Below are positions 1 to 64,000 of a stretch of DNA of 64,000 bases, piece by piece. The DNA lies in NCBI GenBank assembly GCA_008632985.1, contig QPGO01000303.1, forward strand, positions 1 through 64,000, written 5' to 3'. A program made the position numbers and the translations under genes. How positions within the stretch are numbered: position 1 is the stretch's first letter; the number at the start of each line of letters is the position of its first letter. The notes beneath the pieces are model-generated. The model did not search any database. It was given only the letters and a program-made list of their open reading frames with translations, and was not told the origin of the DNA. The DNA is from Psammoneis japonica. Taxonomy: Eukaryota.

Positions 1-275
1 TTTTCTGCGCCACTTTTTTCGCGCCAAAATGCGCGCTTCCGTGAAAATAGGTTATGAGTTATGTTAGTTGAATTTGATTGGATTTGATTGGATCAGGATG
101 ACGTCGGCCGCTTGGTGGTGTTCGGTGAGATCTACCAATATTCTTCGGATCTGAATATTGGATCAAATTATCAAAATTCTCCCTCCGACACGCACGAAGA
201 CGCACATGACACGACCATCTGCTTTTCCTTTCTTGGCGGCGTTATCACTGTTTTGAGTTTTCGAAAAAACGAACA

Positions 276-2021
276 ATGACAATGAGCCGCTGTCGACCGT
301 CGCTCGCACCATGGTGCTGGGCGTTGCTCCTCCTCAACAATAGTATCGTGCCAACCAGTCTGTTTGCATTGCGTGTGAGCAGAGTCAGTATTGGAGTTTC
401 ACTTGCTGTTGCGCTTGAACATAATTCTGGAAGAATAACTTCGCATAGTCATCGTGTAGTACGCAGTGGGAAACGACGCAGACGAAGCAGAAGCGCGTCG
501 TCTTCCGAGTCAACAGGTTCAGAAAGTCTGTGGGACGATGACCTTATAAATCCTCTTGTATTTTCCGAAGATGATCTCGAAGATCGAATTATTGCGGCGC
601 TTGCAAAGGCTGAAAGCGACACCCCCAAGCACGAATCAAGCAGAACTTCCAAGAAGAAAGCATCCAAGAGAGTGTCAGAATCACCGTATGGTGATGAACG
701 CTCTGAAGAAGAAGGAGAAGAAGAAGAAATCATACGTTCTAAGAAAAAGAAGACTGTAGAACGAGCCTCAATGCCAGAATCTGCAGCAAAGAGTACAAAA
801 ATAACGCCCCAAGAAAGACACTCCGTCTCCTCCCCTCCTGAGTCACAAAACGAGGGAACAGTGAGGTCTTCATCGCATCGTGATGGCAACTATGGAGCCC
901 ATCGAGTGGGTCTGCGGGATGAAGTTGCTCGAGTAGCTCAACAGAGACGAACCGAATCGGTCTCTTCTGCACGGACCATGCCTACAGGTAATGCGCCCCG
1001 AGCTCCCTTCCACAACCACAGCCAACGTGTTGCTTCTCCGTCTGTAAATATACCACGGTATCCTTCTACTTCACAAGCATATCGTGTTCCCCAGGCCGCT
1101 CATGTCCAACAGTCTGCTACATATTCACAACAAGCTCACCGCTCTCAACAACCGACGAAAAAGCACGTGGATCACAATGCGGCATCGGAAACAACTCCAT
1201 GGGTCCGACGATTCCTGTCCTCGCGACCCAAGGATGCGCTGCTCCCGATACCTCGATCCTATCTTTCCGACGGTTTCAACTTGGTTCAGCTTGCACCCAT
1301 TGTGGAACGGTCCGCCATGACTGGCTATAGCTCGGACGCGGCAAACCCAGAATTCAATCGACAGTCGGCCTTTCCCTACTACAAGGCTGCACTTCGACAC
1401 ATTTTACAAGAAGACGAGAATGCTCCGACGCCGGCGCCTGCCGTACAACGTGCGGCCGAAGTGTTGTATTTGCTGGTACATGCTCGTTATGTCATTTCAC
1501 CAAGGGGTTTGGATACGGTACGACGAGTCATGACCAAGGGTCGAGATGATTCTGCACAAGAGAGCAGCATTGCGCCCGTCTTTGGCAGGTGTCCTCGATT
1601 TGGTTGCCAAGGAACGCCGCTTTTGCCATATGGGGAGTCGGATGATGTGGATTTGAGTGTCAACGCCAGCAGTCGGGCAAAGCGATACTGCTGTTGCTGT
1701 GGAGAGGTGAGTTTTAGTTGTTATTCGCGCAAGCAATGCCTGAAGTGCGTTAGCTTATGATGAATCATCCATTTTTGTTAGAAACTATTCATGTGGGATT
1801 CCAAGGTGGACGGGTGTGCTTGGGGGCCTTCCTTTTGCCATTTATTTCTCATGACTTATGGAGAGGATGTCTTTCCTGGTCTTATTCGGATATCTGATGC
1901 GAAAACCGCCACTACAGAGGAAAATTCAGCCAGAATTGTGTCGCCGACCATATTTGGTTTCAGTCTTCATCCGTCATGTAAGGCACGGTATCCAAGACTA
2001 GCGGTTGACGCGAACTCTTGA
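276..2021 (+). CDS. Casein kinase II regulatory (beta) subunit-like protein with long low-complexity N-terminal extension; 2 exons (intron 1707-1781)
   Basis: The C-terminal half has CK2-beta motifs: PWVRRFL..., YLSDGFNL, YLLVHARY, FGRCPRFGC...LLPYG, YCCCC, VDGCAWGPSF. A GTGAG...TTAG intron joins ORF 276-1760 in frame to ORF 1791-2021. Confidence 0.75.
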
Positions 2022-5000
2022 TCTTGACTGGACTTCATTATTTTCTGCAAGACGGGGATATCTGCCATGAGCTGCTCAGCCTTCTTCTGCGCCCCCCACT
2101 GTTTGAATGTTACATACGCTTCTCGAAAGTAGCAAGACGCCCTTTCATCATCCTGCAAGCGTTGCATAAAGTGACCGGCTCGCTCATTTGCAATCCCGTA
2201 GACAAACGTTGGCGCTTGTTCTGCCGACAATGCTATAGCCTGGGTGTACTTGACATGCGCACGATCATTCTTACCAACTAGAGCTGCGTACTCAGCCTCA
2301 ACCAGACACTGATAGGATAGATAGTTTTCGGGGCAAAGCATCCCCCATTTTCTGAACCGTGGTATTTGCCGTCGCACCCGATTCTTCAACTTCCGTCGAC
2401 GCGTACCTTGTCGAGCAAGTGCAAGACAATTCATGCAGACAAAGAAGATAGTAAGGGGGACCAGCTGGGAAGACATGGACACTTTGTCCACGTTACGGCA
2501 ACGTTCTGCCATTTTCTCGGCATAAATGTAGTCACCAAAGAGATAACCGAGGAAAAGCTTCTGATAGTGAATAGCGGAGATGTTGTGAAGGTCGCCCTCA
2601 TCGGCTGCACGCGATATATATACCCTCTCATCAAAGGTTTCACCAGTCATGACGAGACTATCCTCGCATTTACCCATCAAATTTCTTATGAATTGCAGAT
2701 GGGGCCTTGCCATCATCAGCGCTGTGCCTTGCTTGTATGATTCCATGACTTTTATGTTTGCTTCCACATCCTTTTCAAGTGCATCAAGTGGTTTACCACA
2801 ATGAAAGAAGTTATAGGCGTACATGTTCAGAGCGAACATGGCAAACTCAATGTCTCCAGTTTCCAGGCCAATCTCATAAGCCCGATTTAATGGTTCAAGT
2901 GAAAAATGGAACGGTCGTTTCCAATGCATTACGGTGCCGTAAAGAGCAGAGTACACTCTTGGTATATATGCCTTTGTTTGGAATTTGTTTAGAATCGCCA
3001 GTGCCAACCTTGCATATCTATATCCTCCCTCCACGTCGTCAAAGATGCCGCTCTGAATCGTTGCTAGCCCTGCAAACCCTAGAGCTGACACGGCGCATAA
3101 TCCATGGTTAAGGCTTAGTTGTACCATTTTGCATATCAAAAAAGCAAGGAAGTCTGGACGCAACATGTAAACATGCAAGAACAACAAGTTCAAAATATGC
3201 ATCGAGGCAAGTTTGTCGGGATCCGTCATGAGTGGTAAACGCAAAAAAGACTCATTAGACTTTCCTCGGAGGAAGAAAGTTGTCCGCGTAATGTCTCTAA
3301 GGATATGCCACTTTTTTGGAATACTCCCCGGAACGGACTCGCCAAGCTGACGCAGAACGTTAAATCCCACATCGATTGCTTGCTGTCGCTCCCCGCTAAC
3401 TCCCAGGTAGTAAACTAGCGTAGAGTACGCTCGAACCTTGTCTTTGAAGCTCTTGGCATTGCTAAATACGCTCTCAAGTAAAGCATTCATTCTTTCGAAG
3501 TTCGCCAAGACGAACTCCACTTCAGCCGTAGCGTTGTGTAGAGAAATAGTCAGGTCGTATTCGTCGCGCCAACAATCATCACCAAGGAGACTAATTCCAT
3601 ACTCGAGATACTCGGCAGCAACGCGAAAACCTGATGATTTCAATGACTTCCTCCCAGCAAGAAGAGAGAGCGAAGCAATTCCATACAGTTCAGTCTGATC
3701 TTCGACATGGCTGGATCCCCTCTGCAGTTGGCTCAGGACAACAAAGATATTCTTCTCCATTTCTTCTGAGTCCAATCGTGTCCACAGGTTTCGGCCAACC
3801 ATCAAATGATAATGCTCTCTTTCCTCTAAAGCTAGAAGAGCATACGAGGCTTGTTGGATTCTGTCATGCGAAAAAGCATAGATCTTACTCTTCTCGTCGT
3901 AATTGACAATCCCAGCATCAACAGCCCGCTGAAGGGAATCGTCCATAGTTTGCGCTAGGTCTTTCGACAAGGCACACCTCAGCATCACTGCATCAAACTT
4001 TGCGCCAATGCACGACGCCGTTTTCATTGTATCTTGGACTTCGACCGGAAGTCTCCGTAGCTTTGCAATCATCATTTCGTCAATTGAGTCGACATGGTTT
4101 GCGTAACTTTCCTGCTCGCATGAAGTACGAGCTGGGACCTTCTCCTGCTCACACCTGTAGGTACCAGTTGATTCATCAAAGTGAAGGAGACCTTCTCTAG
4201 ATAAGAAACGAAGATACTCCAAGACGTGAAACATATTTCCATGCGTCCTTTGATATACGGCTTGGGAAAGAGCTGCAGTTTCTTCGAGTGATGATTGCAG
4301 ATAGTCAGCAACTGCCTCATTGACTGACTCCATCGATAAATCGCCGACACCAATGTTTGTAATAGCAATACCATTTTCTTCCATCTCTCGGAGTTTGATA
4401 CAAAGTGGGCTGTCCATTGCTACATTGTCGCGGCAGCTCCCCACCACAACCACACCGGTATTCAACAAAGAGCACAACAAATCCATAGATGAAAAGTCGG
4501 CCCACTGCAGATCATCCAAGAACAGCACTACAACACAGTTCAAAGAACAACATGCCTTTGCAAACTTCTGGAATGTTCGCACAAAATGTTTCACATTGTA
4601 CTCGGAACAGTGACTGCCATTGTCGTAGGGGGGTTGTGTCTCATCATATCCAAGAATCTCTGACAGAGCTGGAACCATGTTTGTCAATAAACGTCTCTCT
4701 TCACGATCCAGCACATTCTGAGCGGCACCCTTCACCTTCTCCATGTATGAAGCATCTGTTCTAGCCAGTTGAACAAATTCTGTAAACGCCGCCACAAGTG
4801 GGCCGTAAGGCTCTGGCCGAACCAGCTGATCGAATTTTCCCGAAATGAAGAATCCCACATCCTTTGCCACTGGCTCACGAAGGACTTGAGCAAGAACAGT
4901 TTTTCCTGTACCTGACGGACCCGATATAAGAATGAACTCTAACACATTGTCTCCCTCCGTGGAATGAGCGAGGCGGCGATAGGCTGCAAGAAGCGTTGAT

Positions 5001-5167
5001 TCATGCGTTGATCTGCCATAGAGTTTTCTTGTGGCGCAGTCCCGTTGCAACAGGGGCTCTTTACACGGATCGGCAGTGTTTGAAGTCTCTATCGGCCGTA
5101 CCATCGATCCACCCTGAAACATAGCACTTGTTTCTACGTCAGCTTGGGTGGTTGATGCCGCTGCCAT
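1967..5167 (-). CDS. STAND/AAA-type P-loop ATPase with helical-repeat C-terminus (COG3899-like family expanded in diatoms)
   Basis: 1066-aa ORF with LYGR, Walker A GPSGTGKT, Walker B FLDDLQWAD, GKFDQ, THGN and FSHDRIQQASY motifs. Confidence 0.8.
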   Translation of the reverse strand: MAAASTTQADVETSAMFQGGSMVRPIETSNTADPCKEPLLQRDCATRKLYGRSTHESTLLAAYRRLAHSTEGDNVLEFILISGPSGTGKTVLAQVLREPVAKDVGFFISGKFDQLVRPEPYGPLVAAFTEFVQLARTDASYMEKVKGAAQNVLDREERRLLTNMVPALSEILGYDETQPPYDNGSHCSEYNVKHFVRTFQKFAKACCSLNCVVVLFLDDLQWADFSSMDLLCSLLNTGVVVVGSCRDNVAMDSPLCIKLREMEENGIAITNIGVGDLSMESVNEAVADYLQSSLEETAALSQAVYQRTHGNMFHVLEYLRFLSREGLLHFDESTGTYRCEQEKVPARTSCEQESYANHVDSIDEMMIAKLRRLPVEVQDTMKTASCIGAKFDAVMLRCALSKDLAQTMDDSLQRAVDAGIVNYDEKSKIYAFSHDRIQQASYALLALEEREHYHLMVGRNLWTRLDSEEMEKNIFVVLSQLQRGSSHVEDQTELYGIASLSLLAGRKSLKSSGFRVAAEYLEYGISLLGDDCWRDEYDLTISLHNATAEVEFVLANFERMNALLESVFSNAKSFKDKVRAYSTLVYYLGVSGERQQAIDVGFNVLRQLGESVPGSIPKKWHILRDITRTTFFLRGKSNESFLRLPLMTDPDKLASMHILNLLFLHVYMLRPDFLAFLICKMVQLSLNHGLCAVSALGFAGLATIQSGIFDDVEGGYRYARLALAILNKFQTKAYIPRVYSALYGTVMHWKRPFHFSLEPLNRAYEIGLETGDIEFAMFALNMYAYNFFHCGKPLDALEKDVEANIKVMESYKQGTALMMARPHLQFIRNLMGKCEDSLVMTGETFDERVYISRAADEGDLHNISAIHYQKLFLGYLFGDYIYAEKMAERCRNVDKVSMSSQLVPLTIFFVCMNCLALARQGTRRRKLKNRVRRQIPRFRKWGMLCPENYLSYQCLVEAEYAALVGKNDRAHVKYTQAIALSAEQAPTFVYGIANERAGHFMQRLQDDERASCYFREAYVTFKQWGAQKKAEQLMADIPVLQKIMKSSQDQEFASTASLGYRALHDG

Positions 5168-5587
5168 GGTTGCTCGCTCTCATCTCTGACCTCACACCTC
5201 ACCTCTCACCTCTTCTTTGTTGTTCGCGGTTTCAAATTCACGCGCGCAGTAGACTAGACTAAGGTCGATCGCCGATATTGAACGTGCGCTCACGACTCAA
5301 GACACGACTCACGCACGAGCTACTAGTAGTAGTAGAGCTTGCTTCTTGGCAGTGATGAGGATGAGTGATGAACAGCCGCTCTACTCTCTACTCTCTCTAG
5401 CTTAGAGAGAGCGACTACTTACAGCACTACTACTATATTCTTCGAGTAGAACTTGGAAAACCTGCAGACTCCTGTAGGTAAAAAGTTGTAGATTATACAT
5501 GGAGCACTGAAATAGATGCAACAGGTAGCCAGACACACAGAATCCACCGACATGCCGGCACAGCAGTTGTCGGGGATTGAGGATTTA

Positions 5588-6353
5588 TTAGAGCACTTCT
5601 TCTTCGTCCTCAGCTCCTTTGTCTCTGTCCAAAGCGGCTTCGGGGGCTTGCTCTCCCTTTTCTTCATCCACCGGGGACTCTCCTTCTTCTTCTTCTTGTT
5701 CGGCACGCGTAATTGCAGCTTGTTTCCCCTGGGCACAAGTCATGCAGGTGGAAATAAACCAAAGGACAATAGCAGAGATTGAGCACGCACCATGCGTGTC
5801 GTAGGAGCATCCAAGATCTGTTCCATCGCAAAAGTAGGTACTCTTGAGCATCCAGAACTTTAATCCTTCAAAGAGGCATACCAAAAGAGCAAAGGATCCA
5901 GCGACGAAGTACGCCTTGGCACCACACGGGACGCATGCAGCAACAAGAAAATAGAGCCAGACGCAAAAGCCAAGGATGTTGGCGGTAAGTCCAAAGGCTC
6001 GGGCATCCTTAAAGTTGTCATCGACCAAAAAGTTGTTAAAGGAGAAACGGTCGTTGCTGTTCTCCAACGTGTAGCACCAGAATCCAATAGTGTCAAACTG
6101 AATGGGAGGTTCGCGACGACTGTTGCCTTCATCCAGTTTGAGGAAGCTGCATCCCGAGCTGGAAGCAAGGGATAAACAGAATGCCACAGTCACAAAAAGA
6201 GTCGGGCCACAGCAACTGAGTTTTGAACGACTGAGAGGAAAATTGCTCGATGAGAACCCTGCAATGCAACATTTTCTTCGTAGAAGAGAGCAAATGCACC
6301 TTCCCCGCAGTTTCGTACAATGCGCTCAATATATAAACTTACAGTCCTTCCAT
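5588..6353 (-). CDS. Four-TM membrane protein (claudin-like topology), paralog 1; exons 6353-6343 and 6230-5588
   Basis: An 11-nt first exon ATGGAAGGACT|GTAAGT splices to CAG|TCGTTC, giving MEGLRSKLSCCGPTLFV...; four hydrophobic segments and an acidic tail. The structure is conserved in the neighbouring paralog. Confidence 0.75.
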
Positions 6354-6879
6354 GTTGGTGGTCTAGAGAAGCGTTTGTCAAATTCAAAAGGTAAATCTCT
6401 TACAGGCTTAACAGTGTTGTTCGTATTGTAGCAGTTTCGCAAAAAGATGTGAGTAAAGCGAACCGTGAATAATCCCACCACCGCCCAATGTGACGTCACA
6501 CCCTGCGTTGACTTGATAAATACTGTGTAGACTACTTTCAACTTTGCGTACTCAACACCATTACCAGTAGGGAACAGAACCTCAAGGAAAATGATGGTAG
6601 AGTAGGAGCCCATTCCGAGGAACCCCGGCATTGTGAGTTGTAATGAGTCCGGCGGGTCCTCGAGAGCTATTGCTATTTTCGGGCGCATTTTTTGGCAGTG
6701 TACTGTCCTGGTACACTATGTGCAAAATCTCGAACAAGGCATGCAACGCAAAGAAGTCTCTAGCCCTAGTAGGACAGTATTAGATCACTAGAGCAGTAAT
6801 ACAGGATGCACTATGTAGTTTTAGGGATTGAATCCGTTAAGGGAGTATACAGTATAACATGCACACACGGAAAACACAA

Positions 6880-7655
6880 TTAGGCTTCTACTTCTTCTTC
6901 GTCCGCAGCTCCTTTACCTTCGTCCAAAGCAGCTTCAGGGGCATCCTCTCCCTTTTCTTCATCTACTGGGGCCTCTCTTTCTTCATCTTCAGCGGGAGCC
7001 ATTGCAGCTTGCTTCGCCTGGGCACACGTCATGCAGGTGGAAATAAACCAAAGGACAATAGCAGAGATAGAGCATGCGCCGTACGTATCATAGGAGCACC
7101 CGAGATCAGATCCATCACAAAAGAAGGTACTCTTGAGCATCCAGAACTTGAGTCCTTCAAAGAGGCACACCAACAGAGCAAAGAACCCCGCAATGGAGTA
7201 TAACTTGGGACCATAATTGACGCATGCAGCGAAAAGCATAAAGAGCCACACGCAAAAGCCCAAGATGTTGGCGGTAAGTCCAAAGGCGCGTGCTTTCTTA
7301 AAGTCGTCATCGATCGAAAAGTCACTGAACGCAAATCGATCGCTGCTGTTCTCCACCTGGTAGCACCAGAACCCAATCGTGTCAAACCGAAGGGGAGGAT
7401 TGCGACGATCGTTGCCTTCATCGAGCTTGAGGAAGCTGCAGCCCGAGCTGGAAGCAAGGGACAAACAAAATGCAGCAGTTACGAAAAGGCCAGGGCCACA
7501 GCAACAGAGTTTTGAACGACTGTGTGGCGAAAAGATGGAAACAAATCGATGAGAACCCCAGTGTCAACGTTTTGGATATCACGAACAACGCGCCACCGGC
7601 AAGGGTTTCAACGAAGCAACAAGTGCACTCCTTTGTAAACTTACAGTCCTTCCAT
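6880..7655 (-). CDS. Four-TM membrane protein, paralog 2; exons 7655-7645 and 7519-6880
   Basis: Tandem duplicate of 5588-6353 with the identical micro-exon and highly similar protein (SLASSSGCSFLKLDEG, FDTIGFWCY, ARAFGLTANILGF). Confidence 0.75.
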
Positions 7656-8136
7656 AATGGTCGGTGGGCGGTCGATAGAGATAAGAGGAGGAAACCAAAA
7701 GGTATCTTCAATGCAGCTCAAGTCAGAGTTGTTGCGCTTTTGCGATTGCCGTTGTGATTGTGGATCGTAGATTAGATCGAATCCAAGAATGGAGAAGCTG
7801 AAAGCGGTGCAATCAACGCACGAGTGACATCTCCAGTCATCCGAACCCTGACAGCTGTAAATGACTTCTCTTGTGACCTTATTGTCATTTCTGCCAATAA
7901 ATAAGACATAAGTTATGTCAAAAACTTTTGTCTTGACATTCTTTACCCTTCCGGAAGACGATCCTTCATTCGTTTTCGTCTGTCATCACCAATTCGTTTT
8001 CTGAGTTTGTCGCTTGTGCTCTCTCACTCTCTTTCAACGGGCGGGCGGATTTCCGTACTGTTTCTGCGTAGATGCTACGTAGCCGATCAATCAATGCGAA
8101 CCCGACACGGCATTTTATTTACCGCAGAGCAACACC

Positions 8137-9620
8137 ATGACGATGTTCACCGTGTCAAGGCGGCGGCATTGGCACGTCGCATTTGCCATACTATTGGCAT
8201 CATGCTTAGTATGTTCCATATATGGCATGCAAGATGCGGAAACTTGTGAGGATCCTTCCAATGGTGATTCTGGTTCGAATAATCATCAGCACTATCTTGC
8301 GGATTGTCGTGATGAGCATGACGAGTGTTCGGATTGGGCCTTGCAAGGACATTGTGAATCCGACAAGCATGGTGACTTTATGAAGTCTTACTGTCGCAAG
8401 AGTTGTCCAGATGTGTGCAATGATGGGTAAGGTGGTGCTGTATGTGTGTATTGATCTGCTTTCTGCTTCATACGAGTGCTGAATTGCTGAACTCATGCTT
8501 CTTCTCATGTGTTGTTACTTTATCAGATCGCTAGATTTGGGAGAGAGTCAGACTGCCACTGATGAAAAGACACGCGTTCTTATTGCCTCGTCTCTGAAAT
8601 ACTTGCAGACGGAAGTTAATGTCGACAAAAAGTACAAGCCCGGTGTACGAGCAAAGTGCAAGAATCTACACGAGACCTGTTCGTTCTGGGCGACGCTGGG
8701 GGAGTGCGAACAGAATCCAACGTATATGCGAGACAATTGTGCCTTGGCGTGCCAGTCTTGTGATTGGTTTGATGTCTCGTTGCGCTGCCCGTGGGATCCA
8801 AACAACATTACCGCAGCGTTGGAGCCTGGCGACTTGAATAAGATGTTTGAACGCATCACGACGGATCCAGAATTCAAACAGTACAATCCCACCATCTTGC
8901 TTCAACCACCGGACGGTCCTTGGGTAATAACCTTGGACGACTTTGTGTCAGAGCAAGAGTGTGACGCACTGATTGAAGCGGGAGGCAAATTGGGATACCA
9001 ACGATCCATGGGTGGAGCTCCGGAAACGGGTGAAAACGGAGAATACATCAGCCAAGTGTCAGAGTACCGCACATCCTATCAGGCATGGTGTCTGGACGAG
9101 TGCTACACAAGTGAGGCAGCCAAGAATGTTTCAGCACGCATTGAACGCGTGACTGGGATTGGCGAAACATATTCCGAGTATTTGCAACTCTTAAAATACG
9201 ATAAGGACCAGTACTACAAGGTACGTCGTGCAGGATGTCAGGATACGATCTCAAACAGTTTCGTTTGCCGGTACTTTCGCTAACCGACATTGTTCTCAGG
9301 TTCATCATGATTTCATCCCAACGCATGTGGAGCGACCCATGGGACCACGGCTACTGACTGTGTACATTTATTTAAATGAGCCGGAAGAAGGAGGAGGAAC
9401 AAGGTTTCCTTATCTTGGTGACGGCGGTGTGACGGTGCAACCCAAACGTGGTCGTGCCTTGATTTGGCCGTCTGTCTTGAATGACAACCCCATGAGTGAG
9501 GACAGTCGCACCCAGCACGAGGCCTTGCCTGTCATTGCCGGCCATAAATATGGAGCCAATGCGTGGATTCACATGGGTGATTTCAAAGCCGCCTTTGCTC
9601 GTGAATGCCATTACCAGTGA
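8137..9620 (+). CDS. Secreted ShKT-domain prolyl 4-hydroxylase, copy 1 (introns 8427-8526, 9221-9299)
   Basis: Signal peptide, two six-Cys ShKT domains, and 2OG-Fe(II) motifs HHD, RLLTVYIYLN, GGGTRFP, HEALPV and KYGANAW. GT-AG introns restore the frame. Confidence 0.88.
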
Positions 9621-9882
9621 GCATGCGGTAGTGCGCAGGCGAACTCTTTCTAGAGTGGCGACTCTTTGCTAGTAGAGGGTAGGAGATGTGCAAAGATGAA
9701 CAAATGCAATGCATTTCCTTTTTATATGTTCTCTAGCTAGTAGCATCTCATTCTACTCTTTCTCTCGCGACTGGAGCGTTTCTTAAAACACAAAGTGGGC
9801 ACTAACTGCGCAAATTGTGTGCATTCATGCACATATGAGCTGTGCAAGCCGATCGAAAGCTCTTGATCTCAGCCTTTCACTG

Positions 9883-10119
9883 GTGAATGTAACAGGGTCT
9901 CATGCAACATGCAACTCACCATTTCGGGTCCATGTGCCCAATCTTCCAAGTGGAGTCTGGTGGGAATGAAGATTGCCGCAAGCAAATTTGAAGTCACATC
10001 AGGGACGTGAATGTAACAGGGTCTCATGCAACATGCAACTCACCATTTCGGGTCCATGTGCCCAATCTCCCAAGTGGAGTCTGGTGGGAATGAAGATTGC
10101 AGCAAGCAAATTTGAAGTC
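9883..10119 (+). repeat. Tandem direct duplication, period 124 bp, spanning the host/decayed-DNA junction
   Basis: GTGAATGTAACAGGGTCTCATGCAACATGC...AAATTTGAAGTC begins at both 9883 and 10007. Confidence 0.85.
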
Positions 10120-13100
10120 CCGGCTGCTGCAAGAAGGACTCAACTCATGCTGTTGCTGGGTGCAAGGCCTGGATCCCCATCCTGTGCTGGAAATCCCAAG
10201 AATGCAATGGGTGATGGTGCAGTTCTCACCAGCTCCCGTGGCTTTGCCATGTGTGAACCTGACACTTGGGCGCAGCACCCAAGGAAGCTCCAGGAAAGGT
10301 GTTTGGAATTCATTGAGACAGAAACGACAGATGGCAAAGATGGAGAAGCGTTTGTTGCAGAAGAGTTCTGCAACCAACTGTTGAAGGATGACACAGTGTT
10401 TGCCAACATGCCCCCTCAAGATTGTTGAGAAGTGTTTGAATGCAATGGAGCAAAAGCTGTCAAGGCGTGCACGGATTTTCTTGAGGAGAAAGATGCAGAC
10501 AAGGCACAATGGCCTGATTTCCAGGCAGCTCAATGCAACAAAATCTTTGCACCATGGGACAAAAAGAAATCAAGGCAAAGAAGTTCAGGGCCGTTGCTTT
10601 GATGTGGTGTTTCCACATCTTAAACATGATTTGTTCAGTCGGTTGCCAGGCAAATGCATCAAGTGGGGCACGACATTTGACTTGGCAAAAAAAGACTGTG
10701 GATGACCCCAATTCAGAGGAAGACATCACGGCCTCAGCTGTTTGTTTTTTGGAGTGCATGGGCATGCAATTAAGTGGGCTTTTGCAAATTGGAGAATGAT
10801 GATGTGCGCCAGAAGCTTGGCCCCTTTCTCTGAAAACATTGTGGGTGGCTTGGGCAAACACATGTGGATGGAGTGGAATTTGCACACTCTGACACCTGCT
10901 GTGGTGGTTGCAAGGACAGCAAAGTCCAACATGAATGGGCAAAAAAATGCACACGAGTTGACACATGGTCCGGATCATGAGCTTCACAGGGCCTTCACTG
11001 CTGTGTTTGCATCCAAGAGTCTTGAGTTTGACACAGCCAGCAGCAACCACACACCCTTGAGCTCTTCAAAAAAGAACCCAAGGAGGTTTTGCACTCAAGA
11101 GAAATGGGAGTGCCAGTCATGCAGAAAAAGCAGAGGTGCAAGGACAAGACATTGAACTGCACACCAGACGAAGACACAACAGTGAGGGAAATTGAAGAGT
11201 GCTGCAATGACGTTGAGAAGGCAGAGGAAAAACTCAGAGATGAAAAAACATTCAAAGGAAACAGACACTTGAAATGCACTCTAAAGCCGGTGAAAGGGAA
11301 GCAAGGGGGGACAAAGGCAGAGGCTGATGACATGCTTCAGCACACTCAAAAAGGTTGCCATGAAGATCCACTTCCACACCAGACCAAATGAGCTTCAGGT
11401 GGGATCCCGACAATGAGCATTCAGACTTGGCAAGAATTTGTTCTGCACCACAGGGGGAGAGGTGTTCAACAAACAGGTGAGCCATCTTGTTTCGGACATC
11501 AGTCAATTGTTTTCTGGCGTTGCCAACAAAAAGCTGTGGCTTCGAGTGACAAGGTTCAACCTTGACAAGGACAAGCATTTGCTGGGCAACCAAACATTGC
11601 CTTTGGTTTCTTTTTGTCTGGTGGTGCAAAGATTTCATTGCACTGAGCTGCTTGGAAATCATGCCATTGTGCCTTGTCTGCATCTTTCTCTTCAATGAAA
11701 TCCACGTGCACCTTGACAGCTTTTGTTCTGTTGCATTCAAACACTTCTCGAAAGTCATGGGCCAGGTCAGCAAACACTGTCATCCTTCAACAGTTGGCTG
11801 CAGACTTCTTTTGTGACAAACACTTCCCCATCTTTGCCATCTGCCATTTTTGTCTCAATGAATTCCAAGCACCTTGGCCAGAGCTTCCTTGGATGCTGTT
11901 CCCAAGAGTCAGGCTCACGTGTGGCAAAGCCATGGGAGCCAGCAAGATCTGTGCCATCACCTGCTGCCTTTTTGGGATTTCCAGCACATTGACATTGCGG
12001 CAGGTTCCAGTGGCAGACAAGATGGAGATCCGGGTCTTGTGTCTGGCAACAGCATGAGTTGAATTCTTCTCATTGCCGGTTCTGTCATCATGCCAGACAC
12101 TCTTGTTGCTGCCACACCATGGACAGGGTGTCTTGATGCCCACAAGTTTGTGGCCATTTTTGTCAACATGCTCACAATGGATGTGTTTCATCCTCAACAA
12201 GAATGTCTCTGTCAAAAATGTCAGGAAATGCACAAAGCAAATGAGTCCCTGATGGGACTTCAAATTTTCTTGTGGCCTTCTTCATTCTTCCCACCAGACT
12301 CCACTTGGAAGATTGGGCATGTGGAGCCAAAATGGCCAGTTGTGCAAGACCCATCTGCTTGTGCTTCTCAGCTTGCACCTCTGGTTTTGCAACATGATGA
12401 GTGAAACCCTGGAGAAAGAACATGTGGATGTGCTTTTCCAGAGTTGTCCCATCACGCAGCTGCTTGCTTTTGGCGAATTAAATGAGCAATGCAATCATCA
12501 TCCAAAGAAGGAAACCAGTCAGACCTGTGCATTCAACAAATGCATCGGTCAGTTTCTGAAGGAGAATCTGTCTCATCAGGAGGTTTGGCCATGGTGAAAT
12601 GATGGGTGCATCAATGGTGCTGCCGCAATGCTCAACGCCCATTGTGTGCATGTTCACATTGTTGCTGCACCATCTTTGCAAAAACTGGCGTGCCTTTCAG
12701 CTTGTCAAAGATGCCGTGTCACTGTGTTGGAGATCATTGTGATTTTGTTGAATCTGTGCAGGACAATGCTGGGTTTTCTGCACTGGAAATTTTTCTGTTG
12801 ACGAGACTTTTCTGCTGAGGCTGCAACAAATTGCGCATGTTAAATGCAACAAAAAAGCACGCACATCAGACAGGTGCAAAATTTGTGCAGGCTCAATCCT
12901 TTTCTGCATCTGATCCAGCACAGGTCCTGGCATGTTTTTTGTGCTTCTGAATTGAATTTTTCTGTGCTCAACGACCCTTCAACCACTGGACTTGAGCAAA
13001 TCTCCATGGGTGGTTTGCTTGCTTGCTGCATCACAAAAAAAACGTTAAACACAACATTGTTTTGGAGCGCGCACCCACTGAAAGCTCGGGGGGGGGGGGC

Positions 13101-15240
13101 ATTTTTGCAACCTCTTTCACTCTTTCTGTTGCATCACTCAAGACAACGGTCAAGTGCTGCACCGACAATTTGGAAAAATGGCACATTGTGCAGAAGATGC
13201 AATGAGTCATTGATGACCAGGGTTTGCATGAAAGCAACAAATCACAGGAGCAAAATGCAGCTGCTGATGGAGAGAATCTTTGAGCATCAAAGCCAAGCTG
13301 ACTTTGCAGAAGCAAAAAGCCATCAAATTTGCTGCATGTGGATCCCCACCTTTCTGTCATCATTGAGCATCACAGGTGATGGAATGGGCCACCAGGTGAA
13401 TTTTGCCACCCTTGTTGAAATGACAAGATTCCACAATCATGCAATTGCCCAAGGCTCTGAGACAATTGTTGTCAAAAGGCTGGGAATCCAAAAGCAGACA
13501 TGAGCCAAAATGAAATTGTTGAAAAGCACGTTGTGCTTCTATTCCAACAACCAGCTCCAAACCAAAAAGAAAGAAAGGCTGTCATGTGCTGCCTTTGAGG
13601 CATTTGCACAACAAGCTGATGGATGGCAAGGTGATTTGACTTTCTGATTTTTTTTGCACTGGAAACTTCGTGCTGGCCACATGCATCATTGCTGAAAATT
13701 GGCGACATGATGGTGGTGTGTTGTTGCAACGATGGCGATGACAGCAACGTGTCCCAGAGTTTTTTGTCATTGCAGACATTTGGTTTGTTGAGTTTGAGAA
13801 TGCACTCAGTCATGAAAGTCCCCGAGAGCAACCTCTGTTTGAAAGCAAAACGTCGCACCAATGCCGAGCTCTGTTTTTCGATCTGTCACTGTTGTGCATT
13901 CATTGTTGAATGACTGAGACTTCGTCAGGGGGACTTTCTTTGCATGTTCATGTTTTGAACAGTGCAGTCAATCATTGTGACAAGTGCCCATTGCAAAGTT
14001 GTCCTGCAAGAGCTTGAGAAAAAATGCCATCGTCATCATCGGCATTGACGGCAATTTGTCGTGCAAATTGCAAGAAATGCACACGACTGTTGTCTGTCCA
14101 ACATTGCGCTGCTGTGCACTTGTTGTGCACATGCCTTAAAGAGCTCAGTGTGAGAGCACCCTGCAGGGAATGATTCAGTTGGTCTGGCATCCCTTGGAAT
14201 TGACACACATGCTGTTGAAACCTTGGGCAGGAATGTGAAGGAGTGGCTTGCCCATCAATCCAGAACAATCCCGAGTCTCAGCACAGCACTCAGGCTGGCA
14301 AATGTCATTTCCAGGCCTTCCAAATCTAGGTGCAACAAAGAGGAGCATTGCATCAACTTGAAAGACTTCAATTTCACTCCTCTGTCCAACACCATTGACA
14401 CATTGAAAGACAAGGCAAAACAAGGGGCAAGAGTTGACACCACAAGAGTGAAAGAGAAGCCAAAGGAGCGATGAGTCACAAAACAAAGGACAAGAAGCAC
14501 ACCGCCATTGCATCATGTGACAACCACAGGTGCATGTTGCCAGCTTGACAATTTGCCTCATGCTCTGTCACCCATTGCTCATGCACATGTTTTCACAAGC
14601 AAATGCTGCACATTCGAGCACAAGCCAAAAAAAAGGCAAAATGAAAGAAACACAGACAACATCAACCACATGTTTTGCAGCACACATGGCACTTGTCAAG
14701 ACTGGGCCAATGTGCACACATGACATGGACAAACAAGATGAATCTCAGGCACAACTCGCCCCATGGAAAGATGCTGCAACGCGATGGCACAAACAATGCC
14801 GCAATGCAGCACCGTGGTGTCTGCGACAAAAATGTGCAGAGGCTGGTGCAAAAATTGGTTTGCAAGTCATTCTCCACTTTTTGATTTTTGTTAACTGAAA
14901 AATTCAACGATCCGTGGGAGGTCTTTCCCTTCCTCTTCTTCCTGCTTTAATTTTGCAGACCTCCTGAGCTGGGAGTGGCAAATGGTGCTTTCATGATGAT
15001 GATGCAGCGGCATTGTCTTCAGTGCGTTCCTGCAGCCATGCCACAGCATGTGCTTCTTGATGTGACAACATGTGTTGGAAACTTTGGAAGAGAGCTGCCT
15101 CATTGGTGGCATCTCCAATGGTGTTGTTTTCAACATGATTTTATGCACAATGGCAGCGCAGATGGCAGAGCACCGCATCAGATTTCTCACCTCGGGTGCC
15201 TGGCGACGGACGGACAGTGCTGCCATTTTTTCCGAAACTC
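9897..15240. other. Heavily decayed, TpA- and CpG-depleted block (probable old transposon DNA)
   Basis: Only about 13 TA dinucleotides seen in 5.3 kb, and the sequence is TG/CA-rich with many Cys/His-rich spurious ORFs. The left edge is where similarity to the 3' flank of P4H copy 2 (23040-23198) ends. Confidence 0.75.
9918..12335. repeat. Diverged inverted duplication (about 9918-10580 versus 11596-12335)
   Basis: 10381-10580 matches the reverse complement of 11596-11790, and 9918-10005 matches the reverse complement of 12245-12335. Similar pseudo-ORFs occur on opposite strands (EKCLNAxEQKLSR...RKMQTRHNG). Confidence 0.8.
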
Positions 15241-15294
15241 CATATAAACAGGCCATGACGATGTTCACCGGGCGGCAGCATTGGCATTTCGCAT

Positions 15295-15551
15295 TGTGAG
15301 CTAATGGTTTAATTAGAACTAAGTTGACAAGTGGCCTTGTGATGAACACAGATGAACTAATTGTGATTACTTTGAATTTCGAAAAGGTGAGAAGACGAAC
15401 GTCTCAACAAGTGTTTTCCGATAAGTGTTTGAGATGTCTTCAACAATTTGGGGGCCGTACGTGTAAACAATTTGGGGCCATAGAAATCGAATATTGATAA
15501 TCGGATGTCGTAGATGTCGCGAGGCATAAATAATAGACGTCAATAGTCACA
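15295..15551 (-). repeat. 3' LTR of copia element (257 bp)
   Basis: Matches 21218-21471 with 4 substitutions and one 3-bp indel. Confidence 0.95.
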
Positions 15552-15573
15552 CTCCCTCATTCGATGAGATGGG

Positions 15574-18500
15574 TCACCAGCCGAAAAGCAAACGACGGAG
15601 CTTATAGAAAACCGCCTTAGGTAGCTGTTTCGTGAAGATGTCGGCTTGTTGATCGGCAGTACGAATAGGTTGAACTTTGATACGGCCGTTGGCGACTTCG
15701 TCGCGAAAGTGGTGAAGTATGACGTTGAAGTGTCGAGTGCGTGGGCGCATTTTGGGTACGCGAGCGATCTCCAGTGCGGCGGAGTTATCCTCGAACATCG
15801 TGCAATGCATGACAGGTGTCGTTTTCACATTAATGTTTCTCTCCTTGAGTTCTTCCAACAGGCACATGATAGATTTCACATGTCTGGCAGCTGTAGAGAG
15901 AGCAATGTATTCAGATTCTGCACTGCTGAGAGCAAACATTGTTTGCAGCTTGGAAGCCCAATGTAGGGGCACGTTTGCAAATTTGACAGCAAAACCAGAG
16001 CGAGAGCGAGCTGTATCAGGATGGTTTGCTGCGATAGCCTTGTCCCAGTTGCCACAAAAATCAGCATCAACATAGCAATCAAGGCCATATATGTCGTCTG
16101 GTTTGATGATGTATCCTTCATTTCGGGTGGCCAGTAGATATCTTCCAATGTGTTTGATGGCAGCGCCGTGAGAAGCTTTGGGATTCGACGTGAAGCGGGC
16201 GCATTGGTGAGTAGCATATGCAATGTCACCTCTTGTTGATTTTTCTAAGAAGTTCAGTTTGCCAATGACAGAGCGGTAGTTCCATGATTCCTGAAAAGGT
16301 GCACCATCCGGATCGGGTCCGATAAGTTTTGTAGTGCTTGCTGGGAGCTCGTGTGTTTTGGTATTGTTTGAATTCGAGTTGTTGCGAGTGCCAATAAGAC
16401 CAAGGTCTTGGAGAATACTGTCAATAAGTTGTGGTTGGTATAGTTTGAAAGAGCCGTCCGGTAACGTTTCGATTTTGACGCCGAGGTAGTCACCAATGTC
16501 GCCTTCATCGGATATACGTGTACGTGTACCGAGGTCCTTGATACATTGATCAATCTTAGCATCCGAAGGATCGAATATAAGACCGTCGTCAGTATAAACT
16601 AGGAATATGGTCGTTCCACGGTAGAAAACACATTCGTCGAATGAAGACTGTGTAAAACCAATGTCGAGTAGTACGTTGCGTAAGAATATAAACCACGTTC
16701 GTCCAGCGTCTTTTCCTCCATATATATTTTTCAATACTTCCAAACAATGCTTGTTACGATCCAAATTAGGAAAGTTGATGCCTCTTGGTAGTTCCATAAA
16801 GGTGGGCCTTGGAATGTCAGCGTGTGGATATGCCAATACAAAGTCAACTTGTCTTGATTTCCATTTGAAGAGGATGGAGAGAATAAGGAATAGACGGATG
16901 ATAGTCCAAGAAAGTGTTGGAGCATAGGTTTCCTCGTAATGTTTTCCTTTCTTCATTTTGTGTCCTCCCAAGTTGAGTCGACTTTTCCACTTGTATACTT
17001 TGCGTGTGCCGATACGTCGCTTGCGCTTCATAGACCATATTGCAGGAAGAATAGTCTCACCCTGTGGTACATCAGCCTTTTCAATAACTCGCCAATGTTT
17101 CCTATCGGTATGGTCTTGGACTTCTTTAACCATAGCTTTCTTGAATTCGTGAGCGTCTGGTTCGCGAAGAGCCTCGTGCATGTAGAGAGTGTCCGGGTCA
17201 TTGGAAGCTTTCATGCTGTACAAAATGGGGTCTTCTAGTTGATTTCGGTCGTCGTCGATGAGATACATGTCCTGGGCAATAGCTTCATAAGTGGTTGCAG
17301 CGTATGAGACAATATTTTGTTCACGTTGAAGTTGTGACTCAATGGCCCTTTGGGTCATTTGGACTTTACGACCAGAGCGAGTTGTGACCGTTGGTGTTGG
17401 CGATCCTGAGTCGGCTGCAGAAGTTTCAGAAGTCTCGTTTGTTGTTGATGGACCTCCCTCATTTGTTGGAGTAGCGGTTTCTGTTTGATCCGAGTGGCTT
17501 AGAGATGATCCTGTATCATTTGTATTGTCCATGTCAGTTGGTGGTAAGTCCGACACATCTGGAGTAGGAGCTGTAGTCATCTTACGTCTTGACTTGTCAG
17601 TTGTTTTTGCAGAGAATCTGACGCGTGCTTGTTTCTTGTAATGACACTTTTCTTGCCATGCACTTCGAGGGATGACGGATGAGCCTTTGACAGTCTCAAA
17701 TAGGTCGTCAAATTTGACATGGCATTGTGGAGAGGTAAGTCCTGTTTCAAGATTAAGGACAAGTGCTACAGATCTGGCGTGTCTGGGTGAAGGTCCGAGA
17801 TAAATGCCCACTCGTGCTCTTGTTTCCCACTTTGGTAGATGAGAGCCTGACTGCAACTTGTTCTTTAACACATGTGCAGGACATCCAAAAGAGTGGAAGT
17901 GTCGTAGTTTTGGTTTGACTTGCACGTTTGCGAAGAGCTCTATTGGAGATTCGTTTCCAGGAGATCTGGCGGTGTGATTGTGCACGTTGTTGGCATAGCG
18001 TATAGCATGTGGCCACAAGTGGTGATCAACAGCGTTTGGCCAGCGATGGTGAGCGTGTATAAGTTGTGTTCTCGCTTGCTCTTGTAGGTCTCTAATGCGT
18101 TTTTCTGCTCTGCCGTTTTGAAAGTGTGCATTGACTCCGCAATGGGTTACATGCTGCCCTTGTTGACGCACCGATTTGATGAATGCGTTGTCAGCGAATC
18201 GTCCATTGTCGGCGTGATGGTGTTGGACACGGACTCCGAGGGAGCGGGCAAATGCTTCATAAGCAACTTTGGCGTGTAGCGTTTCTTCTGAGGTGATCGA
18301 TTTTTGTAAGTGCACGAATGACAGGTCGCTACAGTGGTCGACGAAGACCGTGACGTAGCGATGTCGTTGACGTGTTGGTGTGCCCTTGAGTTGAGCTATT
18401 AGTCCAGGCGTGGTGGCGTCGAGTTGGTCGACAGACACTACTTGGCCGGCTTCAGTGGCTTTGAAAATTTTGGTTTGTTGTGTGCCCTTGGTTCGCCATG

Positions 18501-19755
18501 GTACCTTGGTGGCTTTGCCACAGCGGCATGCAGCGCAGATGGGTACGCGGCAATCAGCGAGGCGCTTGGGTGGGTCTCCGGAGTTAGCCATGTGCTTAAT
18601 GCGTGAGAATGGCAAGTGTCCGAGTCGGTAGTGCCAAAGTAGTAGTTCGTTGGTAGGAGTCAGGTCGTCTGGGAATGTTTGGTCCTCGACGACTGGTGCG
18701 CCAAAGTTCATATCCGAGAAGTCCACCGTGTTGGGTGTCGTGGCTTCTGGTGTAGCCGTAGTTGAGTTTGTAGGCGTTGTAGCAGCTGTTGAGTTGCTGT
18801 TGTCGATGGCCTCGTTGAACGTGTGACGTGCAGTTGGTGCAGTGGTCTGTTCTTCAGGTAAGTCTTCAGGTTCGGGTTCGATGATGTGTGCATTTTGAAA
18901 CACTTTAGGTTCTCGTGCTTGCGAGTTGTACTCACGCTCAAATTCGTTGTGCTTGTCATAGGATGGAGCGGAGCGGAAGACTGGTACGTTTGCCTTGGAG
19001 AGCGGCATAGTTCGAGAGCATTTCTCGTCTTGCCATCGAAGTGTCGTTCGATCGTGAAGTGTCTTTTCATAAGTACCATCCGGATTGTTGGAAATTGGTG
19101 CGAGTACTTGTGCCAAGTGTTGTGGCGAGAGAAGACGAATTGGAAGCGTAGGTACGTAGTGCGTGTTCGGCATGATAAATTCATGAAGTAAGCCATCGTC
19201 GTCTTCAACCTTCCATTTAACTTTGCCCTTGAAGGTCGATTTGGCGTTACCACTGGCAGCTTCCACGACAACGTTGACCTTTGTTGGCGGTTCAATGAAG
19301 TCGTCTTTGTTGTTGGTCATGCAGTAGGAGGCATGGTTATCAACTCCGATGTTGAACGAGTCTGTGTCGAAGTTGTGATCGCGGTGACCGTCGCAGTTAC
19401 AGCCATGGGAGCAGGATGCGGTATGGCATGAGGCGTGCTGCGACTTGAGACCCATTAGTCGGCAAGTGGCTTTGTTGCACATAATGAAGTGTCGGCGTTT
19501 TCGTCGGATATAACGCATGTTGGTCTTGAGATAGTTTGGTTTCCTTGGTGGTCTACGACTTCTCAGGAGATGTTCCGTCATTCGTCGTAACCAGGAACGC
19601 AGGAGTGGAAAGGAGTGGAGCCAGTTCAGCAGTTCCACCGTAGCGCAGTAGATCATGTTGAGTGCGCAGAAGAATGGCAGGAAGACTGAGCATGCACCGC
19701 AGAACAGCCACAACCGTAAGTACAACTTGACTCGTAATGCAGTGTTGGCGAGTGC
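15574..19755 (-). CDS. pol: Copia pol (protease, GAG-pre-integrase Zn finger, integrase, RT, RNase H)
   Basis: VDNHAS protease, WHYRLGH...CAAC, VSVDQ, ADNG, NGRAE, WKSRLN, QVDF, VYTDD, YVDADF, AESEY, EDNS and ADIFTK motifs. In frame with gag after a single TGA. Confidence 0.92.
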   Translation of the reverse strand, partial: ALANTALRVKLYLRLWLFCGACSVFLPFFCALNMIYCATVELLNWLHSFPLLRSWLRRMTEHLLRSRRPPRKPNYLKTNMRYIRRKRRHFIMCNKATCRLMGLKSQHASCHTASCSHGCNCDGHRDHNFDTDSFNIGVDNHASYCMTNNKDDFIEPPTKVNVVVEAASGNAKSTFKGKVKWKVEDDDGLLHEFIMPNTHYVPTLPIRLLSPQHLAQVLAPISNNPDGTYEKTLHDRTTLRWQDEKCSRTMPLSKANVPVFRSAPSYDKHNEFEREYNSQAREPKVFQNAHIIEPEPEDLPEEQTTAPTARHTFNEAIDNSNSTAATTPTNSTTATPEATTPNTVDFSDMNFGAPVVEDQTFPDDLTPTNELLLWHYRLGHLPFSRIKHMANSGDPPKRLADCRVPICAACRCGKATKVPWRTKGTQQTKIFKATEAGQVVSVDQLDATTPGLIAQLKGTPTRQRHRYVTVFVDHCSDLSFVHLQKSITSEETLHAKVAYEAFARSLGVRVQHHHADNGRFADNAFIKSVRQQGQHVTHCGVNAHFQNGRAEKRIRDLQEQARTQLIHAHHRWPNAVDHHLWPHAIRYANNVHNHTARSPGNESPIELFANVQVKPKLRHFHSFGCPAHVLKNKLQSGSHLPKWETRARVGIYLGPSPRHARSVALVLNLETGLTSPQCHVKFDDLFETVKGSSVIPRSAWQEKCHYKKQARVRFSAKTTDKSRRKMTTAPTPDVSDLPPTDMDNTNDTGSSLSHSDQTETATPTNEGGPSTTNETSETSAADSGSPTPTVTTRSGRKVQMTQRAIESQLQREQNIVSYAATTYEAIAQDMYLIDDDRNQLEDPILYSMKASNDPDTLYMHEALREPDAHEFKKAMVKEVQDHTDRKHWRVIEKADVPQGETILPAIWSMKRKRRIGTRKVYKWKSRLNLGGHKMKKGKHYEETYAPTLSWTIIRLFLILSILFKWKSRQVDFVLAYPHADIPRPTFMELPRGINFPNLDRNKHCLEVLKNIYGGKDAGRTWFIFLRNVLLDIGFTQSSFDECVFYRGTTIFLVYTDDGLIFDPSDAKIDQCIKDLGTRTRISDEGDIGDYLGVKIETLPDGSFKLYQPQLIDSILQDLGLIGTRNNSNSNNTKTHELPASTTKLIGPDPDGAPFQESWNYRSVIGKLNFLEKSTRGDIAYATHQCARFTSNPKASHGAAIKHIGRYLLATRNEGYIIKPDDIYGLDCYVDADFCGNWDKAIAANHPDTARSRSGFAVKFANVPLHWASKLQTMFALSSAESEYIALSTAARHVKSIMCLLEELKERNINVKTTPVMHCTMFEDNSAALEIARVPKMRPRTRHFNVILHHFRDEVANGRIKVQPIRTADQQADIFTKQLPKAVFYKLRRLLFGW

Positions 19756-21156
19756 TCATTCTTGATCTGATGCGTCTTGTACGCCAACATTTGCCACAGA
19801 GGCAGTCAGGTCTGATTCGGCCTTGTCCTTGACGGTGGAGCAGTCCTTGGTAAGGTGAGCGGACCAATGCTCGTGGTTCTTGCACCATTTGAATGTTTTA
19901 CCCTCAACCGTCTTGGTGTGCGGTTGTCCGTCTTTAGGAGCTGCGTTGCGCCAGGCATGTTTTCCGTAGAAGAGGCATTTCTTGCATCCGTTGGATAGGA
20001 TCTTGAACCTCTGGCGCCTGTTGTTATTGTTGGAACCCGATTCTTTCGTTTTGTTGCCCTTGGTGGAGCTCTGAGTGGTCTTGTTGCTGTTGCCAGTAGA
20101 GCGTGGAGCATTGCGAGCTTTGGTGTCATGAAGGGTCTTGACTTCGGCTTGTGGAGCTACGATGGTCTCTTGCTCTTTGGTTGGTGCCATCCACTTTTCA
20201 GATTCAATTAGGATCTTGCACTTGTTTTCAGCCTTGAGCATGAGAGCATGTGCATCGAGATCTGATCCATCTTCACAGTCGCTCTTGTGCTTCTTGATGG
20301 ACTCGATGAATTCTGAGTCGGCGCACGTGAGGCAAGCCTTGAACACGTTGTTCAGCAGATCGGAACCAGTGTGGCCGCTAGTGGCAAGTTTCTTTTCCAA
20401 AGATTTGACGTGGTTGTTGAAAGTCTTGATGTTTTGACCGTCAACTGCAGCCATGCAAGCGTCTAGATTGCCCATTTGGTCACGGATTGCCGAGACAGCA
20501 GCCCTTGTGTCGACTTGAGCCTTTGACAGAAGTGCCTTGAGGTGGGCTGCACCGCATTCTTCGTCTCCAACAGTGCACTCAGCCTTTTCTTCCGTTGCCA
20601 TGATGGTCTTGGAGGGCTCGTCTGGGGTGCTCTGGAGACATGCGAGGAGTTGGCAGTCATTCTGCGTGTTGCGTTGCGCCAGATTGAGGCATGCAGCGGA
20701 TGCCGTGCGAATCTGCTCAGCTGAGATTTGTCCACACTCGGTGAGCATGTCCTTGTTCTCGGCTGGCAAAGCAGGAGCTGCGCCATGGTTGATGTCGATC
20801 GTGAGAATGTCGTTCCAACCATTGGTTTTAGAACGGACCGCGAGTTTTTCTAGGAAGACTGGGATGTTGGGCGATTCAAGACTGAACTGGGTGTCCAACG
20901 GCTTGGTCGCGTCTGCGAAAACGAGCGCGTCACCTTTCTTGGTGCAGTCCAAAACGTCTGCACGGGCCAGCGCTGGTGACTTGGCGAAAGGTCCTGGAGC
21001 AGCTGCTGCTGGTGGTGCAGGCATGTTGTTCACAATCGGCTGGACAGCCGCCTGGACAGCTTGTGCGATGGCGTTAGCGAGCGCGTCAGCATCCGCCACA
21101 ATGAGGTCTTGAAGTTCCTGAGCACGTCTTTGTGCTCCTCTTGTTAAACGGCGCAT
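19756..21156 (-). CDS. gag: Copia gag, strongly TpA-mutated
   Basis: 466-aa ORF just inside the 5' LTR with a WCKNH..W..H...C knuckle; only one Tyr remains. Confidence 0.85.
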   Translation of the reverse strand: MRRLTRGAQRRAQELQDLIVADADALANAIAQAVQAAVQPIVNNMPAPPAAAAPGPFAKSPALARADVLDCTKKGDALVFADATKPLDTQFSLESPNIPVFLEKLAVRSKTNGWNDILTIDINHGAAPALPAENKDMLTECGQISAEQIRTASAACLNLAQRNTQNDCQLLACLQSTPDEPSKTIMATEEKAECTVGDEECGAAHLKALLSKAQVDTRAAVSAIRDQMGNLDACMAAVDGQNIKTFNNHVKSLEKKLATSGHTGSDLLNNVFKACLTCADSEFIESIKKHKSDCEDGSDLDAHALMLKAENKCKILIESEKWMAPTKEQETIVAPQAEVKTLHDTKARNAPRSTGNSNKTTQSSTKGNKTKESGSNNNNRRQRFKILSNGCKKCLFYGKHAWRNAAPKDGQPHTKTVEGKTFKWCKNHEHWSAHLTKDCSTVKDKAESDLTASVANVGVQDASDQE

Positions 21157-21217
21157 CTTGTTGGTTCGGAGAGAACGTTGCTGGTTCGATTAAGAACACT
21201 TTGTCGCAGAGGAAGCG

Positions 21218-21471
21218 TGTGAGCTAATAGTTTAATTAGAACTAAGTTGACAAGTAGCCTTGTGATGAACACAGATGAACTAATTGTGATTGCTTTGAAT
21301 TTCGAAAAGGTGAGAAGACGAACGTCTCAATAAGTGTTTTCCGATAAGTGTTTGAGATGTCTTCAACAATTTGGGGGCCGTACGTGTAAACAATTTGGGG
21401 CCATAGAAATCGAATATTGATAATCGGATGTCGTAGATGTCGCGAGGCATAAATAGACGTCAATAGTCACA
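21218..21471 (-). repeat. 5' LTR of copia element (254 bp)
   Basis: TGTGAGCTAAT...GTCACA followed by TSD CGCAT. Confidence 0.95.
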
Positions 21472-23557
21472 CGCATTTGTAATAGTATTGGCATGCGTAG
21501 TATGTTCCATAAATGGCATACAAGATGCGGAAACTTGTGTGGATCCTGCCAATGATGATGATTCTGGTTCGAATCATCAGCGCTATCTTGCGGATTGTCG
21601 TGATGAGCATGACAAGTGTTCGGATTGGGCCTTGCAGGGACATTGTGAATCCGATAAATATGGTGACTTTATGAAGTCTTACTGTCGGAAGAGTTGTCCA
21701 GATGTGTGTAATGATGGGTAAGGTGGTGCTGTATGGGCGTGATGATCTCCTTTCTGCTTCATACCGTACGGGGTATGTTGTACTGAACTCATGCTTCTTC
21801 TGACAAATGTTGTTTCTTCATCAGATCGCTAGATTTGGGAGAGAGTCAGACTGCCACTGATGAAAAGACACGCGTTCTTATTGCCTCGTCTCTGAAATAC
21901 TTACAGACTGAAGTTAATGTCGACAAAAAGTACAAGCCCAGTGTACGAGCAAAGTGCAAGAATCAACACGAGTTTTGTTCGTTTTGGGCAACGCGGGGCG
22001 AGTGCGAACAGAATCCAACGTATATGCGAGGGAATTGTGCCTTGGCGTGCCAGTCGTGTTATTGGTTTGATGTCTCCTTGCGCTGCCCGTGGGATCCAAA
22101 CAACATTACGGCAGCGTTGGGGCCTGGCGACTTGAATAAGATGTTTGAACGCATCACGACGGATCCAGAATTCAAACAGTACAATCCAACCATCTTGCTA
22201 CAACCACCGGACGGTCCTTGGGTAGTAACCTTGGATGATTTTGTGTCGGAGCAAGAGTGTGACGCACTGATTGAAGCGGGAGGCAAATTGGGATACCAAC
22301 GGTCCAAGCATGCGGAAAGGGGTGTAAACGGAGAATCCATAAGCCAAGTGTCCGAGTTGCGCACATCTTATCACGCATGGTGTCTGGACGAGTGCTACAC
22401 AAGTGAGGCAGCCAAGAATGTTTCGGCGCGCATTGAACGTGTGACCGGGATTGGCGAAACATATTCGGGGTATTTTCAACTCTTAAAATACGAGAAGGAC
22501 CAGTATTACAAGGTACGTTGTGCAGGATGTCAGGATGAGATCTTGACTTTGCGTTGCCGGTACTTTCGCTAACAGACATTGTTCTCAGGTTCATCACGAT
22601 TTTATCCCAACCCATGTCGAGCGACCCATGGGACCACGGCTACTGACTGTGTACATTTATTTGAATGAGCCGGAAGAAGGAGGAGGAACAAGGTTTCCCT
22701 ATCTCGGTGACGGCGGTTTGACGGTACAACCGAAACGTGGTCGTGCCTTGATTTGGCCGTCCGTCTTGAATGACAAACCCATGAGCGAGGATAGTCGCAC
22801 GCAACACGAGGCCTTGCCTGTCATTGCCGGCCATAAGTTTGGAGCCAATGCGTGGATCCACATGGGTGATTACAAAGCCGCCTTTGCTCGTCGATGCCAT
22901 TAGTCTACCAGTAGTATGTGTACTCGGAGTAATGCGTAGGCGAACTCTTTCTACAGCGGTGACTCTTTGCTAGTAGAGGGAAGCAGATGTATGAACACAA
23001 ACAAATGCAACGCGTTTCCCTTTTTATGTTCTCTAGCTAGTAGCATCTCATTCTATTCTTTCTCTCGCGATTGCGGAGCGTTTCTAAAAACACAAAGTGG
23101 ACAGTAACTCGCAAATTGTGTGCATTCATGCACATTTTTAGGTGTGCAAGCCGATCGAAAGCTCTTGATCTCAGCCTTTCAATGGTGAATGTAACAGGTG
23201 ACTGCTGGCAATGCTTCCTTGAGGAATTAGGAGCGACAAACTCCAAAACAACAATGAGACTTGACTGAGAGATAACCTTACCGGTGGGAAATCCAAAATT
23301 CGGAACAATCCGTTCGGACGAAGGGCAGACACAATAGATGATATGTAGGCATTTAATGTCGTATAAAACGTAATACAAACTGAATGATGCACTCCGGTAA
23401 TTAATAAACATTGAAATTTTCAACGGACAAAGATAATCTTAATTCATTTTTATCTATGTTCGATTTCAAATATTACCTTTTCTCAACGGACAAAGATAGG
23501 TCAAAAAGCAAGAAAGAAACACGACGCAAGCAACTGCAACAACTGCGACACCCTACC

Positions 23558-24847
23558 ATGGCGTCCCGACGGAGGGTAAGCAGCAGCTTACACTTTTCAC
23601 AATGGGTGATTGTCTCTATGACACTGTTACTGGTCAGTATGGGGGCAAAAGTCGCTTCCCAGGACGTGGATAGTGGCGATAAGACGTGTTCCAACTCAGA
23701 CGATGAAGAAACATGCCGCAAGGCAGCAGAAATTGACCATGGCGTACCACAAAAGCAAAACGAAGAGGCTACACGCCAAGTTGTTCAAGAAACAATCGAT
23801 TACCTTCAGAATACAGTATACGCTGATTCTGAGTATGAATCGATACGTAGCAGGTGTAAGAATGAACACGAGGAATGCTCTTATTGGGCGAGCATTGGAG
23901 AGTGCGAAAAGAATCCCACTTATATGAATTCACAATGTTCTGCAGCCTGCCAAACGTGTGACATGCTGATCAACGTTGCTCAGAGGTGCAAATGGGATCC
24001 TAGTAAACCACAAGCATGGAAACATGGCGATTTGAATCGCATGTTTGAGCGCATAATGACCGACCCTGATCTAATCGAAAAATACAGTCCAACCATTTTG
24101 TCACAGCCTTCCGAAAACAAGGACGAAGACGGGCCTTGGATCATTACTCTTGATAACTTTATTTCAGAATCAGAGTGTGATTATCTCATTCAAGCGGGTA
24201 TGGACATTGGATACGAGCGATCCATGGGTGGAGCCGCCGAGAAGGGTGAAAACGGAGAATACCTGAGCACCGTGTCCGAGTACCGCACATCGTACCAGAC
24301 GTGGTGCTTTGACGAGTGCTATGAGAGTGAAGCAGCCCGAAATGTTTCGGCTCGCATTGAACACGTGACGGGGGTTGCGGAAATGCATTCCGAGTACTTG
24401 CAATTGCTTCGATACCAACCTGGTCAGTACTACAAAGTTCACGGTGACTTTATCGATGTTCAGGTGGAACGGCCCATGGGACCGAGGCTCTTGACTGTTT
24501 TCCTCTACTTGAATGAGCCAAAAGAAGGCGGAGGCACAAGCTTTCCGAACCTTGGTCCCCTGACGGTTCAACCAAAACGTGGTCGAGCCCTGATTTGGCC
24601 ATCGGTGTTGAATAAAGATTTTACTACACCTGATACAAGAACGGACCACGAGGTATGTTTGGGCGCTTGTTCTGGATTCATTGAAAATGACAACAGTAAT
24701 ACGTGCTCACAACACATTTTTTCTTATTTCTGCAAACAAAATATTCAGGCGTTACCTGTCATTGCTGGTGAGAAGTATAGTGTCAATGCGTGGTTACACC
24801 TGGGAGACTTCAAGGATGCCTATGAACGAAGCTGCAGCTACAATTAG
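23558..24847 (+). CDS. ShKT-prolyl 4-hydroxylase copy 3 (more divergent; one ShKT; intron 24653-24748)
   Basis: Signal peptide after MASRRR, one ShKT domain, and HGD, RLLTVFLYLN and GGGTSFP motifs. A 96-nt GTATGT...TTCAG intron splits the HE|ALPV motif. Confidence 0.88.
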   Translation: MASRRRVSSSLHFSQWVIVSMTLLLVSMGAKVASQDVDSGDKTCSNSDDEETCRKAAEIDHGVPQKQNEEATRQVVQETIDYLQNTVYADSEYESIRSRCKNEHEECSYWASIGECEKNPTYMNSQCSAACQTCDMLINVAQRCKWDPSKPQAWKHGDLNRMFERIMTDPDLIEKYSPTILSQPSENKDEDGPWIITLDNFISESECDYLIQAGMDIGYERSMGGAAEKGENGEYLSTVSEYRTSYQTWCFDECYESEAARNVSARIEHVTGVAEMHSEYLQLLRYQPGQYYKVHGDFIDVQVERPMGPRLLTVFLYLNEPKEGGGTSFPNLGPLTVQPKRGRALIWPSVLNKDFTTPDTRTDHEVCLGACSGFIENDNSNTCSQHIFSYFCKQNIQALPVIAGEKYSVNAWLHLGDFKDAYERSCSYN

Positions 24848-25077
24848 AAACACTCGCATGTACATCGCATGTCGACGGAGAAGAAGTAGAAGAGAGTGAG
24901 CAACGACGACTACGATCCTACAGCCTGCTCTAGCTAGCGTGAGAGCTGTTGCATAGGGAACACTAGACATCGGTAGATCTTATTCATGAACTAGGTTAAA
25001 CAAAGAAGGTGCAGTCTCGCGCATTTAACAAGTTCTGGAGTCATCCAAACCGTGCGCACAAAGAAATGGAGGCTCCA

Positions 25078-26791
25078 TCACCCGTCCTCCGCCAAACCAT
25101 TTCGAAAGGCGCACTTTTCATATTCAACACGGGTCGCACACACGTACTTGTGCTTCCCATCGGCAGCAATCTTGGTCAATTCATCAAACTCTTTGTGCCA
25201 CTCGGGTGTGGACAAGTTGTAGCCCAACTTGGGCAACAAATCCGACGGATTGAACCCTTTCAATTTTTCCTCAGTCTTAGGCTCACAAATAAAGCACAAC
25301 AAGTGCAGACTGACGTGGGTTGGAATGGATGTGTTGTCCTTGTAGTTGGTGTGCTTGAGGAGCCAACAACGCGCTTCCCCGGGGATGGCATTTTTGCACA
25401 TGCCACAGCGCCGCCCAGCTCGACGGGTCGAGCGTCGAGTTGGAGTATTGTCCTGAGTTTCATTGTCACCATTCCAATCCCTTGGTGTTTCTTCTTCAGT
25501 TGAATCCGTCGCATCATCAGAGGCGATGTCCCCGCTAGTCTGGACACCAACAGAGGAACCAGCGCGAGGCAAGAAGGCCGGGAGATCATTCTGAAGGTCC
25601 CCGGGGGTACGAGCAACGTTGTCGTCCTGAAAGTTTCTAGCCGCAGCAGCTTCCACATCATTTTGATGCAAAGTTTGAAAATTGAGGCGGTTGAAGAAGT
25701 CCGTGGCGATGGCAAGGCCGTTGCAGAAAGAGGACACAGTGACGGACCCAATCTTGACGAGTGCTTGGCCTCGTGCGTCCGACGAGTTCAGCACATAGGG
25801 CTTGAAGCTGCAAACCAAAGTTTGCGCTGCCTTGACAATGGCGAAATAAGCACTAACGGTTAACAAGGCGGAGAGGACCACCACACAAACCAAATTAAAA
25901 TCGAGGTTTGAGGACTCGCTTGGCCATTGGCACGTCAATACCTTTGTAAATAACGGAGAGCAGAAGTTTGTAAGGAACGTCAAAAGCTGAAAATTGCACA
26001 AAACAAAAGACACTATGTGAAACAGACCTTGAGCGCATTGATGAAATCCACTGCCGTCAGCGGCCCCAGCATCATGAGGAGACAAAAACGGACTTGTCTT
26101 TGGGGCGATGTAAACAAAAAGTTGATGCACTGAGTGCCAACTACGAGGACCGACGAGATGGTGCTTGAAGGAGGAAATACAATGGCAGGAGGAAAGAAGG
26201 GCACTTCTAACTGAAAGAGCCGAGACATCTTGAGCAAGACCCGAACCATCAACGACTGTTCCATCAGGGCCTTGAGAAGGACTCCGACAAACTTCGCACA
26301 AGGAACCCGTACCAAGAAGCACTCGCAAATGGAATCGAGATGCTCGTAGAAGCAGTGACCGAGTAATCCATACAAAAGCCCAAGCTTGATCATGCGGAAA
26401 GTTTGATGAGAATCATACTCGTACCAAACATGAGAGCAGGCGGAATCGTCATGGGAATCCTTGTCTTGCGAGCCAATCTGGATCCACACGTCGACACACG
26501 CGAAGACAATCACGCTTGAAAGTAAAGAACGCGACAAATTGCCAGTAAAGAAAGACTCTGAGAGACCGCAACAGTCATCCTTGGGAGTAGGAGGAATGTC
26601 TTGCTCTTGAGTTTCGATGGTGTCATCATCTTCGGAGAGGACAGTCCCGAATTTTTGTGTGTTCTCTTGAGGAGCAGGAATGTCTTGCTCAAGAGTTTCA
26701 ATGGCTGACCCAGAAGAGTGTGCATTCTCTTGCTCGTCCCAACCACGCTTATTGTCTGACTCTCCCCTCTGCTCTATGTAGGGGGCTGACA
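25078..26791 (-). CDS. Membrane protein with divergent Mpv17/PMP22-like region and C-terminal CxxC...HxxC motif (intron 26027-25942; may start at 27036)
   Basis: D..IQ, YD...TFRM..LGLLYGLLGHCFYEHLD, K..MEQ and Q.INF pattern. A phase-0 GT-AG intron links ORF 26013-26843 to ORF 25078-26328. Confidence 0.45.
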
Positions 26792-27109
26792 TGGCCTTCG
26801 TTTCGAAGGAATCGCAACCGTTGCGTCGGGAGTGGTAACGCACGAGAATGATGGGAGGCGGTGTTATTGGCTTCCTGTGTTACCATGATGGGAATGCTTT
26901 CGCCATTCCCACTGGGCTGCGGCGCAAGAGGCACGTTTCGTTGTGACGCAGGTCCCGCTGGACGAACCTCACGTCTACGCTTCTGCTGCGCACCACCATC
27001 GTTACCTGCCTTTCGCTTCTGCCGTGATACGACCATCTTGCCGAACAGAAAACAAAGAAAGGCTATCTATTCAGTTCAATTCAATCCAAAATGCTATGCA
27101 ACCAAGCTG

Positions 27110-27632
27110 CTCTAGCGTACAGCAGACGTATAGTGCGATCGTTCGATCCTCTCTCAAGATTATGAACTTGTTGCTGCAAGTCTTGTTGACTCGAACATAG
27201 TTCTTCCGCCAAAGTTCACTTCTCTCGAAAGCTTCAGTTGTGAATTACATATCCTGTTTTGAAGTATCGTTGTTCTCTAAGGTATGGCTCTTCTGTATGT
27301 GCAGCCTCGCGAAAAATTCCAAACACATGATGGATTCTCAGGAGTCAAGCCGTTTTGAATGGTGTAGCCTCTAGAACAGCAGACGTAGAGTGCGATCGCT
27401 TGATCCCCTCTCCAGATTATGAACTTGTTGCTGTAAGTCTTGTTAACTCGAACATAGTTCTTCCGCCAATGTTCACTTCTCTCGAAAGCGTCAGTTGTGA
27501 ATTGCATATCCTGTTATGAAGTAACGTTGCTCTCCAAAGTATCGCTCTTTTGCATGTGCAGCCTCTCGAAAAATTCCAAACACATGATGGATGGATTCTC
27601 AGGAATCATGAAGCCGTTCCGAATCGAGTAGC
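27110..27632. repeat. Diverged tandem duplication of about 257 bp, non-coding
   Basis: AGCAGACGTA.AGTGCGATCG...GAACATAGTTCTTCCGCCAA...AAATTCCAAACACATGATGG occurs at 27121 and 27378. Confidence 0.85.
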
Positions 27633-28225
27633 GTTGATTCAAAGATGTACAGAGTCCCAACTGTTTGATTCGGTGAAATACTCTACTGGGATAATAAGCA
27701 CTGTCTCCCTTCAAACAAATAAGTCCGGTTGAGATCCTTATTAATGTTCAATGTAAGACTTTAAGGATGCATATTAGCACGAAGCCGCAATTACAACTAG
27801 AAACATCCGTCTTCTATAGCTGGAGGTCTCGTTCGAATCGGTCACTCTACCAGCTTTAATAAGCTAGATACGGAAAGGATGTAAATGTTCGTGCTTCACT
27901 TCTCTAGTCTCTTCCATCATAAGTGAGGTCAAAGCGCTCGACACAATTCCGCGCTCGTTTCTTCTTGGATTACCTTTGTCCATCTCTAGATAATTTTTTT
28001 GGTTTCTTGCGGCAAAGATCTAGAGAAAAGGAGCCTTCAGATGCCTCAAAAACCAAGCCGCTCCTTTAGAAGTTGGGCATATTCTCCGGAAATAGTGTCT
28101 GCTATTCCTGAATCGCTGTGTCTACTCCATACGTAGCACCTTCCATGTGATCTTCATCATGAAGAATGTTACCAAGACTAGAATCTATTATCATTCCGAA
28201 ACAAGATGCCCAGTATATAATACTA

Positions 28226-28954
28226 CTACAACTGCTTCGGTAGCTGAGCAACCTCCTGCAAAAACCGAGTCCGCTCCTCCTTGCTCGCAGTATCCACTCC
28301 GTACAATCCCAACCACTGAACGGTCGCATTTGGGCATACGGAATGCCGAATAGCATTGGAAATCATTCGCCGGCCATTGTCTCCCGCCATTGTGACAATG
28401 GCACGAGTCGCTCCATAGGTGGAAATGCCAACGATGCGTTCAACGTTGTTTAGCTTGGGCACGAGTCCGAGCGTCGCTGCTCGTCCTTCGGTCGAGGGAA
28501 ATTCCCATGTCTCTCCCGACACGAGCGTTCGATCAAAGAATCCCTTCAGACTTGCAGGAGTGTTCATCCACCAGGTTGGATACACCAACACCAACGTGTC
28601 GCACCACTTCACCAGATCTAAATGCGTCTGTACTTCCTTCGAGAGTATCTTTTGATCAGAAAAGTAATTTTCTCGCTCATACTGACTCATATTTGGACGG
28701 TAACATTTCGAAGGATCGCCATGCTCATACTTGTAAAGTGAGATTCGTTCCACCGTGTGGCCAGCATCGACGGCGGCTCTTTCAAAGGTGTCGGCAATAC
28801 ACGCACTCAAACTGTCTGGAACGGGGTGAGAATGGACCATTAGAATGCGCCTCTGTTCCAATTTTTCGGGAGGCGGAGGAGGGATATAAGAGCTCAACTG
28901 ATTCAGCTTAGTATGGACAAGGCGGACGCCGGGGATGCTGTAAAGAAGCGCCAT
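28226..28954 (-). CDS. Flavodoxin-fold NAD(P)H dehydrogenase (quinone), MdaB/NQO-like
   Basis: VHSHP..DSLS, D.LVLVYPTWW...PASLKGFFDR and STYG motifs. Confidence 0.88.
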   Translation of the reverse strand: MALLYSIPGVRLVHTKLNQLSSYIPPPPPEKLEQRRILMVHSHPVPDSLSACIADTFERAAVDAGHTVERISLYKYEHGDPSKCYRPNMSQYERENYFSDQKILSKEVQTHLDLVKWCDTLVLVYPTWWMNTPASLKGFFDRTLVSGETWEFPSTEGRAATLGLVPKLNNVERIVGISTYGATRAIVTMAGDNGRRMISNAIRHSVCPNATVQWLGLYGVDTASKEERTRFLQEVAQLPKQL

Positions 28955-28999
28955 CGTCGAAGGGAGCGTTTGGCTTCAGATCCTGAAGATTTTTGTAAT

Positions 29000-30190
29000 T
29001 GCGCGTGGCGCGTGTTTTGTGCGACATGGCAGCCCGCTCTGGCCTGCGGTCAAAGCCGTTTTCAATCCAAGCAAGGGTCAAAAGGCATTGCTCAAATGGC
29101 GTTGGCAGCTGTCCACAAAGTTCGTGCATTGGCTCTTCATGATCCAGCCAGCACATTGCATGGACAAACTCATTGTGACATCATGTGTCGCCAGTCACAG
29201 ACATCCGATTGATTCCAACAACATGCTTCGCCTTCAACAGGGTGTCAACATGTCAGGTTCATCTGACCCAGTGGCAGGTGGCTCGCTCTTTTTGTCCTCA
29301 CACAAATTCATCAAGCAAACAGTGTGCTCCATCAGATCAATCTGCTTGTCAACTGGTGAGGCGGACTGGCTGGGTGGTCTTTTGTCGCTTTGCTTGGGGT
29401 GTTCATTCATGCCGACATTGTCCTCGACGGTTGCACTGCAATCATGCCACTTGCACCTCCTCCTTGAGACTGCCTCCACAATCTTGTCCTCCAATGATTT
29501 TTGGTGCCATAGCATCTTCAAGTCATCAGCTGCCTGAACATGGCTCAGCACCACAGCGCGCTGATCATCGCCACGACGTCAGCCTTCTTTGGTGTGACCA
29601 TTGCCAACACAAATCTTCTTGTGAACAAATTGATGTGGAATCATGTGAGTGCACTTGCAGCACTTCAATGCCAGGTCATGTGCCTTCTTCTTGATGACAG
29701 CCAGGTGGAAATGATGCCAAGAAGCTGCATTCTTGGCCTTGCACTTGGGGCAATTGACAGGGCTTTGCTCGCAGCAGGTTGAGACCCTTGACTGCGTTTG
29801 TCAAAAATCTCTTTGCTTGTGTCACCCAATGTCTGCTTGCCACTGGGGTGATCAACACAACAGTCAAACTTGGATTGCTTCAGCTTGCCGAAGATCTGCT
29901 TTCTCACACCTTCCCTCACCACTGGCATTTGGGCACACGAGCCTTGAATGTCACCGAGACTCCCAAACGCTTCAGAGATTTTCTTGCAGGAAGCCTGCCA
30001 CAAACGCATTTGTGAGATGACATGTTGCCACTCCCAAAAAGCAGGGGATGAACTCCAACCCATTAGTGCTTTCCGTCATCGACAACAACTGCCAGCACAG
30101 GCAACAGGCTCTTCACGATGCTGTCGCTGTTGAACAGCACACAAATGCACAAATTGTGGGGGACAATCTGGAAAGACGCTGACTCCGTCA
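29000..30190. other. Isolated 1.2-kb TpA-depleted island (probable decayed insertion)
   Basis: Only two TA seen between 28997 and 30192; TG/CA-rich and flanked by normal-composition DNA. Confidence 0.65.
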
Positions 30191-30777
30191 TGTAACAATC
30201 ACAATTTTCCAAAATTCATATCGGGAGCACATGGCAGGCATGCCGAACCATCGTGATGTGATGTTTGCTTTGCGGCGGGAGAGGCGCGAAAATTTCGCAG
30301 TTGCTTCCGCACTGCAACTATTAGCGCGCAACACTCGCATTCAACATTATTCGGTACTATCATATTGTATTACGGTATACCGCCGCTGCTGCGAATTCTC
30401 ATTGAGACAGGTTTATGTTTTGTCTATGTATCTACTGGCTGATCATGCTGCCAATGGGCTGGATATTAATCTCGTTGTGATCAATGTACAGCAGCTTCAA
30501 AAGTGATGCAACCTACAGTTGAGGTGTTTAGTTCGAGGTCGGTACTTGCGCACCCTCTAGCTAGCGATCTCGAGCGCACCACTGTTGTCTTCCGAGCCGA
30601 CAAAGGCGTGTCACAAATCAATGTCTATGTCAAAGACATACTGCAGCAGGGTACCTATTACCAAGATGTACCCAGGCCATCAATCTGATACCGAGACATC
30701 CTCCCAGGTTCCACCAATCAAATTGGTTGAATTAACCTAAGTAGAATACCCGTTGCTTGCTCATTACAACTTTCTTG

Positions 30778-31971
30778 CTAACCCCTCATATAAGGAACAA
30801 TGTGCTTTGAAGCAAATGAGCGAACGATTTCGTACTGTTCACTTTCGTCAACCATATCTAACAGGTCGAGTTCGTTCGCAACGTCTCTGTCAGCTGGTGG
30901 TGCAAATAGACTCAACGCACTGGCCATGCTCATTTGAGCACCTTCACCCCCATCAGCAGCGCCTTGCTTGTTTTGCTGTATTCGACCACCACTTCCTGAG
31001 GAAGAGCCAGTATCAGTTCCAGGTGTTGAATGCTGGTCTACCCCATCTGATCGTGAACGCTTTGAATCATGGTCCTTCGAGTGGTTATCATCACGATCAA
31101 ATTCCCTTCGCGCCCTCTTGTTCTTGACGACATCATCCAAAACCGCCTGAAATGGTTGCCGATCAGCAAAGGTGGTCGGGAGGGTGTCTCTAACTGAAGT
31201 GTCGTAAAGGCTATCAAGAAGATATTTTGCAGCCGCTGTGGCTTCTCCACCATCAAGACAGAGCTTATATAGAGCCATCTTTAAATCATCCTCACCTCTT
31301 GCAAACCAAAAGAACGTCCACTTCTGGTTTAAATCTGTCAACACGGAAACAACGGCATGGTTGAGATTTAAATAAGACGCTGCAAAATGTTCACCAATCG
31401 TCTTTGGAGTGTGGTCCTTTTCTCGCAAGTTCTCGGGTGTCTTCAGCTCAAGTAGAGCTTCAATGTTGTTCCGAATTGCTGCGTTGCGAACGTGTTCTAT
31501 TTTTGCGATTACAACATCCGTAGTTCCACTTATTTTTCGGCTCTCCGTCAATTCCCTGAGTAGTTCTACCGTTAACAGCTTCCTGTTTGACTGGGCATCC
31601 GCCAAATCATAACGAGCTGGTATCTGTAGCATATTCTTGAGGTAAGACATATATGCTGTTCGATTTTCCATACAATCTTCGTAACCTGTCTGCCACGAAA
31701 ACCCATCGATGTGCTGCGAAAGAGCAGGTTTATTTGACCAAGAGGCCCCTTTCACAGGCAAAACAAGCATGTCCATCAGGTCATTCTGTGCTTCATACGT
31801 TGCATCTGAAAGCACAATTGTTTTCTTTTTCCTTAAATAATCTTCCGCCATAAGCTCAAGACCGGCCTTCGCCGTTTCAGAAAATTGCGGCGGTTGCAGC
31901 AGCTGCTGCTGCTGCTGCTGCTGCTGCTGTTTGAAGTGATTGAGGAGCGTCTTGCCGAGTATCACGGTCAT
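30778..31971 (-). CDS. Crinkler-like protein with PD-(D/E)XK nuclease-type domain; present start codon lies in the gypsy LTR
   Basis: ISGTTDVVI...LLELK and VLTDLNQKWTFFWF motifs resemble CRN C-terminal REase domains; polyQ from a CAG run at about 31897-31929. Confidence 0.6.
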   Translation of the reverse strand: MTVILGKTLLNHFKQQQQQQQQQLLQPPQFSETAKAGLELMAEDYLRKKKTIVLSDATYEAQNDLMDMLVLPVKGASWSNKPALSQHIDGFSWQTGYEDCMENRTAYMSYLKNMLQIPARYDLADAQSNRKLLTVELLRELTESRKISGTTDVVIAKIEHVRNAAIRNNIEALLELKTPENLREKDHTPKTIGEHFAASYLNLNHAVVSVLTDLNQKWTFFWFARGEDDLKMALYKLCLDGGEATAAAKYLLDSLYDTSVRDTLPTTFADRQPFQAVLDDVVKNKRARREFDRDDNHSKDHDSKRSRSDGVDQHSTPGTDTGSSSGSGGRIQQNKQGAADGGEGAQMSMASALSLFAPPADRDVANELDLLDMVDESEQYEIVRSFASKHIVPYMRG

Positions 31972-32243
31972 CTATATTCATTCGTATATTCATTCGTGGG
32001 TGTCAGCCTGGTGTCAAAAGTGTCAAAAGGATGTCAACGATGACACTTTCTAGAAACCTCTTCTCCTTTCTCGATACATCTCGATGCCTCTCGAAAGATT
32101 GTTTCTTTATATTTCTACGCGGTTTCTTAGTATTAATTCTACGTGATTTCGGAGTAGCCGAATCTCTTTCATTTCTTCTCACAACATTAGCAACAGTCAA
32201 CTTTACAACACTACTTTGTGCTATTACTTGGCGCCACTTGGCA
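31953..32243 (+). repeat. 5' LTR of gypsy element (TpA-retaining copy)
   Basis: Colinear with 36565-36855; 15 substitutions, no indel. Confidence 0.95.
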
Positions 32244-32316
32244 TAGTAAATTTACTCCCAAACACTTATTCATCTCTCTTGAGATATATCTACCGATCAT
32301 ATTGTCCTGACCAGAC

Positions 32317-35300
32317 ATGTCAGCAGAAAACTGCCCATTCGAACTCAAGCGTCCTGACCGCTCTGAGGAAGAGCGACGCAAAGACCAACTCGTGTCTTTT
32401 GAAAGCCCCATTGATCCTGACGATCCAGATGGGCTTAAAACTACGATCGAGGTACGCAAGTTAGCTTCAACTGAACCGGAAGATGTTCTTACCTTCTGGT
32501 CAAACTTCGATGAACTTGTCAACGATCTCGGCACGGCTGAAGGACAGCCACGTTTCCGGCTCGTGACCAGACTTATGACCGGAACACCAAAAGACGACTG
32601 GGAAATCGTCGTAAACGAGTGCGAAAACCGCGACCAAGTTACATTCGACACTTGTCGTGAAGAATTTCCACTCCAATGCGTGGACAGAGAAATTGCCCTT
32701 GACACTGAGGAATGGCTTCAAAGCCTTGAGAAACCCAGGAACCAAACTGTCAAGTCATTTGTTAATGACATCCGTCGCTTTAATGAGTTGATTGATGTCA
32801 TGCCTGCGCCAACCGAAGATGACGCCGAAAGAGTTCTGTCATTCACGGAAGCGGAGTTGTCCGTGATCCTTCGAAAATGTGGACCAAGATCATGGGCCGA
32901 AACTCAGACTGAAGCCCGTCTTCGCAACTTAAACTTGAACGACCAAGCTCAATGCTACGAGACTCTCCGACGTATGGAACAACGTGGTGACAAAGGGTCT
33001 GCCGACAACAACAGACGCAACAACAATCGGAGTCGACGCAACAACGGTTGAAACACGCATCGCGGCCAGAATGACGACCAAAATCGCGACACCAGGAACA
33101 GGAACCAAAACAATCATGAACAAACATGTCCAATCCATGGCGTTGTACATCCGAACGGTCAAGAGTGCAATGTCATCCGTCGTGAACGTGAAAATTATGA
33201 GCGGAACCGCGCAAATCGGAACGCGCTGAATCAACAAAACAACTCTCGAAACGAGCCGACACACCGCTGTCCTACACGGAGCCGCACACGGAACGTCGAA
33301 AACAACAATGTGGACTCCAAAGCCAGTCGTTCCGCTTCTAACGATGTCGACAGCGTCGCGTCAGATGATGTCAACGACATTTTTGAAGACGTCACGTCTC
33401 TTCCAGACGATTCCATTGAATCCGAAGTAGAAGACAATCTCACCACGGAAGCGCGTGTCCAGATGATTGATGCTCATTCTGGAATGCACAAGTTCCGTGT
33501 TGCTTTACTCGATGCCGGCGCAAATCGCAATTTTGTGAAGCGCTCAGCCCTTCGCGGGATTCCTCACAAAATCCGTAAATGTGACGTTCCCGTTAAAGGC
33601 CGTTACAGTGCCGTTGATCTACACGAGATTGCGACGCTGACATTGAAGTTCCCAGACTTCGCATCGTCCAAGAAGGTTTCCGTCGATGCTCATGTGGAAG
33701 ACAAAGCCGCAGGAAAACACGACATTATCATCGGAAGAAAAACCGCCACAGAAATGGGACTCGTTTTTGATTTTCGACATCAAACAATCACGTGGGACGA
33801 TGTCACCCTATCCATGCGATCCAAGGGCTCTTTCGACCAAGTCGAAGTTAATGCAATTCATCCCGGCGATGCTGAATTACCCAAGTTCTTCCAGAATGCC
33901 GTCAACCGTCAGGTTCGAGGTATGACGAGCAATGCGTGCGACAAGCACAATTGTCGCGACATGGTTCTATGCTGCAAACACCTTGACAACGATCAACAGC
34001 ACCAACTCATCAAACTCTTCGGACGATGCCCGCAATCATTCGATGGTGCACTTGGAGCTGCACCCGGTAAACCCGTCCATTTGACCCTGAAACCAGGATC
34101 GCGTCCACACTGTGCGAAAGCTCACACCATTCCGCAAGCGTCACATCCCATGGCTCGCAAAGAAGTGGATGAATTGGAAAAAATCGATGTCATTACGCGC
34201 AAACTTCACTCTCCTTGGGGCGCATCCTGTCTTTTCCGATCGAAGAAAAGCGGTGGCATCCGTTTCTTATCCGATTTACGGAAACTCAACGAGTGTCTCG
34301 AACGGCATCCACATCCACTGCCTGTTGTCGACGACGTGGCATGGAAAATGAACGGCTTTACCTGTGCGACATGTTTGGACCTCAACCGAGGCTACTGTCA
34401 CTTCGTGCTTGACGACGAGTCGAAAAAACTCTGCGGCATCATCCTGCCGTGGGGCAAGCATTGCCACAACCGCCTGCCGCAAGGAATCAAACCGGCAAGC
34501 GATGTTTTTCAAGCTTACATGACAGATGTTTTTCATGACATGGAAGACATCATAGTCTACATCGACAATGTCATCCTCTTTACCAAGAACAACTTCAACC
34601 ATCACTGTCAACGACTCGAACTCGTCTTGCAACGGCTCCTCGCGAACAATCTTCACGCACATGTCGAAGAATCCTATCTCGCCGCCAAGACCGTCGACTG
34701 CTCAGGCCACACCATGACTGCAAAAGGCACTCAGCCTCAGAAAAAGAAAATCCTACCCTCACTTTTTCGCTTTGCTCGCCCTCAAAACCGTCGACAATTA
34801 CGTGGTTTCATCGGGTTCGTGAATTGTTGCAAGAAATTGTGGCACCGACGCAGCCACACTCTTACGCCCTTAACTGCGCTGTCATCAGACAAAGTCAAAT
34901 TCAAGTGGACTGACGTCCACACGGAAGCTTTCAATCAGATGAAAAAAATTGTGGCGCGCGAAATCCTCCTCCGATTCCCCGACTTCTCTCAACCTTTCAA
35001 GATCTATCCGGATGCGAGTGATCATCAACTTGGTGCAGTGATCACTCAAGATTTTGACGATGGCGAATGGCCAATTGCGTTCTACAGCCGAAAATTATCT
35101 CAAGCACAACGAAACTGCACGACAATGGAAAAAGAGCCACTGTCGCTCGTGGAAACGACCGAAAATTTCAAAAGCATCCTTTTTGGTCATCGATGCTACC
35201 TGTTTGCCGATCACAAAAATCTTGCATTTGACAAATTCAAGTCAGAACGCGTCAAACGCTGGCGTTTACTTCTCGAGGAGTGCGATTACTCTTTCGAGTA

Positions 35301-36543
35301 CCCACCAGGCCACAAGAATGTCGTGGCTGATTTTTTGAGTCGCCATCCTGTTGTCCAAGTCGATCAAAGCGATTACGAGGAAATGACTTCGTTGGAAATC
35401 GATCCTTCGACATTCCCCGTTACTTTCGACATTATCGCCGACCATCAGAAAAAAGATTCTGCTCTTCAGCAACGACTCGACAAGTCCGAATCCCACTCAG
35501 CCGAACTGTTCAACGGAAAACAGATTGTCCTTTACAAGAACAAGATTGTCCTCCCTCCAACGCTTTTTCCTGCAGTTCTACGGTGGCACCATGAAACTCT
35601 CTGCCACCCTGGTGCTAATCGCACCTGCCAAACTTTGGCTTCACATTTTTACATTCGCGACATGCAGACGAAAGTCCGCACTTTTGTCCGCAAGTGCCGC
35701 ACGTGTTCCAAATCCAAGCGCACTGCGGCAAACTGTGGCGAATTACCTCTTCCAGATGCCACTTGTAAACCTTGGCAGGCAACTCAAGTCGATCTTTTCG
35801 GTCCCTGGACGCATGCCGACAAAAATGGTGTCGATCGCAAAATCAGAGCCGTTTCAATTGTTGATGTCGCAACCCGTTGGGTCGAACTCGCGAACTGTGA
35901 GTTCAAAACGTCCGAAGACATTTCACTTGTCGTCGATCGCGAGTGGTTTTGTCGCTGTCCGCGACCAGAAATTGTCATTTATGACAACGGTTCCGAATTC
36001 ACTTCCGAGTTTACAGATCTCCTCTACAGTTATGGTGTTAAACCGAAACCCACAACAATCAAGAATCCTCAAGCCAACGCGTTCGTTGAACGCATTCATC
36101 AAGTGACAGCCGATTCTCTCCGTGCGATGGATCTCCCTTCTCGCGATCATGATGAAGACACAATTCATGGAATTTTGCAATCCGTTGCATGGGCCTTGCG
36201 CAGTGCCTGCCATGCTGCCCTTGTGTCGTCTCCCGGACAAATTGTCTTCGGTCGAGACATGGTCATTTCTGCTGCTTGTCTTGCGAACTGGAAAATGATT
36301 GATGCCCGTCGCAAGCGCGATGTCCTGCGCAATGATCTCCGCGAAAACGCAAAACGTCTCACTTGCGACTACAACATCGGCAATCAAGTCTTCGTTGTGA
36401 CCAAAGACATCCAACGCAAACTCAACACCAAAGATGGTCCTTTCCGCATCGCACGTGTCCACACCAATGGAACCGTTGCCATCCAGCGCTCGCCTCACGT
36501 CACTGAACGTATCAACATCCGCCGTCTTCACCCTGTCTTCTAA
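32317..36543 (+). pseudogene. Gypsy gag-pol, single frame with one TGA at 33049-33051, inactivated by substitutions
   Basis: ORFs 32317-33051 and 33310-36543 share a frame. Motifs LLDAGA, DLRKLN, LPQG, YIDN (for YIDD), DASD, EKE, DHKNL, HPG, VDLFGP, DNGSEF, NAFVER and GPF. Confidence 0.9.
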
Positions 36544-36564
36544 CGTCTCAATTGGGGAAGCGAG

Positions 36565-36855
36565 TGCCGAGCATCACGGTCATCTACATTCATTCGTGTG
36601 TTCATTCGTGGGTGTCAGCCTGGTGTCAAAAGTGTCAAAAGGATGTCAACGATGACACTTTCTAGAAACCTCTTCTCCTTTCTCGATGCATCTCGATGCC
36701 TCTCGAAAGATTGTTTCTTTGTGTTTCTACGCGGTTTCTTAGCATTAATTCTACAAGATTTCGGAGCAGCCGAATCTCTTTCATTTCTTCTCACAACATT
36801 GGCAACAGTCAACTTTACAACACTGCTTTGTGCTGTTGCTTGGCGCCACTTGGCA
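36565..36855 (+). repeat. 3' LTR of gypsy element (TpA-mutated copy)
   Basis: 13 positions where the 5' LTR has TA read TG or CA here. Confidence 0.95.
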
Positions 36856-36966
36856 CGTCTGCCTGCCCAGAACGCTCAGCTGATTGAATTCATCCGCCGA
36901 TGTCCCCCCGTGCTCCAGCCATCCTCAAAAGTCAGAGCCATCGATTTGGTCCCAGGGAGTTGTCAT
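36856..36966 (-). pseudogene. Orphaned original N-terminus of the Crinkler-like gene
   Basis: Reads MTTPWDQIDGSDF*GWLEHGGTSADEFNQLSVLGRQT and joins LLNHFKQQQ in frame across the TSD. Confidence 0.7.
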
Positions 36967-37339
36967 GGTTGCCTTCAATTGTTTGTTGTCTCGCCGTGAT
37001 GCATTGACTCTTGTTGGCAGCTGTGTGTTGCACTCCTCCCCATGCATCACGCCTCCATGCGGCTCTCTGCTGACGTGTGCTGATGCTGCACGGTTTTGGC
37101 GGAACAGTGTGGGTGCGCACGAAGGAACACACAGAACTGCACAGAGTTTTGCGCGTTCGACAGTGATCAACGTTGCTGCAGACAACTCCCACTCAGGGTT
37201 TCGAACCCCTGGCCTCCTGCCCAATGGTTGCGATGAACCACTCCGCTGTGAATTCACAGTGTGGCATGCATGCAGACAAAAGGTCATTTTTGTCACGCCC
37301 TTTGTGACATTTAAAGGCTGCAACACGTCGCCGTGACAC

Positions 37340-39298
37340 GTTGACTCTTGTCAGCAGCTGCACATTGCACTGTCAACAATTTCTTGTCGCTTGAGTTTGA
37401 GCCTGCCCACAGCAGTGCTGCAGCCGAAATGGACATTGTGCGCTGGATGTGCAACATGAGGATCTCGCACCCCATGGAGGACATCCACCCAGTGGATGAT
37501 GATGCCACTGGGGCTTGCCGAACAATGAAGCATCACCCCAACCTCATGGCGATGCACACTTCTGTCCAGTGCGGCCATGGTGTTGCACAGACTGGGTGTG
37601 ACTTTGGCGATGCTCCAAACCCTTGCAACTGGGGTGGGGGCTGGTCTCAGAGCCGCCAACAGTTGGCTCAATGTGCTTTCCATGTCCCGAATGTCGTCGA
37701 GATCATGCAGCCTTTTTTTGCTGAAATTTGAATTCCCGGCTCCTCCTGCGGAAGATGATGTCTCTTCATTTGCCCAAGCCTTGCCGGACACTCTGAACCC
37801 TGGTGTTTTTCAGGATGGTCTTCGCATCTCACCGACCTTTGAACACCACGTCAATGACAACTTGCATGCGGACGTTCGTGATGTCTCACTCCGGACTGTC
37901 TCGGCGAGCGCACTCACCATCTTCATTCTCCAAGGCTTTCCTCATGAAGAAGTTCTGAATGCCTTGAGTTTGGAGAAGCTCAACCTCCTCCTTCACTGGG
38001 TTCACAAGCTCCTTGGGAGGCTGTGCAATGCCAGGAGGTTGACTGTCGGCATGCCAGACTACAAACGCGATGAGCTCCTCACTGTCCTCCTTGATTGGAC
38101 AGACAAAGTCAACCACCTCTTGGGGGAGGCGGCTTCTTCATTGGGGGCCTTGGAGAACCACACCCGACACTGTCCATGGGCCCGTTGTTGGTTTTTTCAG
38201 CTCCAGAACAATCTCCGGGCGGATCTGATTGCCAGGTGCCATGTTGCCCAACGCACATTTGCCAAGTCTGGTCATCGTGACCAAATTCTGGACCAACTTC
38301 CCCAAAAGCTCCTCTGCCGTCTGGAACCTGTTCTTGCAAAAGAAAAAGCCCAGAGCTCGTGTGCAATCTCCGGATTAAAACCACGGTGTCAAAGTCGCTT
38401 TGGTGGTCCTTGCAGTTTGTCCGACGACATGTTGAATCAACTCCCAACCCTTGGGAAGCTGAGATTGGAACGATTGTCCCACGTGATCCCCACTGTCAAG
38501 GGATTGGCGATGCCAGCGGCCTGGGTGGTGGCAGACATTGCCAAGAATTTCAATTTTGGTTTCTCGTGCTTTGGGGACCCGAGATCCAAAGAGGAGTCCA
38601 CTTGCGATCGGACTCTCCGGGCTGTGTTGTGATGAACTCCCTGGAGTTCATCGTTTCAATTTTAGTCCTGGCTGGCATCATTGCTTTCATGGAGTCCATC
38701 GATGAGCCATTGGACCCTGACCTGGTCTCGGCTCTCTTTTCCCAAGCCATCCTGGAGAACCTGGCAGTCAGGATGCGGACCGACAACATTGTTGGCAACG
38801 GGTGGCAGATCAGTTGTGCTACGAGCTCTCTCCAAGGCCAACAGCTGCTTTTAATTTGGTGTGCGCTCCGCACTCGGGCTCATCTTGGCCCCAATTCTGG
38901 AGGCGTGCACTGGTCAGGCGACCAAATGCAATTGGCCGATGACACATCTCGACCGTCTGACATTCACCTGCCTCATTCCGTTCGTGTTGCTCAGCTGTGT
39001 CAGAAGCATCCTTTTCTGAGGACTTGGACCTTTTTCCTCCCGAGTCAAGAGCTGCTGCAACTGCTCCACTCTCATCTGTTCTCCGAACTGCCGCCGGTCC
39101 CTGTCGAGACCCCGCAGCGCTCAGGACAGCTCGCACGAGATGCACCCACTGTTTCAAATTCACCAAGGATGTGAAGTGGAGTGCGGATGATCTGGAGATG
39201 CTCATGGAAAAGCTCCCGGAGCGTCGCTGCCTGACAGAAATTGAAGGCAAATGGCAAGAATTCAAACAACAACTCCTTGCTGCTGTCCAAACAGCAGA
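37340..39298 (+). mobile_element. Degenerate DIRS-like retroelement RT/RNase H
   Basis: Frame-broken motifs DDATGACR..KHHP, FGD...CNW, HHVND (for YVDD), GDASGLGGG, NSLEF and TDN. Confidence 0.6.
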
Positions 39299-42200
39299 TG
39301 AGTCTCCGCTCAGAGACCGTTGCAGGAGCCGAAAGACGTGCAAGTCGGTACAATCGGGCTGCTGTCATCATTCTTGTGAGCCTTGTGGCTCGAAAGCAAA
39401 CTACATCGCGCGCGAACGCGCGGAACTAAAGCACACAAAACTGTGCGCGGCAAACTAAACAGCGCGCGACATTTCGCGCGCACCCAAATCCTGTTCAAAT
39501 CCTGTCACTCCCCAGTTTGCTTGAGGAGCCACAGAAACAGATTCGACTTTGGATGGAATGAAGTTCCAGAACATGAGGGGGCGGAGAAGGTCCCAGATTT
39601 GGGAGTGACCCCAATGCTTGCTGAGAATGTCAGCAGGGTTGCGGGAGCCTTCGATGAAGTGGAACTCAAGGTGGCCAGAGGCAATTGCCTCACGCACACG
39701 GTGGAACGACAGTGCGGTGTGTCGCTTGTGTAACTTGGAGTGCGGGATGGTGGCACTGTCTACAACTGACTTGTTGTCACCAAACATGTGACTGACATTG
39801 CAGATCGGGACGCCAAGGTGGCGCAGGGTGATGCGCAGGTCAACAATCTGCTCGACACAAGTCCTTGCGGCAACAAATTCAGACCCGCAGGTTGCAGTCT
39901 CCATGGTGGCTTGCTTCTTAGAGAACCAATCAGCCGGGAATTTGTTGAGGAAGTGGAGCATTCCCATGACAGAGCGTCCGGTGAGCATGCAATGGTGCAA
40001 GTTTGCATCGACGTAATGGGTGGCAGTGACGAACTTGCCAAGGGGCGGTGGAGCGTCCTTCGGGATCATCTCTTCTGCTTCGCCGCACACGGAATGCATC
40101 CATTCACAGGCCGGAGCAGGGAGATCCGAGTGGTCGGGCTCTTCCGTGCGAACGCGGAGAGCGCCGTGTCGCATCTTGGAGAGGTGCCCACAGACGCGTT
40201 TGGCACGATCCAAGTGGCCTTGACGGGGCACAGCTCGGAAGCTAGAGAGTGACATGACGGCCGTGGCAATGTCAATTCGACCAAGGGACACTGCCCATTG
40301 GAGTGAACCAACAAGAGACTGGAACTTGTGAATGCCATCGGGCCCCAGCAGTTTGGAAGTGTCTGGTTCGGGGTGGTCACCCTTCTCCAGAGGTGACAGG
40401 GCGTTGGTGGCAGGTTTCTCCCCAAACAGTCGGGCACAGCTGTCGACCATGCGCTCGATGTACTTGCGCGGAGACAGGCGTGAGGTTCCGTTGGGATCCC
40501 GGGAAAAATCGCAACCCAGATGGAACTCAATGGGTCCCGCACCCTTGAGCTTGAACTTGCACTTTTCCGTGAGAGTGTCGACGAAAGATTGAGGGTCCTT
40601 CACAGCAATGGCAAGGTCATCCACACAAACGGCAATGTGTTCACAGTGGTCGCCGTTCCTGCGCATCCAAATGTCGGGTTCGGCGCGGCAGGGGAAGAAT
40701 CCTTCAGCTCACAGGCAGTCGGCGAAGCGCTCGTGCCAGCGGAGACCAGAGCTGCGCAGTCCACACAGGGCCTTGTGGATGACAAGGATGTGTCCTTCGA
40801 GTTTGCCAAATTCGGGTCCGGCTGCAATGTAGAGCTTCTCCTTGGTGGTGGCTTCAAGGCAGGCATTGCCAATGTCGGTGGCCCATGTCTCCAACTCGTT
40901 GAGTTCGGCCAGGAAAATCATCAGCCGAAGGCCACGGAGGGAGACTGCTCCGGAGTGGACACTGTCGACAGGTGCGTCCGTGAGGTGCCCATCGGCTGCG
41001 AGTCGTGCCTTGTGGTGACCGTCGTGTTTCACGTCGTGCACTGGGTGCACTCAGATCTTCTTGTGTCCTGCAGGAGGAGTGGAAGACTCGAAGGGCCCGC
41101 AGTCATGGAAGACTTTGCATTCCTCGAGTTGGTCCATCTCGAGATTAGTTGCGTCTCCCCATTTGCAGTTGCCATTGCGTTCGTCTAGTGACATGGCGTG
41201 TTTGCAGTTCCGGGGAACTTCGCATCCGCACTTGCAGCGAGGTGCAGTGTGGAAGGAGCAAAGCTTGGCTTGGTTGGCCATGCGAAATGGCTTCTTTTGG
41301 CGCCTCGCGATGGTGCGGAACCGCTTCCAGCCATCAGTGTCGAGAAGTCTGTTCTCTCGTGCATAGATGGTGCAGGTGACGGGGTCATCCTTGGCGATGA
41401 TGGCAAGAGGCTCGGACGTGATCTCCCCACTTTCCCATTCAAGCATGATGTTGTAGCTTGAGCCTTTCCAGGTTGGGTCATGAGGCTTCAGAGGTCCTTC
41501 GTGTGACACGATGCATCGAAATTTCCAAACAGCAGTGTCTTCGTCTTCTTGCTCAATGTGATTCATGATGTCGTTGCAGGCAAGGACTTCCTCACATTCG
41601 TCATTGTTGACAGAGCAGACAAACTCAGTGAGCTCGGGATTGCCGTTCACTTTCCATTCGTGTTCTTCGACGGCCTTGACGATGCGAGCTCTGTGGCATT
41701 GTCCATCCTCTTGTGGCTGCATGAGGAAGGTGCGTCCAATGATGTCTTGCGGATCGAAAACTGGCATCTTGGGTGTCCTGATCTCCCCACCAGGAGAATC
41801 GACGGGGTTGTCGTCATGGCGAGATTCGATGATGGGTTCAGGTGGCTCCCCATCAGGAGGATCAAGACGCAGGTTTCGAACGGCAGGATCGGTGGTGGCG
41901 GAGCGTACGTTGGACCGGTGGAGGATCTTCTGAGTCTCGTCAGAGAGAATCTTGAAGGTCATCTGGTGGCCGACGTGCTCAGCAATGCCAACAAAGCGTC
42001 CACGCAACTCACAGGATTCGGACGGCCAATCGGAGTCATCGAGGTGGAAGTGCACGGGTTCCCACCAGTGAAAGCGAAGCAATGGGCTGATGTCCGGGGT
42101 GGAGCCAGTGAGAGTCTCGAGGGGCGTGCACCAGTGGAGACGTGGGGACGCTGCATGGTTGAGTGTGAAGCACACATGCATGAGCGCCAGCAGCCATGTG

Positions 42201-43075
42201 TGGGCGGGCGAACCAAAACGATCCATGACAGTGTTTGCCATGCACTTCACGGTCTGGTGTCGACGCTCGGCAAAGTTTTGGTGTTGCTGGTGAGGCTCAC
42301 TTTGCCAGCTGGAGATGAAGAGGGCTCGTAGGATCCCGAGCACCTTGTTGCTGATCTCAACTTGAGCACGGTCACCAATGAGTTTGGATGGGGCACCACG
42401 CTCCCGGATCTGATCCTCGAGTGTGTTGACAAACTCTTTGTCCGTCTTGGTGCCGTGGACGTCAGTGACGGTAGACTCGGTGCCAACAAACAGTTGGGCG
42501 CTGGTGCAACCAGAGTCGACGGCCGGGGTGTTGGCACAAACGGTGTCAGTGGCAACAGGCTCGTTGCGGCGGTGCACATTAAGGGTGGGGTTGGGTGATT
42601 TGCAGGCCTTCCTAAGGTGTGTGCCGGTGGGCATGCGGACGTGCTGCGTGGTGCAGTCAAAAGTACGACGGACCGCATCGGCAGGGAGGAAGCCAAAGTG
42701 GGGCCGAAGAGACTCGAAGGGGGGGTCCTTGGGCTGCACAGTGCGCTCCGGGGGCGGAATGTCGTCGTCCTTGGGGTCAATCGCGTGTAGATGACACTCG
42801 TAGAACACGTCATAGTTCGGAATGAGGTGATCATCGATGGCAGACGCTTGATCGGCAGACAAGGAAGCGGACATGATGGTCTCGTTGACAACGACACGAT
42901 GACGGCAGTTGCCGCATTCGTCAAATGGGTTGGCAGTGGGATCGTCCTGCAGGTCAGAGATCGCGTCGCACCACTGGTCATTGTCAGTGACAGTGATCAA
43001 GGATCCCATGTGTCATCACCGGTGAGGATGACATGGGGCAGGGTGTCCCATTCAGCGTCAGTGCAAGGTTGAAGT
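39299..43075 (-). mobile_element. 5'-truncated second Ty1/copia (CoDi) element: integrase-RT-RNaseH plus probable 3' LTR (about 39299-39507)
   Basis: One frame 43009-39455 with two TGA stops. Motifs ATDT, DRAQVE, QNFAER, HKARL, DIGNA, CVDD, YVDAN, GSEF, GDN and ADILSK; PPT GGGGAG precedes TGACAGG at 39507. The left LTR edge is uncertain. Confidence 0.9.
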
Positions 43076-46000
43076 GCCCCTTGTCATCCATTGGGCACCC
43101 AAGACAATCAAAAGAAGGAATGCATCATTCTGAGATTCGGCTGAGTGGTGCAGCAAAGCGATCGGTCATGCAAATGCAGGCAGAGCACCAGCGTGGGCGG
43201 AGCAGGAGTTCTCACTGTGCAACAGAAATGCAGCAGCACAACAGCCCCATTTTAGAATTTCGCTTGATTCCGCAACGCATTCCGCATCACAAGAGCTCCA
43301 GAGATGACACGCCACATTCCGACCACAACACGGAAAGTGAAGCTGTTGCATTCCGTGCCATTGGTTGAGCAAAAGGAATCCACAAACAGAGTGCAGCAAA
43401 AGGAGCAGCAAATGGAATCTAAAACAAATGGCCTCTGTTTGACAAACGAAATGGTGAAACGGAATGTGCAAATTGCGTCTTGGGTGCGGAATGAGCACAT
43501 GCGTTGGAATGTGATGCGGACTTTGACGAGGCTTTTTTCATTTTGCACCGTGTTGTTCACATTCTGTTTTGAGGCCTTTTGCGACGGAGTCATGCACACA
43601 TTCCGTGCGATTCTGTGGATTCTTGTTTCCTGTGGTGTGTCGCAAAAGATTCTCATGCGCAGGAATTCCAAAATGTGATTCTTCTGCACGAGGGACACTG
43701 TCAGTTGCGATTGACATCATGACACAGGGCTTTCATGCTCTGTCTCAACCTCTGGCATCTGTCACTTTTGTCTCAGTTTGGTGCTTGCAGAGGGACAGAC
43801 CAGTGCCATCTTCCTGTGCTGCAGGCACCGAGGATGGAACGTGGGGCTGCGTTCCCCACATGCAAAGATGGCGGGCTGCCCTCAGCTGCTGTCATGACAC
43901 TCATTCTTGCATCATCAAAGCTGTGCATTTCTGAGTGTGGTTTTCTCCATTTGTCTGCAGCAGGCCATGCTGCTGCCGTGCTTGCTGCTGCCTTTCTTCT
44001 GGCTTCTTTGTTGCCAGGCAGTGCATCCACAGCACACACAGCGCCACAAAAGGAGCGAAACGACATCGTTGCTCAAGACAAGGCTTGAAACGCTCACACT
44101 TTTTTGTGGTCCAGCAGGACCTGCTCTGGCACACATGCTGCTTGAAAGTTTGCCACAGCATCTGTCACTTCTCTCTCCCACATTGGCGCTGACCAAGATG
44201 TCTTTGCAGCCACCATCTCTCGACTTGCCAGAGTCTGCATTGACACTCAGCAAACCGCTGGATTGACCAGGACTTTTTGAGATGTGACACAGGTTGATGG
44301 CAGGTTTGTCATGTGTGCTGAGGAAGGCTGGGCAGTCTTGCCAATGGTCTGCCAAGCTCACTCATCACACAAATCTCATCATGACAAGAAATGGCCAGCC
44401 CACCCTTCTTGCACTGAAGAGCATGTTGAGTGAAAAACTTGCATCAGGTGTGCACTCCAGTGGAGACATGTCACAGTTTCTTCTGCAATCTGACATTTGA
44501 CATCTTGTTTCTGGGAGCCATGTGCACCTGACATTGCCCGGCCTGTCAGCTCCTGGGTGGAGGTCCAGCCACCCCACATGTGAGCACCAATGCAGGAACT
44601 GGTGCAGGCTGTGCATCATTTCTGGGACCAATCATGCCAAGTTCCCAGCCCCCCCCCCCAGCCCTGGCATTGTTGTGAGAAACTCATGTGTTGGGTGGCT
44701 TGGGTCACTGGAATGCTGGAAAATGAGTGAGCAGGTGGGTGGAGGCAAGGGGCAAGAGAAAAACACAACAACAGAGGCCAGAATGCATGGAGATGAGGTG
44801 GATGACAAAGAAAGCAGCAGCAACAGAGAGCCTGCTGCAAATGTGCAAAGATTTGCTGAAATGTCAATGAGATGCAAACAGCGGCAAAGGATGCTGCAAA
44901 ATGTCTTCATTGCAAGTCTTTTGTGAGACTCTCCAAGTCATGAAGGAAACTTTGGATGCTGCTGACTGTGCAGCAGCTGCAGCTTCAAAGCTCTTCTCAT
45001 TCAAAGATTTTGGCTTGTCATCAGTGTTTCCAGAGAGCCGCTGATGGTCACTTGTGTGTGGCTTTAACGTGATCCCCTTGGCAGCCAAGGCACCATTTCA
45101 TGCCTCTTCTGTGGATCCCCATGCACCAGGAGTGGCCAGGACTGGAGGTTCAAGAGCCACCAATGCCTCTGGCAACTGAGCTGTGTGACTTGCCAATGCA
45201 GTTTTGACACAGATCAGAAGGAATGAGAATGTGAAGAGATGTCTAGAGAGAAGCCAGCCAAGAGAGCTGCAAGCTCAACTCTTGATTTTTCTTTGGGTGG
45301 GTGATTGTGCAGAGCTGCCCTTGATGTCAGCAGGCCCAAGTCAGCGCCCTTTCTTCTGCTGGGGCAACAGCAAACAGAAAGTCAGAGCAAGTGGCAGCAG
45401 CAAATTGGTTGGTTCTTGGGGGCTCTCAAATCACCATTTGTCTTTCTCCCAAGTGTCTGGCAGTCTTGGGGCAGGGAAGAGTGTTTCTTCCCCGGACACT
45501 GGCAAAGTTCAACTTTTCAATGTGCCAGTCAACACATCTCCAAATTCTTGGAGATGAGTGTGCACAATGTCAGGAGATCAACTGGAGCTCATTTGACCAG
45601 ATGTGCCAACCCATGTGCATTGGGTGTGAGATGGACTTGTGAGCAAGTGGCTGTCCATCACATGCAAGCTGCGCACTGCTGTGCACTGCACACAAACCAG
45701 ACATGCAGCATGCGCGGCTTTAAGCTGTGCTGTGTGCTTGCTGTGAAAGCAGCACAAATGGCACATCACCTGAAGAAAATTGCTCAGATGGCACAGCATG
45801 TGAACCTTCCATTGCAGCAAAGGGGCTGCTGGATGCTGTGATCAACTGTGTGGAGGAGCCCAAGGTTGGGGTGTTGTGGACAAAGTCAGGGAGCAGCACT
45901 GTGGCACAACTCTTGGCCATCACCACCCATGATGTTGCTTCCTCACACAACAAGGCCACAGCCAGCCCTGCTTGAGTTTGTTGCTCTCAGGTGACTCATC

Positions 46001-49000
46001 TTTTTGCTTCTAAAGTTGGTTGGACAATTGGCAGGCCAGCGCTGCTGTGGTTTTGCCAGCCCACTTCCCCCAGCAACAAACATGCCAGGTGAATGGATGG
46101 CCCCCTTCATTGCCCAGCTCTTCATCTTGTGCACATTTGTTGCTCCAATGAAGCAAGGTGGACAAGCCTGCAACAACGCCATTTCCCAGCACCACACAGA
46201 CAAACCTGGCACCACACAGACAAACCTTTTGCATTGCAAGGAGCAGGTTGGGAGTGTTTTCTGATGTGATTCTCACAGAGAGCTCCATGGCCCGACCTGC
46301 TTGTGGTGTGTCTTGGGGGGCAGTGTTGGGCAGTTTGCATGGCTTGTGACTGGACCAATCACTGGCAATTTGCAGCTTGGCATCTGCAAGCAAGAAGGAA
46401 AAACACAGGGGGGCAGGATGCTCACTCTGTGACTTGCAGCAGAGTTGCTTTCAACCATGTGTGCACTTCTTGTGCCTTGCACATGGTTTCCACTCATCAC
46501 CAATGTGGCACCCAGTGCTGACAAGACACACATGAGATGAGCCAATTTCAAGAGAGCCCAACTTGCCATCAAGGCAATCAGGCCATTGTTGCCAGGCAAG
46601 GTGGCTGCTAAAAATTCAACCCCCCCCTGCTTTTCTTCTTTTCCCAGAAGGGCTGCAATTCCACAAGTCCTGAAAGTTGAGCCACTTGCCAATGTTGATT
46701 TGCAAATGCATTGTGGAGTCTTTCATCAGAGCATGGGTGCAACATGCATGCTTCCTGGTGCCCACCCATGGAGGCAAGCTCATCTTCAAATGAGGCACAG
46801 AGCAAACCCAAGCTGTGGCCATTCAAAGATTGGGCAGCTCCCAAGTGGCAGCAGATTTTGCATTTCTTCTTGCCCAATCCCAAACCATTGCATTGAGAGA
46901 TGAAACTTGAAGGTGCAGCAACTCAAGCACAAAAGCAAGAGCCCAGAATTTCCTCACATGCTCAAGGCTGAAGTCACCAATGTGCTCATGTGCTGATGAG
47001 GCAGTTGGCAAAAAATGCACCCCTCCATGTGTGGGGCCGCACCTGCTGGCACCAGCACATGCATTTGTCAACACAAGGCTTGCATGCTTCCACAACAGTC
47101 TTGAAGTGAAGCTCATCATCAAGTCATTGGCAATGCACCCCACTTCAGGTTCAAGAAACAACCAAGCTGGCTGGCCAGTGCCTGAGAGCATGGCTGCCAA
47201 TGACACTGTGAGTTTCCAAGAGACAAGCCTGCAGACAATTTGTTGTTCAAGACAGTGCCCATGAAAGGGAAGGTGCAACCCTGCCCAGGTGCACCAAACT
47301 GCTTCACAGCTGCAATGAAGGTTCTTTTGCCAGAGCAGGGGTTGAAAAAAGAGCCAGAAACATCTTCAAAGGAAGCCAAGCGCCCCCCAGTTTACAAACA
47401 CCAAGTCTCCAGCGACAATGTGCTTGAGCATGTTTCACCACCACAATGCTTTTGGTTGGCAACAAACAAGCCACGACCATTGCAGACAAAAAAGAGAGCT
47501 TTGGGAGTGGGCGCCTCTCCACAAGGCAAAAAGCCTTGACCAACTTTTCTTGGCAGGCACACAGTGTGCATTTCCTTGGCTGTGTGCTTCTTCTGGCTTG
47601 ACTCATTTGTGTCCTGAATGATCATCTCACAAAACACAACCATGCAGGTGTTCCTTCAATGAATTAACTGCAAATGTTTTTGAACAGCGCTGCTCCCCCA
47701 CAGTCTTTTGTTTGCTTTGACTGTGCATGATTTGAAATGCTCTTGTTCAAGGGCTTTGTGGTCATCTGTTGTTTTCTTGACAACGGGCTCAGAGAAACAT
47801 CCCTTGCTGAAAAAAAAGCCTCCATGTCAGCCATTTGAGCTGCAATGCAGAGCATGTCTTTGGTGTTCAGCACATCATGTTGGGGCTCACACCACCAGCA
47901 TTGAATGCCTGGGAAATGCCTCGCTTTTCTGTGGTGTGAGTCAGCACATTTTTGAGGCCAATGGCAGCATCCTGTCTTGAGTGTGCAACATTGAGAGGGT
48001 TTTGTTTGCCCAGTCTGCAAAACAACAAAAATTGACCACCTGATGTCTGCCTTTGCAGCCCTCATGATTGTTCGCACTGGCCATGATTGTTTGTGGCCAT
48101 TGAACCCACCACAAATTGTTGGGGCTGGCCATGGCACAACAGCATCAAATTGCCAGAGCACTGCACCCATGTCACTTGATTTTTTGTTGAGCGCTGCACC
48201 CGTCACTTGATTTTTTGTTCTCAAACACCACGCAAACCTCCCTTGAGCTGGCAAACAACTCACCCAAGCTTTGTGCTGCAGACTCTCTCTCACAAACACA
48301 TTTTGCCAAGCAACTCAAGCATGGCAGGTGCTGCCACCTCTGCTCCTCAACCAAAACATCATTTGCACGTGCACATTGCCATTTGTCTTGACGGCAGTCT
48401 TGTGCTCATGAGATGCTCCTGCTTCTGGGTGAACGAGACTGTGTGGGCACAATTGGCAAAAGAAGAAAATCTTTTTGACTCAAAGCAGGGGGGGTGTTGT
48501 GCAGCATGAACTTGCTCTTTTGACAGCCTCACACCAGCCAAAGAGCAGAATTTGGAAAAGACAGACTTTCTGTCAGTGTCTCTTGGCGTCTCCGCCAAGT
48601 CAATGATGACAAGCATTGACCTTGATGACGTCTCTGCATTGCAATTTGCAAGAAGTCTTGTTGCAACAGCATCTGCAGAGTCTCTTTCCACACATTTGCC
48701 AGGTGTGGAGACCAGTGTTGTGAGCAGCTCCAGCAGCAAGAAAAGAGCCGTGAGAACAACCATCTGGCTTGCGCAAATCTGACGTTTTGCTTTGACCAAG
48801 TTGGCTGTCATTGTGTTTCATGATCACTTCTTTGGAAAGACCAGCGCAGCTGCACATGACACATGGAGAGAGAGTGCTCCTCAGAGAGCTCAGCAACAAA
48901 GAGGAAAGAAGCGCAGGCTTGAACCCGGCACAGTTGCTTTGCTTTGAGCCACAAAGGAGGGGGGAAAGTTCCCCAGAAAGGAAGTGAACCAAATCAATGC

Positions 49001-49142
49001 TTTGACATGGTCACCCATTTCCCACCATTGTTTCCATTGCTTTACAAAATTAACAAAATTGTTGGCAACAAACCAACACTGTGTGGTGTCTTGTGGTGGT
49101 CTCAAGGTGAGAGTAAAACAAGCTGTGCTCGGTGCTCGACAG
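43076..49142. other. Extremely decayed TpA- and CpG-depleted block running into the assembly gap
   Basis: Roughly a dozen TA in 6 kb, few CG, and no recognisable protein motifs. Confidence 0.75.
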
Positions 49143-49317
49143 NNNNNNNNNNNNNNNNNNNNNNNNNNNNNNNNNNNNNNNNNNNNNNNNNNNNNNNNNN
49201 NNNNNNNNNNNNNNNNNNNNNNNNNNNNNNNNNNNNNNNNNNNNNNNNNNNNNNNNNNNNNNNNNNNNNNNNNNNNNNNNNNNNNNNNNNNNNNNNNNNN
49301 NNNNNNNNNNNNNNNNN
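49143..49317. other. Assembly gap (N run)
   Basis: 175 N characters. Confidence 1.
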
Positions 49318-49383
49318 CACTTTCTCTCCTCACTGGCACTGCCAGAGGACGACAAAACAAAAAGATCGATAAGGAAAAACCCA

Positions 49384-50721
49384 ATGCTGTCGATTTTCAT
49401 TAGTTACCTGCTGGCAAACACGCTGTTTGTTCAAGGCTTCACGCTTTCGCGGTCAACGTCCCGCAACGGCGTCGTACCGCTTTCATCCGCGGCTTCAGAT
49501 GACGAAGAAAAGCGAATGGAAATGGTTCGGCAACTTCAAAAGACCTTTTACAACTCTGCTGCTGATGAACAAGACAGACCGCAACTGGAAAAAGAGACTG
49601 GTCGAGTCACGAATCTTCCACTGTGGAGAGTCGGGTGGATTGAAGTTCCCGGACGAGCAAATTGTTTGAATGTGCACGAAGGTCACTACACCAACATGTT
49701 TGAAAAAATCATTTCTGGACCAAAGCCATGGTATTTTGGTCACTTGCATCTGCCTGGGGGAACCAAAGCCGCCCGAACAGGTGAAAAGCGTTTTGAGCTC
49801 AAGAGCTGGCGGGACGAAATCCAAGACACGGATAGGTTTGATCAAGAGGAGCGATCGGCAGTTGTAGGGTGTTTAATGCGTATCACAGACTTTCGGCGAC
49901 TTCAAGACGGACGGCTCACGATATTAGTTCATGCTCTGGAGCGATTTGTGGTGGATGAGGTTGTGGAATCCTTTCCACATGGTGTTGCTCATGTACAGAT
50001 CCTACCAGATACAAAAGACATGCCGACTAAGGTTGACGAGAATTTTGGCAAAATTGCCCGGGCAGATGCGGTAAGGCGATCCTTTCAATATCATGATTAC
50101 GAATGCGATTCAATAGAACTGCCACTGCCAAAAGATACAGAATACATGTCAACACAAGACGTGGGTGTGTATGGATTGAAAATTGCAAAATGCTTGCCAT
50201 TCGCCTTTTACTCCAAGAATGACACGTCTTTGGAAAGAATAGAACCCGTCAGTAGCCGCTATGACGAAGGTAATTGTAGTTTTGCAGGTGGCCAGCCGCT
50301 ACTGGAGGAAAGATTGCAAGCGGACTTGGTCCTACGAAACCCTCCACCGCTTCCTGGTGTCAAGAGCCAAACGTCACATGACGCAGACGCGCTTGAAAAG
50401 TTCATCTGGTTGGCATTGGATGATTTTTGTCGAGTGTCCGATTTTGTTCTTCCAGAAGAAATACTGTGTCTGTTGCCTCCCGACATGGAATACCTTGACA
50501 TGGGCCATCCAAAGCAGTGCTTGTCAGACAAGTACCCCAAGCAGCGCCGGCAGCGTAGACTGAGCTACCACTTGCCAAAATTGATCGAGAACACAAACGT
50601 TGGCGCCGCGATTCCCATGCGGCAAGTCTTGTTGAACACACCGAGCACACAAGCAAGACTAGCGGCAGTGTTGGAACGCTTTCAGTTGATCAATGATGCC
50701 GTAATGGGACAATTTCAATAA
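49384..50721 (+). CDS. Probably plastid-targeted protein with LON peptidase N-terminal (substrate-binding)-like domain
   Basis: Signal peptide ending VQG|FTL then a Ser/Arg-rich transit peptide; LPLW..., LNVHEGHYTNMFE and GCLMRI...DGRL.I.V..LERF motifs. Confidence 0.7.
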   Translation: MLSIFISYLLANTLFVQGFTLSRSTSRNGVVPLSSAASDDEEKRMEMVRQLQKTFYNSAADEQDRPQLEKETGRVTNLPLWRVGWIEVPGRANCLNVHEGHYTNMFEKIISGPKPWYFGHLHLPGGTKAARTGEKRFELKSWRDEIQDTDRFDQEERSAVVGCLMRITDFRRLQDGRLTILVHALERFVVDEVVESFPHGVAHVQILPDTKDMPTKVDENFGKIARADAVRRSFQYHDYECDSIELPLPKDTEYMSTQDVGVYGLKIAKCLPFAFYSKNDTSLERIEPVSSRYDEGNCSFAGGQPLLEERLQADLVLRNPPPLPGVKSQTSHDADALEKFIWLALDDFCRVSDFVLPEEILCLLPPDMEYLDMGHPKQCLSDKYPKQRRQRRLSYHLPKLIENTNVGAAIPMRQVLLNTPSTQARLAAVLERFQLINDAVMGQFQ

Positions 50722-51017
50722 TGTTCGAAAAAACGAAAGAGTACGTCGTTAGAAACAATAGAGTAGATATCGAAATTATGTGAGCGAAAAGTTGGGTGGA
50801 AGGAGTATAGCACCAAAGATGGGGCTTCGCAACTATTGGGAACTAGGAGCATCTTTCTATCATGATATCATCTCTAGTATTATGATCAAAGTGTGTTCCC
50901 TCGTAAAAGCAACAACCTGCTCTCGAAAACCAAAACTGCAGGTCGGCACCCTCTGTGCGCCCAATGCAGTTCAAGCTAGCTACATGATAGTGATTGATGT
51001 CGCGCAGTAAGCCAAAT

Positions 51018-52562
51018 TCATTGGCCAGTCTTGGACTCTTCTTGTGCCAACTTGTCTTCCTCCTTGACGATCGCTGGCTCTTGGACCGCATCTTGCTCTT
51101 TCTTGGACTGAATCTGCTTCAAGTAAACTCTTGGGTCAAGTTTTCCAGAAGCAATTTGCTCGGCGATTTCAACCGGCGCAGCATTGGCGGGGTCCTTGAT
51201 GGTTTGGGAATGCGGTGCTTCTTGACTGAGTTTCGGTGGAGGTTCTTCTCCAACCTTGCTCACGTCTCGGGGTTTCCAGTACTCATCCTTTTTGTTTTCA
51301 AAGAACTCAACCCACGGTGCCCAGTGGTCCTTCTTGACGTACGACAGTGGCGGCGCCCCACGGCAGTCCACCACGTTCAGTAGCCGTTCGTCAGCCTTGA
51401 GAATGAGTTCTACACATTCAAAGCTCGGCTCGGCTGTCCAGCATGCGTCATGAAGTGGCGTTCTGCCAAAGTCATCCGTAACCTGCAGGGAGCAACCCGC
51501 GTCCAGCATAACCTTGAGAAGCTTGGCGTCTCCCCGTCGGCAGACCATGTGTACAGCAGATTCACCAAAGTTATTGCATGGATTCGGACTGAGACCGCAG
51601 TCGAGCATGTCTCTAAGAAGAGTTTCGTTGGAGGCGCGGATCGCCTGTATCACTTTGATGCCGTAGGATGCCTTTTGCAGAGGTGACGGTTTGCAGTAAT
51701 AGCCACCCTCTAACGAACAGAACTTCTGATTCGAATACCCTCGTGAATCGATAATTTTGTCCAAGCACTTTTGCGGAGAAACCTCGGCCTTTTCAATAAC
51801 CTGCAGAGCAAGCAGAGTGAAAAGCACAACTTTGTCAGACTTTGGCATACGAAACTTGTCTGTATCTGTTTACGCTATCGTACGTACCGCTGATGATGAT
51901 AATGACCTAGGTATATCTGTTTTCCCACCCACAACTTTGCGATACTTGTAGCTACTCCCCGACAAGTCACTCGGTGCACTATTGACACGCGAACTGAGTC
52001 CCCCCTCGCTCGTGGTTTTGATTTTGTTTTGCTGTTCCACAATACCTTGAGCTCGTACCGTGGCTCGGCTCGCGGATGAATAAAAGCGTGGCTTGGAAGG
52101 TTGAGGCGCAATCTTTTCGGGTGGCAGTGTGAAACCTCCACTGGGAGCAAACGCAATCTTATTGGAAGTCCGCAGCAATGCTTCCGTGGCAGGTCGCTTC
52201 ATGCCCGCTTTGGGAGAGCGAAAGGATGCCGTTTGATTTGAAGCGTTCAGTTGTTGCTTAGAAGCAAGTCGAGCCACTTGATTTTGTGGTTGCTGTTGTT
52301 GCTGTTTTGCGTTTTCTATTGTGGGTGGAGGTTGTCCAGCTGTCGTGACTGTGATTGGGTATGCTGTTGGTAATGTTGTGGATGTGTTGTTTGCGTGACT
52401 GATGTGAATTAACGTGGGCGAAGGCGTCACGGCTGGGATCTGAAACCCAGCGGCCTTTGCTTCCTCGGTGGGGCGAATCAAGTGTTGCGGACCATTGTTG
52501 CTAGCATTGCTACCGGGAGCAGTCGCTGTAGTGCAAAAGAATGGTCCTGGTGCCGATGCCAT
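51018..52562 (-). CDS. Ankyrin-repeat protein (intron 51887-51801)
   Basis: NNFGESAVHMVC, DDFGRTPLHDAC and DCRGAPPLSY repeats. A phase-0 GTACGT...CTGCAG intron joins the two ORFs. Confidence 0.85.
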
Positions 52563-53795
52563 TTTGCTGTGTTGTTGTCCTTACAGATTAGAAAATTGTC
52601 TTCCCGATTGTGGTCTTTGTGTGCAATCCCAAAGCAGCTGCGATATGGTTGAAACTGAAGAATACAGATCCATCTGTGTGCTGCAGATGTTGTTGACAGT
52701 ACTGGAGCTCGATCGCATGCAAAGAACATCGGGGGTGATGTGTTTTGTTGATCACGTCACATCAGATCAGCTGTGAAGGGCCAAAAGGCCAACAGCAGGT
52801 CGATTTTGTTGCGACGTGGTCGCTGCGACACGTGTGTGTGTTGTCGTGTCACACACACGTAGGTATTACTTATGGTAAAATATCAAAGAAGGGCGATTCA
52901 GATGTCAATGTGTCCATGTCGATAATTAAATAAATCGATGTCCATGCGACGTGGCACGAAAATAGAGGGAAACGGAACTCGCTGAAAAATTTCCTACGTA
53001 GGTTTTACGTTAAAGCTGGTACGGGTGCATTTCGCATGCACTGAGACGGCCGGATGGCGTCACTCTAACGCGAGAAACAGCTGGGCGATATCAATTGATT
53101 CCGTCATACTTTCGTAAAGAATAAAAAAGGGCAGTTACAAAGATACTTCAATCTTTGTGTTTCTGGGAATGTTTAAGGGTCAAGCGTCATACTTTCTTTG
53201 TTTCTGTCGTTTCCGATGCAACACTTAGATCATTGGCGACACGAATTACATCACTGCCTCTTCTACAGTACAGTATCTTCTGTGTGTCTGCCGACCGGCC
53301 GCCGACACAAGTCCTGTATGTGGACGGGGGACACCCGCGCGCGTTCGATCCACCTCCGATGGCAGCGATTGACTGGCGATTGATGCCAACACTTGGCGAC
53401 ATTCTACTCTCTAGCTAGCTCGAGCTTAGTACTGCTCCGACCGAGTTAGACTCGAGCTAGAGGGCCTACTGAACAAGTAAAGGAGTTGGAAATACAGTAG
53501 TTCCTGTCCGCACTATCTCAGATTAAATAAAGCTCTTCCTTCATAAATGTAGTAGGGATCTTACTCTACTCTCTAGGCCCTACTAGCGACCATGAAGTTG
53601 CTGCCTTCCCTGTCGCAGTCTTTTTAAAAACGATCAGCTCTAGCGGTGGTCCAAGAAAGAAGCAGTTGAATTGGTGGATCTAAAACAGTCGGCTCACCTA
53701 TGGTTTGTAGACATGATTGCCATTATTTGAGATAATTTCAGTTTGCGTTTAGTATAAATTATAATTGTGTAGTTCCTGTAGACGTGTGAAGTTTC

Positions 53796-54443
53796 TCATG
53801 CAGCAATCGCCACTCCCTTTGATGTGTTGCTGTCTAAACTAACCATTTCCTGTTGAGTAGCAGTGCTCGATGCCTTCTCCATCATCCTCATCATTGATGC
53901 ATCAAGTCGGCTTCGACCTGGTGCTGGAGCAGTCAGGGAGCGTTGATCGGCCAATCCCATTTGGTTGGCAAATATTCTGGCGTTCTTTGATAGCAATTGG
54001 GAGACTCTTGCCAATTGGTCGCTATTGACTCGGCCAAAGTGCTTTCGTTGAACTTCTTGATCATGAATGACAGCCTTGATAGCTTGCTGCTGCGAACGCT
54101 TTCTTTCTGAACCGTGCCTTCTGCAGCACCACATTTCTAAACCTCGTCGAGACACTAGGCGTGTCGTCCACTGCTCAAGAACTCGTTGCGTCCGTTGTCT
54201 TGACGTTGCTCTTGTGTTTCCAAAGGTATTGTCAAGGATGTTGCTACAGCTCGATTGTCTCGATTCCCGTGCGATCATTTGGGCCTGTAACTTGAAAGTA
54301 TCGTAATCTTCACTACTCCACCATGACTCGTCATCATCGAACTGTGTTCTACGAATGTCGCTCTCGATGTAAGTCTTTTCTTCTTGGAAGCGCACCCTGC
54401 ATCGATGCGTTTGCGTTTCTTGTTCGTTATCTTGATTGCCCAT
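53796..54443 (-). CDS. Hypothetical protein of a common diatom family (RVRF...WWS..DY...RGLE)
   Basis: Clean ORF of about 215 aa with the recurring RVRF / W.S..Y / RGLE pattern; the start is uncertain. Confidence 0.6.
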   Translation of the reverse strand: MGNQDNEQETQTHRCRVRFQEEKTYIESDIRRTQFDDDESWWSSEDYDTFKLQAQMIARESRQSSCSNILDNTFGNTRATSRQRTQRVLEQWTTRLVSRRGLEMWCCRRHGSERKRSQQQAIKAVIHDQEVQRKHFGRVNSDQLARVSQLLSKNARIFANQMGLADQRSLTAPAPGRSRLDASMMRMMEKASSTATQQEMVSLDSNTSKGVAIAA

Positions 54444-55770
54444 GTTGACGGCTAACAAAAAAGGAAAGAGAAAGGAACTGATGGGACTGCTAAACAGTAA
54501 AGTGGTGTGTCGAAAAGGGGAAGGGGAAGAGATGAACGGTGAACAACGAGAAGTTGTTCTTTTGTCAAATACCCCGACGCATTCTCACACTCACTTCTCT
54601 TGGGCGTGACCCTCCTTTTAGCCAATCACATCTCGTGAAAAAATCGGGACAGATGACCAAAGAAGGGACATTTGGTAAGTATCAGATTGAATGAGAAAAC
54701 ATGATTAGAAATCGCTCCCAGGTCACTTTCGACGTGAAGTGAGGGCACAAATACACAGCTGTAGGTATTGGCGGGAAAAAACGAATCCAAACACGTTGGG
54801 TCACATCGGTATTTAACAAATTTTCAAAATTACTGGGGCATATATAGAATTTATTTAATGAAGGAGATAGTAAAGATTTCCCGCCATTTTGATACGGCGC
54901 TGTTCGTGGTATCGACAAAATTTTTCTTCGTCAGCTATGTGGTTGGATTTATGCCCGCGGTCTTTTCATCTACCAAACCCTGTGTGTGTCCACCTCACCG
55001 TTTTGGTCGCGGCAAAAGTGACCGACACATTGATCTCTTGTTGGGACTCAATCTTCTCTTACTTGTACGGATGAAACCGAACAGTGTGATCAAAGACGCA
55101 GTGCCGCTTCCCCGAATTACAATGTCTCTTTTGATATGACATGTCCGAGTCCAGTCGAGATCTGGTAGTCCCGGTGGCTTCACGCCACACGATGAAGTAA
55201 GCACACAGAATTGGGCGACCTGCACACAAGACGGTTGGGCCTGACGTCCAAAGTTCAACATCCTCATGCAGAAGAATGTTGGAGGCTCCGTTCAAAATCA
55301 CGGTGCTTTGGTGCCAACCTCCAGCAGTAAGTAGGAACTAGAGAGTAGAGAGAGCGAGGCGAAAGGCACCACCCATCTGACCCGCGTCACAGAGAGTGCC
55401 TGAACAAAAGGCCAAAACTTACGAAAGCGAAAAGCGTGGTATCATAGCGAAAAATCAGATGATACGAACGGTGCTCTACCTACTATGACATAACTTTTAG
55501 TATCCCTACTTACTGCTCTTCTTTAGCTACTAGTACCGTAGCTCTAGAGTAGAGTGTTGGAAGCAGCGCGACGATCACGGGACTCACCACAAACTGCTTT
55601 TCGTGGGCCGCGTCCACATCGCGCACACCGCGGGAGCGTCGACGACGCGACGACACGGACGCGATTGGAGATTGGAGCGCAGGCGGTGGATGCGGTGCCG
55701 CAGCAATCAACAACAGCAACAGCCCAAGTTCAGACCACCGTACTTTTGCTCGTTTTAGGTCTCATTCACC

Positions 55771-58700
55771 ATGTTTGAGAAGACTCTGACAGATGTAGTC
55801 AAGGGCATTCGTGCCTCCAAGCGAGATACGGCTCTCTACATTTCTCAATGCATTGCCGAAATCAAGGTCGAAATCAACTCGACTGATCCTTATGTCAAGG
55901 CGAACGCACTGCAAAAAATCACATTTCTCCAAATGATGGGGTACAGCATGAGTTGGGCCAGCTTTGCTTCCATTGAAGTCATGAGCTTTCCCAGATTTGC
56001 GCACAAACGAATAGGCTATTTGGCGGCGTCACAGGGCTTTACTCAAGATACCGATGTAATTCTCCTGACGACGAATTTACTCAAGAAAGAACTTCGCGGA
56101 GCTGTCGGTGGGAGTATGAGGGGTGTGTATGAAGCTGGATTGGCGATCAACTGTCTGTCAAACATTGTCACAGAAGACTTGGCAAGAGATTTACTACCCG
56201 AAGTTACAAACCTTACAAAGCACCCTCAACCTTACCTGAGAAAAAAGGCGGTTTTGTGCCTCTTCAAACTGTTTATCAAGTACCCTCAAGGCTTACGCTT
56301 GACCTTCGCGAAGGTGCAGCAATGCTTAGATGATCAGAATGCCTCGGTTGTGTCATGCGCAGTCAATGTAATTACCGAGCTCAGTGACAAGAATCCCAAG
56401 AACTATCTGCATTTGGCCCCTGCCTTTTCCAGCTGCTTACATCGAGTAGTAACAATTGGATGCTCATCAAGGTGGTCAAGCTTTTAGGCTCGCTTGTTCA
56501 GGAAGAGCCGAGACTGGCGAGGAAATTGTTGGAACCGCTAGCAAACATTGTCAAATCGACTCAAGCAAAGTCACTTCTTTACGAAGCCGTCCATACCATT
56601 ACGCTCTCCTTACCATATTGCAGAAAAGCCGACGGAACAATGCCGCCATCCGTTCCAGGCATCGTTACCCTCTGTGCTCAAACGTTACGCGAGTTTGTGG
56701 AGGAATCCGATCAAAATTTAAAGTATCTGGGGTTGGTGGGATTTGGATCGCTCATGGCGTCTCATCCAAAGGTTCTAATGGCACCGGATTACCGCCCACT
56801 CATCCTGGCATGCCTCAGTGATGAAGATGTCACTATCCGCACCCGCGCTTTGGATTTACTAGGCGGAATGGCATCCCGAAAGAACTTGCGCGAGCTCGTT
56901 TCTCAGCTTGTCAAGCATGTCGAACTCGCGACTGGCGAATACAAGAATGATTTGGTTCTCAAGATTGTAGAAATGTGTTCTTCGGACAGATACGCCTTGC
57001 TGCAAGATTTTGCGTGGTATCTTGATATTTTGCTGGAACTAGGACACGAACGCGGTATTGACGTTCATGCCGAATTATTAGCCAATCAAGTATCAAATGT
57101 CGCGCTGCGTGTCCTTCCGGTTCGAGCTTATGCCGTGCAACGAGGCATGGAGGTTTTGTATGAAGGCGAGAAATCAAGGAAAGTCCTCCAAGGCAATCTA
57201 GGAAATGCTGAAGAAGACGAGGATACTTTTGCAGCAGATAACGGACGTGGGAAGCATATAATGCCGGAAATACTTCCTTCTGTGGCGTGGCTTGTTGGAG
57301 AATACTCTGATTTAATTCGCGACGCCGACATAGACGAAGAAGGCATTGCCGCGATGCTTAAGACTTACAAGGGACTCTATCATGGGACAATTGAATCTCT
57401 CTTGGCTCCATCCAATACCCAGGAACTTCAAACTACAACTCAAAGTGTCTATGTGCAAGCCGCAATGAAGGTATTTGCGGCTGCCACGGGCGATGGCAAG
57501 GTTTCTGGGAAAGAGCTAGAATGTTGCGTGGAGTGTCTATCGAAGTATTTGCCATTGTACATGCAGAGCACCAATGTGGAAGTGCAGGAACGTGCGTTTA
57601 CTTTGTACGAGCTGCTTCGCGCTGTCGACATTCTTTCGGACGGTTCTTTTGGCGCAGACATGCCCAATCTGGCTCTTCTAGGAAACAACGAAGAAGATTC
57701 TTCGAGTGACGAAGACAGCGCTGGCGGTGGCCTAGAAGGCGATTTGCTTGGAGTAGGATCGGGGTCCAGTCAGGGCCAGAACAAGAGCACAAAGAAGAAA
57801 AAGAGCGTAGCGGCTGGTGCATCTTCTTCTGTTTCCTCCAGGTGCCGAGCTGCGTCGTCCACATTGCAATATCTGCTCAAGCCAGAACCAATGAAGCCTA
57901 TTAGTGCCAAAGCTCAACGAAAGAAACGACAGGCGCCTATTGGCTTTTCAGCGGAAGTTTTAGATGCGCCGGTCAACATGGATGTGTTTGCCGACCTCTT
58001 GGAGGAGGAGAGGACGCATCGACCAAGTGGTGGAGGACTGGTTAGCATCGAGTCTGTGAGTTTTACCCAGCAACGACCTTTACGAAGCGCCGCAACCGCG
58101 ACCCCGGCACCAAACGTTGGACAACCTTTTACTGCTGTACAGCCATCAACTGTAAGCGACGGCGTAGGCGGTAACACCTTTCCTTCCGGCTTCCAATCCA
58201 CTACCGGGGGAATGGGAGAAGCGGGAACCCTTGCCCCTCAATTGAACCGTCCACCAAACCAGCATGGCCCGTTCTATCTCAATTCAGGAGGTGAAACTAA
58301 CATGGATGTGGAATCCCGTGAGCAACAGGGCAACGTGTTTGGAGCCATCCAATTGGTCGACAGTGATGGAGACGAGGATCATGAAGTTAGCCCAAAAAAG
58401 AAAAAGAAGAAACAGCGTAAGAAGGACCGAAACCGGAAGCAAAAGAAGGGGGATGCAGCTACGACCCAGATAGGTTTGGAAGATTTTACAATTCTCTCCA
58501 TGACAGATACGTCTCAGAAACCATCAGCAGCCATGGATTATACTGTTTACGGAAGCGACGAGGAGGAGCATGGAGAAACGAACCATGCTCGTGGCTCTAT
58601 TACGGGGCGTAGAGGAAGTGGGATTGTCAACAAGGAATTTGACTCCCTCTCAAAAATTGATTTGACTACACCATTGAGGGAGGACGAAGTCATGCCGACG

Positions 58701-59840
58701 AGAGAGCACCATGTCGTGGCTGAGCGACCGCAGCCGGAAGCAGGTGGTGGAAGATCTTCCGACGCCAAGAAGAAAAAGAAGGAGTCCAAAAAGGCAAAGA
58801 AAGCCGCATCCAAGAAGCGCCACGGAAAATCAAAGGAAGAAACCGGCGCAACGGATTCTCAAGCGACAACGGGTGATCTGCTCGATCTCGGCATGTTCGC
58901 ACCAACTACAGCTGCTCCCGCTACTTGCGCAACAAAAGAACCGGTAGCAATGCAAACTACGGACAACCCAATAAGTACAGCTTTTGACGACTTGCTGGGA
59001 TTGACGACGGAGTCTGAAAGCAACGTCGTTCCGCCAGTGTCTGCTTCCCGCGATGGTTTTGAATCGCTTGGTGGTTCATCTCCATCTCCGCTACCTGCAT
59101 CCGCACTATCAGGTGCCATTCCGTCCACCAAGTCGTCGGGCAAGCATCCATGGTTGAAATGCACAGTCAAAGCATCCGGCGGTTCCGGTATTGTCGATTG
59201 GGAGAAAGTGTCTGTCTACTCAAAAGTGTACCCGCACTCTGGAGGTGCTGCAGCCATGATCAAGATCAAAGTCGTAAACGAGATGGAAAGCGTCGCTTTG
59301 GAAAATGTCGTTATCAAGCTTAAAGGAAAGAAAACACAAGATATTGTGGTCGGCATGATTTCTCCGGGAGGAAAGGGGGAATCCTCAAAGTCGGGTCCCA
59401 TTCCATGCGATGCACTTCAAGGATCGGCGACTGATATTCGGGGATCCATTGTCTCGACCACAGGTGATTCTTCTGTTTCGTTCAAGTTGACTCTTCCGGC
59501 CACGCTTGGACTTGTTGCAATGCCCGGGTTGTCACAAGAATCCGTGCTTTCAGAGCTGACAACTGGTCAGTGGTCTTCGCACTCTGTGACGATTCAAGCA
59601 TCCTCCGCCGATGGAAAGCGAGTAAAGTCTATTGTCGGCTCCTTTCTTCAAGCTGCTGAAGTTGAGGGCGAAAGCAGTGATTCAATGTCGGGAACGTTTG
59701 CTGCAAGTTTGCCTGGATCTGCCGTGCAAGTGCGAGCGCTTGTCAAGGTGAAAAGCTCATCGGTAAAGGTGGACCTCAAGTGTACTGACGCGAGCTTGGG
59801 CAAGGCGGTGGCAAAGGATCTCAAAAAGATTGTCTTGTAA
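55771..59840 (+). CDS. AP3D1: AP-3 complex subunit delta (one apparent assembly frameshift near 56425)
   Basis: MFEKTLTDVVKGIRA, KRIGYLAASQ, LTTNLLKK, NNWMLIKVVKL and DQNLKYLGL motifs. Adding one T to the TTTT run restores APAFFQLLTSSSNNWM. Confidence 0.92.
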
Positions 59841-59853
59841 AAGAAAGAACCGT

Positions 59854-60879
59854 TCAATCGTCTCTTTCCATGCACATCTCTTTAGGCAGCTGCCATTTCC
59901 CGGTAGCGTATTTCAACCGCATTCGCAGTACCTCAAGAAGCATAACTAAAGAAACACGAAAAGTTCCACCCGGTTCCTGTTCCAATTTTGAACCCTTCTT
60001 GTCTTGCCACACAACGACGCGCTCCGCTACTGGCACTTTGAGACGCTTGGCCCGAAAAATCACTTCCACGTCGTGTGCCCACCTTGTGAGATACAAGTTT
60101 TGATAGAGCATTTGAGCCGCACTTGCCGTCATGAGTTTGAATCCGCATTGCGTATCTCGCACACCTAAATTTCCACAACACAGCAGCACGGTTGTTCGAA
60201 AACCCCATCTTGTAATGGCACGAGATACGGACGTTCCTTGATAGCCGCGATCACCAACCACCATGGCTGGCTTTGTAAAGTCGCCCTGTACAAGATCTGT
60301 CAAGTCTTGTAGCAAGTTTTCAACACACGAAATCTCGCCGCTCCCGTCTGCGTCAGCGACCAAAACAATGCCACCGCAGCCTTCATCCTGATGTATAATG
60401 ACTTCTTGAATCCCTCTAGCTATCGCCGCACCCTTTCCTCTATTCTTTTCCAAGCTTACAACTTGAATAGGTGTACAGGAACTGTTTCTTTTCGAACTGA
60501 TTTTCTTTGCGACATTGACAGTTTGATCCGACGATCCATCACTCACAATCAACATTTGGCTAGTGAACTGAGGGTGTGTTTTTGCCTCATTCTTTTCGCC
60601 TCCAATCGAAAACTGATCTAGATAACTGGAATACCGCTGAATTGTTTCCGAAATCCGATCTTGTTCATTGTACGCTGGAAGTATGACGGTCAACCTCGGA
60701 CAAGCATTTCCTTTCTGAAATGTACGTGTTGCCAGTCCTTCGACGCGAGGGCTTACAATAAAGCAAAACGATGCAAAGATCAACCCAAACTGTAACGATA
60801 ATGTCATTACGCCTTTCCAGCATAGCACTGGTGAGGGAACAGGCCGATGCTTCATGACATGGACCGTCTTCAATCTCAC
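59854..60879 (-). CDS. ALG5: Dolichyl-phosphate beta-glucosyltransferase-like GT2
   Basis: VILPAYNEQDRI, VSDGSSDQT, NRGKGAA, ADADG, RDTQCGFKL, WAHDVE and W.DKKGSKL motifs; the start is uncertain. Confidence 0.8.
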   Translation of the reverse strand: MRLKTVHVMKHRPVPSPVLCWKGVMTLSLQFGLIFASFCFIVSPRVEGLATRTFQKGNACPRLTVILPAYNEQDRISETIQRYSSYLDQFSIGGEKNEAKTHPQFTSQMLIVSDGSSDQTVNVAKKISSKRNSSCTPIQVVSLEKNRGKGAAIARGIQEVIIHQDEGCGGIVLVADADGSGEISCVENLLQDLTDLVQGDFTKPAMVVGDRGYQGTSVSRAITRWGFRTTVLLCCGNLGVRDTQCGFKLMTASAAQMLYQNLYLTRWAHDVEVIFRAKRLKVPVAERVVVWQDKKGSKLEQEPGGTFRVSLVMLLEVLRMRLKYATGKWQLPKEMCMERDD

Positions 60880-61174
60880 ATTTTATTAATAGCCATGCTG
60901 CCGAACGAGAAACCACACAGGAGAAACCGCCGGAATCGAATGCGCGCGCCTGATAACGCGAGATGACGTCAGACTGGGTTTTCCCGCCATTTCAGTCACG
61001 AACGTGACTTATGGCCCACCTGCGATCTTCGATCCTTTCGAATCAACACGCCATGAGCCTTGGAGCTTGACGGCAAACGACGACAGAGGTGAGAGAGAAG
61101 AGAGACATACCATAGACCCTTCTTGTCCTGTAACTCTACAAGTTCGCTACTTGAAAAAAGAATCGAAGTAGAAT

Positions 61175-62923
61175 ATGGCGCCAGTAGAAGAGGAAAACGA
61201 AAGTGTCGCCGCACAAGCAGCGACGAGAATCAGAATGCTTGCTCCCGGATTCTCCGCCTCTGAGCAATGACGAATCAGAGCAAGCTATAGACGCCGACAA
61301 GAACAAATCTCAAGCTCTTCCAACAAATGATCCAGAAGCTACTGGCAATGAGTCATCAAAACGGACGCTTGTAGAGGCCACTGAGTTGAACCAAGTTCTC
61401 CTGCTCCTGATCAGGCAACGAAGGAATCAAAAAGTGCTACACAGCATAAGTCAGATCAGACTTGTCCAGAGCCCATGGATTCTGAGGCTACAAGCAACGC
61501 GTCATCGAAACGCACACTTTTGGATTTCTTTGGCTCTCCTACTCAAGCAACCAAAAAAAGACCCAGACAGGTACCCAAAGGCGTGCAACAAGAGGCTAAG
61601 GCAACAGAACGTTGGGAGAGCCCACGGATTCAGAGCCTGCAAGCAAGGAGCCGTGTCTCCTCCTTCTGATAAAGCAGTAAAGGAACCGGGACAGGATTCT
61701 AAGGACACTGCTGGTAAAGAAGACAAGAATCCTGCATCCGCTGCTACAATTATTATTCCGAGTCCAATTGTTCCCGAGTTGGTCACGAGTCCATCGCGTG
61801 CCGCTTGGGTCACTCGACGCGATTGCCTGATTGTACGAAAAGACAAGTCCGCAAAGGAACATCGCACCAAGGCGGCTGCCTTTGATTTGGATCAAACCTT
61901 GTTGCTATGGAGGTGTGCGGGGTGGCCATCCAAACCCGAGCATTATGAACTATGGTCTGCAGAGGTCATTCCCAAGCTACAGCAGCTCTCGGACGACGGA
62001 TATCAATTGGTCATTTTCTCCAATCAAGGCGGCATCCGATCTGCGTTCAACGGAAAGACTGCGTCGCGTGCCAAGGGATTGATTGAATGGATTGCGTCAA
62101 AGCTGAACAAACCATTGTTTGCGATTCTGAGTACAAAATCAAAGTCGGGGTATCACAAACCAAGTCCGCAAATGTGGGAAATCGTTGAGCAAGAATGCAA
62201 CGGTGGAGTCCAGTTTGATTTGGAGCAGAGCTTTTATGTTGGAGACTCGGATGGCGAAGCGGACGGCAAGAACGATTCCTACCAAGAACAGGGTGTTGAC
62301 AAGATGTTTGCCGAGAATGTTGGTAAATTGCGTAGTCAAGTTCTCCGGTTTCAGAATCCTGTACAGTTCTTTGGACGAGTGACTTGGGACGACGTCAAGA
62401 GGCCAGGCTAGACGCGAAGCTGTCCAGCATGCCGTACGAGACTCCTCCGGAATCGGCATTGAAGACGCGAGCCGCTCTTTTAGGAGGCTATCTTGAAGGA
62501 AATATCATGCTGATATTGTGTGGGGTTCAAGGCTCGGGAAAGTCCTATTTCTGTAAGGAACTCACCCGTCTTTCAAAGTGGGTGCATTTGTCACAAGACA
62601 CGATTGCAAAAGGCAAGCCCGGCAAGCGAGAAAAGGTTGAGAAAGCGGCTATTGAGGCCTTGCAAAAGGGTGACTCGGTAGTAATCGATCGGATGCATTT
62701 GGATGTCCAGCAGCGAAACTACTTTCTAGAGGTGGCAAAAAATGCCGGCGACGTACCGGTGCACGTGTTGTGGCTCAATGCACCAAGGCATCAAGTGGAA
62801 GAGAGGGTTCGATCTCGCACCGACCACCCCGGTGGAGTACAGGGAGAGCGCGGTGCAAAGATGGCAGTGTCCTTCATGGAGAAGCTCGAAGCCCCGAAGT
62901 ATCAAGAAGGCTTTTCTTTGTGA
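61175..62923 (+). CDS. PNKP: Bifunctional polynucleotide 3'-phosphatase/5'-kinase (frameshifted in assembly)
   Basis: HAD motifs FDLDQTL, FSNQGG, HKPSPQMW, YVGD and DKMFAEN; kinase P-loop CGVQGSGKS, SQD, VIDR and EGF. Frame change near 62374; the start is uncertain. Confidence 0.8.
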
Positions 62924-63912
62924 GCATCGCTTCCAACCCAGAGCCGTTGCATCTTTCTGTCAACTCTACAGTCAGATGTGTCCAAAAGACGTGATTAGCT
63001 CAACTCCGGGCATGAAATCGCACTTTGAGTTGTCGCCGTACAAGGACGGAAAGTCTTCAGACGTACAGCTGCCATCTTTGTCACTTGGGACGCAGAAAGT
63101 TGGAAAGCGTGTGGCGTCATCCGTCGTTTCACTCGCGCTTCAAAAAGGATTCCGTGCTGTCGACACAGCTCCCACCTATAACAACGAGACCGAAGTTGGT
63201 GGCGGATTGTCGAACCAAGACGGGGTAGTTGTCGTTGTGAAGGTCCCGAAAAGGGCGACGCAACCCTCGGATGTTCGTGACGAGATAATGTCAAGTTTGA
63301 AAAAGCTGCAATGCGAGAATGCTGACTTGGTATTGTTGCACTGGCCTTGTGACTTCATCGAGGCTGATTCTCTTGGAGCGTATGGAAGACTTTAGAGGAA
63401 ATGGTTTCCGAAGGCATCGTCAAGCCTTGGGCGTGTCGAATTTCTCGGTGGGTGCCTTGCGATTTCTTTTGCCTCTATGCGAGTCTGTGATGCCTGTCGT
63501 CAACCAGGTGGAGCGTCATCCACTGTTGCCGCAGTGGGAATTGCTAGACTTCTGCATCAATCACAATATTCTGATGCAAGCACACACTTGCCTTGGACAG
63601 GGCCGCGACGAATTGCTGCAGCATCCCACGATTGTCAAAGTCGCCACTAAAGCGAATCGCTCCCCGTCTCAAGTATTGGTTGAATGGAACTTGAAACAGA
63701 ACGTGGCTGCCGTAGCGAAGTGTGCATCAGAGGAGCATATGCAAGAACTCCTGAAAGTGTTGACTGACGACGCGTCGCTTGATGTCCATGCTATGAAGGC
63801 GTTGGACGGTATTGGGACAAGCGAGGCGAATTGCTTACGGTTTGTTTCGCCGCCCTTCATGTACAAGCCGGACGCTCCTTACTCCTGGGGCGCACGAATG
63901 CCGAAAAAGTAA
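62924..63912 (+). CDS. Aldo/keto reductase domain, possibly fused to PNKP (frameshifts near 63380 and 63425)
   Basis: LSLGT, GFRAVDTAPTYNNE, DLVLLHWP, LGVSNF, NQVERHP and SPSQVLVEW motifs. Confidence 0.8.
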
Positions 63913-64000
63913 CGAAAGATTAGAGAAATATCTCCAAGAATAGAAATCGAGCCCCGAAGGGATAGTAAAACTTTGCACTCAAAGTTGGATAGGAGTTTGT

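Follow-up and report, generated by a model that had tools for sequence, protein, structure and literature searches.

Which process could strip a single dinucleotide from mobile DNA of a diatom, while adjoining genes keep a normal composition, is the question raised by this locus. The window (the whole stretch of DNA analysed, a single one of 64 kb) was scanned in 1-kb bins for dinucleotide observed/expected ratios (o/e). TpA o/e was 0.00–0.06 and TG/CA o/e 1.6–1.96 in the bins 10001–15000, 29001–30000, 37001–38000 and 43001–49000, as compared to a TpA o/e of 0.41–0.83 in bins of host DNA. Pooling of the four strong blocks (13,624 bp; Table 1) yielded 27 TpA (o/e TA 0.03, CG 0.30, TG=CA 1.79), contrasting pooled host DNA (33,743 bp) with o/e values of 0.57 for TA, 0.95 for CG and 1.18 for TG=CA. 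The longest TA-free run, located in the last block, extends over 1645 bp (P ~1e-28 given the host TA density), and the block edges towards host DNA are sharp, being resolved to ~150 bp. The depletion in the window is a real observation. Adjoining host genes are normal in TpA and also in Tyr content (2.4–6.0 % in five host ORFs vs 0–1.55 % in ORFs of affected elements), just as claimed in the preliminary description.

Table 1. Positions and properties of the features discussed (o/e, observed/expected ratio)
Feature	Position	Strand	Properties
Host tandem duplicate A, ShK / 2OG-oxygenase gene	8178..9896	+	Internal control; partner at 21472-23198
Strongly TpA-erased block 1	9897..15294		TA o/e 0.00-0.11, CG 0.13-0.57; sharp left edge at 9897
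Copia-1, intact Ty1/copia LTR retrotransposon	15295..21471	-	Pfam RVT_2, gag_pre-integrs, SH3_retrovirus
TpA-poor patch inside Copia-1, upstream gag-like ORF	20100..21100	-	TA o/e 0.07-0.22, CpG 0.7-1.0
Strongly TpA-erased block 2, ~1.1 kb	28996..30064		TA o/e 0.00-0.06; edges sharp within ~150 bp
Gypsy-type LTR retrotransposon, partly hypermutated	31953..36855	+	Pfam RVT_1, RNase H, integrase
Strongly TpA-erased stretch, Gypsy-to-Copia-2 interval	36856..38945		TA o/e 0.00-0.12
Copia-2, degenerate Ty1/copia element, heavily hypermutated; very high-copy family	38946..43418	-	RVT_2
Copia-2 ORF, RT/RNase H	39455-40708	-	
Copia-2 ORF, integrase-side	41051-43012	-	
Strongly TpA- and CpG-erased block	43419..49142		TA o/e 0.00-0.05, CG 0.05-0.27; single-copy depth

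The same description had attributed TpA loss to every transposon-derived block, which goes too far, since the four strong blocks, Gypsy and Copia-2 are depleted, but Copia-1 has a mostly near-normal TpA content; likewise, the range then given (9897..49142) encloses the depleted blocks, but also spans unaffected host genes (21472–28995 and 30200–31950). Demonstrable transposons among the affected units number two, whereas the four most erased blocks carry no recognisable transposon gene, with sharp edges next to normal host genes. None of the 123 ORFs of ≥70 aa from the erased blocks produced a credible Pfam hit, tblastn with LTR-retrotransposon proteins yielded no match in the most depleted blocks, and no atlas match was obtained for the last one; a transposon origin of these four blocks is assumed. 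Block 1 contains internal inverted repeats (~9883–10578 and 11597–12342) and is located between two host tandem duplicates, while a segment of very high repetitiveness (~37029–37667; summed word depth 58,156 vs ~55–180 in host bins) is found in the stretch that separates Gypsy from Copia-2. The last block ends at a 175-N scaffold gap (49143–49317) and has a word depth of 50–312 in run X1, near that of host bins. In case of Copia-2, summed word depth amounts to 27,900–222,000 over its bins.

The timing of the changes can be read from the LTR pairs of Copia-1 (15295–15551 and 21218–21471; target-site duplication CGCAT) and Gypsy (31953–32243 and 36565–36855; CGTCT), both of which have intact 5-bp target-site duplications. 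The Gypsy LTRs differ by 13 TA-versus-TG/CA exchanges, one CG-versus-CA exchange and one transversion, and all four substitutions between the Copia-1 LTRs are of the TA-versus-TG/CA type; the 17 of 19 substitutions reported beforehand were reproduced identically by an independent recount. Divergence between LTRs affects 17 of 78 TA bases vs 1 of 416 other bases (~90-fold). In the host tandem duplicate (89.6 % identity across 1.7 kb), only 15 of 153 events are of this type (Fisher p 6e-13), the spectrum is ordinary (83 of the 153 events are transversions), and no TA-loss gradient was seen towards the junction. Both strands are affected alike: TG and CA outcomes number 14 and 15 at consensus-TA sites of Copia-2 (see below), 584:597 and 647:658 in two large blocks, and conserved Tyr residues of Copia-2 and Gypsy changed 13 times to Cys and 10 times to His. 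Since both LTR pairs retained their target-site duplications and both strands were hit equally, it was chromosomal DNA that mutated following insertion, which bears out the earlier claims on timing and strands.

Two elements with relatives, Copia-2 and Gypsy, reveal the direction of change. Copia-2 shares 60–67 % identity with 120 Copia proteins, but contains only 0.48 % Tyr vs 4.68 %. The 12 columns with Tyr in at least 80 % of these homologs are occupied in Copia-2 by Cys (5), His (4), Phe (1) and Tyr (2), i.e., Cys/His at 9 of 12, compared to an average of 2.2 % Cys/His in the homologs, and the reverse-transcriptase motif YVDD reads CVDD. Similarly, the 20 conserved Tyr columns of Gypsy (Tyr in at least 70 % of 60 homologs) contain Cys (8), His (6), Phe (1) and Tyr (5), i.e., Cys/His at 14 of 20 vs 1.7 % on average in the homologs. 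At the nucleotide level, 38 sites occupied by TA in ≥60 % of 13 normal relatives read CA (15), TG (14), TA (5) or otherwise (4) in Copia-2, whereas control relatives, treated by leave-one-out, retain TA at 30/40, 33/39 and 29/38 sites. Elsewhere in the genome, members of the Gypsy family have TA at positions that read CA or TG in the window (32457, 35494, 36365), with one reverse case at 35745, and TG-versus-CA doubles between copies occur at 35023-4 and 35757-8. Such doubles account for 11 of 55 differences between the inverted-repeat arms of block 1 vs 3 of 153 in the host duplicate. The Tyr columns, together with 29 of the 38 consensus-TA sites, identify TA as ancestral, and the change reflects mutation, not native composition; the changes are nearly all A:T>G:C transitions (17/19 in LTRs; 29 TG/CA vs 4 others at consensus-TA sites). 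For the most extreme blocks, the same polarity is extrapolated from these two elements.

The few surviving sites disclose a preference for flanking bases. Among the 27 TpA left in the strong blocks, 20 are YTAR (13 of these TTAA), seven are mixed and none is RTAY, the expected shares being 16 % for YTAR and 34 % for RTAY (p 4e-11 and 2e-5, respectively). RTAY also makes up only 5 of the 63 TpA remaining in the internal region of Gypsy (p 2e-6; TA o/e ~0.25, CpG 1.0–1.7). Thus, RTAY is lost first and TTAA last. This hierarchy corresponds to a symmetric RTAY word without strand choice, and would suit an enzyme reading duplex DNA. A rule by which the flank would dictate the mutated strand, another trace that a processive single-strand deaminase might leave, was tried and failed in Copia-2, where YTAY gave rise to nine TG and nine CA.

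The strong blocks are also poor in CpG (o/e 0.05–0.6), methyl-CpG decay being present in the old blocks as a second, separable process. TpA loss is not due to this decay, as correctly stated beforehand, because CpG-poor Copia loci of other organisms keep normal TpA: three environmental loci (L012, L021, L025) combine a CpG o/e of 0.12–0.21 with a TpA o/e of 0.47–0.73. Moreover, 39 of 53 consensus CpG persist in Copia-2, which resembles the controls in this respect. The loss of TpA comes before the decay of CpG, a slower process that is expected from the cytosine methylation of diatom transposons.

These footprints most likely reflect a process in this diatom that would turn TpA into TpG or CpA, an A:T to G:C change limited to this dinucleotide. 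Its target would be chromosomal double-stranded DNA once insertion has taken place, the two strands being treated alike, and its action would be restricted to retrotransposons and adjoining non-genic DNA. In LTRs, it would proceed at a rate about two orders of magnitude above that of other substitutions and go near to completion, modulated by flanking bases such that purine-TA-pyrimidine goes first and TTAA last, and running ahead of the slower CpG decay. The resulting Tyr to Cys/His changes would wreck the element proteins, including the reverse-transcriptase YxDD motif; concomitant removal of TAA and TAG stops would keep frames open, the proteins nevertheless being dead. Polarity, post-insertional timing, symmetry between strands, restriction to one dinucleotide, the order of flanks and the sharp block limits are shown by the sequences themselves. 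We infer that the process serves as genome defence, and that chromatin state or small RNA, and not mere repetition, probably directs it to its targets.

With respect to chemistry, a polynucleotide adenine deaminase of the ADAT2/TadA kind is our favoured guess, to which we give somewhat less than an even chance. ADAT2/ADAT3 (Tad2/Tad3) convert A to I (read as G), including mRNA editing in Fusarium and Neurospora, with U immediately 5′ of the edited A in 100 % of tRNA A34 and in >70 % of fungal mRNA editing (PMC11156358). The TpA-only footprint, with T/U directly 5′ of the changed A, matches this −1 preference, which is a resemblance of signatures only. According to the accessible text of that article, ADAT substrates are RNA hairpin loops, A or G being favoured at +1, whereas here chromosomal DNA is affected, and sites with a 5′ purine and a 3′ pyrimidine go first. 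A Pfam scan of 44 ORFs from the window (at least 130 aa in host regions; at least 150 aa in 9000–50000) detected no deaminase domain. Some chemistry other than deamination, thymine oxidation or error-prone repair has a modest chance of being responsible.

Best surviving among the specific alternatives, albeit unlikely, is a TET/JBP-type dioxygenase that would act on the thymine of TpA in silenced DNA, yielding 5-hydroxymethyl- or 5-formyluracil by oxidation; the oxidised base would then mispair with G or be misrepaired, producing T to C on either strand. 5-Formyluracil does mispair with G. A>G and T>C on the partner strand are indistinguishable in sequence, so that all of the above counts fit equally well, and the RTAY word without strand choice suits this duplex-reading enzyme, too. 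Dinoflagellates, which also belong to SAR, enrich 5hmU formed by a TET/JBP homolog on transposons, where it aids silencing (PMC11572971); this thymine-directed and repeat-aimed activity could in principle give T>C. However, the accessible text of that article reports silencing and neither mutation nor a TpA footprint, and the only 2OG-oxygenase genes of the window are prolyl-hydroxylase-like (PF13640 plus ShK domain).

Error-prone repair synthesis by a Pol-eta-like enzyme, writing G opposite T at TpA in heterochromatin, is improbable. Pol eta generates A>G at WA motifs, TA being hottest, but TA and AA both represent hotspots. Action on both strands would agree with such an activity, whereas ApA/TpT is not depleted (AA/TT o/e 1.25 in strong blocks vs 1.15 in host DNA), consensus AA and AT sites in the Copia-2 alignment behave as in control relatives, T before A is a near-absolute requirement, the consensus-TA changes are nearly all transitions, and erasure is near-complete. 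The remaining A-containing dinucleotides of the strong blocks resemble host DNA as well (o/e AT 0.87, AC/GT 0.87, AG/CT 1.00). Of the three candidate activities named in the preliminary description, this one provides the poorest fit.

Very improbable is A-to-I editing (ADAR- or ADAT-like) of element RNA or cDNA prior to integration of the edited copy. Retroelements do pass through RNA and single-stranded DNA, and ADAT-type editing has U at −1, but LTRs of single insertions with intact target-site duplications differ at 17 TpA, strands are hit equally, and blocks without retroelement genes are affected most; moreover, the B. natans mutations described below arise in chromosomal DNA of DNA-virus inserts. 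ADAR-type hyperediting (A>G, pre-integration, of the transcribed strand only) was rejected, both strands being equal and the LTR pairs different.

An artefact, i.e., base-calling or assembly errors at modified bases creating false TG/CA, has an even smaller chance. The run platform is not recorded, and the best-matching run (X1) is probably the source sample of the assembly, with contigs hiding rare variants; therefore, it does not represent independent confirmation of the bases. Nevertheless, the separately built X1 contigs reproduce the erased blocks: they contain 81 % of sampled words of 5000–14900 and cover 30 of 30 bins of 30000–49142, and the erased single-copy block has a host-like word depth. 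Errors at a palindromic TpA should furthermore result in mixed calls rather than clean TG/CA with intact frames, the N gap is typical of short-read scaffolding, and the signature recurs in unrelated metagenome assemblies and in the published Illumina mutation-accumulation data of B. natans. Least credible is native composition, in that elements would have evolved TpA avoidance (e.g., against a TA-cutting nuclease or TA-targeting transposons) as known for dinucleotides under selection in viruses and phages, since conserved catalytic Tyr is replaced (YVDD to CVDD), LTR pairs diverge almost only at TpA, and TA is retained by relatives as well as by further copies in the genome.

For Bigelowiella natans, a hypermutation that hits integrated DNA of NCLDVs and virophages specifically at TpA was described (Mettrop et al., bioRxiv 10.64898/2026.01.13.699255). 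According to the main text of this preprint, two viral inserts acquired 231 mutations in mutation-accumulation lines, of which 230 were A>G or T>C, all of them at TpA, the rate in viral inserts was ~1000x background, the process is limited to foreign DNA, and low-TpA predicted genes are enriched for reverse-transcriptase and DDE domains. Both cases have in common A:T>G:C change only, restriction to TpA, TpG and CpA outcomes, coupling of TpA loss to CpA+TpG gain, and sharp limits; by its footprint, the diatom process appears to be of the same kind. B. natans is a chlorarachniophyte (Rhizaria) with giant-virus inserts as targets, whereas the present host is a diatom (Stramenopila), in which LTR retrotransposons were identified as targets. 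Erasure has gone much further here (o/e 0.03 vs 0.45 in the B. natans NCLDV insert), and the main text of the preprint includes neither the flank hierarchy nor the order relative to CpG decay found here, while the process is proven de novo in B. natans and deduced from footprints in the diatom. The initial claim that no such system is known in diatoms agrees with full-text literature searches, which retrieved no diatom report of TpA hypermutation, but the same process does exist in B. natans.

Repeat-induced point mutation (RIP) of ascomycete fungi converts CpA to TpA, creates stop codons and is triggered by duplication. Shared features are point hypermutation that kills mobile DNA after insertion by dinucleotide-specific transitions on both strands within sharp limits. 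The polarity is opposite, as already noted in the preliminary description, with TA being ancestral here: RIP makes TpA and stop codons, whereas the process proposed for the diatom would destroy TpA and remove stops. As to a trigger by duplication, the 1.7-kb host duplicate is untouched here, and the block of single-copy depth, which may once have been repeated, is mutated most. APOBEC editing of vertebrate LTR retrotransposons, likewise a deaminase-type hypermutation fossilised in LTR elements, reportedly turns C into U while reverse transcription is under way, on a single strand, and leaves G>A footprints, in contrast to the post-insertional A:T>G:C changes of both strands seen here. DNMT4 of diatoms is a relative of RID, the enzyme of RIP (PMC9998398).

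One may speculate about an ancient, chromatin- or RNA-guided DNA-editing defence shared by diatoms and chlorarachniophytes and extending SAR-wide, in which an ADAT2/TadA-derived deaminase would act on silenced mobile or viral DNA; we regard this as possible but rather doubtful. Such an enzyme would read a duplex word centred on TpA (RTAY best, TTAA worst) at ~100–1000x background, until no Tyr codon and only one of the three stop codons is left. If true, this would be a so far unnoticed mirror image of fungal RIP, with products that resemble ORFs and occur in roughly 2 % of the sequences of this Copia clade in public data. Independent of this, TpA erasure may be an overlooked way to disable invading DNA. 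The present findings would extend a mutational signature of genome defence, known since 2026 from one chlorarachniophyte, to retrotransposons and to diatoms, an ecologically dominant group, and its occurrence in a second lineage would speak for a widespread system instead of a mere curiosity. The near-saturated footprint occurs in graded stages (Copia-1, Gypsy, Copia-2, unidentifiable blocks), and any candidate enzyme must reproduce the flank hierarchy and the order of TpA before CpG. A natural enzyme capable of A:T>G:C change in double-stranded chromosomal DNA would be of interest for base editing. Since TAA and TAG stops disappear, long spurious ORFs crowd both strands of erased DNA (52 ORFs of ≥150 aa overlap with 9000–50000), and homology-based masking of repeats misses the mutated elements; in genomes of this type, the numbers of genes and the repeat content may therefore be incorrect.

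Several minor observations concern individual elements. Copia-1 is young and largely spared: its pol and both LTRs have near-normal TpA (o/e 0.45–0.82), and the TA classes of pol are host-like. Its TpA-poor patch lies in the gag-like ORF, which contains one Tyr in 477 aa, and five of the eight TpA in bin 20001–21000 are YTAR and none is RTAY (p 0.004). Confinement to a patch of ~1 kb within an otherwise spared element is an odd pattern under the proposed process. All 13 TA events of the Gypsy LTR pair reside in the 3′ LTR (7 TpA vs 21 in the 5′ LTR); full sparing of the 5′ LTR was counted against the process. Clustering of TG versus CA by strand, a trace that a processive single-strand deaminase might leave, was absent in every block (runs-test z −0.97 to 2.09, host-like).

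Beyond this diatom, the signature is rare among relatives, with one strong and one partial case among 80 loci. A metagenome locus (L016) has a TA o/e of 0.02 and three TpA left, none of them RTAY. Five Tyr-erased Copia proteins (P0157, P0176, P0387, P0399, P0417) share at most 64 % mutual identity.

TpA is depleted in this window to an extreme and highly significant extent. The four strongly affected (erased) blocks, pooled over 13,624 bp, retain 27 TpA (observed/expected ratio, o/e, 0.03), against an o/e of 0.57 in host DNA (33,743 bp). TpG and CpA are raised symmetrically (o/e 1.79 vs. 1.18 in host DNA) and CpG stands at 0.30 (host 0.95), while ApA/TpT, ApT and the remaining steps resemble host DNA. 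Runs free of TA extend up to 1645 bp (chance about 10⁻²⁸ at host TA density), and the boundaries of erased DNA are sharp, within about 150 bp (9897, ~15200, 28996 and 30064–30200). The substitutions between paired LTRs agree exactly on recount with the preliminary description: 17 of 19 are TA versus TG/CA, comprising 13 in Gypsy (besides one CG-versus-CA difference and one transversion) and all four in Copia-1. A host tandem duplication (8178–9896 vs. 21472–23198, 89.6 % identical) served as internal control; here, 15 of 153 events are TA versus TG/CA and 83 are transversions (Fisher p 6 × 10⁻¹³ vs. 17/19). LTR divergence affects 17 of 78 TA bases versus 1 of 416 other bases, an approximately 90-fold difference.

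Features of the window, with structure and degree of substitution
Feature	Position	Strand	Structure or remarks	Substitutional state
Copia-1	15295–21471	minus	LTRs 15295–15551, 21218–21471; target-site duplication CGCAT	LTRs 98 % alike; 4 events
Gypsy	31953–36855	plus	LTRs 31953–32243, 36565–36855; target-site duplication CGTCT	LTRs 95 % alike; 13/21 LTR TpA and 14/20 conserved Tyr lost; CpG still 1.0–1.7
Copia-2	about 38946–43418	minus	degenerate	TpA o/e ~0.1; CpG 0.6–0.9
Erased blocks without recognisable gene (unidentifiable)	9897–15294 (block 1), 28996–30064 (block 2), 36856–38945, 43419–49142			TpA 0.03; CpG 0.3
ShK-domain / 2OG-Fe(II) oxygenase (prolyl-hydroxylase-like) tandem paralogs	8178–9896, 21472–23198, 23408–24847			
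Host duplication, 1.29-kb spacing	5595–7522		83 %	
257-bp tandem duplication	27119–27632		88–91 % identity	
(GCT)n microsatellite	31886–31937		beside Gypsy 5' LTR	
LON N-terminal domain gene	49117–50721		host gene	
Polynucleotide kinase 3'-phosphatase gene (PNK3P + AAA_33 kinase)	61188–62920		DNA repair	

TpA loss had initially been ascribed to every transposon-derived block. The loss itself stands, but not its generality, since Copia-1 is nearly untouched outside a 1-kb patch, nor the origin of the most strongly erased blocks, which cannot be shown to be transposons. Pfam searches of the 123 erased-block ORFs of at least 70 aa yielded noise only and no credible hit, the blocks were not matched by tblastn with 10 LTR-element proteins, and a protein atlas provided no usable hit for two of their ORFs (low recognition scores). 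LTRs of Copia-2 were found neither in normal nor in purine/pyrimidine space. Around block 2, TG...CA ends with a target-site duplication gave three candidates versus about one by chance and were not used. Immediately to the right of this block, DNA of normal TpA content carries a 31-codon remnant (30500–30592) that matches the Copia-1 pol C-terminus at 71 % identity. The insertion point of Gypsy (target-site duplication copies at 31948–31952 and 36856–36860) coincides with the exact junction of normal DNA (left) and erased DNA (right). In the otherwise young and intact Copia-1, the inner patch (20100–21100) has a TpA o/e of 0.07–0.22; it falls in an upstream gag-like ORF with 1 Tyr in 477 aa, the adjoining LTR and pol being normal. 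This patch may have been either targeted in place or inherited through recombination from a partly mutated progenitor.

Three independent tests (proteins, DNA and other genomic copies) support TA as the ancestral state. In the RT/RNase H frame of Copia-2 (39455–40708), Tyr amounts to 0.48 % versus 4.68 % over the aligned regions of 120 homologs; the 12 columns with Tyr in at least 80 % of these homologs are occupied by Cys (5), His (4), Phe (1) and Tyr (2), and the catalytic YVDD reads CVDD. The Gypsy pol frame (1163 open codons) contains Cys 8, His 6, Phe 1 and Tyr 5 at 20 columns with Tyr in at least 70 % of 60 homologs. The homologs' own Cys/His share at these Tyr columns is 2.2 % (Copia-2 set) and 1.7 % (Gypsy set). 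At the DNA level, 38 positions have TA in 60 % or more of the 13 normal Copia relatives compared; Copia-2 reads CA 15, TG 14, TA 5 and other 4 there, and leave-one-out controls retain TA at 30/40, 33/39 and 29/38. At consensus CpG sites, retention in Copia-2 (39/53) resembles that in the controls (46/57 and 47/59). Other Gypsy copies, on contigs of the public sequencing run X1, have TA versus CA/TG of the present copy at 32457, 36365 and 35494, the latter a His codon at a conserved Tyr; position 35745 shows the reverse direction, and 35023–4 and 35757–8 are TG-versus-CA doubles. These examples belong to the best-supported 40 of 1527 variable places and are illustrative rather than a count. Such doubles also make up 11 of 55 differences between the inverted-repeat arms of block 1; in the control host duplication the figure is 3 of 153.

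Each LTR pair of Copia-1 and Gypsy represents a single insertion with its 5-bp target-site duplication intact; the 17 TpA differences between these LTRs therefore arose in the chromosome, which bears out mutation after insertion as originally proposed. Both strands are affected equally: the Copia-2 consensus-TA sites divide into 14 TG and 15 CA, Tyr codons changed to Cys in 13 and to His in 10 cases, and the TG:CA tallies of the two large blocks are 584:597 and 647:658. Such equality argues against one-strand RNA/cDNA editing before integration. Strand-coordinated clusters are absent according to runs tests on TG/CA order (z −0.97 to 2.09 in affected blocks, i.e., within the host range). An apparent strand clustering in the Gypsy LTRs (13 events, 4 runs vs. 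~6.5 expected; p about 0.04, one-sided) was considered too weak.

A feature absent from the preliminary description is the effect of flanking bases (R, purine; Y, pyrimidine). The 27 TpA surviving in the strong blocks comprise 20 YTAR (TTAA 13, CTAA/TTAG 5, CTAG 2), 7 mixed and no RTAY sites; normal shares, from host DNA and 78 normal Copia loci, are 16 % YTAR and 30–34 % RTAY (binomial p 4 × 10⁻¹¹ for the YTAR excess, 2 × 10⁻⁵ for the RTAY deficit). With expectations taken from normal Copia composition, and hence approximate as belonging to another family, the strong blocks kept TTAA at 13 of 29 expected sites, CTAA at 5/53, CTAG at 2/26, GTAA at 4/73, ATAG at 2/79 and ATAA at 1/80; none were kept of ATAC (105 expected), ATAT (61), CTAC (98) and GTAC (62). 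RTAY accounts for 5 of the 63 TpA remaining in the Gypsy internal region (p 2 × 10⁻⁶) and 4 of 29 in Copia-2 (YTAR 11/29); the Copia-1 patch (bin 20001–21000) retains 8 TpA (YTAR 5, RTAY 0), and an erased metagenome locus (L016) retains only three (CTAT, TTAG and CTAG). The hierarchy is symmetric, with RTAY lost fastest and TTAA slowest. A strand rule, in which the mutated A precedes a pyrimidine (YTAY to TG, RTAR to CA), fits 5 of 5 asymmetric LTR sites, and pyrimidine-preceded Tyr codons of Gypsy show 6 TG and 3 CA; the rule was rejected on Copia-2, where YTAY gave 9 TG and 9 CA.

The series from Copia-1 via Gypsy and Copia-2 to the unidentifiable blocks (see table) indicates that TpA loss far outpaces CpG decay. 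Diatom transposons are CpG-methylated, CpG decay being the expected consequence (PMC9998398). As maintained earlier, CpG decay alone leaves TpA in place: environmental Copia loci with a CpG o/e of 0.12–0.21 still have TpA at 0.47–0.73. Loss also depends on position. In Gypsy, the 13 LTR events are confined to the 3' LTR, whose neighbour is an erased block; the 5' LTR, together with the initial few hundred bases following it, is unaffected. Copia-1 shows the same direction (3 to 1), so that 16 of 17 events fall in the LTR adjoining erased DNA (p 2.7 × 10⁻⁴), which in both elements is also the 3' LTR, rendering the two factors inseparable. The Gypsy 5' LTR, singled out as the only section of the element lacking any TpA loss, is situated at the start of an opposite-strand host ORF (30778–31971), and open promoter chromatin may possibly protect it. 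Spreading of TpA loss into host DNA was not apparent: in the duplicate copy bordering block 1, losses (11 vs. 4) do not cluster toward the junction.

Contigs of X1, which probably represents the assembly's source sample, contain 81 % of sampled words of 5000–14900 (half host, half erased) and span all 30 bins of 30000–49142. Word depth is 50–312 in the erased block 43419–49142, close to the 57–182 of host bins. Since X1 likely is the assembly's own sample and its platform is unrecorded, this rules out an assembler quirk, not base-calling error. Three observations speak against the latter as source of TG/CA: the calls are cleanly TG or CA and the frames intact, unrelated assemblies show the same signature, and the process has been proven with Illumina data in the alga Bigelowiella natans. 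Summed word depth, an indicator of repetition rather than copy number, is very high for Copia-2 (27,900–222,000) and moderate for Gypsy (~920–1970). Across 37029–37667 and 38946–43418 it amounts to ~28,000–222,000 versus ~55 in single-copy DNA, so that Copia-2 and the 37029–37667 fragment belong to extremely abundant families in this genome. Differences among copies in X1 comprise 1204 transitions versus 301 transversions.

In public data, the signature recurs in several Copia lineages, its frequency being a few per cent. Among the 120 closest Copia proteins, P0157 (0.24 % Tyr) and P0176 (0.91 %) are Tyr-erased and P0224 partly so, with Cys/His at 67–75 % (P0157, P0176) and 25 % (P0224) of conserved Tyr columns. 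Three more (P0387, P0399 and P0417; 0–0.5 % Tyr) were found among 150 cluster representatives. All Tyr-erased proteins are at most 64 % identical to one another and to the window; these five proteins thus represent at least five further Copia lineages, from public metagenome data, in which nearly all Tyr is replaced by Cys/His. From 514 confirmed matches, 80 metagenome loci were retained; L016 (1–2766; TpA o/e 0.02, product 97.6 % identical to P0157) is erased and L003 (0.33) partly so, the other 78 ranging from 0.47 to 1.06.

The inference of TpA-directed mutation of inserted DNA thus holds: the process is TpA-specific, acts on both strands after insertion, converts A:T to G:C, follows a flank hierarchy and has sharp limits. 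It had been taken for an undescribed system; the kind, however, has already been reported in B. natans (2026). In mutation accumulation lines of that alga, 231 of 302 nuclear mutations fell within two integrated viral regions, 230 of the 231 being A>G or T>C, each of these at TpA, at ~1000 times the background rate and in some lines only; reverse transcriptase and DDE domains were enriched among predicted genes low in TpA, and an ADAT2-like DNA adenine deaminase was proposed (bioRxiv 10.64898/2026.01.13.699255). TpA-specific A:T>G:C change is common to both organisms. The main text of the preprint does not mention diatoms, flanking context or CpG (bioRxiv 10.64898/2026.01.13.699255). A full-text literature search, with most subscription journals outside its scope, retrieved no report of the signature in diatoms or other stramenopiles; as far as found, this is the first sighting of the process in diatoms and on retrotransposons.

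The target would be silenced mobile or foreign DNA, which the process may disable; Tyr codons are destroyed. RIP makes stop codons, whereas the present process removes them, and erased DNA consequently abounds in long spurious ORFs that can mislead gene prediction. In 9897–15294 and 36856–49142, TAA and TAG are gone, TGA is the sole stop, and long ORFs overlap one another on both strands; the ORFs overlapping 9000–50000 that reach 150 aa or more number 52.

As to chemistry, adenine deamination by an ADAT2/TadA-type enzyme is tentatively favoured. The natural site of bacterial TadA is U-A-C. In the ADAT family, U lies directly 5' of the target A in 100 % of tRNA and >70 % of fungal mRNA editing (PMC11156358). 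Fungal ADAT editing favours A or G 3' of the edited A (PMC11156358), which, together with the absence of strand-coordinated clusters, points against such an enzyme. Thymine oxidation at TpA through an enzyme of TET/JBP type would suit a symmetric duplex word and has a precedent in the 5hmU marking of dinoflagellate transposons (PMC11572971), but is rather unlikely. Pol-eta-like synthesis is improbable, fitting poorly since ApA is untouched. The near-saturated footprint, the flank hierarchy and the order of events provide concrete tests for an enzyme. A Pfam scan of 44 window ORFs (at least 130 or 150 aa) detected no deaminase or TET/JBP gene.

The window (GC ~49 %; a single scaffold gap of 175 N at 49143–49317) otherwise encodes ordinary host genes according to Pfam, i.e., CK2 beta, AAA ATPase, three tandem ShK/2OG-oxygenase paralogs, flavodoxin-like reductase, ankyrin, adaptin, glycosyltransferase, PNK/phosphatase and aldo-keto reductase. 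Block 1 and Copia-1 separate the first two ShK/2OG-oxygenase paralogs, placing mobile DNA within a tandem gene array. The best database relatives of the LON N-terminal domain gene (42–68 % identity) derive from diatoms (including Odontella, Seminavis, Cyclotella and Thalassiosira) or marine assemblies, and the organism is accordingly a diatom, one lacking a close sequenced relative in the database searched. The PNK3P/AAA_33 gene is 12 kb away from the erased region, with no ground for tying it to the process. The stretch 25000–26900 (TpA o/e 0.24–0.45) was rejected as erased DNA, as it has no TG/CA excess and RTAY sites remain; its low TpA is ordinary coding bias. Ordinary substitution spectra are likewise found in the (GCT)n microsatellite, the 257-bp tandem duplication and the host duplication of 1.29-kb spacing.

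Follow-up and report, generated by a model that had tools for sequence, protein, structure and literature searches.

We have found that TA is converted to TG or CA in the mobile DNA of Psammoneis japonica at ~1000-fold above normal mutation, a rough ratio taken from copies and not a measured rate (hot TA sites were mutated in 1389 of 2161 cases, ~0.5 per strand, against 5 of 9433 for A>G at cold non-TA adenines). The A>G and T>C transitions are almost wholly confined to TpA: in 18 copies, 1730 TA cells had become TG or CA and 39 showed a transversion-type change, nearly all of them in 3 columns. The mutator is regional, is aimed at mobile DNA and spares host genes, and it acts on both strands in patches of ~0.5–3 kb. 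In a survey of 28 arbitrary samples of the genome, 238 of 560 bins were depleted of TA, with observed/expected ratios of 0.05 for TA and 1.76 for CA.

Loss of TpA in the window and in LTR pairs

The window is the whole 64,000-nucleotide stretch analysed, positions 1–64,000 of contig QPGO01000303.1. Its first TA-erased block, at 9897–15240, consists of decayed nested repeats and retains 13 TA in 5344 bp (TA observed/expected 0.01–0.06, CG 0.20–0.36). The repeat at 9912–12342 has long inverted arms and is of the foldback or terminal-inverted-repeat type rather than an LTR retroelement; its arms (10183–10578 and 11597–11988) are 82% alike, with 10 CA/TG doublets between them and TA absent from both. 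It is followed by a dispersed repeat of ~545 bp (13595–14140) with many copies of 75–87% identity, and by a piece of a second dispersed repeat (14123–14977), the other piece of which lies at 13220–13503. None of the 12 ORFs tested in the block gave a Pfam match under E 0.05, and a six-frame look likewise found no family. Two further erased blocks are found at 28950–30200 (4 TA left) and at 36900–49100 (41 TA left, with Copia remains inside).

Two young retrotransposons lie outside the first block. A Copia element on the minus strand (15295–21472, LTRs 15295–15552 and 21218–21472) is partly mutated, with a TA-erased patch at ~20000–21000, and a Gypsy element on the plus strand (31953–36855, LTRs 31953–32243 and 36565–36855) has ~60% of its TA sites mutated. 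A comparison of the Gypsy pol protein with metagenomes gave 3 distant loci from 75 candidates, which were left out of the analysis. The Gypsy LTRs differ by 13 TA changes and 2 adjacent non-TA changes, and all 13 are in the 3′ LTR, which adjoins a saturated block; the Copia LTRs differ by 4. Such inequality within one element is strong (TA changes of 0/13, 10/0 and 12/0 in the two LTRs, P = 1e-8), and thus mutation took place after insertion and is regional. Over 15 LTR pairs, TA changes account for 89 of 135 substitutions. A ShK/prolyl-4-hydroxylase gene on the plus strand (8178–9896), 90% identical to 21472–23198, served as a control duplicate and is not hypermutated (TA>TG 16/282, AA>AG 15/479), with the caveat that genes are under selection.

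The strands are equally affected, with minus/plus ratios of 0.91 and 0.95 in the two retrotransposon families and no strand bias in individual copies. An ADAR- or APOBEC3-like activity that edits the RNA or cDNA of an element as it retrotransposes would accord with the involvement of retroelements and with the two editase-domain genes in the genome, but is largely refuted by the equality of the strands, by the differing LTRs of single elements, and by the erasure of the non-LTR foldback element and of a deaminase pseudogene (L080); we consider it barely tenable. We give practically no credence to a basecalling or assembly artefact or to ordinary selection against TpA. Repeats are hard to polish, and the short-read run X1 may come from the source sample, but X1 contains a fraction 0.74 of the words sampled from 9000–15600, its short-read contigs match the erased block over 537 bp with 0 differences and 432 bp with 2, and selection could not produce one-sided LTR differences.

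The sequence context of the mutator

All contexts are given for the strand that carries the A>G change; the sequence alone cannot tell whether the altered base is that A or its paired T. The earlier note had read a preference TAY > TAG > TAA from 17 LTR changes, and a resistance of TTAA from the surviving TA; the 17 changes are as it described, 14 in TAY, 3 in TAG and 0 in TAA (12 TAY and 1 TAG in Gypsy, 2 of each in Copia). Set against 80 strand-site opportunities (50% TAY, 25% TAA), at least 14 of 17 in TAY has P = 0.006 and none in TAA P = 0.008. The advantage of TAY over TAR, ~3–4-fold, recurs in four data sets, as does the resistance of TTAA. The step from TAG to TAA is the weakest: it is not seen in the 15 LTR pairs (9/280 vs 9/226), and in two families it amounts to a trend (1.33 and 1.50, with intervals that include 1); the survivors do support it (profile peak at 2–2.5).

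Rates were calculated from per-site counts in place of singleton-only polarisation, because hot sites mutate in many copies and would be under-counted by the latter. A single rule is common to Gypsy and Copia, with TAT and TAC about equal at 3.7–4.8 and TAG at 1.3–1.5 relative to TAA at 1. The 5′ T is worth ~100-fold and the 3′ pyrimidine 3–4-fold. The motif extends beyond what the earlier note described, since positions −2, −3 and +2 also influence the rate; an A preceding the T of TA approximately doubles it, and A-runs are protective, so that the fully resistant word is TTTAAA and not TTAA per se. The preferred target is 5′-(not T)-A-T-[A]-Y-(not A)-3′, and TTTAAA is untouched. The context is partly mirrored around TA, A at −2 mirroring T at +1 and T at −3 mirroring A at +2. 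We dropped the idea of a purely palindromic RTAY motif, as the effect of G at −2 (1.5 in Gypsy) was not repeated in Copia (0.9).

The rule predicts which TA survive in the 28 arbitrary samples, with a log-likelihood of 296 against 189 for a rule using +1 only and −1 for a flat one. Depletion of the NTAN tetranucleotides, which if even would speak against a context preference, is unequal: TTAA makes up 85 of 362 survivors in depleted bins and 241 of 5731 in normal bins, and RTAY 6 of 362 (chi2 459). In the first block, 8 of the 13 survivors are TTAA (T of TA at 10621, 10771, 12479, 12841, 13046, 14137, 14892 and 14948), compared with a genic share of 43/1243 (P = 2e-9); the other five are GTAA, CTAA, CTAT, CTAG and TTAT, one each. 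In the other erased blocks of the window, YTAR accounts for only 22 of 45 survivors. CTAG, which the earlier note listed among the survivors, is not a protected word: it was mutated in 0 of 60 cases in LTR pairs but in 22 of 57 cells in Copia, and its share of the survivors is scarcely raised (26/362 vs 272/5731).

Proposed adenine deamination and its alternatives

It is reasonable to take a defined context as pointing to an enzyme, and the changes at adenines outside TA strengthen this. In Gypsy, non-TA A>G is ~8-fold up in hot patches (82/18975 vs 5/9433 in cold), whilst non-CpG G>A is flat (23/12706 vs 13/6359), as are transversions; in the hot patches of Copia, G>A and transversions are also raised, less than A>G. 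These off-target changes have the same bias for Y at +1 (43 vs 17 sites, P = 2e-4, in Gypsy; 41 vs 20, P = 0.002, in Copia). They show no preference for AA (mutated sites in AA 21/10492, CA 15/7002 and GA 23/9825 cells), the rate of which is ~100-fold below that of TA.

A putative chromatin-guided DNA adenine deaminase is the best reading of these sequences and one towards which we lean. Transitions only, one rule that holds for two families and predicts independent survivors, and an excess of same-strand doublets at TATA (69/94 vs 48 expected) are consistent with it, as are the off-target A>G in hot patches, the one-sided LTRs and the similar TpA signature of Bigelowiella natans. Weighing against it are the lack of a TACG preference, the raised G>A and transversions in Copia, a link to CpG decay seen between bins and not significantly within copies, and the absence of strand-coordinated clusters beyond 2 bp, of a kind that single-stranded deaminases often leave, though slow build-up over many divisions would mask them. 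A host enzyme would convert A:T to G:C in genomic DNA, within silent repeat-rich domains and after an element has inserted. A zinc deaminase, presumably recruited by repressive chromatin, would turn adenine into hypoxanthine, which would become G at replication, with one or two neighbouring hits per event over many generations. Elements would be disabled by missense changes (tyrosine loss) and by loss of TATA-like signals, and new stop codons would not be created. The genome was searched with profiles PF00383, PF14437, PF02137, PF18778, PF18782, PF12851 and PF02245 and one protein query. Candidate deaminases of housekeeping appearance were found (TadA-like, ADAT2-like, the two editase-domain genes, and dCMP, RibD and guanine types), together with an APOBEC-like gene, of a family known for cytosine. 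In keeping with the deaminase reading, neither MPG glycosylase nor TET/JBP gave a match in this search, where absence is not proof.

It is unlikely that an error-prone eta- or iota-like polymerase inserts G across from T when patches are repaired or when heterochromatin is replicated late. Polymerase eta does make WA>WG via dGTP opposite T (PMC11507097, as far as consulted), the same-strand doublets at TATA would fit, and CpG decay, which co-occurs with TA loss (Spearman 0.67 between bins; odds ratio 1.8 within copies, short of significance at P = 0.14), could start the repair patches. Off-target A>G without preference for AA argues against it, however, as do the ~100-fold deficit of AA relative to TA, the flat transversions in Gypsy, the excess of TA over CG losses (1730 vs 149 cells) and the lack of strand-coordinated tracts (none beyond 2 bp).

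Oxidation of the thymine in 5′-R-T-A-3′ to hydroxymethyl- or formyl-uracil would, seen from the complementary strand, amount to an identical mutation, so that all of the context data fit; the oxidised thymine would mispair with G. We think it quite unlikely, as the genome search gave 0 Tet_JBP (TET/JBP) candidates, an absence which is again not proof. In a two-step scheme, a symmetric mark on the palindromic TpA (e.g. N6-methyladenine) would be followed by enzymatic deamination; the partial mirror is what duplex readout would give, but it is incomplete at −2, and the same +1 bias is found at off-target, non-palindromic VAY, which makes this scheme very unlikely.

If an adenine deaminase is indeed responsible, it would add a natural DNA-acting enzyme to the known means by which genomes are defended, and would interest those who develop base editors. 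The mutator distorts LTR dating in such genomes, given the share of TA changes among LTR substitutions, and also repeat annotation and codon statistics.

Relation to known systems

RIP in ascomycetes similarly erodes repeats on both strands by context-specific transitions, but C>T at CpA raises TpA, opposite in direction to the low TA and high CA seen here. RIP is triggered by homology of any duplicate and affects both copies, whereas here a host duplicate of 90% identity escapes (selection on genes being a caveat), LTR pairs are one-sided and new stop codons do not arise.

The earlier note also drew a parallel with TadA. The strong 5′ U/T preference and the A-to-G outcome are shared with TadA and TadA-8e. 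In the parts of PMC12296453 consulted, wild-type TadA needs UACG, and for TadA-8e on RNA no downstream base is clearly preferred; here, TAT equals or exceeds TAC, Y at +1 matters and G at +2 is not favoured (TACG 0.23, 172/739, vs TACC 0.30, 204/674, with TATC 296/909, in Gypsy; TACG 0.22 vs TACC 0.30 in Copia). With no TACG preference in either family, the parallel is only partial; nor is there strand bias or coordination beyond 2 bp, although slow build-up over many divisions would mask such marks of a single-stranded substrate. The portion of PMC12398605 seen has nothing on the +1 context of base editors, and we found no paper on PyAPy. Hypermutation by polymerase eta likewise takes A:T to G:C with a TA hotspot, but it is described in what we saw of PMC11507097 as making WA>WG. 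Its signature would put AA clearly above CA and GA; here AA is not raised, and TA is selected ~100-fold. DNMT5 provides CG methylation of diatom transposons (PMC9998398, seen in part), and the same domains here are CpG-depleted; this explains CG>TG/CA only, which is far slower than TA loss.

We have come across a single printed case, described by Mettrop et al. in a 2026 preprint that deals with viral DNA inserted in an unrelated alga (bioRxiv 10.64898/2026.01.13.699255). In the integrated viral DNA of Bigelowiella natans, according to the parts of it available to us, TpA becomes TpG or CpA on both strands, regionally and at ~1000-fold over background, and its authors propose A-deamination; its main text, so far as seen, gives no flanking context and no diatoms. 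Both systems thus have transitions almost only at TpA, on both strands, regional and targeted to foreign or mobile DNA. B. natans is a chlorarachniophyte with two viral regions and 124 clusters, and the present case is a diatom in which transposons are affected at genome scale (the 238 of 560 bins). Candidate enzymes, like the list of 231 mutations from B. natans, can be compared directly with the rate table, which serves as a fingerprint. We suggest tentatively, as a possibility we do not favour outright, that diatoms and chlorarachniophytes share, or have evolved twice, a defence pathway in which a natural DNA adenine deaminase, guided by silent chromatin to genomic DNA and indifferent to strand, recognises (A)T[A]Y and may have rewritten ~40% of the genome.

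TA-erased blocks of the window

Among the matches listed for one host gene (at least 120 relatives), every one with an organism name is from a diatom. The window, the start of contig C304 in a genome of 91 Mb, is bimodal in TA content, the observed/expected ratio being ~0.5–0.7 in genes versus 0.00–0.18 in three blocks (9897–15240, 28950–30200 and 36900–49100), where CA/TG is raised and CG lowered. The first block consists of decayed repeats nested in one another, including a foldback element (9912–12342), and retains 13 TA, of which 8 lie in TTAA (P = 2e-9), bearing out the TTAA-rich survivors described in the earlier note. Where relatives of the block retain TA, the window carries TG or CA at 129 of 186 cells (single sites in single aligned copies; overlapping loci are counted twice). 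A 113-bp tandem duplication at the left edge of this old block (9883–9995 and 10007–10119) is recent, since its copies are 98% identical. Depletion is intermediate (0.33) at 25000–27000, over an ORF (25081–26412) with no Pfam match; this region is possibly a partly mutated element.

The erased sequence is matched by contigs of sequencing run X1, in which 0.74 of sampled words of the block region are present, and none of the 19 differences between these contigs and the block listed inside it creates a TA. Because X1 contigs carry the erased sequence, a basecalling artefact is excluded; X1 may be the source sample and does not count as a second strain. One X1 contig spans the junction across the Copia insertion (15289–21472), which may be present on one haplotype only; a gene duplicate nearby could likewise account for the joined contig.

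Sequence context of the changes

The context preference is real and has more structure than was first noticed. The LTR counts, read on the strand where A becomes G, are exact at 12 TAY and 1 TAG in the window's Gypsy pair (31953–32243/36565–36855) and 2 TAY and 2 TAG in its Copia pair (15295–15552/21218–21472); for the 17 changes together, set against opportunity, P = 0.006 for at least 14 TAY and 0.008 for no TAA. Forty Gypsy LTR matches gave 20 loci, from which, without L048 and L050 but with the window's own copy, 20 copies were aligned; the rates rest on 18 of these, the diverged L045 and L049 being excluded. Apart from TA and CG columns, the alignment is near star-like: each copy has 2–10 private changes, and the mean pairwise difference is 0.007 versus 0.257 in TA columns. 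Six Copia copies were aligned from the window and nine loci, omitting L087–L089 (partial or diverged); L081 and L084 have many events in common. Cell counts overstate independence because copies inherit some events in common, a problem from which LTR pairs are free. In 15 such pairs, including the window's and that of L045, 71/726 TAY versus 18/506 TAR sites are mutated (odds ratio 2.9, P = 3e-5), and the rate models of both families concur in placing TAY above TAR.

Rates relative to A were obtained from a competing-risk model with local intensity, bootstrapped over sites. At the base after TA (+1) they are 4.46 for T, 3.74 for C and 1.33 (0.93–2.09) for G in Gypsy, and 4.81, 4.36 and 1.50 (0.92–2.47) in Copia. 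Before the T of TA, the bases C, G and T give 0.42–0.64 of A in both families, and T two bases upstream gives 0.47 and 0.62. The lowest rate at +2 belongs to A, the other bases reaching 1.7–2.2 in Gypsy and 1.2–1.5 in Copia, with intervals touching 1 in the latter. In Gypsy and Copia alike, survival is highest at TTAA (0.87).

An independent check, which uses normal DNA in place of ancestral sequence, took 28 arbitrary 10-kb stretches (560 bins), of which 238 bins were depleted (≤4 TA per 500 bp). The comparison of NTAN words that the earlier note had proposed found them unequally depleted, relative survival falling from 0.38 for TTAA through CTAA/TTAG (0.16), CTAG (0.09), GTAA/TTAC (0.09), CTAC/GTAG (0.06), ATAA/TTAT (0.04) and ATAG/CTAT (0.02) to <0.01 for RTAY. 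Prediction of survivors from Gypsy rates, with two exposure parameters left free, scored 296, versus 189 for +1 alone and −1 for flat rates; it placed CTAG too high (45 vs 24) and TTAA too low (60 vs 84). The resistance claimed for TTAA stands as best survival in families and bins but fails for TTAA without A-runs, which is depleted (16 vs 100); TTTAAA is undepleted (23 vs 22). The proposed excess of TAG over TAA is absent from the LTR pairs (9/280 vs 9/226), uncertain in the families, where both intervals include 1, and present in the survivors, where the ratio when freed is 2–2.5.

Patches, strands and retrotransposon reading frames

The mutated state is autocorrelated to ~600 bp, saturated runs adjoin long untouched runs, and all changes often fall in one LTR of a pair (P = 1e-8). 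About half of the 18 Gypsy copies (L031–L047) are heavily mutated in the interior and free of changes over their final kilobase, 3' LTR included. Strand ratios are near even (0.91 and 0.95 in the two families; 0.83, 0.70–0.99, in a six-position Gypsy fit), mutations are not coordinated by strand over more than 2 bp, and single copies show no strand bias; TATA shows same-strand doublets (69/94 vs 48 expected). One agent would recognise the −1 and +1 bases independently, acting slowly in silent chromatin; a two-step process, a mark followed by a change, we consider improbable. CpG loss correlates with TA loss between bins and not significantly within copies.

Non-TA A>G changes are raised in hot (mutated) patches, 82/18975 versus 5/9433 in cold ones, with a pyrimidine preferred 3' of the A in Gypsy and Copia alike; G>A and transversions do not rise there in Gypsy and are somewhat up in Copia. 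An error-prone polymerase as the mutator is unlikely, and polymerase eta was rejected by the WA test, off-target A>G being equal after A, C and G.

Duplicated host genes showed no hypermutation. One guanine-deaminase-like host gene has a decayed copy (L080:1315–1773, G000:C151) within TA-erased DNA, which means that host pseudogenes do not escape. Stop codons cannot arise from TA to TG/CA changes; mutated ORFs lose tyrosine, its share being 0.002 and 0.006 in them versus 0.019 and 0.043 in a pair of host ORFs. Every Copia copy that is aligned at window 19756–19758 carries an in-frame stop separating gag from pol, possibly read through, and a stop at 33049–33051 in the window's Gypsy (31953–36855, + strand) is private to that copy. 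Contigs of run X2 (listed as 'DNA?') omit GT..AG segments: they skip a host intron (9218–9298) and, within 15864–20488 on the + strand, 16205–16271 and 19852–19936, antisense to the Copia ORF, which suggests spliced antisense transcripts from the family.

Candidate enzymes and known systems

The genome encodes dCMP, RibD, guanine-type, TadA-like and ADAT2-like deaminases, type labels resting in part on motifs that we take to be diagnostic. Two genes carry a Tad1/ADAR editase domain (L101, G000:C40; L103, G000:C79); one ADAT1 gene is expected. An AID/APOBEC-like deaminase ORF (L111:1063–2019; G000:C2 ~247,040–247,990, − strand) is single copy with zinc ligands intact and belongs to a small unnamed family (10 representatives at E ≤ 1e-10). 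The start exon of this ORF could not be located. dCMP deaminase loci on C41 and C317 (L071 and L072) match with identical scores, which hints that the assembly contains duplicated haplotypes. Judged from sequence, deamination of A is slightly favoured as the mechanism, with none of the candidate genes tied to the mutations. Thymine oxidation as the origin is distinctly unlikely. Tet_JBP and MPG have no match in the genome. The suggested parallel with TadA did not extend to TACG, for which the rate model found no preference in Gypsy or Copia, and TadA is not established as the enzyme.

RIP, by its known features, was rejected as the identity of the process. A literature search, outside whose scope most subscription papers fall, turned up nothing published on diatom TpA hypermutation or on the bases that flank it. 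The main text of Mettrop et al. (10.64898/2026.01.13.699255) describes A>G/T>C changes at TpA only, ~1000-fold, in viral DNA inserted in the B. natans genome. It nowhere uses the words diatom, trinucleotide or context; the mutation table in the supplement may be relevant to the motif. In its working the P. japonica process resembles the TpA mutator of B. natans, and it is best classed with that system, as a variant.

Follow-up and report, generated by a model that had tools for sequence, protein, structure and literature searches.

Asymmetric loss of TpA from the two LTRs of a gypsy retrotransposon points to hypermutation of repeat DNA in the diatom Psammoneis japonica

The gypsy locus and its surroundings

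The window, as the whole stretch of 64,000 nucleotides analysed here is called, belongs to a diatom, and the 12 named matches among the best 120 of its AP-3 delta ORF are all from diatoms. It carries an LTR retrotransposon that lies between a host gene and a long tract of repeat DNA almost devoid of the dinucleotide TpA (hereafter TA). The features of this locus are the following:

30778 to 31971, minus strand: host ORF for a conserved diatom protein of unknown function; adjoins the spared 5' LTR and has normal TA content
31948 to 31952: left copy of the target-site duplication, CGTCT; the same five bases stand at 36856-36860
31953 to 32243, plus strand: 5' LTR, unconverted; 20 TA, observed/expected 0.80, none of the 20 lost
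32244 to 32317, plus strand: leader from the LTR to the gag ATG; TA-rich (8 TA in 32244-32300) and unconverted
32291 to 32703: change-point from a normal to a partly converted TA fraction (support interval of 2 lnL units)
32318 to 33051, plus strand: gag ORF with the Retrotrans_gag domain; its terminator is an in-frame TGA (33049-33051)
33052 to 36543, plus strand: pol ORF with an open frame, comprising a protease motif, RVT_1, RNase H and integrase
36554 to 36564, plus strand: purine run GGGGAAGCGAG, abutting the 3' LTR at the position of a polypurine tract, whose role it may have
36565 to 36855, plus strand: 3' LTR, converted; of its 20 TA sites 13 have been lost, 9 to TG and 4 to CA
36856 to 36860: right copy of the target-site duplication, CGTCT, matching the left copy

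The element belongs to the Ty3/gypsy group, as indicated by the Retrotrans_gag, RVT_1, RNase H and integrase domains found in it, by the order of its parts (gag, then protease, reverse transcriptase (RT), RNase H and integrase), by its TG...CA LTRs and by its target-site duplication. Seven relatives (47-50% identity) share this gag-pol layout, and the frames of 246 and 1163 codons are collinear with all seven without a single frameshift; the in-frame TGA at 33049-33051 is missing from every one of the seven. Since the LTRs end in TG...CA and both flanks carry the identical 5-bp CGTCT, the element derives from a single insertion and its LTRs were once identical. The first six codons of the neighbouring host ORF, including the ATG, fall within the antisense 5' LTR, and a tblastn search for an N-terminal exon of this gene beyond the insertion gave no match. 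In the gene regions of the window, TA observed/expected lies between 0.3 and 0.98.

A third copy of the LTR or of the element is absent from the window, as judged by self-BLAST. Among public contigs, which come from sequencing runs of one sample that is possibly the assembly's own source, the gypsy family is multi-copy, with 1833 contig pieces aligned, of which 493 are at least 99% alike. None of these public contigs joins the left flank to the 5' LTR, since contigs end at the CTG repeat. Two further runs contain little or none of the stretch, a result that carries no weight as evidence. At 32144 and 37067 the letter of the window occurs in no aligned contig among the matches listed, a comparison to be read in the knowledge that contig building drops rare variants. 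The first of these positions is a T private to the 5' LTR, and all four covering contigs, as well as the 3' LTR, have A.

An LTR pair that differs almost exclusively at TA

Alignment of the two gypsy LTRs with MAFFT gives 291 columns without gaps, 276 of them identical and 15 different. The initial annotation had counted 13 of 15 differences as TA against TG or CA, with all losses in the 3' LTR, and the gapless alignment bears this out. At four positions (31960, 31975, 32131 and 32155) TA in the 5' LTR faces CA in the 3' LTR, and at nine (31986, 31988, 32076, 32109, 32111, 32189, 32213, 32223 and 32226) it faces TG, so that every one of the 13 changes falls at a TA and both strands are hit. 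The remaining two differences are adjacent, with GT at 32143-32144 in the 5' LTR and AA in the 3' LTR, which is the change described earlier as CGT>CAA and as the only other one. The converted sites are spread from position 8 to position 274 of the 3' LTR, which has 7 TA left (observed/expected 0.33). The gene-proximal LTR, as had also been claimed, keeps TA at all 13 sites and in fact has lost none of its 20.

Chance is excluded as the source of this asymmetry. The 13:0 split between the LTRs has a two-sided P of 2.4e-4, and loss at 0 of 20 TA sites in the 5' LTR against 13 of 20 in the 3' LTR gives P = 1.3e-5 in Fisher's test. The window also holds a copia element, whose LTRs are:

15295 to 15552, minus strand: copia 3' LTR, adjoining a TA-erased domain at 10015-14892; TA lost at three of the four differing sites
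21218 to 21472, minus strand: copia 5' LTR; TA lost at one site

All four substitutions between the copia LTRs are of the TA type, with no other kind present, and the copia interior keeps normal TA content. When the gypsy and copia pairs are pooled, 17 of 19 substitutions are TA-type against a background of 29 in 350 (binomial P = 6e-17), a rate taken from four other duplicate pairs of the window and excluding a fifth pair (2 differences, neither TA-type). Related gypsy elements on metagenome contigs show an ordinary spectrum, TA-type changes making up 16/119, 1/12 and 1/3 of their differences. In the gypsy LTRs TA loss amounts to 1.05 per TA site and all other changes to 0.0017-0.0034 per site; as an estimate from this single LTR pair, TA is lost some 300-600 times faster than other substitutions accumulate.

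Direction of the change

That TA was lost from the 3' LTR, rather than gained by the 5' LTR, is best seen in the coding region. The alignment of the element with its relatives contains 38 columns with Tyr in at least six of the seven; here the gypsy element has Cys (TGY) in 15, His (CAY) in 8, Tyr in 11 and another residue in 4, so that 23 of 38 conserved tyrosines are now Cys or His codons. With each relative used in turn as the focal sequence, no Y>C or Y>H change was seen in any of the seven. Where an A>G change is inferred at the first position of a codon, a T precedes it in 22 of 28 cases, compared with 0 of 14 for the reverse class; of 1410 third codon positions, 383 are T. The element has a TA observed/expected of about 0.25, compared with 0.5-0.8 in 24 of 25 related elements, and its coding region contains 67 TA, whereas the four full-length relatives L001, L002, L013 and L014 have 199-232.

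Other copies of the family point the same way. At 35023-35024 the window has CAT and all five covering contigs of other copies have TGT, in a codon that is Tyr in six of the seven relatives; the two alleles are therefore two different losses of one TA. At this site and at 35745 and 35766, alleles in the public contigs are converted although the window itself retains TA or shows the alternative conversion. Short repeats within the LTR were also used as a guide to the ancestral state, and one repeat favours each LTR. The Tyr codons, the A>G changes after T and the low TA content of the interior thus agree with the annotated direction, and the loss of TA at the 13 LTR sites is supported by what is read from the element interior and from the neighbouring domains. 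The contrary case that had been allowed for, a gain of TA in the 5' LTR resembling repeat-induced point mutation (RIP), finds no support, since the coding region shows the opposite polarity.

The contexts of the remaining TA sites are uneven: TTAA keeps 0.52 of its normal density, and ATAT, ATAA and ATAC keep none. A pyrimidine follows the edited A at 19 informative sites against 7 in a hand count, a preference that is suggestive only. Pairs of close conversions lie on the same strand in three of three cases in the LTR and in two of five among the Tyr codons, likewise counted by hand.

Borders and TA-erased domains

The conversion is not restricted to the 3' LTR. Beginning at approximately 32.3-32.7 kb and continuing through the whole 3' LTR, about 60% of TA sites are converted, the leftmost inferred conversions being those at 32419 and 32457. 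The process halts 50-460 bp within the 5' end of the element. The TA fraction among TA+CA+TG sites is 0.237 at 30102-32490, 0.096 at 32497-36816 and 0.021 at 36818-39998, with the steps between these levels located at 32291-32703 and 36754-36947. The spared 5' stretch thus reaches 340-750 bp in from the unique flank and ends in an abrupt border, and it adjoins the conserved host gene. In the pol ORF, TA observed/expected is 0.16-0.34 and that of CpG is 1.2-1.6, i.e., without depletion; because CpG in the gypsy element is still intact, TA loss is faster than CpG decay.

The second step leads into the largest of three domains from which TA has almost vanished:

36861 to 49043: repeat domain in which TA erasure is saturated; per 500 bp, TA observed/expected is 0-0.28
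39458 to 40708, minus strand: weak copia RT remnant, the lone match within that domain
28997 to 30064: isolated TA-erased block; 1 TA in 1068 bp, with sharp edges
10015 to 14892: second large TA-erased domain, also CpG-poor

Together these domains contain 49 TA in 18,129 bp, compared with 1,290 TA in 33,743 bp of normal sequence, and each gives way to normal sequence within tens of bases. They show an excess of CA and TG, together with CpG values that are low for the most part (CA+TG 1.3-2.1 and CpG 0.0-1.0 in the domain at 36861-49043); in the oldest domains CpG falls to 0.0-0.5 and coding capacity is lost. The GC content of affected domains is 0.44-0.60, and AT-rich, TA-rich blocks are absent from the window. 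Over 12 kb the stop codons comprise 15 TAA, 15 TAG and 262 TGA. Only 1 of 40 ORFs of the saturated domains has a match, a weak one to RT, and the contents are mostly unidentifiable. At the left end of the domain at 36861-49043 contig depth is very high, this depth being summed over contigs and not a copy number. An inverted duplicate within TA-erased sequence has CA-versus-TG double differences at 11 of 20 sites, which fits independent TA loss and CpG decay equally. To judge by the steps and the sharp edges, hypermutation is confined to mobile and repeat regions and the host genes are spared.

The conversion of the entire gypsy interior and the approximately 18 kb of nearly TA-free sequence had been overlooked in the initial annotation. 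The isolated block at 28997-30064 resembles a single repeat affected alone, which fits targeting of elements as well as spreading of domains.

Proposed explanation and its alternatives

The two LTRs of a retroelement are identical at integration as a consequence of how such elements replicate, and the change is therefore one of chromosomal DNA that took place after insertion. The LTR asymmetry is probably the visible edge of a post-integration hypermutation of TpA, acting at the DNA level on the chromosome, in the repeat DNA of this diatom. In this explanation TpA becomes TpG or CpA, by a transition of A:T to G:C that can strike the TpA of either strand, and the targets are transposons and repeats of a diatom, affected in sharp-edged domains. 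The gypsy element inserted at the junction between the host gene and an old, already TA-free repeat block, after which its interior and 3' LTR were converted and the 5' LTR and leader beside the host gene lost none. The sequence itself shows the dinucleotide specificity, the direction, the involvement of both strands, the timing after integration, the stepwise borders and the saturation of older repeats, whereas the roles of chromatin and of an enzyme are proposals. The borders would track silent chromatin that is kept off the gene-proximal LTR. The agent would be an enzyme, and the leading candidate is an adenine deaminase of the ADAT2/TadA type that works on DNA, such as has been suggested for Bigelowiella natans. 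The earlier suggestion that position and not sequence alone directs the process gains support as an inference from the 13:0 split between identical LTR targets and from the stepwise TA fraction; chromatin position would then be the basis of targeting. GC-biased gene conversion was considered and rejected, as it has no tie to TpA and the other A/T positions of the LTR are unchanged except at 32143-32144.

Among the alternatives, a passive origin is the least improbable, though still unlikely: TA loss could be a by-product of a TpA-specific base modification in silent repeats, e.g., an oxidised thymine that mispairs with G or a modified adenine prone to deamination. TpA is self-complementary like CpG and would suit a symmetric, maintainable modification, the CpG poverty of the oldest TA-erased domains (0.0-0.5) points to modified, silenced DNA, and the decay routes of CpG and TpA both lead to CA/TG. 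Modified thymines do occur in protists. The footprint would match that of a dedicated editing deaminase, from which the passive process would differ in its chemistry alone. However, the sequence offers no evidence for such a modification, and the young element loses TA long before CpG (1.2-1.6), hence the two processes are at least separate. The context bias of the residual TA sites resembles the neighbour preference of an enzyme, although a modifying enzyme could share it. It is improbable, though not far-fetched, that the hypermutation is real and that the first 0.35-0.75 kb of the element were later overwritten by gene conversion from an unmutated family copy; the asymmetry would then be uninformative on position. 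Donors would be plentiful in a family of this size, and the border is a clean step without a gradient, as a conversion tract would leave. On the other hand, the private T at 32144 is unexpected just after overwriting by a common copy, a random tract has no reason to end beside a host gene, and the copia pair shows the same polarity, with losses of 3 against 1 and the greater loss beside a TA-erased domain. An artefact of assembly or base calling, in which long reads miscall TA in repeats, for instance at a modified base, and short-read polishing repairs the errors only up to a few hundred bases from unique sequence and thereby in the 5' LTR, is very improbable. The extent of the spared stretch from the unique flank (340-750 bp) is about the reach of paired short reads, the sequencing platform is not on record, and the best run holds 0.54 of the sampled words, which a rough estimate places near the expectation for conversion-free words alone. 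Nevertheless, sequencing errors would hardly leave the gag and pol frames collinear with seven relatives and free of frameshifts, or LTR differences that are 13 clean transitions with no indels, and the contigs of that run themselves show converted alleles at 35745, 35766 and 35023-35024. Moreover, the copia interior is likewise a repeat and retains normal TA, and the old domains lack CpG and coding capacity, like truly decayed DNA.

Two further explanations fare worse. Editing at the RNA or cDNA stage, made permanent by insertion, could consist of an ADAR- or ADAT-like conversion of A to I in the element's RNA genome or of the deamination of cDNA while single-stranded. It would account for the T before the edited A, a 5' U being the usual neighbour for ADAR and ADAT (bioRxiv 10.64898/2026.01.13.699255). 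The minus-strand cDNA of the interior and 3' LTR also stays single-stranded longest, which could in principle spare the 5' LTR. However, editing of the RNA would leave identical LTRs, and editing of minus-strand cDNA gives only T>C on the plus strand, whereas A>G on that strand accounts for 9 of the 13 changes in the LTR and 15 of the 23 in Tyr codons. Editing of the RNA would also affect the sense strand alone, yet 4 of the 13 and 8 of the 23 are T>C on the sense strand. In addition, neighbouring sequence outside any recognisable LTR element is fully TA-erased, and this explanation is accordingly highly improbable. Editing of RNA had already been judged unlikely on the ground that both strands are hit, which is correct; the stronger reason is that the same stretches of a single RNA serve as template for the two LTRs, and editing before or during reverse transcription therefore cannot make them differ. 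A classical RIP-like change of CpA/TpG to TpA in the 5' LTR only would involve the same dinucleotides, and CpA>TpA is the textbook signature of RIP. It is nonetheless scarcely credible here: the coding polarity is reversed (Tyr to Cys/His in 23 of 38 conserved columns), the 5' LTR resembles unaffected sequence in its TA content (0.80 against 0.4-0.98) and it is the 3' LTR that is depleted (0.33), the window lacks AT-rich, TA-rich blocks and its affected domains have a GC of 0.44-0.60, and the host is a diatom and no fungus.

Comparison with known systems

The nearest parallel to the proposed TpA hypermutation comes from mutation-accumulation lines of B. natans (Mettrop et al., bioRxiv 10.64898/2026.01.13.699255). 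Two viral regions integrated in its genome gained 231 new mutations, of which 230 were A>G or T>C; these 230 all lie at TpA, and their rate is about 1000 times that of the genome. TpA-depleted genes of this organism are enriched in reverse-transcriptase and DDE domains. Shared by the window and B. natans are a spectrum of A>G and T>C, the restriction of these changes to TpA with both strands affected, regional confinement, a rate raised by orders of magnitude and a long-term footprint of clustered TpA depletion with an excess of CpA+TpG. The window differs in the host, a diatom (stramenopile) instead of a chlorarachniophyte (rhizarian), and in the DNA affected, LTR retrotransposons and anonymous high-copy repeats instead of giant-virus and virophage inserts. 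TpA depletion reaches saturation here (observed/expected about 0), compared with 0.45 in the NCLDV region, and in the older blocks of the window it is accompanied by CpG loss. In the window, an LTR pair shows that the process followed integration and places a border inside one element; on the other hand, the window preserves only a footprint, whereas new mutations were observed in the B. natans lines.

With RIP of ascomycetes the diatom process has in common that it is a transition hypermutation bound to particular dinucleotides, that transposons are disabled within the genome itself and that dinucleotide frequencies become skewed. However, RIP makes TpA from CpA, whereas the diatom process destroys TpA and raises GC, creating no stop codons and removing TAA and TAG. 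In contrast to RIP, identical LTRs are treated differently (13/20 versus 0/20), and duplication alone is therefore not the trigger. With ADAR hyper-editing of repeat RNA and the tRNA adenosine deaminases ADAT/TadA it shares the reading of A as G and a U/T that directly precedes the edited A on its 5' side. The substrate of those enzymes is RNA, whereas here both strands of chromosomal DNA are changed once the element has integrated. ADARs are not strictly tied to UA, and a U stands at position 33 of every tRNA anticodon loop. Decay of methylated CpG likewise removes a self-complementary pyrimidine-purine dinucleotide from silent repeats in favour of CA/TG, but through C:G>T:A at CpG instead of A:T>G:C at TpA, and much more slowly, the young gypsy element having lost about 60% of its TA with CpG untouched. 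Both TA and CpG losses are seen in the oldest domains of the window.

Implications for diatom genomes

A literature search, with most subscription journals outside its coverage, found no report of TpA hypermutation in diatoms, and a TpA-specific, GC-raising hypermutation of invading DNA is so far known from one description only, the 2026 B. natans preprint. A footprint of it in diatom LTR retrotransposons would make the process a wider eukaryotic genome defence, present in ecologically dominant algae. To the mutation-accumulation data the LTR pair adds that chromosomal DNA is changed after integration, that sequence identity alone is no trigger, and that the border beside a host gene is a few hundred bases wide.

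A further proposal is that diatoms possess a dedicated genome defence that edits TpA adenines in the chromosomal DNA of silenced transposons, with active host genes setting its borders, and that this is the same system as in Bigelowiella, either ancient in SAR or repeatedly evolved. This is tentative, and we consider it possible while inclining slightly against it. If true, the diatom defence would mirror fungal RIP but raise GC, crippling proteins (e.g., by Tyr to Cys/His changes) while leaving reading frames open. The disappearance of the stops TAA and TAG gives dead repeats long, spurious ORFs, and insertion dates based on LTR divergence would be badly inflated in such genomes unless TA sites are masked.

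The gypsy element and its LTR pair

The stretch 31953-36855 is a single Ty3/gypsy insertion on the plus strand, the LTRs of which were identical at integration. Its parts are as follows.

31948-31952 and 36856-36860, target-site duplication CGTCT, abutting both LTRs
31953-32243, 5' LTR
32318-33051, plus strand, gag ORF, between the LTRs
downstream of gag after one in-frame TGA, plus strand, pol ORF of 1163 codons with reverse transcriptase, RNase H and integrase domains
36565-36855, 3' LTR

Both LTRs start with TG and end with CA, and a purine run adjoins the upstream edge of the 3' LTR. The in-frame TGA that splits gag from pol (33049-33051) is a feature of this copy, the seven relatives compared each having a single continuous ORF, and is not explained by TA loss. 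The LTRs align over 291 columns without gaps and differ at 15 positions. At 13 of these, TA in the 5' LTR faces CA (four) or TG (nine) in the 3' LTR; the other two are adjacent (GT at 32143-32144 in the 5' LTR, AA in the 3' LTR). The initial annotation had reported the same 13 of 15 and had placed all TA loss in the 3' LTR; the alignment reproduces the count and its one-sidedness, which with the direction read below amounts to 13 of 20 TA sites lost in the 3' LTR and none in the 5' LTR.

This asymmetry is real. A 13:0 split has P = 2.4e-4, and in a copia LTR pair of the window (15295-15552 and 21218-21472, 98% identical) all four substitutions likewise set TA against CA or TG. Pooled, 17 of 19 differences are of the TA type, as compared with 29 of 350 across four further duplicates in the window (binomial P = 6e-17), a background rate that leaves out a fifth duplicate pair with two differences, neither of the TA type. 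Related gypsy elements on metagenome contigs give 16 of 119 for the tandem copies of locus L001, 1 of 12 for the L002 LTR pair and 1 of 3 for L013. The two L001 copies (L001:414-9783) are 97.3% identical over 4.7 kb, with normal TA (0.61) and an ordinary mutation spectrum. An ordinary spectrum (15 of 156 differences of the TA type) is also seen in a 1.7-kb duplication of 89.6% identity, 8178-9896 and 21472-23198, which starts directly where the copia LTR ends and overlaps ORFs related to a 2OG-Fe(II) oxygenase/ShK gene at 23408-24847.

Direction of the change

Repeat-induced point mutation (RIP) of fungi involves the same dinucleotides, but makes TA out of CA and TG. The direction was therefore read from the gag-pol sequence, aligned with its seven relatives (47-50% identity), and from other copies of the element. 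In the 38 columns with Tyr in at least six of the seven relatives, the gypsy element has Cys (TGY) in 15, His (CAY) in 8, Tyr in 11 and another residue in 4. Tyr-to-Cys is its commonest private substitution, and neither Tyr-to-Cys nor Tyr-to-His was found in any of the seven relatives when each was used in turn as the focal sequence. Among inferred A>G changes at first codon positions (I>V, T>A, N>D, K>E, M>V and S>G) the preceding base is T in 22 of 28, as against 0 of 14 in the reverse class; T occupies 383 of the 1410 third codon positions. Moreover, the coding region holds 67 TA (observed/expected 0.16-0.34), whereas four full-length relatives (L001, L002, L013 and L014) hold 199-232, and observed/expected is 0.50-0.83 in 24 of 25 related loci, the 25th being a 126-bp match. 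Finally, at 35023-35024 the window copy reads CAT and all five covering contigs of other copies read TGT in a codon that is Tyr in six of seven relatives, so that one TA was lost by two different routes. Because these five lines from coding region, relatives and copy contigs agree, the sequences indicate, as the initial annotation had proposed, that TA was lost, to TG or CA, rather than gained. The share converted is alike in the 3' LTR (13/20, 65%) and in the conserved Tyr codons (23/38, 61%), and the TA fraction of the element, 0.096 against 0.237, gives a loss of 60%.

TA-erased surroundings and the border at the neighboring gene

In a 500-bp profile of the window the gypsy element is the mildest case of TA depletion. 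Three domains have hardly any TA.

10015-14892, almost TA-free domain
28997-30064, almost TA-free domain
36861-49043, almost TA-free domain

Together they contain 49 TA in 18,129 bp, as compared with 1,290 in 33,743 bp of ordinary sequence, with CA+TG observed/expected of 1.3-2.1, TA-free runs of up to 1,645 bp and edges that are sharp within tens of bases. CpG is low in most TA-erased DNA (0.0-0.5) but not in the gypsy interior (1.2-1.6); TA loss thus runs ahead of CpG decay, which is rejected as the process. Within 37001-49000, TAA and TAG are nearly absent (15 each) and TGA is normal (262), and since TAA and TAG are gone, long overlapping false ORFs occur on both strands; of the 40 ORFs with 130 or more codons in the three domains, just one matches Pfam, weakly, as a copia-type reverse transcriptase. 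The start of the domain at 36861-49043, adjoining the gypsy 3' LTR, belongs to a repeat that is extremely abundant in the single sample examined, with a summed contig depth of 77,757-125,408 at 37028-37400 versus 147-247 in the unique left flank. Inside the domain at 10015-14892, an inverted duplicate (10183-10578 and 11597-11988) shows CA versus TG in 11 of 20 adjacent double differences, as expected where the two copies decayed independently from a shared TA or CpG.

A three-segment fit of the TA fraction (of TA+CA+TG sites) over 30100-40000 gave the following.

30102-32490, TA fraction 0.237
32497-36816, TA fraction 0.096
36818-39998, TA fraction 0.021

The change-points have support intervals of 32291-32703 and 36754-36947, so that the element has a normal gene region directly on one side and a saturated domain directly on the other. 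Its profile is a step, not a gradient: conversion is even, at about 60%, everywhere but in the 5' LTR, the leader and no more than a few hundred bases at the start of gag. In the copia element, three of the four TA losses lie in the LTR that abuts the domain at 10015-14892. The gag-side kilobase of this otherwise TA-normal element (20209-21191) has 7 TA in about 1 kb (observed/expected 0.09-0.20 over 20001-21000), which could be the same process acting locally or could stem from the composition of a low-complexity coding sequence.

On the spared side lies a gene.

30778-31971, minus strand, ORF for a conserved protein of unknown function, best match 79% identity

TA is at ordinary levels in this ORF. 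Relative to all five aligned homologues, the protein is short of about 55 N-terminal residues, no trace of which occurs within the window, and the first six codons of the ORF, ATG included, fall within the antisense of the spared 5' LTR. If the gene is expressed from there, a natural explanation of the border would be active chromatin where the gene begins. The named matches of this ORF are diatom proteins, and diatoms are also the source of all 12 proteins that bear a name in the top 120 matches of the AP-3 delta ORF of the window.

Nature of the process and alternative explanations

In a new insertion both LTRs derive from the same segments of one RNA, so it was after integration, in the chromosome, that they came to differ. 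This rules out RNA editing, ADAR-type editing included, in line with the initial annotation. A spared 5' LTR is in principle compatible with editing of minus-strand single-stranded cDNA, but such editing predicts plus-strand T>C only, whereas 9 of the 13 changes in the LTRs and 15 of the 23 in Tyr codons are A>G on the plus strand; with the other four LTR changes being TA to CA, both strands are hit, as first supposed. Because identical targets lost 13 of 20 TA in one LTR and none in the other, position matters, and sequence or repetition alone is insufficient; this too had been anticipated, with a role for chromatin that seems plausible. The sole non-TA difference being one adjacent pair, TA sites were lost some 300-600 times faster than other LTR sites changed.

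An origin of the pattern in the assembly, with TA miscalled in unpolished repeats and polishing reaching only a few hundred bases from the unique flank, is highly improbable: the interior holds a 4.2 kb reading frame collinear with its relatives and free of frameshifts, the LTR differences are clean transitions with no indels, and the copia interior, likewise a repeat, is TA-normal. Converted alleles of their own are also borne by the contigs of the sequencing run; the runs that contain the stretch represent one sample, possibly the source of the assembly. Gene conversion of the gypsy 5' end from an unmutated copy would produce the LTR asymmetry as well, but is unlikely given the private T at 32144 in the 5' LTR and the copia LTR pair polarized in the same way.

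The TA remaining in the saturated domains differs by context, at 0.52 of normal density for TTAA, 0.23 for CTAA/TTAG and 0.11 for CTAG, with no ATAT, ATAA/TTAT or ATAC/GTAT left. The survivors are thus sites with no TA-then-pyrimidine reading on either strand, a bias that hints at a neighbor preference of an enzyme.

Comparison with known systems

Fungal RIP is rejected, as it runs in the opposite direction, whereas the process in the window raises GC, creates no stop codons, treats the two LTRs unequally and operates in a host that is not a fungus. A closer counterpart is the TpA hypermutation of the chlorarachniophyte Bigelowiella natans, the subject of the one directly relevant paper that a full-text search found. 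According to this 2026 preprint (10.64898/2026.01.13.699255), 231 of 302 new nuclear substitutions in mutation-accumulation lines lie within two integrated viral regions, which mutate at about 1000 times the genome rate, and 230 of these 231 are A>G or T>C, all 230 at TpA. In 124 clusters of the genome TpA is depleted and CpA+TpG enriched, TpA-poor genes carry an excess of reverse transcriptase and DDE domains, and the agent that the authors propose is a DNA-acting, ADAT2-like deaminase (10.64898/2026.01.13.699255). The footprint in the window agrees with this one in every feature visible in sequence. The preprint makes no mention of diatoms or retrotransposons (10.64898/2026.01.13.699255), and a literature search covering a minority of subscription journals found no report of TpA hypermutation in diatoms.

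In all, the initial interpretation was essentially right; an enzyme is the probable agent, and a link to chromatin is likely. The gypsy case is best placed with the TpA>TpG/CpA hypermutation of the chlorarachniophyte, which it extends to a diatom and to LTR retrotransposons, and to which it adds the constraints that the process acts after integration, depends on position and is faster than CpG decay.

Follow-up and report, generated by a model that had tools for sequence, protein, structure and literature searches.

Loss of tyrosine codons in retrotransposons of a probable diatom genome, a likely trace of DNA hypermutation at TpA

Retrotransposon proteins encoded in the window (the whole 64,000-nt stretch of DNA analysed here) have lost conserved tyrosines, mostly in exchange for cysteine and histidine. 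With a probability of roughly 0.85, this exchange is the protein-level trace of a post-integration DNA hypermutation converting TpA to TpG or CpA (A:T>G:C on either strand) within bounded tracts that are rich in transposons and free of genes; the genome is probably that of a diatom. The transposons are inactivated through missense, without new stop codons.

Tyrosine loss and its codon signature

The sequence designated copia2 (39455..43077, minus strand), identified by tblastn and RVT_2, is a heavily TA-depleted, 5'-truncated remnant of a Ty1/copia-type pol comprising the integrase, RT and RNase H region. The relative P0001 aligned to it in one tblastn segment (residues 723-1850, at 42985-39545, 65% identity), with a short match extending to 43074, and copia2 covers residues ~690-1850 of the ~1860-aa relatives, ending at ~43077. 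The RVT_2 model scored 37.4 bits (cut-off 31.6) on a 113-aa piece and 26.2 bits, below the cut-off, on the next piece, and a Pfam search of the 653-aa piece gave no rve match at E<=0.001. The remnant is collinear with relatives carrying PF07727 and has the arrangement of a Ty1/copia RT-integrase polyprotein. It is a fragment and not a whole element, lacking a gag-protease part and an LTR pair, as no direct-repeat pair was found around it. Its TA obs/exp was 0.13 and its GC content 0.566.

When columns conserved among 70 full-length relatives were compared, Tyr was changed in 26 of 30 columns of copia2 (to Cys in 13, His in 10, Phe in two and Trp in one) and all other residues together in 49 of 542 (Fisher p=2.8e-21), each residue class other than Tyr being changed in 0-20% of its columns. 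The first-pass annotation had described a systematic replacement of Tyr by Cys or His; it is indeed beyond chance and mostly of this kind, although three of the 26 changes led to Phe or Trp. The strings quoted there for copia2 (DIGNACLEA, KALCGLRSSG, HCEHIAVCVDD, ETATCGSEF, LRHLGVP, SHMFGDN and PRCKCGCEVPRNC) were all found in the minus-strand translation of 39455-43012. Other A/T-rich residues were barely changed (N 0/17, F 1/24, K 5/34, I 4/22). Because these residues were hardly touched and A:T>G:C lay mostly in the TA context, a general AT>GC drift does not account for the pattern in copia2.

At the conserved Tyr columns of copia2 and of the gypsy element described below, the Cys and His codons were TGY or CAY in every case. 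A single TA>TG or TA>CA change sufficed in 31 of the 75 changed conserved columns of copia2, when the TA explanation was preferred wherever several one-step ancestors were possible, and A:T>G:C outside the TA context was seen in four. The TA-type changes at residues other than Tyr were V>A (GTA>GCA), L>S (TTA>TCA) and I>M (ATA>ATG), as well as T>A, K>E and S>G, each immediately preceded by T. The remaining columns consisted of 15 transversions, 13 multi-step changes and 12 CpG>TpG/CpA changes, an Arg>TGA stop among the 12. The proposal that TA>TG/CA explains all replacements was too broad, given the transversions and multi-step changes. In the RT Y-V-D-D box, where at least 80% of the 70 relatives have Tyr, the conserved column and the translation ('AVCVDD') show Cys in copia2, encoded by TGT at 40625..40627 (minus strand), and the catalytic motif was accordingly hit in copia2 by way of a Tyr codon ending at 40627, as had been suspected. 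The genetic code keeps the frames open, since A>G and T>C changes cannot make any of the stops (TAA, TAG, TGA) out of a sense codon. The earlier statement that frames are left open holds for these changes, whereas copia2 itself carries two in-frame TGA stops on the minus strand. The first (41051..41053) stands where relatives have Arg (residue 654, consensus R) and fits CGA>TGA CpG decay; the second (40709..40711), seen in the translation, lies in a column that is not conserved.

A full-length Ty3/gypsy element is located on the plus strand at 31953..36855, as defined by its LTRs, target duplication, Pfam domains and a tblastn match at 32317-36537. The LTRs form a repeat pair (31953-32243 and 36565-36855) with TG..CA ends, the flanking 5-bp target duplication CGTCT is perfect (31948-31952 and 36856-36860), and the Pfam order of RVT_1, RNase H, Integrase_H2C2 and rve is that of Ty3/gypsy elements. 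Compared with 60 relatives, 14 of 20 conserved Tyr columns were changed (9 Cys, 4 His, 1 Phe) and 46 of 283 columns of other residues (Fisher p=5.5e-7). This element therefore shows the same pattern, as had been claimed, and counting Y>C/H against other replacements gave a Tyr excess in copia2 and gypsy alike. The strings GYCH, GKHCHNRLP, VDCSGH, VNCC, RNCTT, EKEPL, WHHE and RCPRP were all present in ORF 33052-36543.

The relatives share 62-72% identity with copia2 and 35-54% with gypsy, and at such distances conserved columns alone are informative about the ancestral state. Among the relatives themselves, leave-one-out counts found Y>C/H in 35 of 2590 cells of the copia2 set and 13 of 1096 of the gypsy set, and the copia1 relatives showed it in 7 of 1015 cells. 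Cys and His are thus not the natural residues of active relatives at these positions, the circumstance named in the first-pass annotation as fatal to its reading. Since the relatives keep Tyr at the changed columns, TA is ancestral and TG/CA derived, in agreement with the direction proposed earlier. The database relative P0067 has 11 Y>C/H in 37 columns; the pattern is therefore not private to the copy in the window.

A young Ty1/copia element, copia1 (15295..21455, minus strand; LTRs 15295-15532 and 21218-21455), has named relatives from the diatoms Epithemia and Fragilaria. Its conserved Tyr columns delimit a mutated tract at 17870..21075 on the minus strand: all seven conserved Tyr were lost in gag, five of them to Cys; 4 of 17 conserved Tyr columns were changed in pol; and the integrase shows four consecutive Tyr>His, all TAT>CAT. 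All 12 conserved Tyr survive in the RT/RNase H part below 17802, and the tract edge lies between a lost codon at 17874 and a retained one at 17802. Tyr loss is regional, and not tied to the conserved motifs as originally described.

TA-depleted tracts and their base context

In 250-nt and 1-kb bins, a continuous TA-depleted domain was detected at 32450..49142, with TA-free gaps of at most 1645 nt and 0-7 TA per 250-nt bin against 8.5-19.3 expected from base composition. The TA obs/exp was 0.00-0.26 in 1-kb bins over 33001-49000, compared with mostly 0.45-0.83 in bins outside the depleted blocks, which include those of the flanking genes (AAA ATPase, adaptin, LON-domain, 2OG oxygenase). Genes flanking the domain had values of 0.5-0.7. 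The left edge lies inside the gypsy element, ~200-250 bp past the 5' LTR, and the element is mutated from ~32450 to its 3' end; the right edge is a scaffold gap (N 49143-49317) ahead of the LON-domain gene. The tract edges ignore element boundaries. The effect is also dinucleotide-specific: among the 16 dinucleotides, TA alone was depleted in mutated regions, joined by CG in old blocks, while AA (obs/exp 1.06-1.32) and likewise AT were not depleted.

The part of the domain that appears oldest (43078..49142) contains no recognisable protein and has TA obs/exp of 0.00-0.05, CpG of 0.05-0.56 and CA/TG of 1.6-1.95. A second old block free of TA and CpG (10001..15250) contains inverted arms (10183-10578 / 11597-11988) with 82% identity, and bins and TA gaps revealed an isolated 1.07-kb TA-free island (28996..30064) with one TA inside and CpG obs/exp of 0.47. 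Searching the old blocks by tblastn with five TE proteins gave no match, and comparing them with each other gave no similarity. ORFs in the TA-free stretch 37529-39171 had no Pfam match; read depth was low (~100-190) at 37510-39005, which is also TA-free. In copia1, the mutated part is on the side away from the adjacent old block, and simple spreading from old tracts therefore does not fit every case.

The bases around TA influenced its loss. Relative to non-repeat window DNA, a proxy for ancestral composition, TA retention in the gypsy tract was 0.18-fold for TAT/ATA, 0.34-fold for TAG/CTA, 0.44-fold for TAC/GTA and 0.74-fold for TAA/TTA. Surviving TAs in this tract were 5.3-fold enriched in TTAA and included no ATAT. 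In the gypsy LTR, purine-TA sites were lost in 8 of 8 cases and pyrimidine-TA sites in 5 of 12 (one-sided p ~0.01, hand calculation). Events of Y>His were not confined to codons with a preceding purine, and the flanking-base effect is therefore a preference, not a rule.

Same-strand zones were found in copia1, with 7 Cys to 1 His in gag and 0 Cys to 5 His in the integrase (Fisher p ~0.005, hand-calculated), and four TG-versus-CA swaps within a 44-nt repeat pair of copia1 have one orientation throughout, so that strand coordination is drawn from 13 codons and four dinucleotides. The order of TG and CA showed no clustering in a runs test, either in the old blocks or in any other region (z -1.22 to +1.86), and where the inverted arms 10183-10578 / 11597-11988 differ by TG/CA swaps (11 in all), the orientation alternates. 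Raw TG/CA counts in copia1 gag had indicated a strand bias of opposite direction, a result superseded by that from the Tyr columns.

An enzyme would be the agent, and the simplest candidate is a TadA/ADAT2-type adenine deaminase acting on transiently single-stranded DNA. Such an enzyme would fit because a T is needed before the A and because same-strand runs occur in the youngest tract. It may be guided to silent chromatin and not to duplicated sequence. The same footprint could conceivably arise with no dedicated deaminase, through error-prone repair synthesis with a Pol-eta-like WA>WG bias, or through enzymatic thymine modification at TpA (e.g. 5-hydroxymethyluracil, 5hmU) and mispairing, in silent chromatin; we consider this unlikely. 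TA is palindromic, so T>C and A>G chemistry leave the same footprint, and since TA is its own complement, adenine deamination and thymine modification are inseparable by sequence. The Pol-eta motif is WA. Unlike this motif, the changes here spare AA (obs/exp 1.06-1.32), and copia2 has 2 AA>AG against 31 TA-type changes. As for thymine modification, enzyme-made 5hmU has been reported to silence dinoflagellate transposons (PMC11572971), but the base-resolution 5hmU map in Breviolum, as far as its published description goes, revealed no sequence motif (PMC11071213). A TpA preference of 5hmU was considered separately and gained no support from this one source.

Mutation after integration

Comparison of the two gypsy LTRs over 291 bases gave 15 differences, namely 13 of TA versus TG/CA, one CpG-type transition and one transversion, and all 13 TAs are on the 5' LTR side. 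Of 20 TA sites in the 5' LTR, 13 were lost in the 3' LTR and none was gained, while CpG was lost at 1 of 14. The LTRs of copia1 differ at 4 of 238 bases, all four being TA versus TG/CA. Because LTRs are identical at insertion, yet 13 TA-type differences lie in one LTR, the changes arose after integration. As a control, a host gene duplication had TA-type changes in 15 of 145 substitutions (10%) and 76 transversions, compared with 87% TA-type in the gypsy LTRs. About 65-70% of scored TA sites in gypsy were lost, yet its CpG obs/exp is 1.2-1.5, and a rough hand estimate from the gypsy LTR pair gave a ~90-fold rate excess. The mutation rate is far above background and above CpG decay.

These comparisons make editing before integration very improbable, whether by ADAR-like A>I on dsRNA or by editing of cDNA, with the mutated copies inserted afterwards. 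Retroelements do pass through RNA, and ADAR-type editing yields A>G on both strands with 5' G disfavoured. One template, however, gives both LTRs, yet the 13 TA-type differences are all in one of them. Moreover, the tracts begin and end inside elements and run on through low-copy DNA outside retroelements, and a complete gypsy with an intact target duplication is mutated only in part.

Four read runs were available, all from one sample and possibly the assembly's own. Differences of run X1 from the window copy comprised 606 transitions and 81 transversions. Among the best 40 of 690 variant places in X1 by support, X1 had TA in place of the window's TG/CA at 10, and none was a place with TA kept by the window; six dinucleotides read TG for CA of the window or the reverse, including two conserved Tyr codons (35956 and 40130-40132). 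Such swaps can also come from CpG and are therefore unambiguous only at positions with Tyr in the relatives. The k-mer contigs of X1 (depth ~28-35) matched TA-free stretches of 323, 484 and 268 nt with 0 differences. An assembly or base-calling artefact, in which TA (and CG) in modified repeat DNA is miscalled as TG/CA, would be in keeping with the disappearance of both self-complementary steps, TA and CG, from the oldest blocks, with the scaffold gap in the window and with the single sample behind all reads. We nevertheless give it hardly any credence: the X1 contigs reproduce the TA-free stretches, different copies have TA, TG or CA at the same site, the database relative P0067 has the same Tyr loss, and conversion is ~100% over kilobases while the degree of loss varies between elements. 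The same signature has also been described as new mutations in Bigelowiella natans, according to the text of a preprint (Mettrop et al., bioRxiv 10.64898/2026.01.13.699255, 2026). Finally, other changes have had time to accumulate in the elements, such as the 15 transversions in conserved columns of copia2, but that Cys/His is natural to their lineages, or results from relaxed selection with ordinary drift or GC-biased conversion, is practically dismissed by the retention of Tyr in 70 and 60 relatives, the sparing of non-TA A/T-rich codons, the undepleted AT and AA, and the share of TA-type changes (10% in the host duplication against 87% in the gypsy LTRs).

Relation to known hypermutation systems

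RIP in Neurospora and other ascomycetes converts C to T at CpA, giving TpA and AT-rich DNA full of stops. Post-integration hypermutation at TpA resembles RIP as a dinucleotide-specific transition hypermutation in the genome that runs in tracts, inactivates transposons and proceeds far faster than background. Its direction is the reverse: TpA is destroyed, GC rises (0.57 in copia2) and no stops are made. RIP also mutates both duplicate copies, whereas the gypsy LTRs differ by 13:0 and low-copy DNA was mutated as well. APOBEC3 and ADAR offer a likeness in deaminase-driven, context-dependent, clustered mutation of retroelements as host defence, a deaminase being here the putative agent. They act before integration on cDNA or RNA, in contrast to the post-integration changes evident from LTR asymmetry and tract edges, and APOBEC produces G>A, opposite to the direction here. 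CpG decay of methylated transposons is present as a second, slower layer (in the oldest blocks, with CpG obs/exp of 0.05-0.36, and in 12 changes of copia2) but is unable to remove TpA. The CpG loss in the oldest blocks would be a separate and slower process, consistent with 5mC deamination, and diatom TEs have been described as CpG-methylated (Hoguin et al. 2023, PMC9998398).

As far as our searches show, DNA A:T>G:C hypermutation targeted at TpA has one prior description, the 2026 preprint on Bigelowiella natans. There, an integrated giant-virus region was followed in mutation-accumulation lines, and of its 211 new mutations 210 were A>G or T>C, these all at TpA. The text (Mettrop et al., bioRxiv 10.64898/2026.01.13.699255) also proposes an ADAT2-like adenine deaminase and reports that TpA-depleted genes are enriched in reverse-transcriptase and DDE Pfam domains. 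Judging from the same text, the two cases share almost exclusive A>G/T>C at TpA yielding TpG/CpA, delimited foreign or putatively silent regions, clusters depleted in TpA and enriched in CpA and TpG, and action on single-copy DNA; here, too, transitions dominate in a TA context within delimited regions, and host genes keep TpA. They differ, by that account, in host and target (a chlorarachniophyte of Rhizaria with mainly viral insertions; here diatom retrotransposons), in degree (Rho TpA of 0.45 in the mildly depleted giant-virus region; here down to 0.00-0.05) and in that mutations were measured there in real time and are known here from their footprint alone. In the main text of the preprint we found no flanking-base preference and no strand runs described, nor any mention of LTR asymmetry or loss of Tyr. 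New here are the tract edges inside elements, the highest sensitivity of TAT/ATA, the over-representation of TTAA among survivors and the Cys/His zones of copia1. For diatoms, literature searches turned up no account of TpA>TpG/CpA hypermutation, and a term search of Maumus et al. 2009 (PMC2806351) gave no relevant mention of it.

We tentatively suggest, as a view more doubtful than the hypermutation itself, that diatoms and chlorarachniophytes might share a dedicated genome defence. In it, a single-stranded-DNA adenine deaminase would be recruited to silent foreign chromatin and act in same-strand bursts of ~1 kb, preferring purine-TA-pyrimidine and TTAA least, and would erase TpA about a hundredfold faster than background, as a chemically inverted counterpart of RIP working by missense without stops. 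The signature in diatom retrotransposons extends it to a second major lineage, a major group of phytoplankton, and adds ordinary LTR elements to viral insertions as substrates. The flanking-base preference, the edges inside elements, the possible strand runs and the independence from duplication provide handles on the mechanism.

Mutated copies keep long open frames and enter genome and metagenome catalogues as predicted proteins, and their scores on domain models may drop as a result (26-37 bits for RVT_2 here). Screening other genomes for Tyr-poor, Cys/His-rich 'polyproteins' is an easy way to look for the process. The composition of copia2 was 0.6% Y, 3.5% C and 5.6% H, compared with means of 3.81% Y (minimum 2.86), 0.93% C (maximum 1.28) and 3.55% H (maximum 4.24) in its 70 relatives.

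Tyrosine loss at conserved positions of two retroelements

The first-pass annotation had described 39455..43009 as a copia element whose conserved motifs, like those of a nearby gypsy, systematically carry Cys or His in place of Tyr. The minus strand of 39455-43012 gave a one-frame translation of 1186 codons with two internal stops, both TGA, and all seven peptide strings quoted for this copia (copia2, 39455..43077) were present in that frame. RVT_2 matches were weak (37.4 and 26.2 bits), and tblastn aligned a relative of 1859 residues in a single segment (residues 723-1850) plus a short extra match to about 43077, which makes copia2 a 5'-truncated pol fragment without gag. No LTR pair was found around it. 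The gypsy (31953..36855, plus strand) was a complete element with RVT_1, RNase H, zinc-finger and rve domains, LTRs ending in TG..CA (31953-32243 and 36565-36855) and a perfect 5-bp target duplication, CGTCT. The statement that frames stay open held for the gypsy, whose ORF of 1163 codons (33052-36543) contained the quoted gypsy strings, but not for copia2 with its two TGA stops, one of which lay at an Arg column of the relatives and would fit CGA>TGA via CpG decay.

A column was scored only if one residue was common to 80% or more of the relatives, which were taken from the protein collection. The copia2 relatives (n=70) were all proteins of 1750-2000 residues among 120 listed of 1562 matches (E<=1e-10), and those of the gypsy (n=60) the first 60 of 120 listed, of 366 matches. 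Copia2 was altered at 74 of 571 conserved columns and at 26 of the 30 conserved Tyr (13 to Cys, 10 to His, 2 to Phe, 1 to Trp), with Thr as the next most affected class (6/30). The corresponding numbers for the gypsy were 60 of 303 and 14 of 20 (9 Cys, 4 His, 1 Phe), or 19 of 27 Tyr (12 Cys, 6 His, 1 Phe) against its ten closest relatives at a 90% threshold. Tyr stood out from all other columns in both (Fisher p=2.8e-21 in copia2, p=5.5e-7 in the gypsy), and the Cys and His codons at these columns, including that at the Y-V-D-D box of the copia2 reverse transcriptase (RT), were TGY or CAY in every case. Copia2 contained 0.6% Tyr, 3.5% Cys and 5.6% His, compared with means of 3.81%, 0.93% and 3.55% in its relatives. 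Cys or His was not a natural state of the relatives, as leave-one-out scoring found Tyr-to-Cys/His replacement in only 35 of 2590 cells for copia2 and 13 of 1096 for the gypsy. A single full-length relative, P0067 (source 'ena', 1888 residues), supplied 11 of the 35; its frame was open and 11 of its 37 conserved Tyr were changed (7 Cys, 4 His), an example of public catalogues predicting hypermutated copies as proteins.

Specificity for TpA and candidate agents

For each changed conserved column, the one-base substitution was then sought that leads from any codon for the conserved residue to the observed codon in the context of its real neighbouring bases. The 75 changed columns of copia2, including one stop, comprised 18 TA>TG, 13 TA>CA, 12 CpG>TpG or CpA, 4 A:T>G:C in any other context, 15 transversions and 13 with more than one change, the script giving priority to the TA label where several one-step ancestors were possible; TA-type changes accounted for 24 of 60 in the gypsy. 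Outside Tyr, the TA cases of copia2 are those that a TA model predicts: Val>Ala at two columns (GTA>GCA), Leu>Ser at one (TTA>TCA) and Ile>Met at one (ATA>ATG). A further four columns (two Thr>Ala, one Lys>Glu and one Ser>Gly) had A>G at the first codon position, in every case with T directly before the A. Residues with A/T-rich codons lacking TA were nearly unaltered (Asn 0/17, Phe 1/24, Lys 5/34, Ile 4/22). The process was A:T>G:C change specific to TpA, on both strands. It creates no stops because A>G or T>C never yields TAA, TAG or TGA, and the proteins are disabled by missense. The observation of the first-pass annotation was confirmed and its TA interpretation supported, although a minority of changes, the transversions among them, were of other kinds.

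Flanking bases modulated the loss. With both strands pooled and the background DNA of the window as a stand-in for the ancestor, trinucleotide frequencies in the gypsy tract were x0.18 for TAT/ATA, x0.34 for TAG/CTA, x0.44 for TAC/GTA and x0.74 for TAA/TTA, and only TAA/TTA was left appreciably (x0.17) in the old TA- and CpG-poor blocks (10001..15250 and 43078..49142). Mutated regions retained 124 TAs, 24 of them in TTAA (x5.3 versus background) and none in ATAT. TA sites of the gypsy LTR were lost at 8 of 8 places after a purine and 5 of 12 after a pyrimidine (one-sided p ~0.01, by hand). Flanking sequence biases the loss without dictating it.

An enzyme would presumably be at work, the simplest candidate being a TadA/ADAT2-like adenine deaminase, in whose natural tRNA substrate U precedes the edited A; it would act on single-stranded DNA and be directed to silent chromatin. 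Thymine might instead be modified at TpA, which would leave an identical footprint in sequence. The only description of a TpA>TpG/CpA signature found in the literature was that in Bigelowiella natans (Mettrop et al., bioRxiv 2026), whose authors proposed an adenine deaminase of the ADAT2 kind; diatoms were not mentioned in the parts consulted. A term search of Maumus et al. (2009) on diatom retrotransposons gave nothing relevant to such mutation, and the portions seen of Hoguin et al. (2023) discuss methylation of diatom transposable elements and a RID-like DNMT4 but no such mutation. As far as the literature searched shows, the kind of process has been described once before, and the lineage and the class of target are new here.

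Mutation after insertion

At landing, an insertion carries two identical LTRs. Those of the gypsy differed at 15 of 291 positions, 13 of them TA-type (TA versus TG at 9 and versus CA at 4), and the TA member was in the 5' LTR in 13 of 13. The 3' LTR had lost 13 of the 20 TA sites present in the 5' LTR and had gained none, while CpG differed at 1 of 14; TA changed about 90 times as often as any other base in the mutated LTR, as estimated by hand. The LTRs of a young Ty1/copia element (copia1, 15295..21455, minus strand; LTRs 15295-15532 and 21218-21455) differed at 4 of 238 positions, all four TA-type. A duplicated host gene segment (8200-9800 and 21491-23100) served as a control: its two copies showed 145 substitutions, of which 15 were TA-type and 76 transversions. 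The mutations arose after integration, at a rate far above both background and CpG decay. A duplication-sensing mechanism like RIP would affect both copies, and the restriction of TA loss to one of the two gypsy LTRs argued against it: the process does not need both repeat copies to be mutated. Summed contig depth, which is not copy number, was ~100-190 at 37510-39005, ~1500 over the gypsy and 50,000-210,000 over copia2; the low-depth stretch was TA-free all the same, a hint only that repetition is dispensable.

Contigs from four sequencing runs of one sample (X1-X4) were placed on 31900-43100 at 85% likeness, and those of X1 differed from the window by 606 transitions and 81 transversions. 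Among 40 of 690 variant places, chosen by support, X1 had TA against TG/CA of the window at 10, and the window retained TA at none; 12 were CpG-type and 6 other, and six dinucleotides were swapped between TG and CA. Swaps fell on conserved Tyr codons at 35956 and 40130-40132, with Cys here and His elsewhere or the converse, as expected from independent mutation of one TAY codon; swaps outside such codons could have a CpG origin too. X1 contigs at depth 28-35 repeated TA-free stretches of 323, 484 and 268 nt with zero differences, which argues against a base-calling artefact, with the reservation that the assembly itself may derive from this sample. The TA-type differences between LTRs that were identical at landing ruled out that RNA or cDNA had been edited prior to insertion.

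The host segment encodes a ShK domain and a 2OG-Fe(II) oxygenase. Its two close copies (13.3 kb apart, 91% identity) flank an old TA-free block and copia1, with an ordinary spectrum of differences, and a third, more diverged copy lies at 24128-24835. A diatom host is probable: a neighbouring AAA-ATPase gene had a nearest Atlas cluster consisting mostly of Bacillariophyta, and the named relatives of copia1 were likewise of diatom origin.

Depleted tracts and strand polarity

Across the window as a whole, the TA observed/expected ratio was 0.41. Bins outside depleted blocks mostly had 0.45-0.83, and the ratio fell to 0.25 in the gypsy, 0.13 in copia2, 0.10 at 36544-39454 and 0.02 at 43013-49000. 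CA and TG rose (to 1.8-1.9) where TA fell, and AT, AA and GC were ordinary. In 250-nt bins the depletion was unbroken from ~32450 to a scaffold gap at 49143, with stretches of up to 1645 nt free of TA, where the median distance between TAs in the window is 18 nt; 10001-15250 and 28996-30064 were further depleted blocks. The cause of the Tyr loss is thus a regional DNA process, limited to tracts and not aimed at motifs. CpG ratios were 0.05-0.36 in the oldest blocks, 0.8-0.9 in copia2 and 1.2-1.5 in the gypsy (1.08-1.47 over 33001-37000), the last exceeding host genes, which might be native to the family or a by-product of A>G at CpA or T>C at TpG.

Copia1, whose named relatives were from Epithemia and Fragilaria, served as an internal control; its LTRs are nearly identical and its overall TA ratio was 0.53. 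Conserved Tyr was retained in RT and RNase H (12/12, 16140 to 17802). In integrase, four columns in a row were TAT>CAT (His, 17874-18363), with a fifth at 19161 at a 60% threshold. In gag (20220-20946), 7 of 7 Tyr were altered, 5 to Cys, at a conservation threshold of 70% (70 relatives), and 12 of 12 (7 Cys, 1 His, 4 other) at a 50% threshold; gag Tyr content was 0.2% versus 3.16% in relatives. This pattern of loss and retention places a mutated tract of ~3.2 kb, roughly 17870-21075, inside the young element. Its edges were sharp, one resolved to 72 nt, both LTRs were spared, and it sits on the side opposite the neighbouring old block. The sole in-frame stop of copia1 (19756-19758) lies between gag and pol; since most relatives are pol-only proteins of ~1350-1400 residues, it may be the normal gag/pol boundary of the family, not damage.

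The two halves of this tract were opposite in polarity (gag 7 Cys:1 His, integrase 0 Cys:5 His; Fisher p ~0.005 by hand), and the two copies of a 44-nt repeat (36991 and 37328) differed by four TG-versus-CA swaps, all in the same orientation. These thin data suggest that single events act on one strand across hundreds of bases. A runs test of TG/CA order found clustering in no region, and the 11 TG/CA swaps between inverted arms in the old block alternated in orientation. These arms (10183-10578 versus 11597-11988, 82% identity) also differed by 8 CpG-type changes, 22 other transitions and 14 transversions; together with 9912-10121 versus 12245-12342 and a 113-nt tandem pair (9883-10119), they possibly form a foldback or long-TIR DNA element (9883-12342).

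The block at 28996-30064 was an isolated 1.07-kb island with one TA inside, a CpG ratio of 0.47, normal composition on both sides and no similarity to the other depleted blocks. At the right edge of the large domain, the scaffold gap (175 N, 49143-49317) coincides exactly with the end of depletion, and the true edge is therefore hidden. One X1 contig joined 37360 to 39232, skipping 1871 bases (37361-39231), and other copies of the high-depth repeat (36762-37509 and 39006-39454) therefore seem to lack this insert, which was TA-free, single-copy-like in depth and without a Pfam match. The repeat on either side is a possible 3' LTR of the copia2 family.
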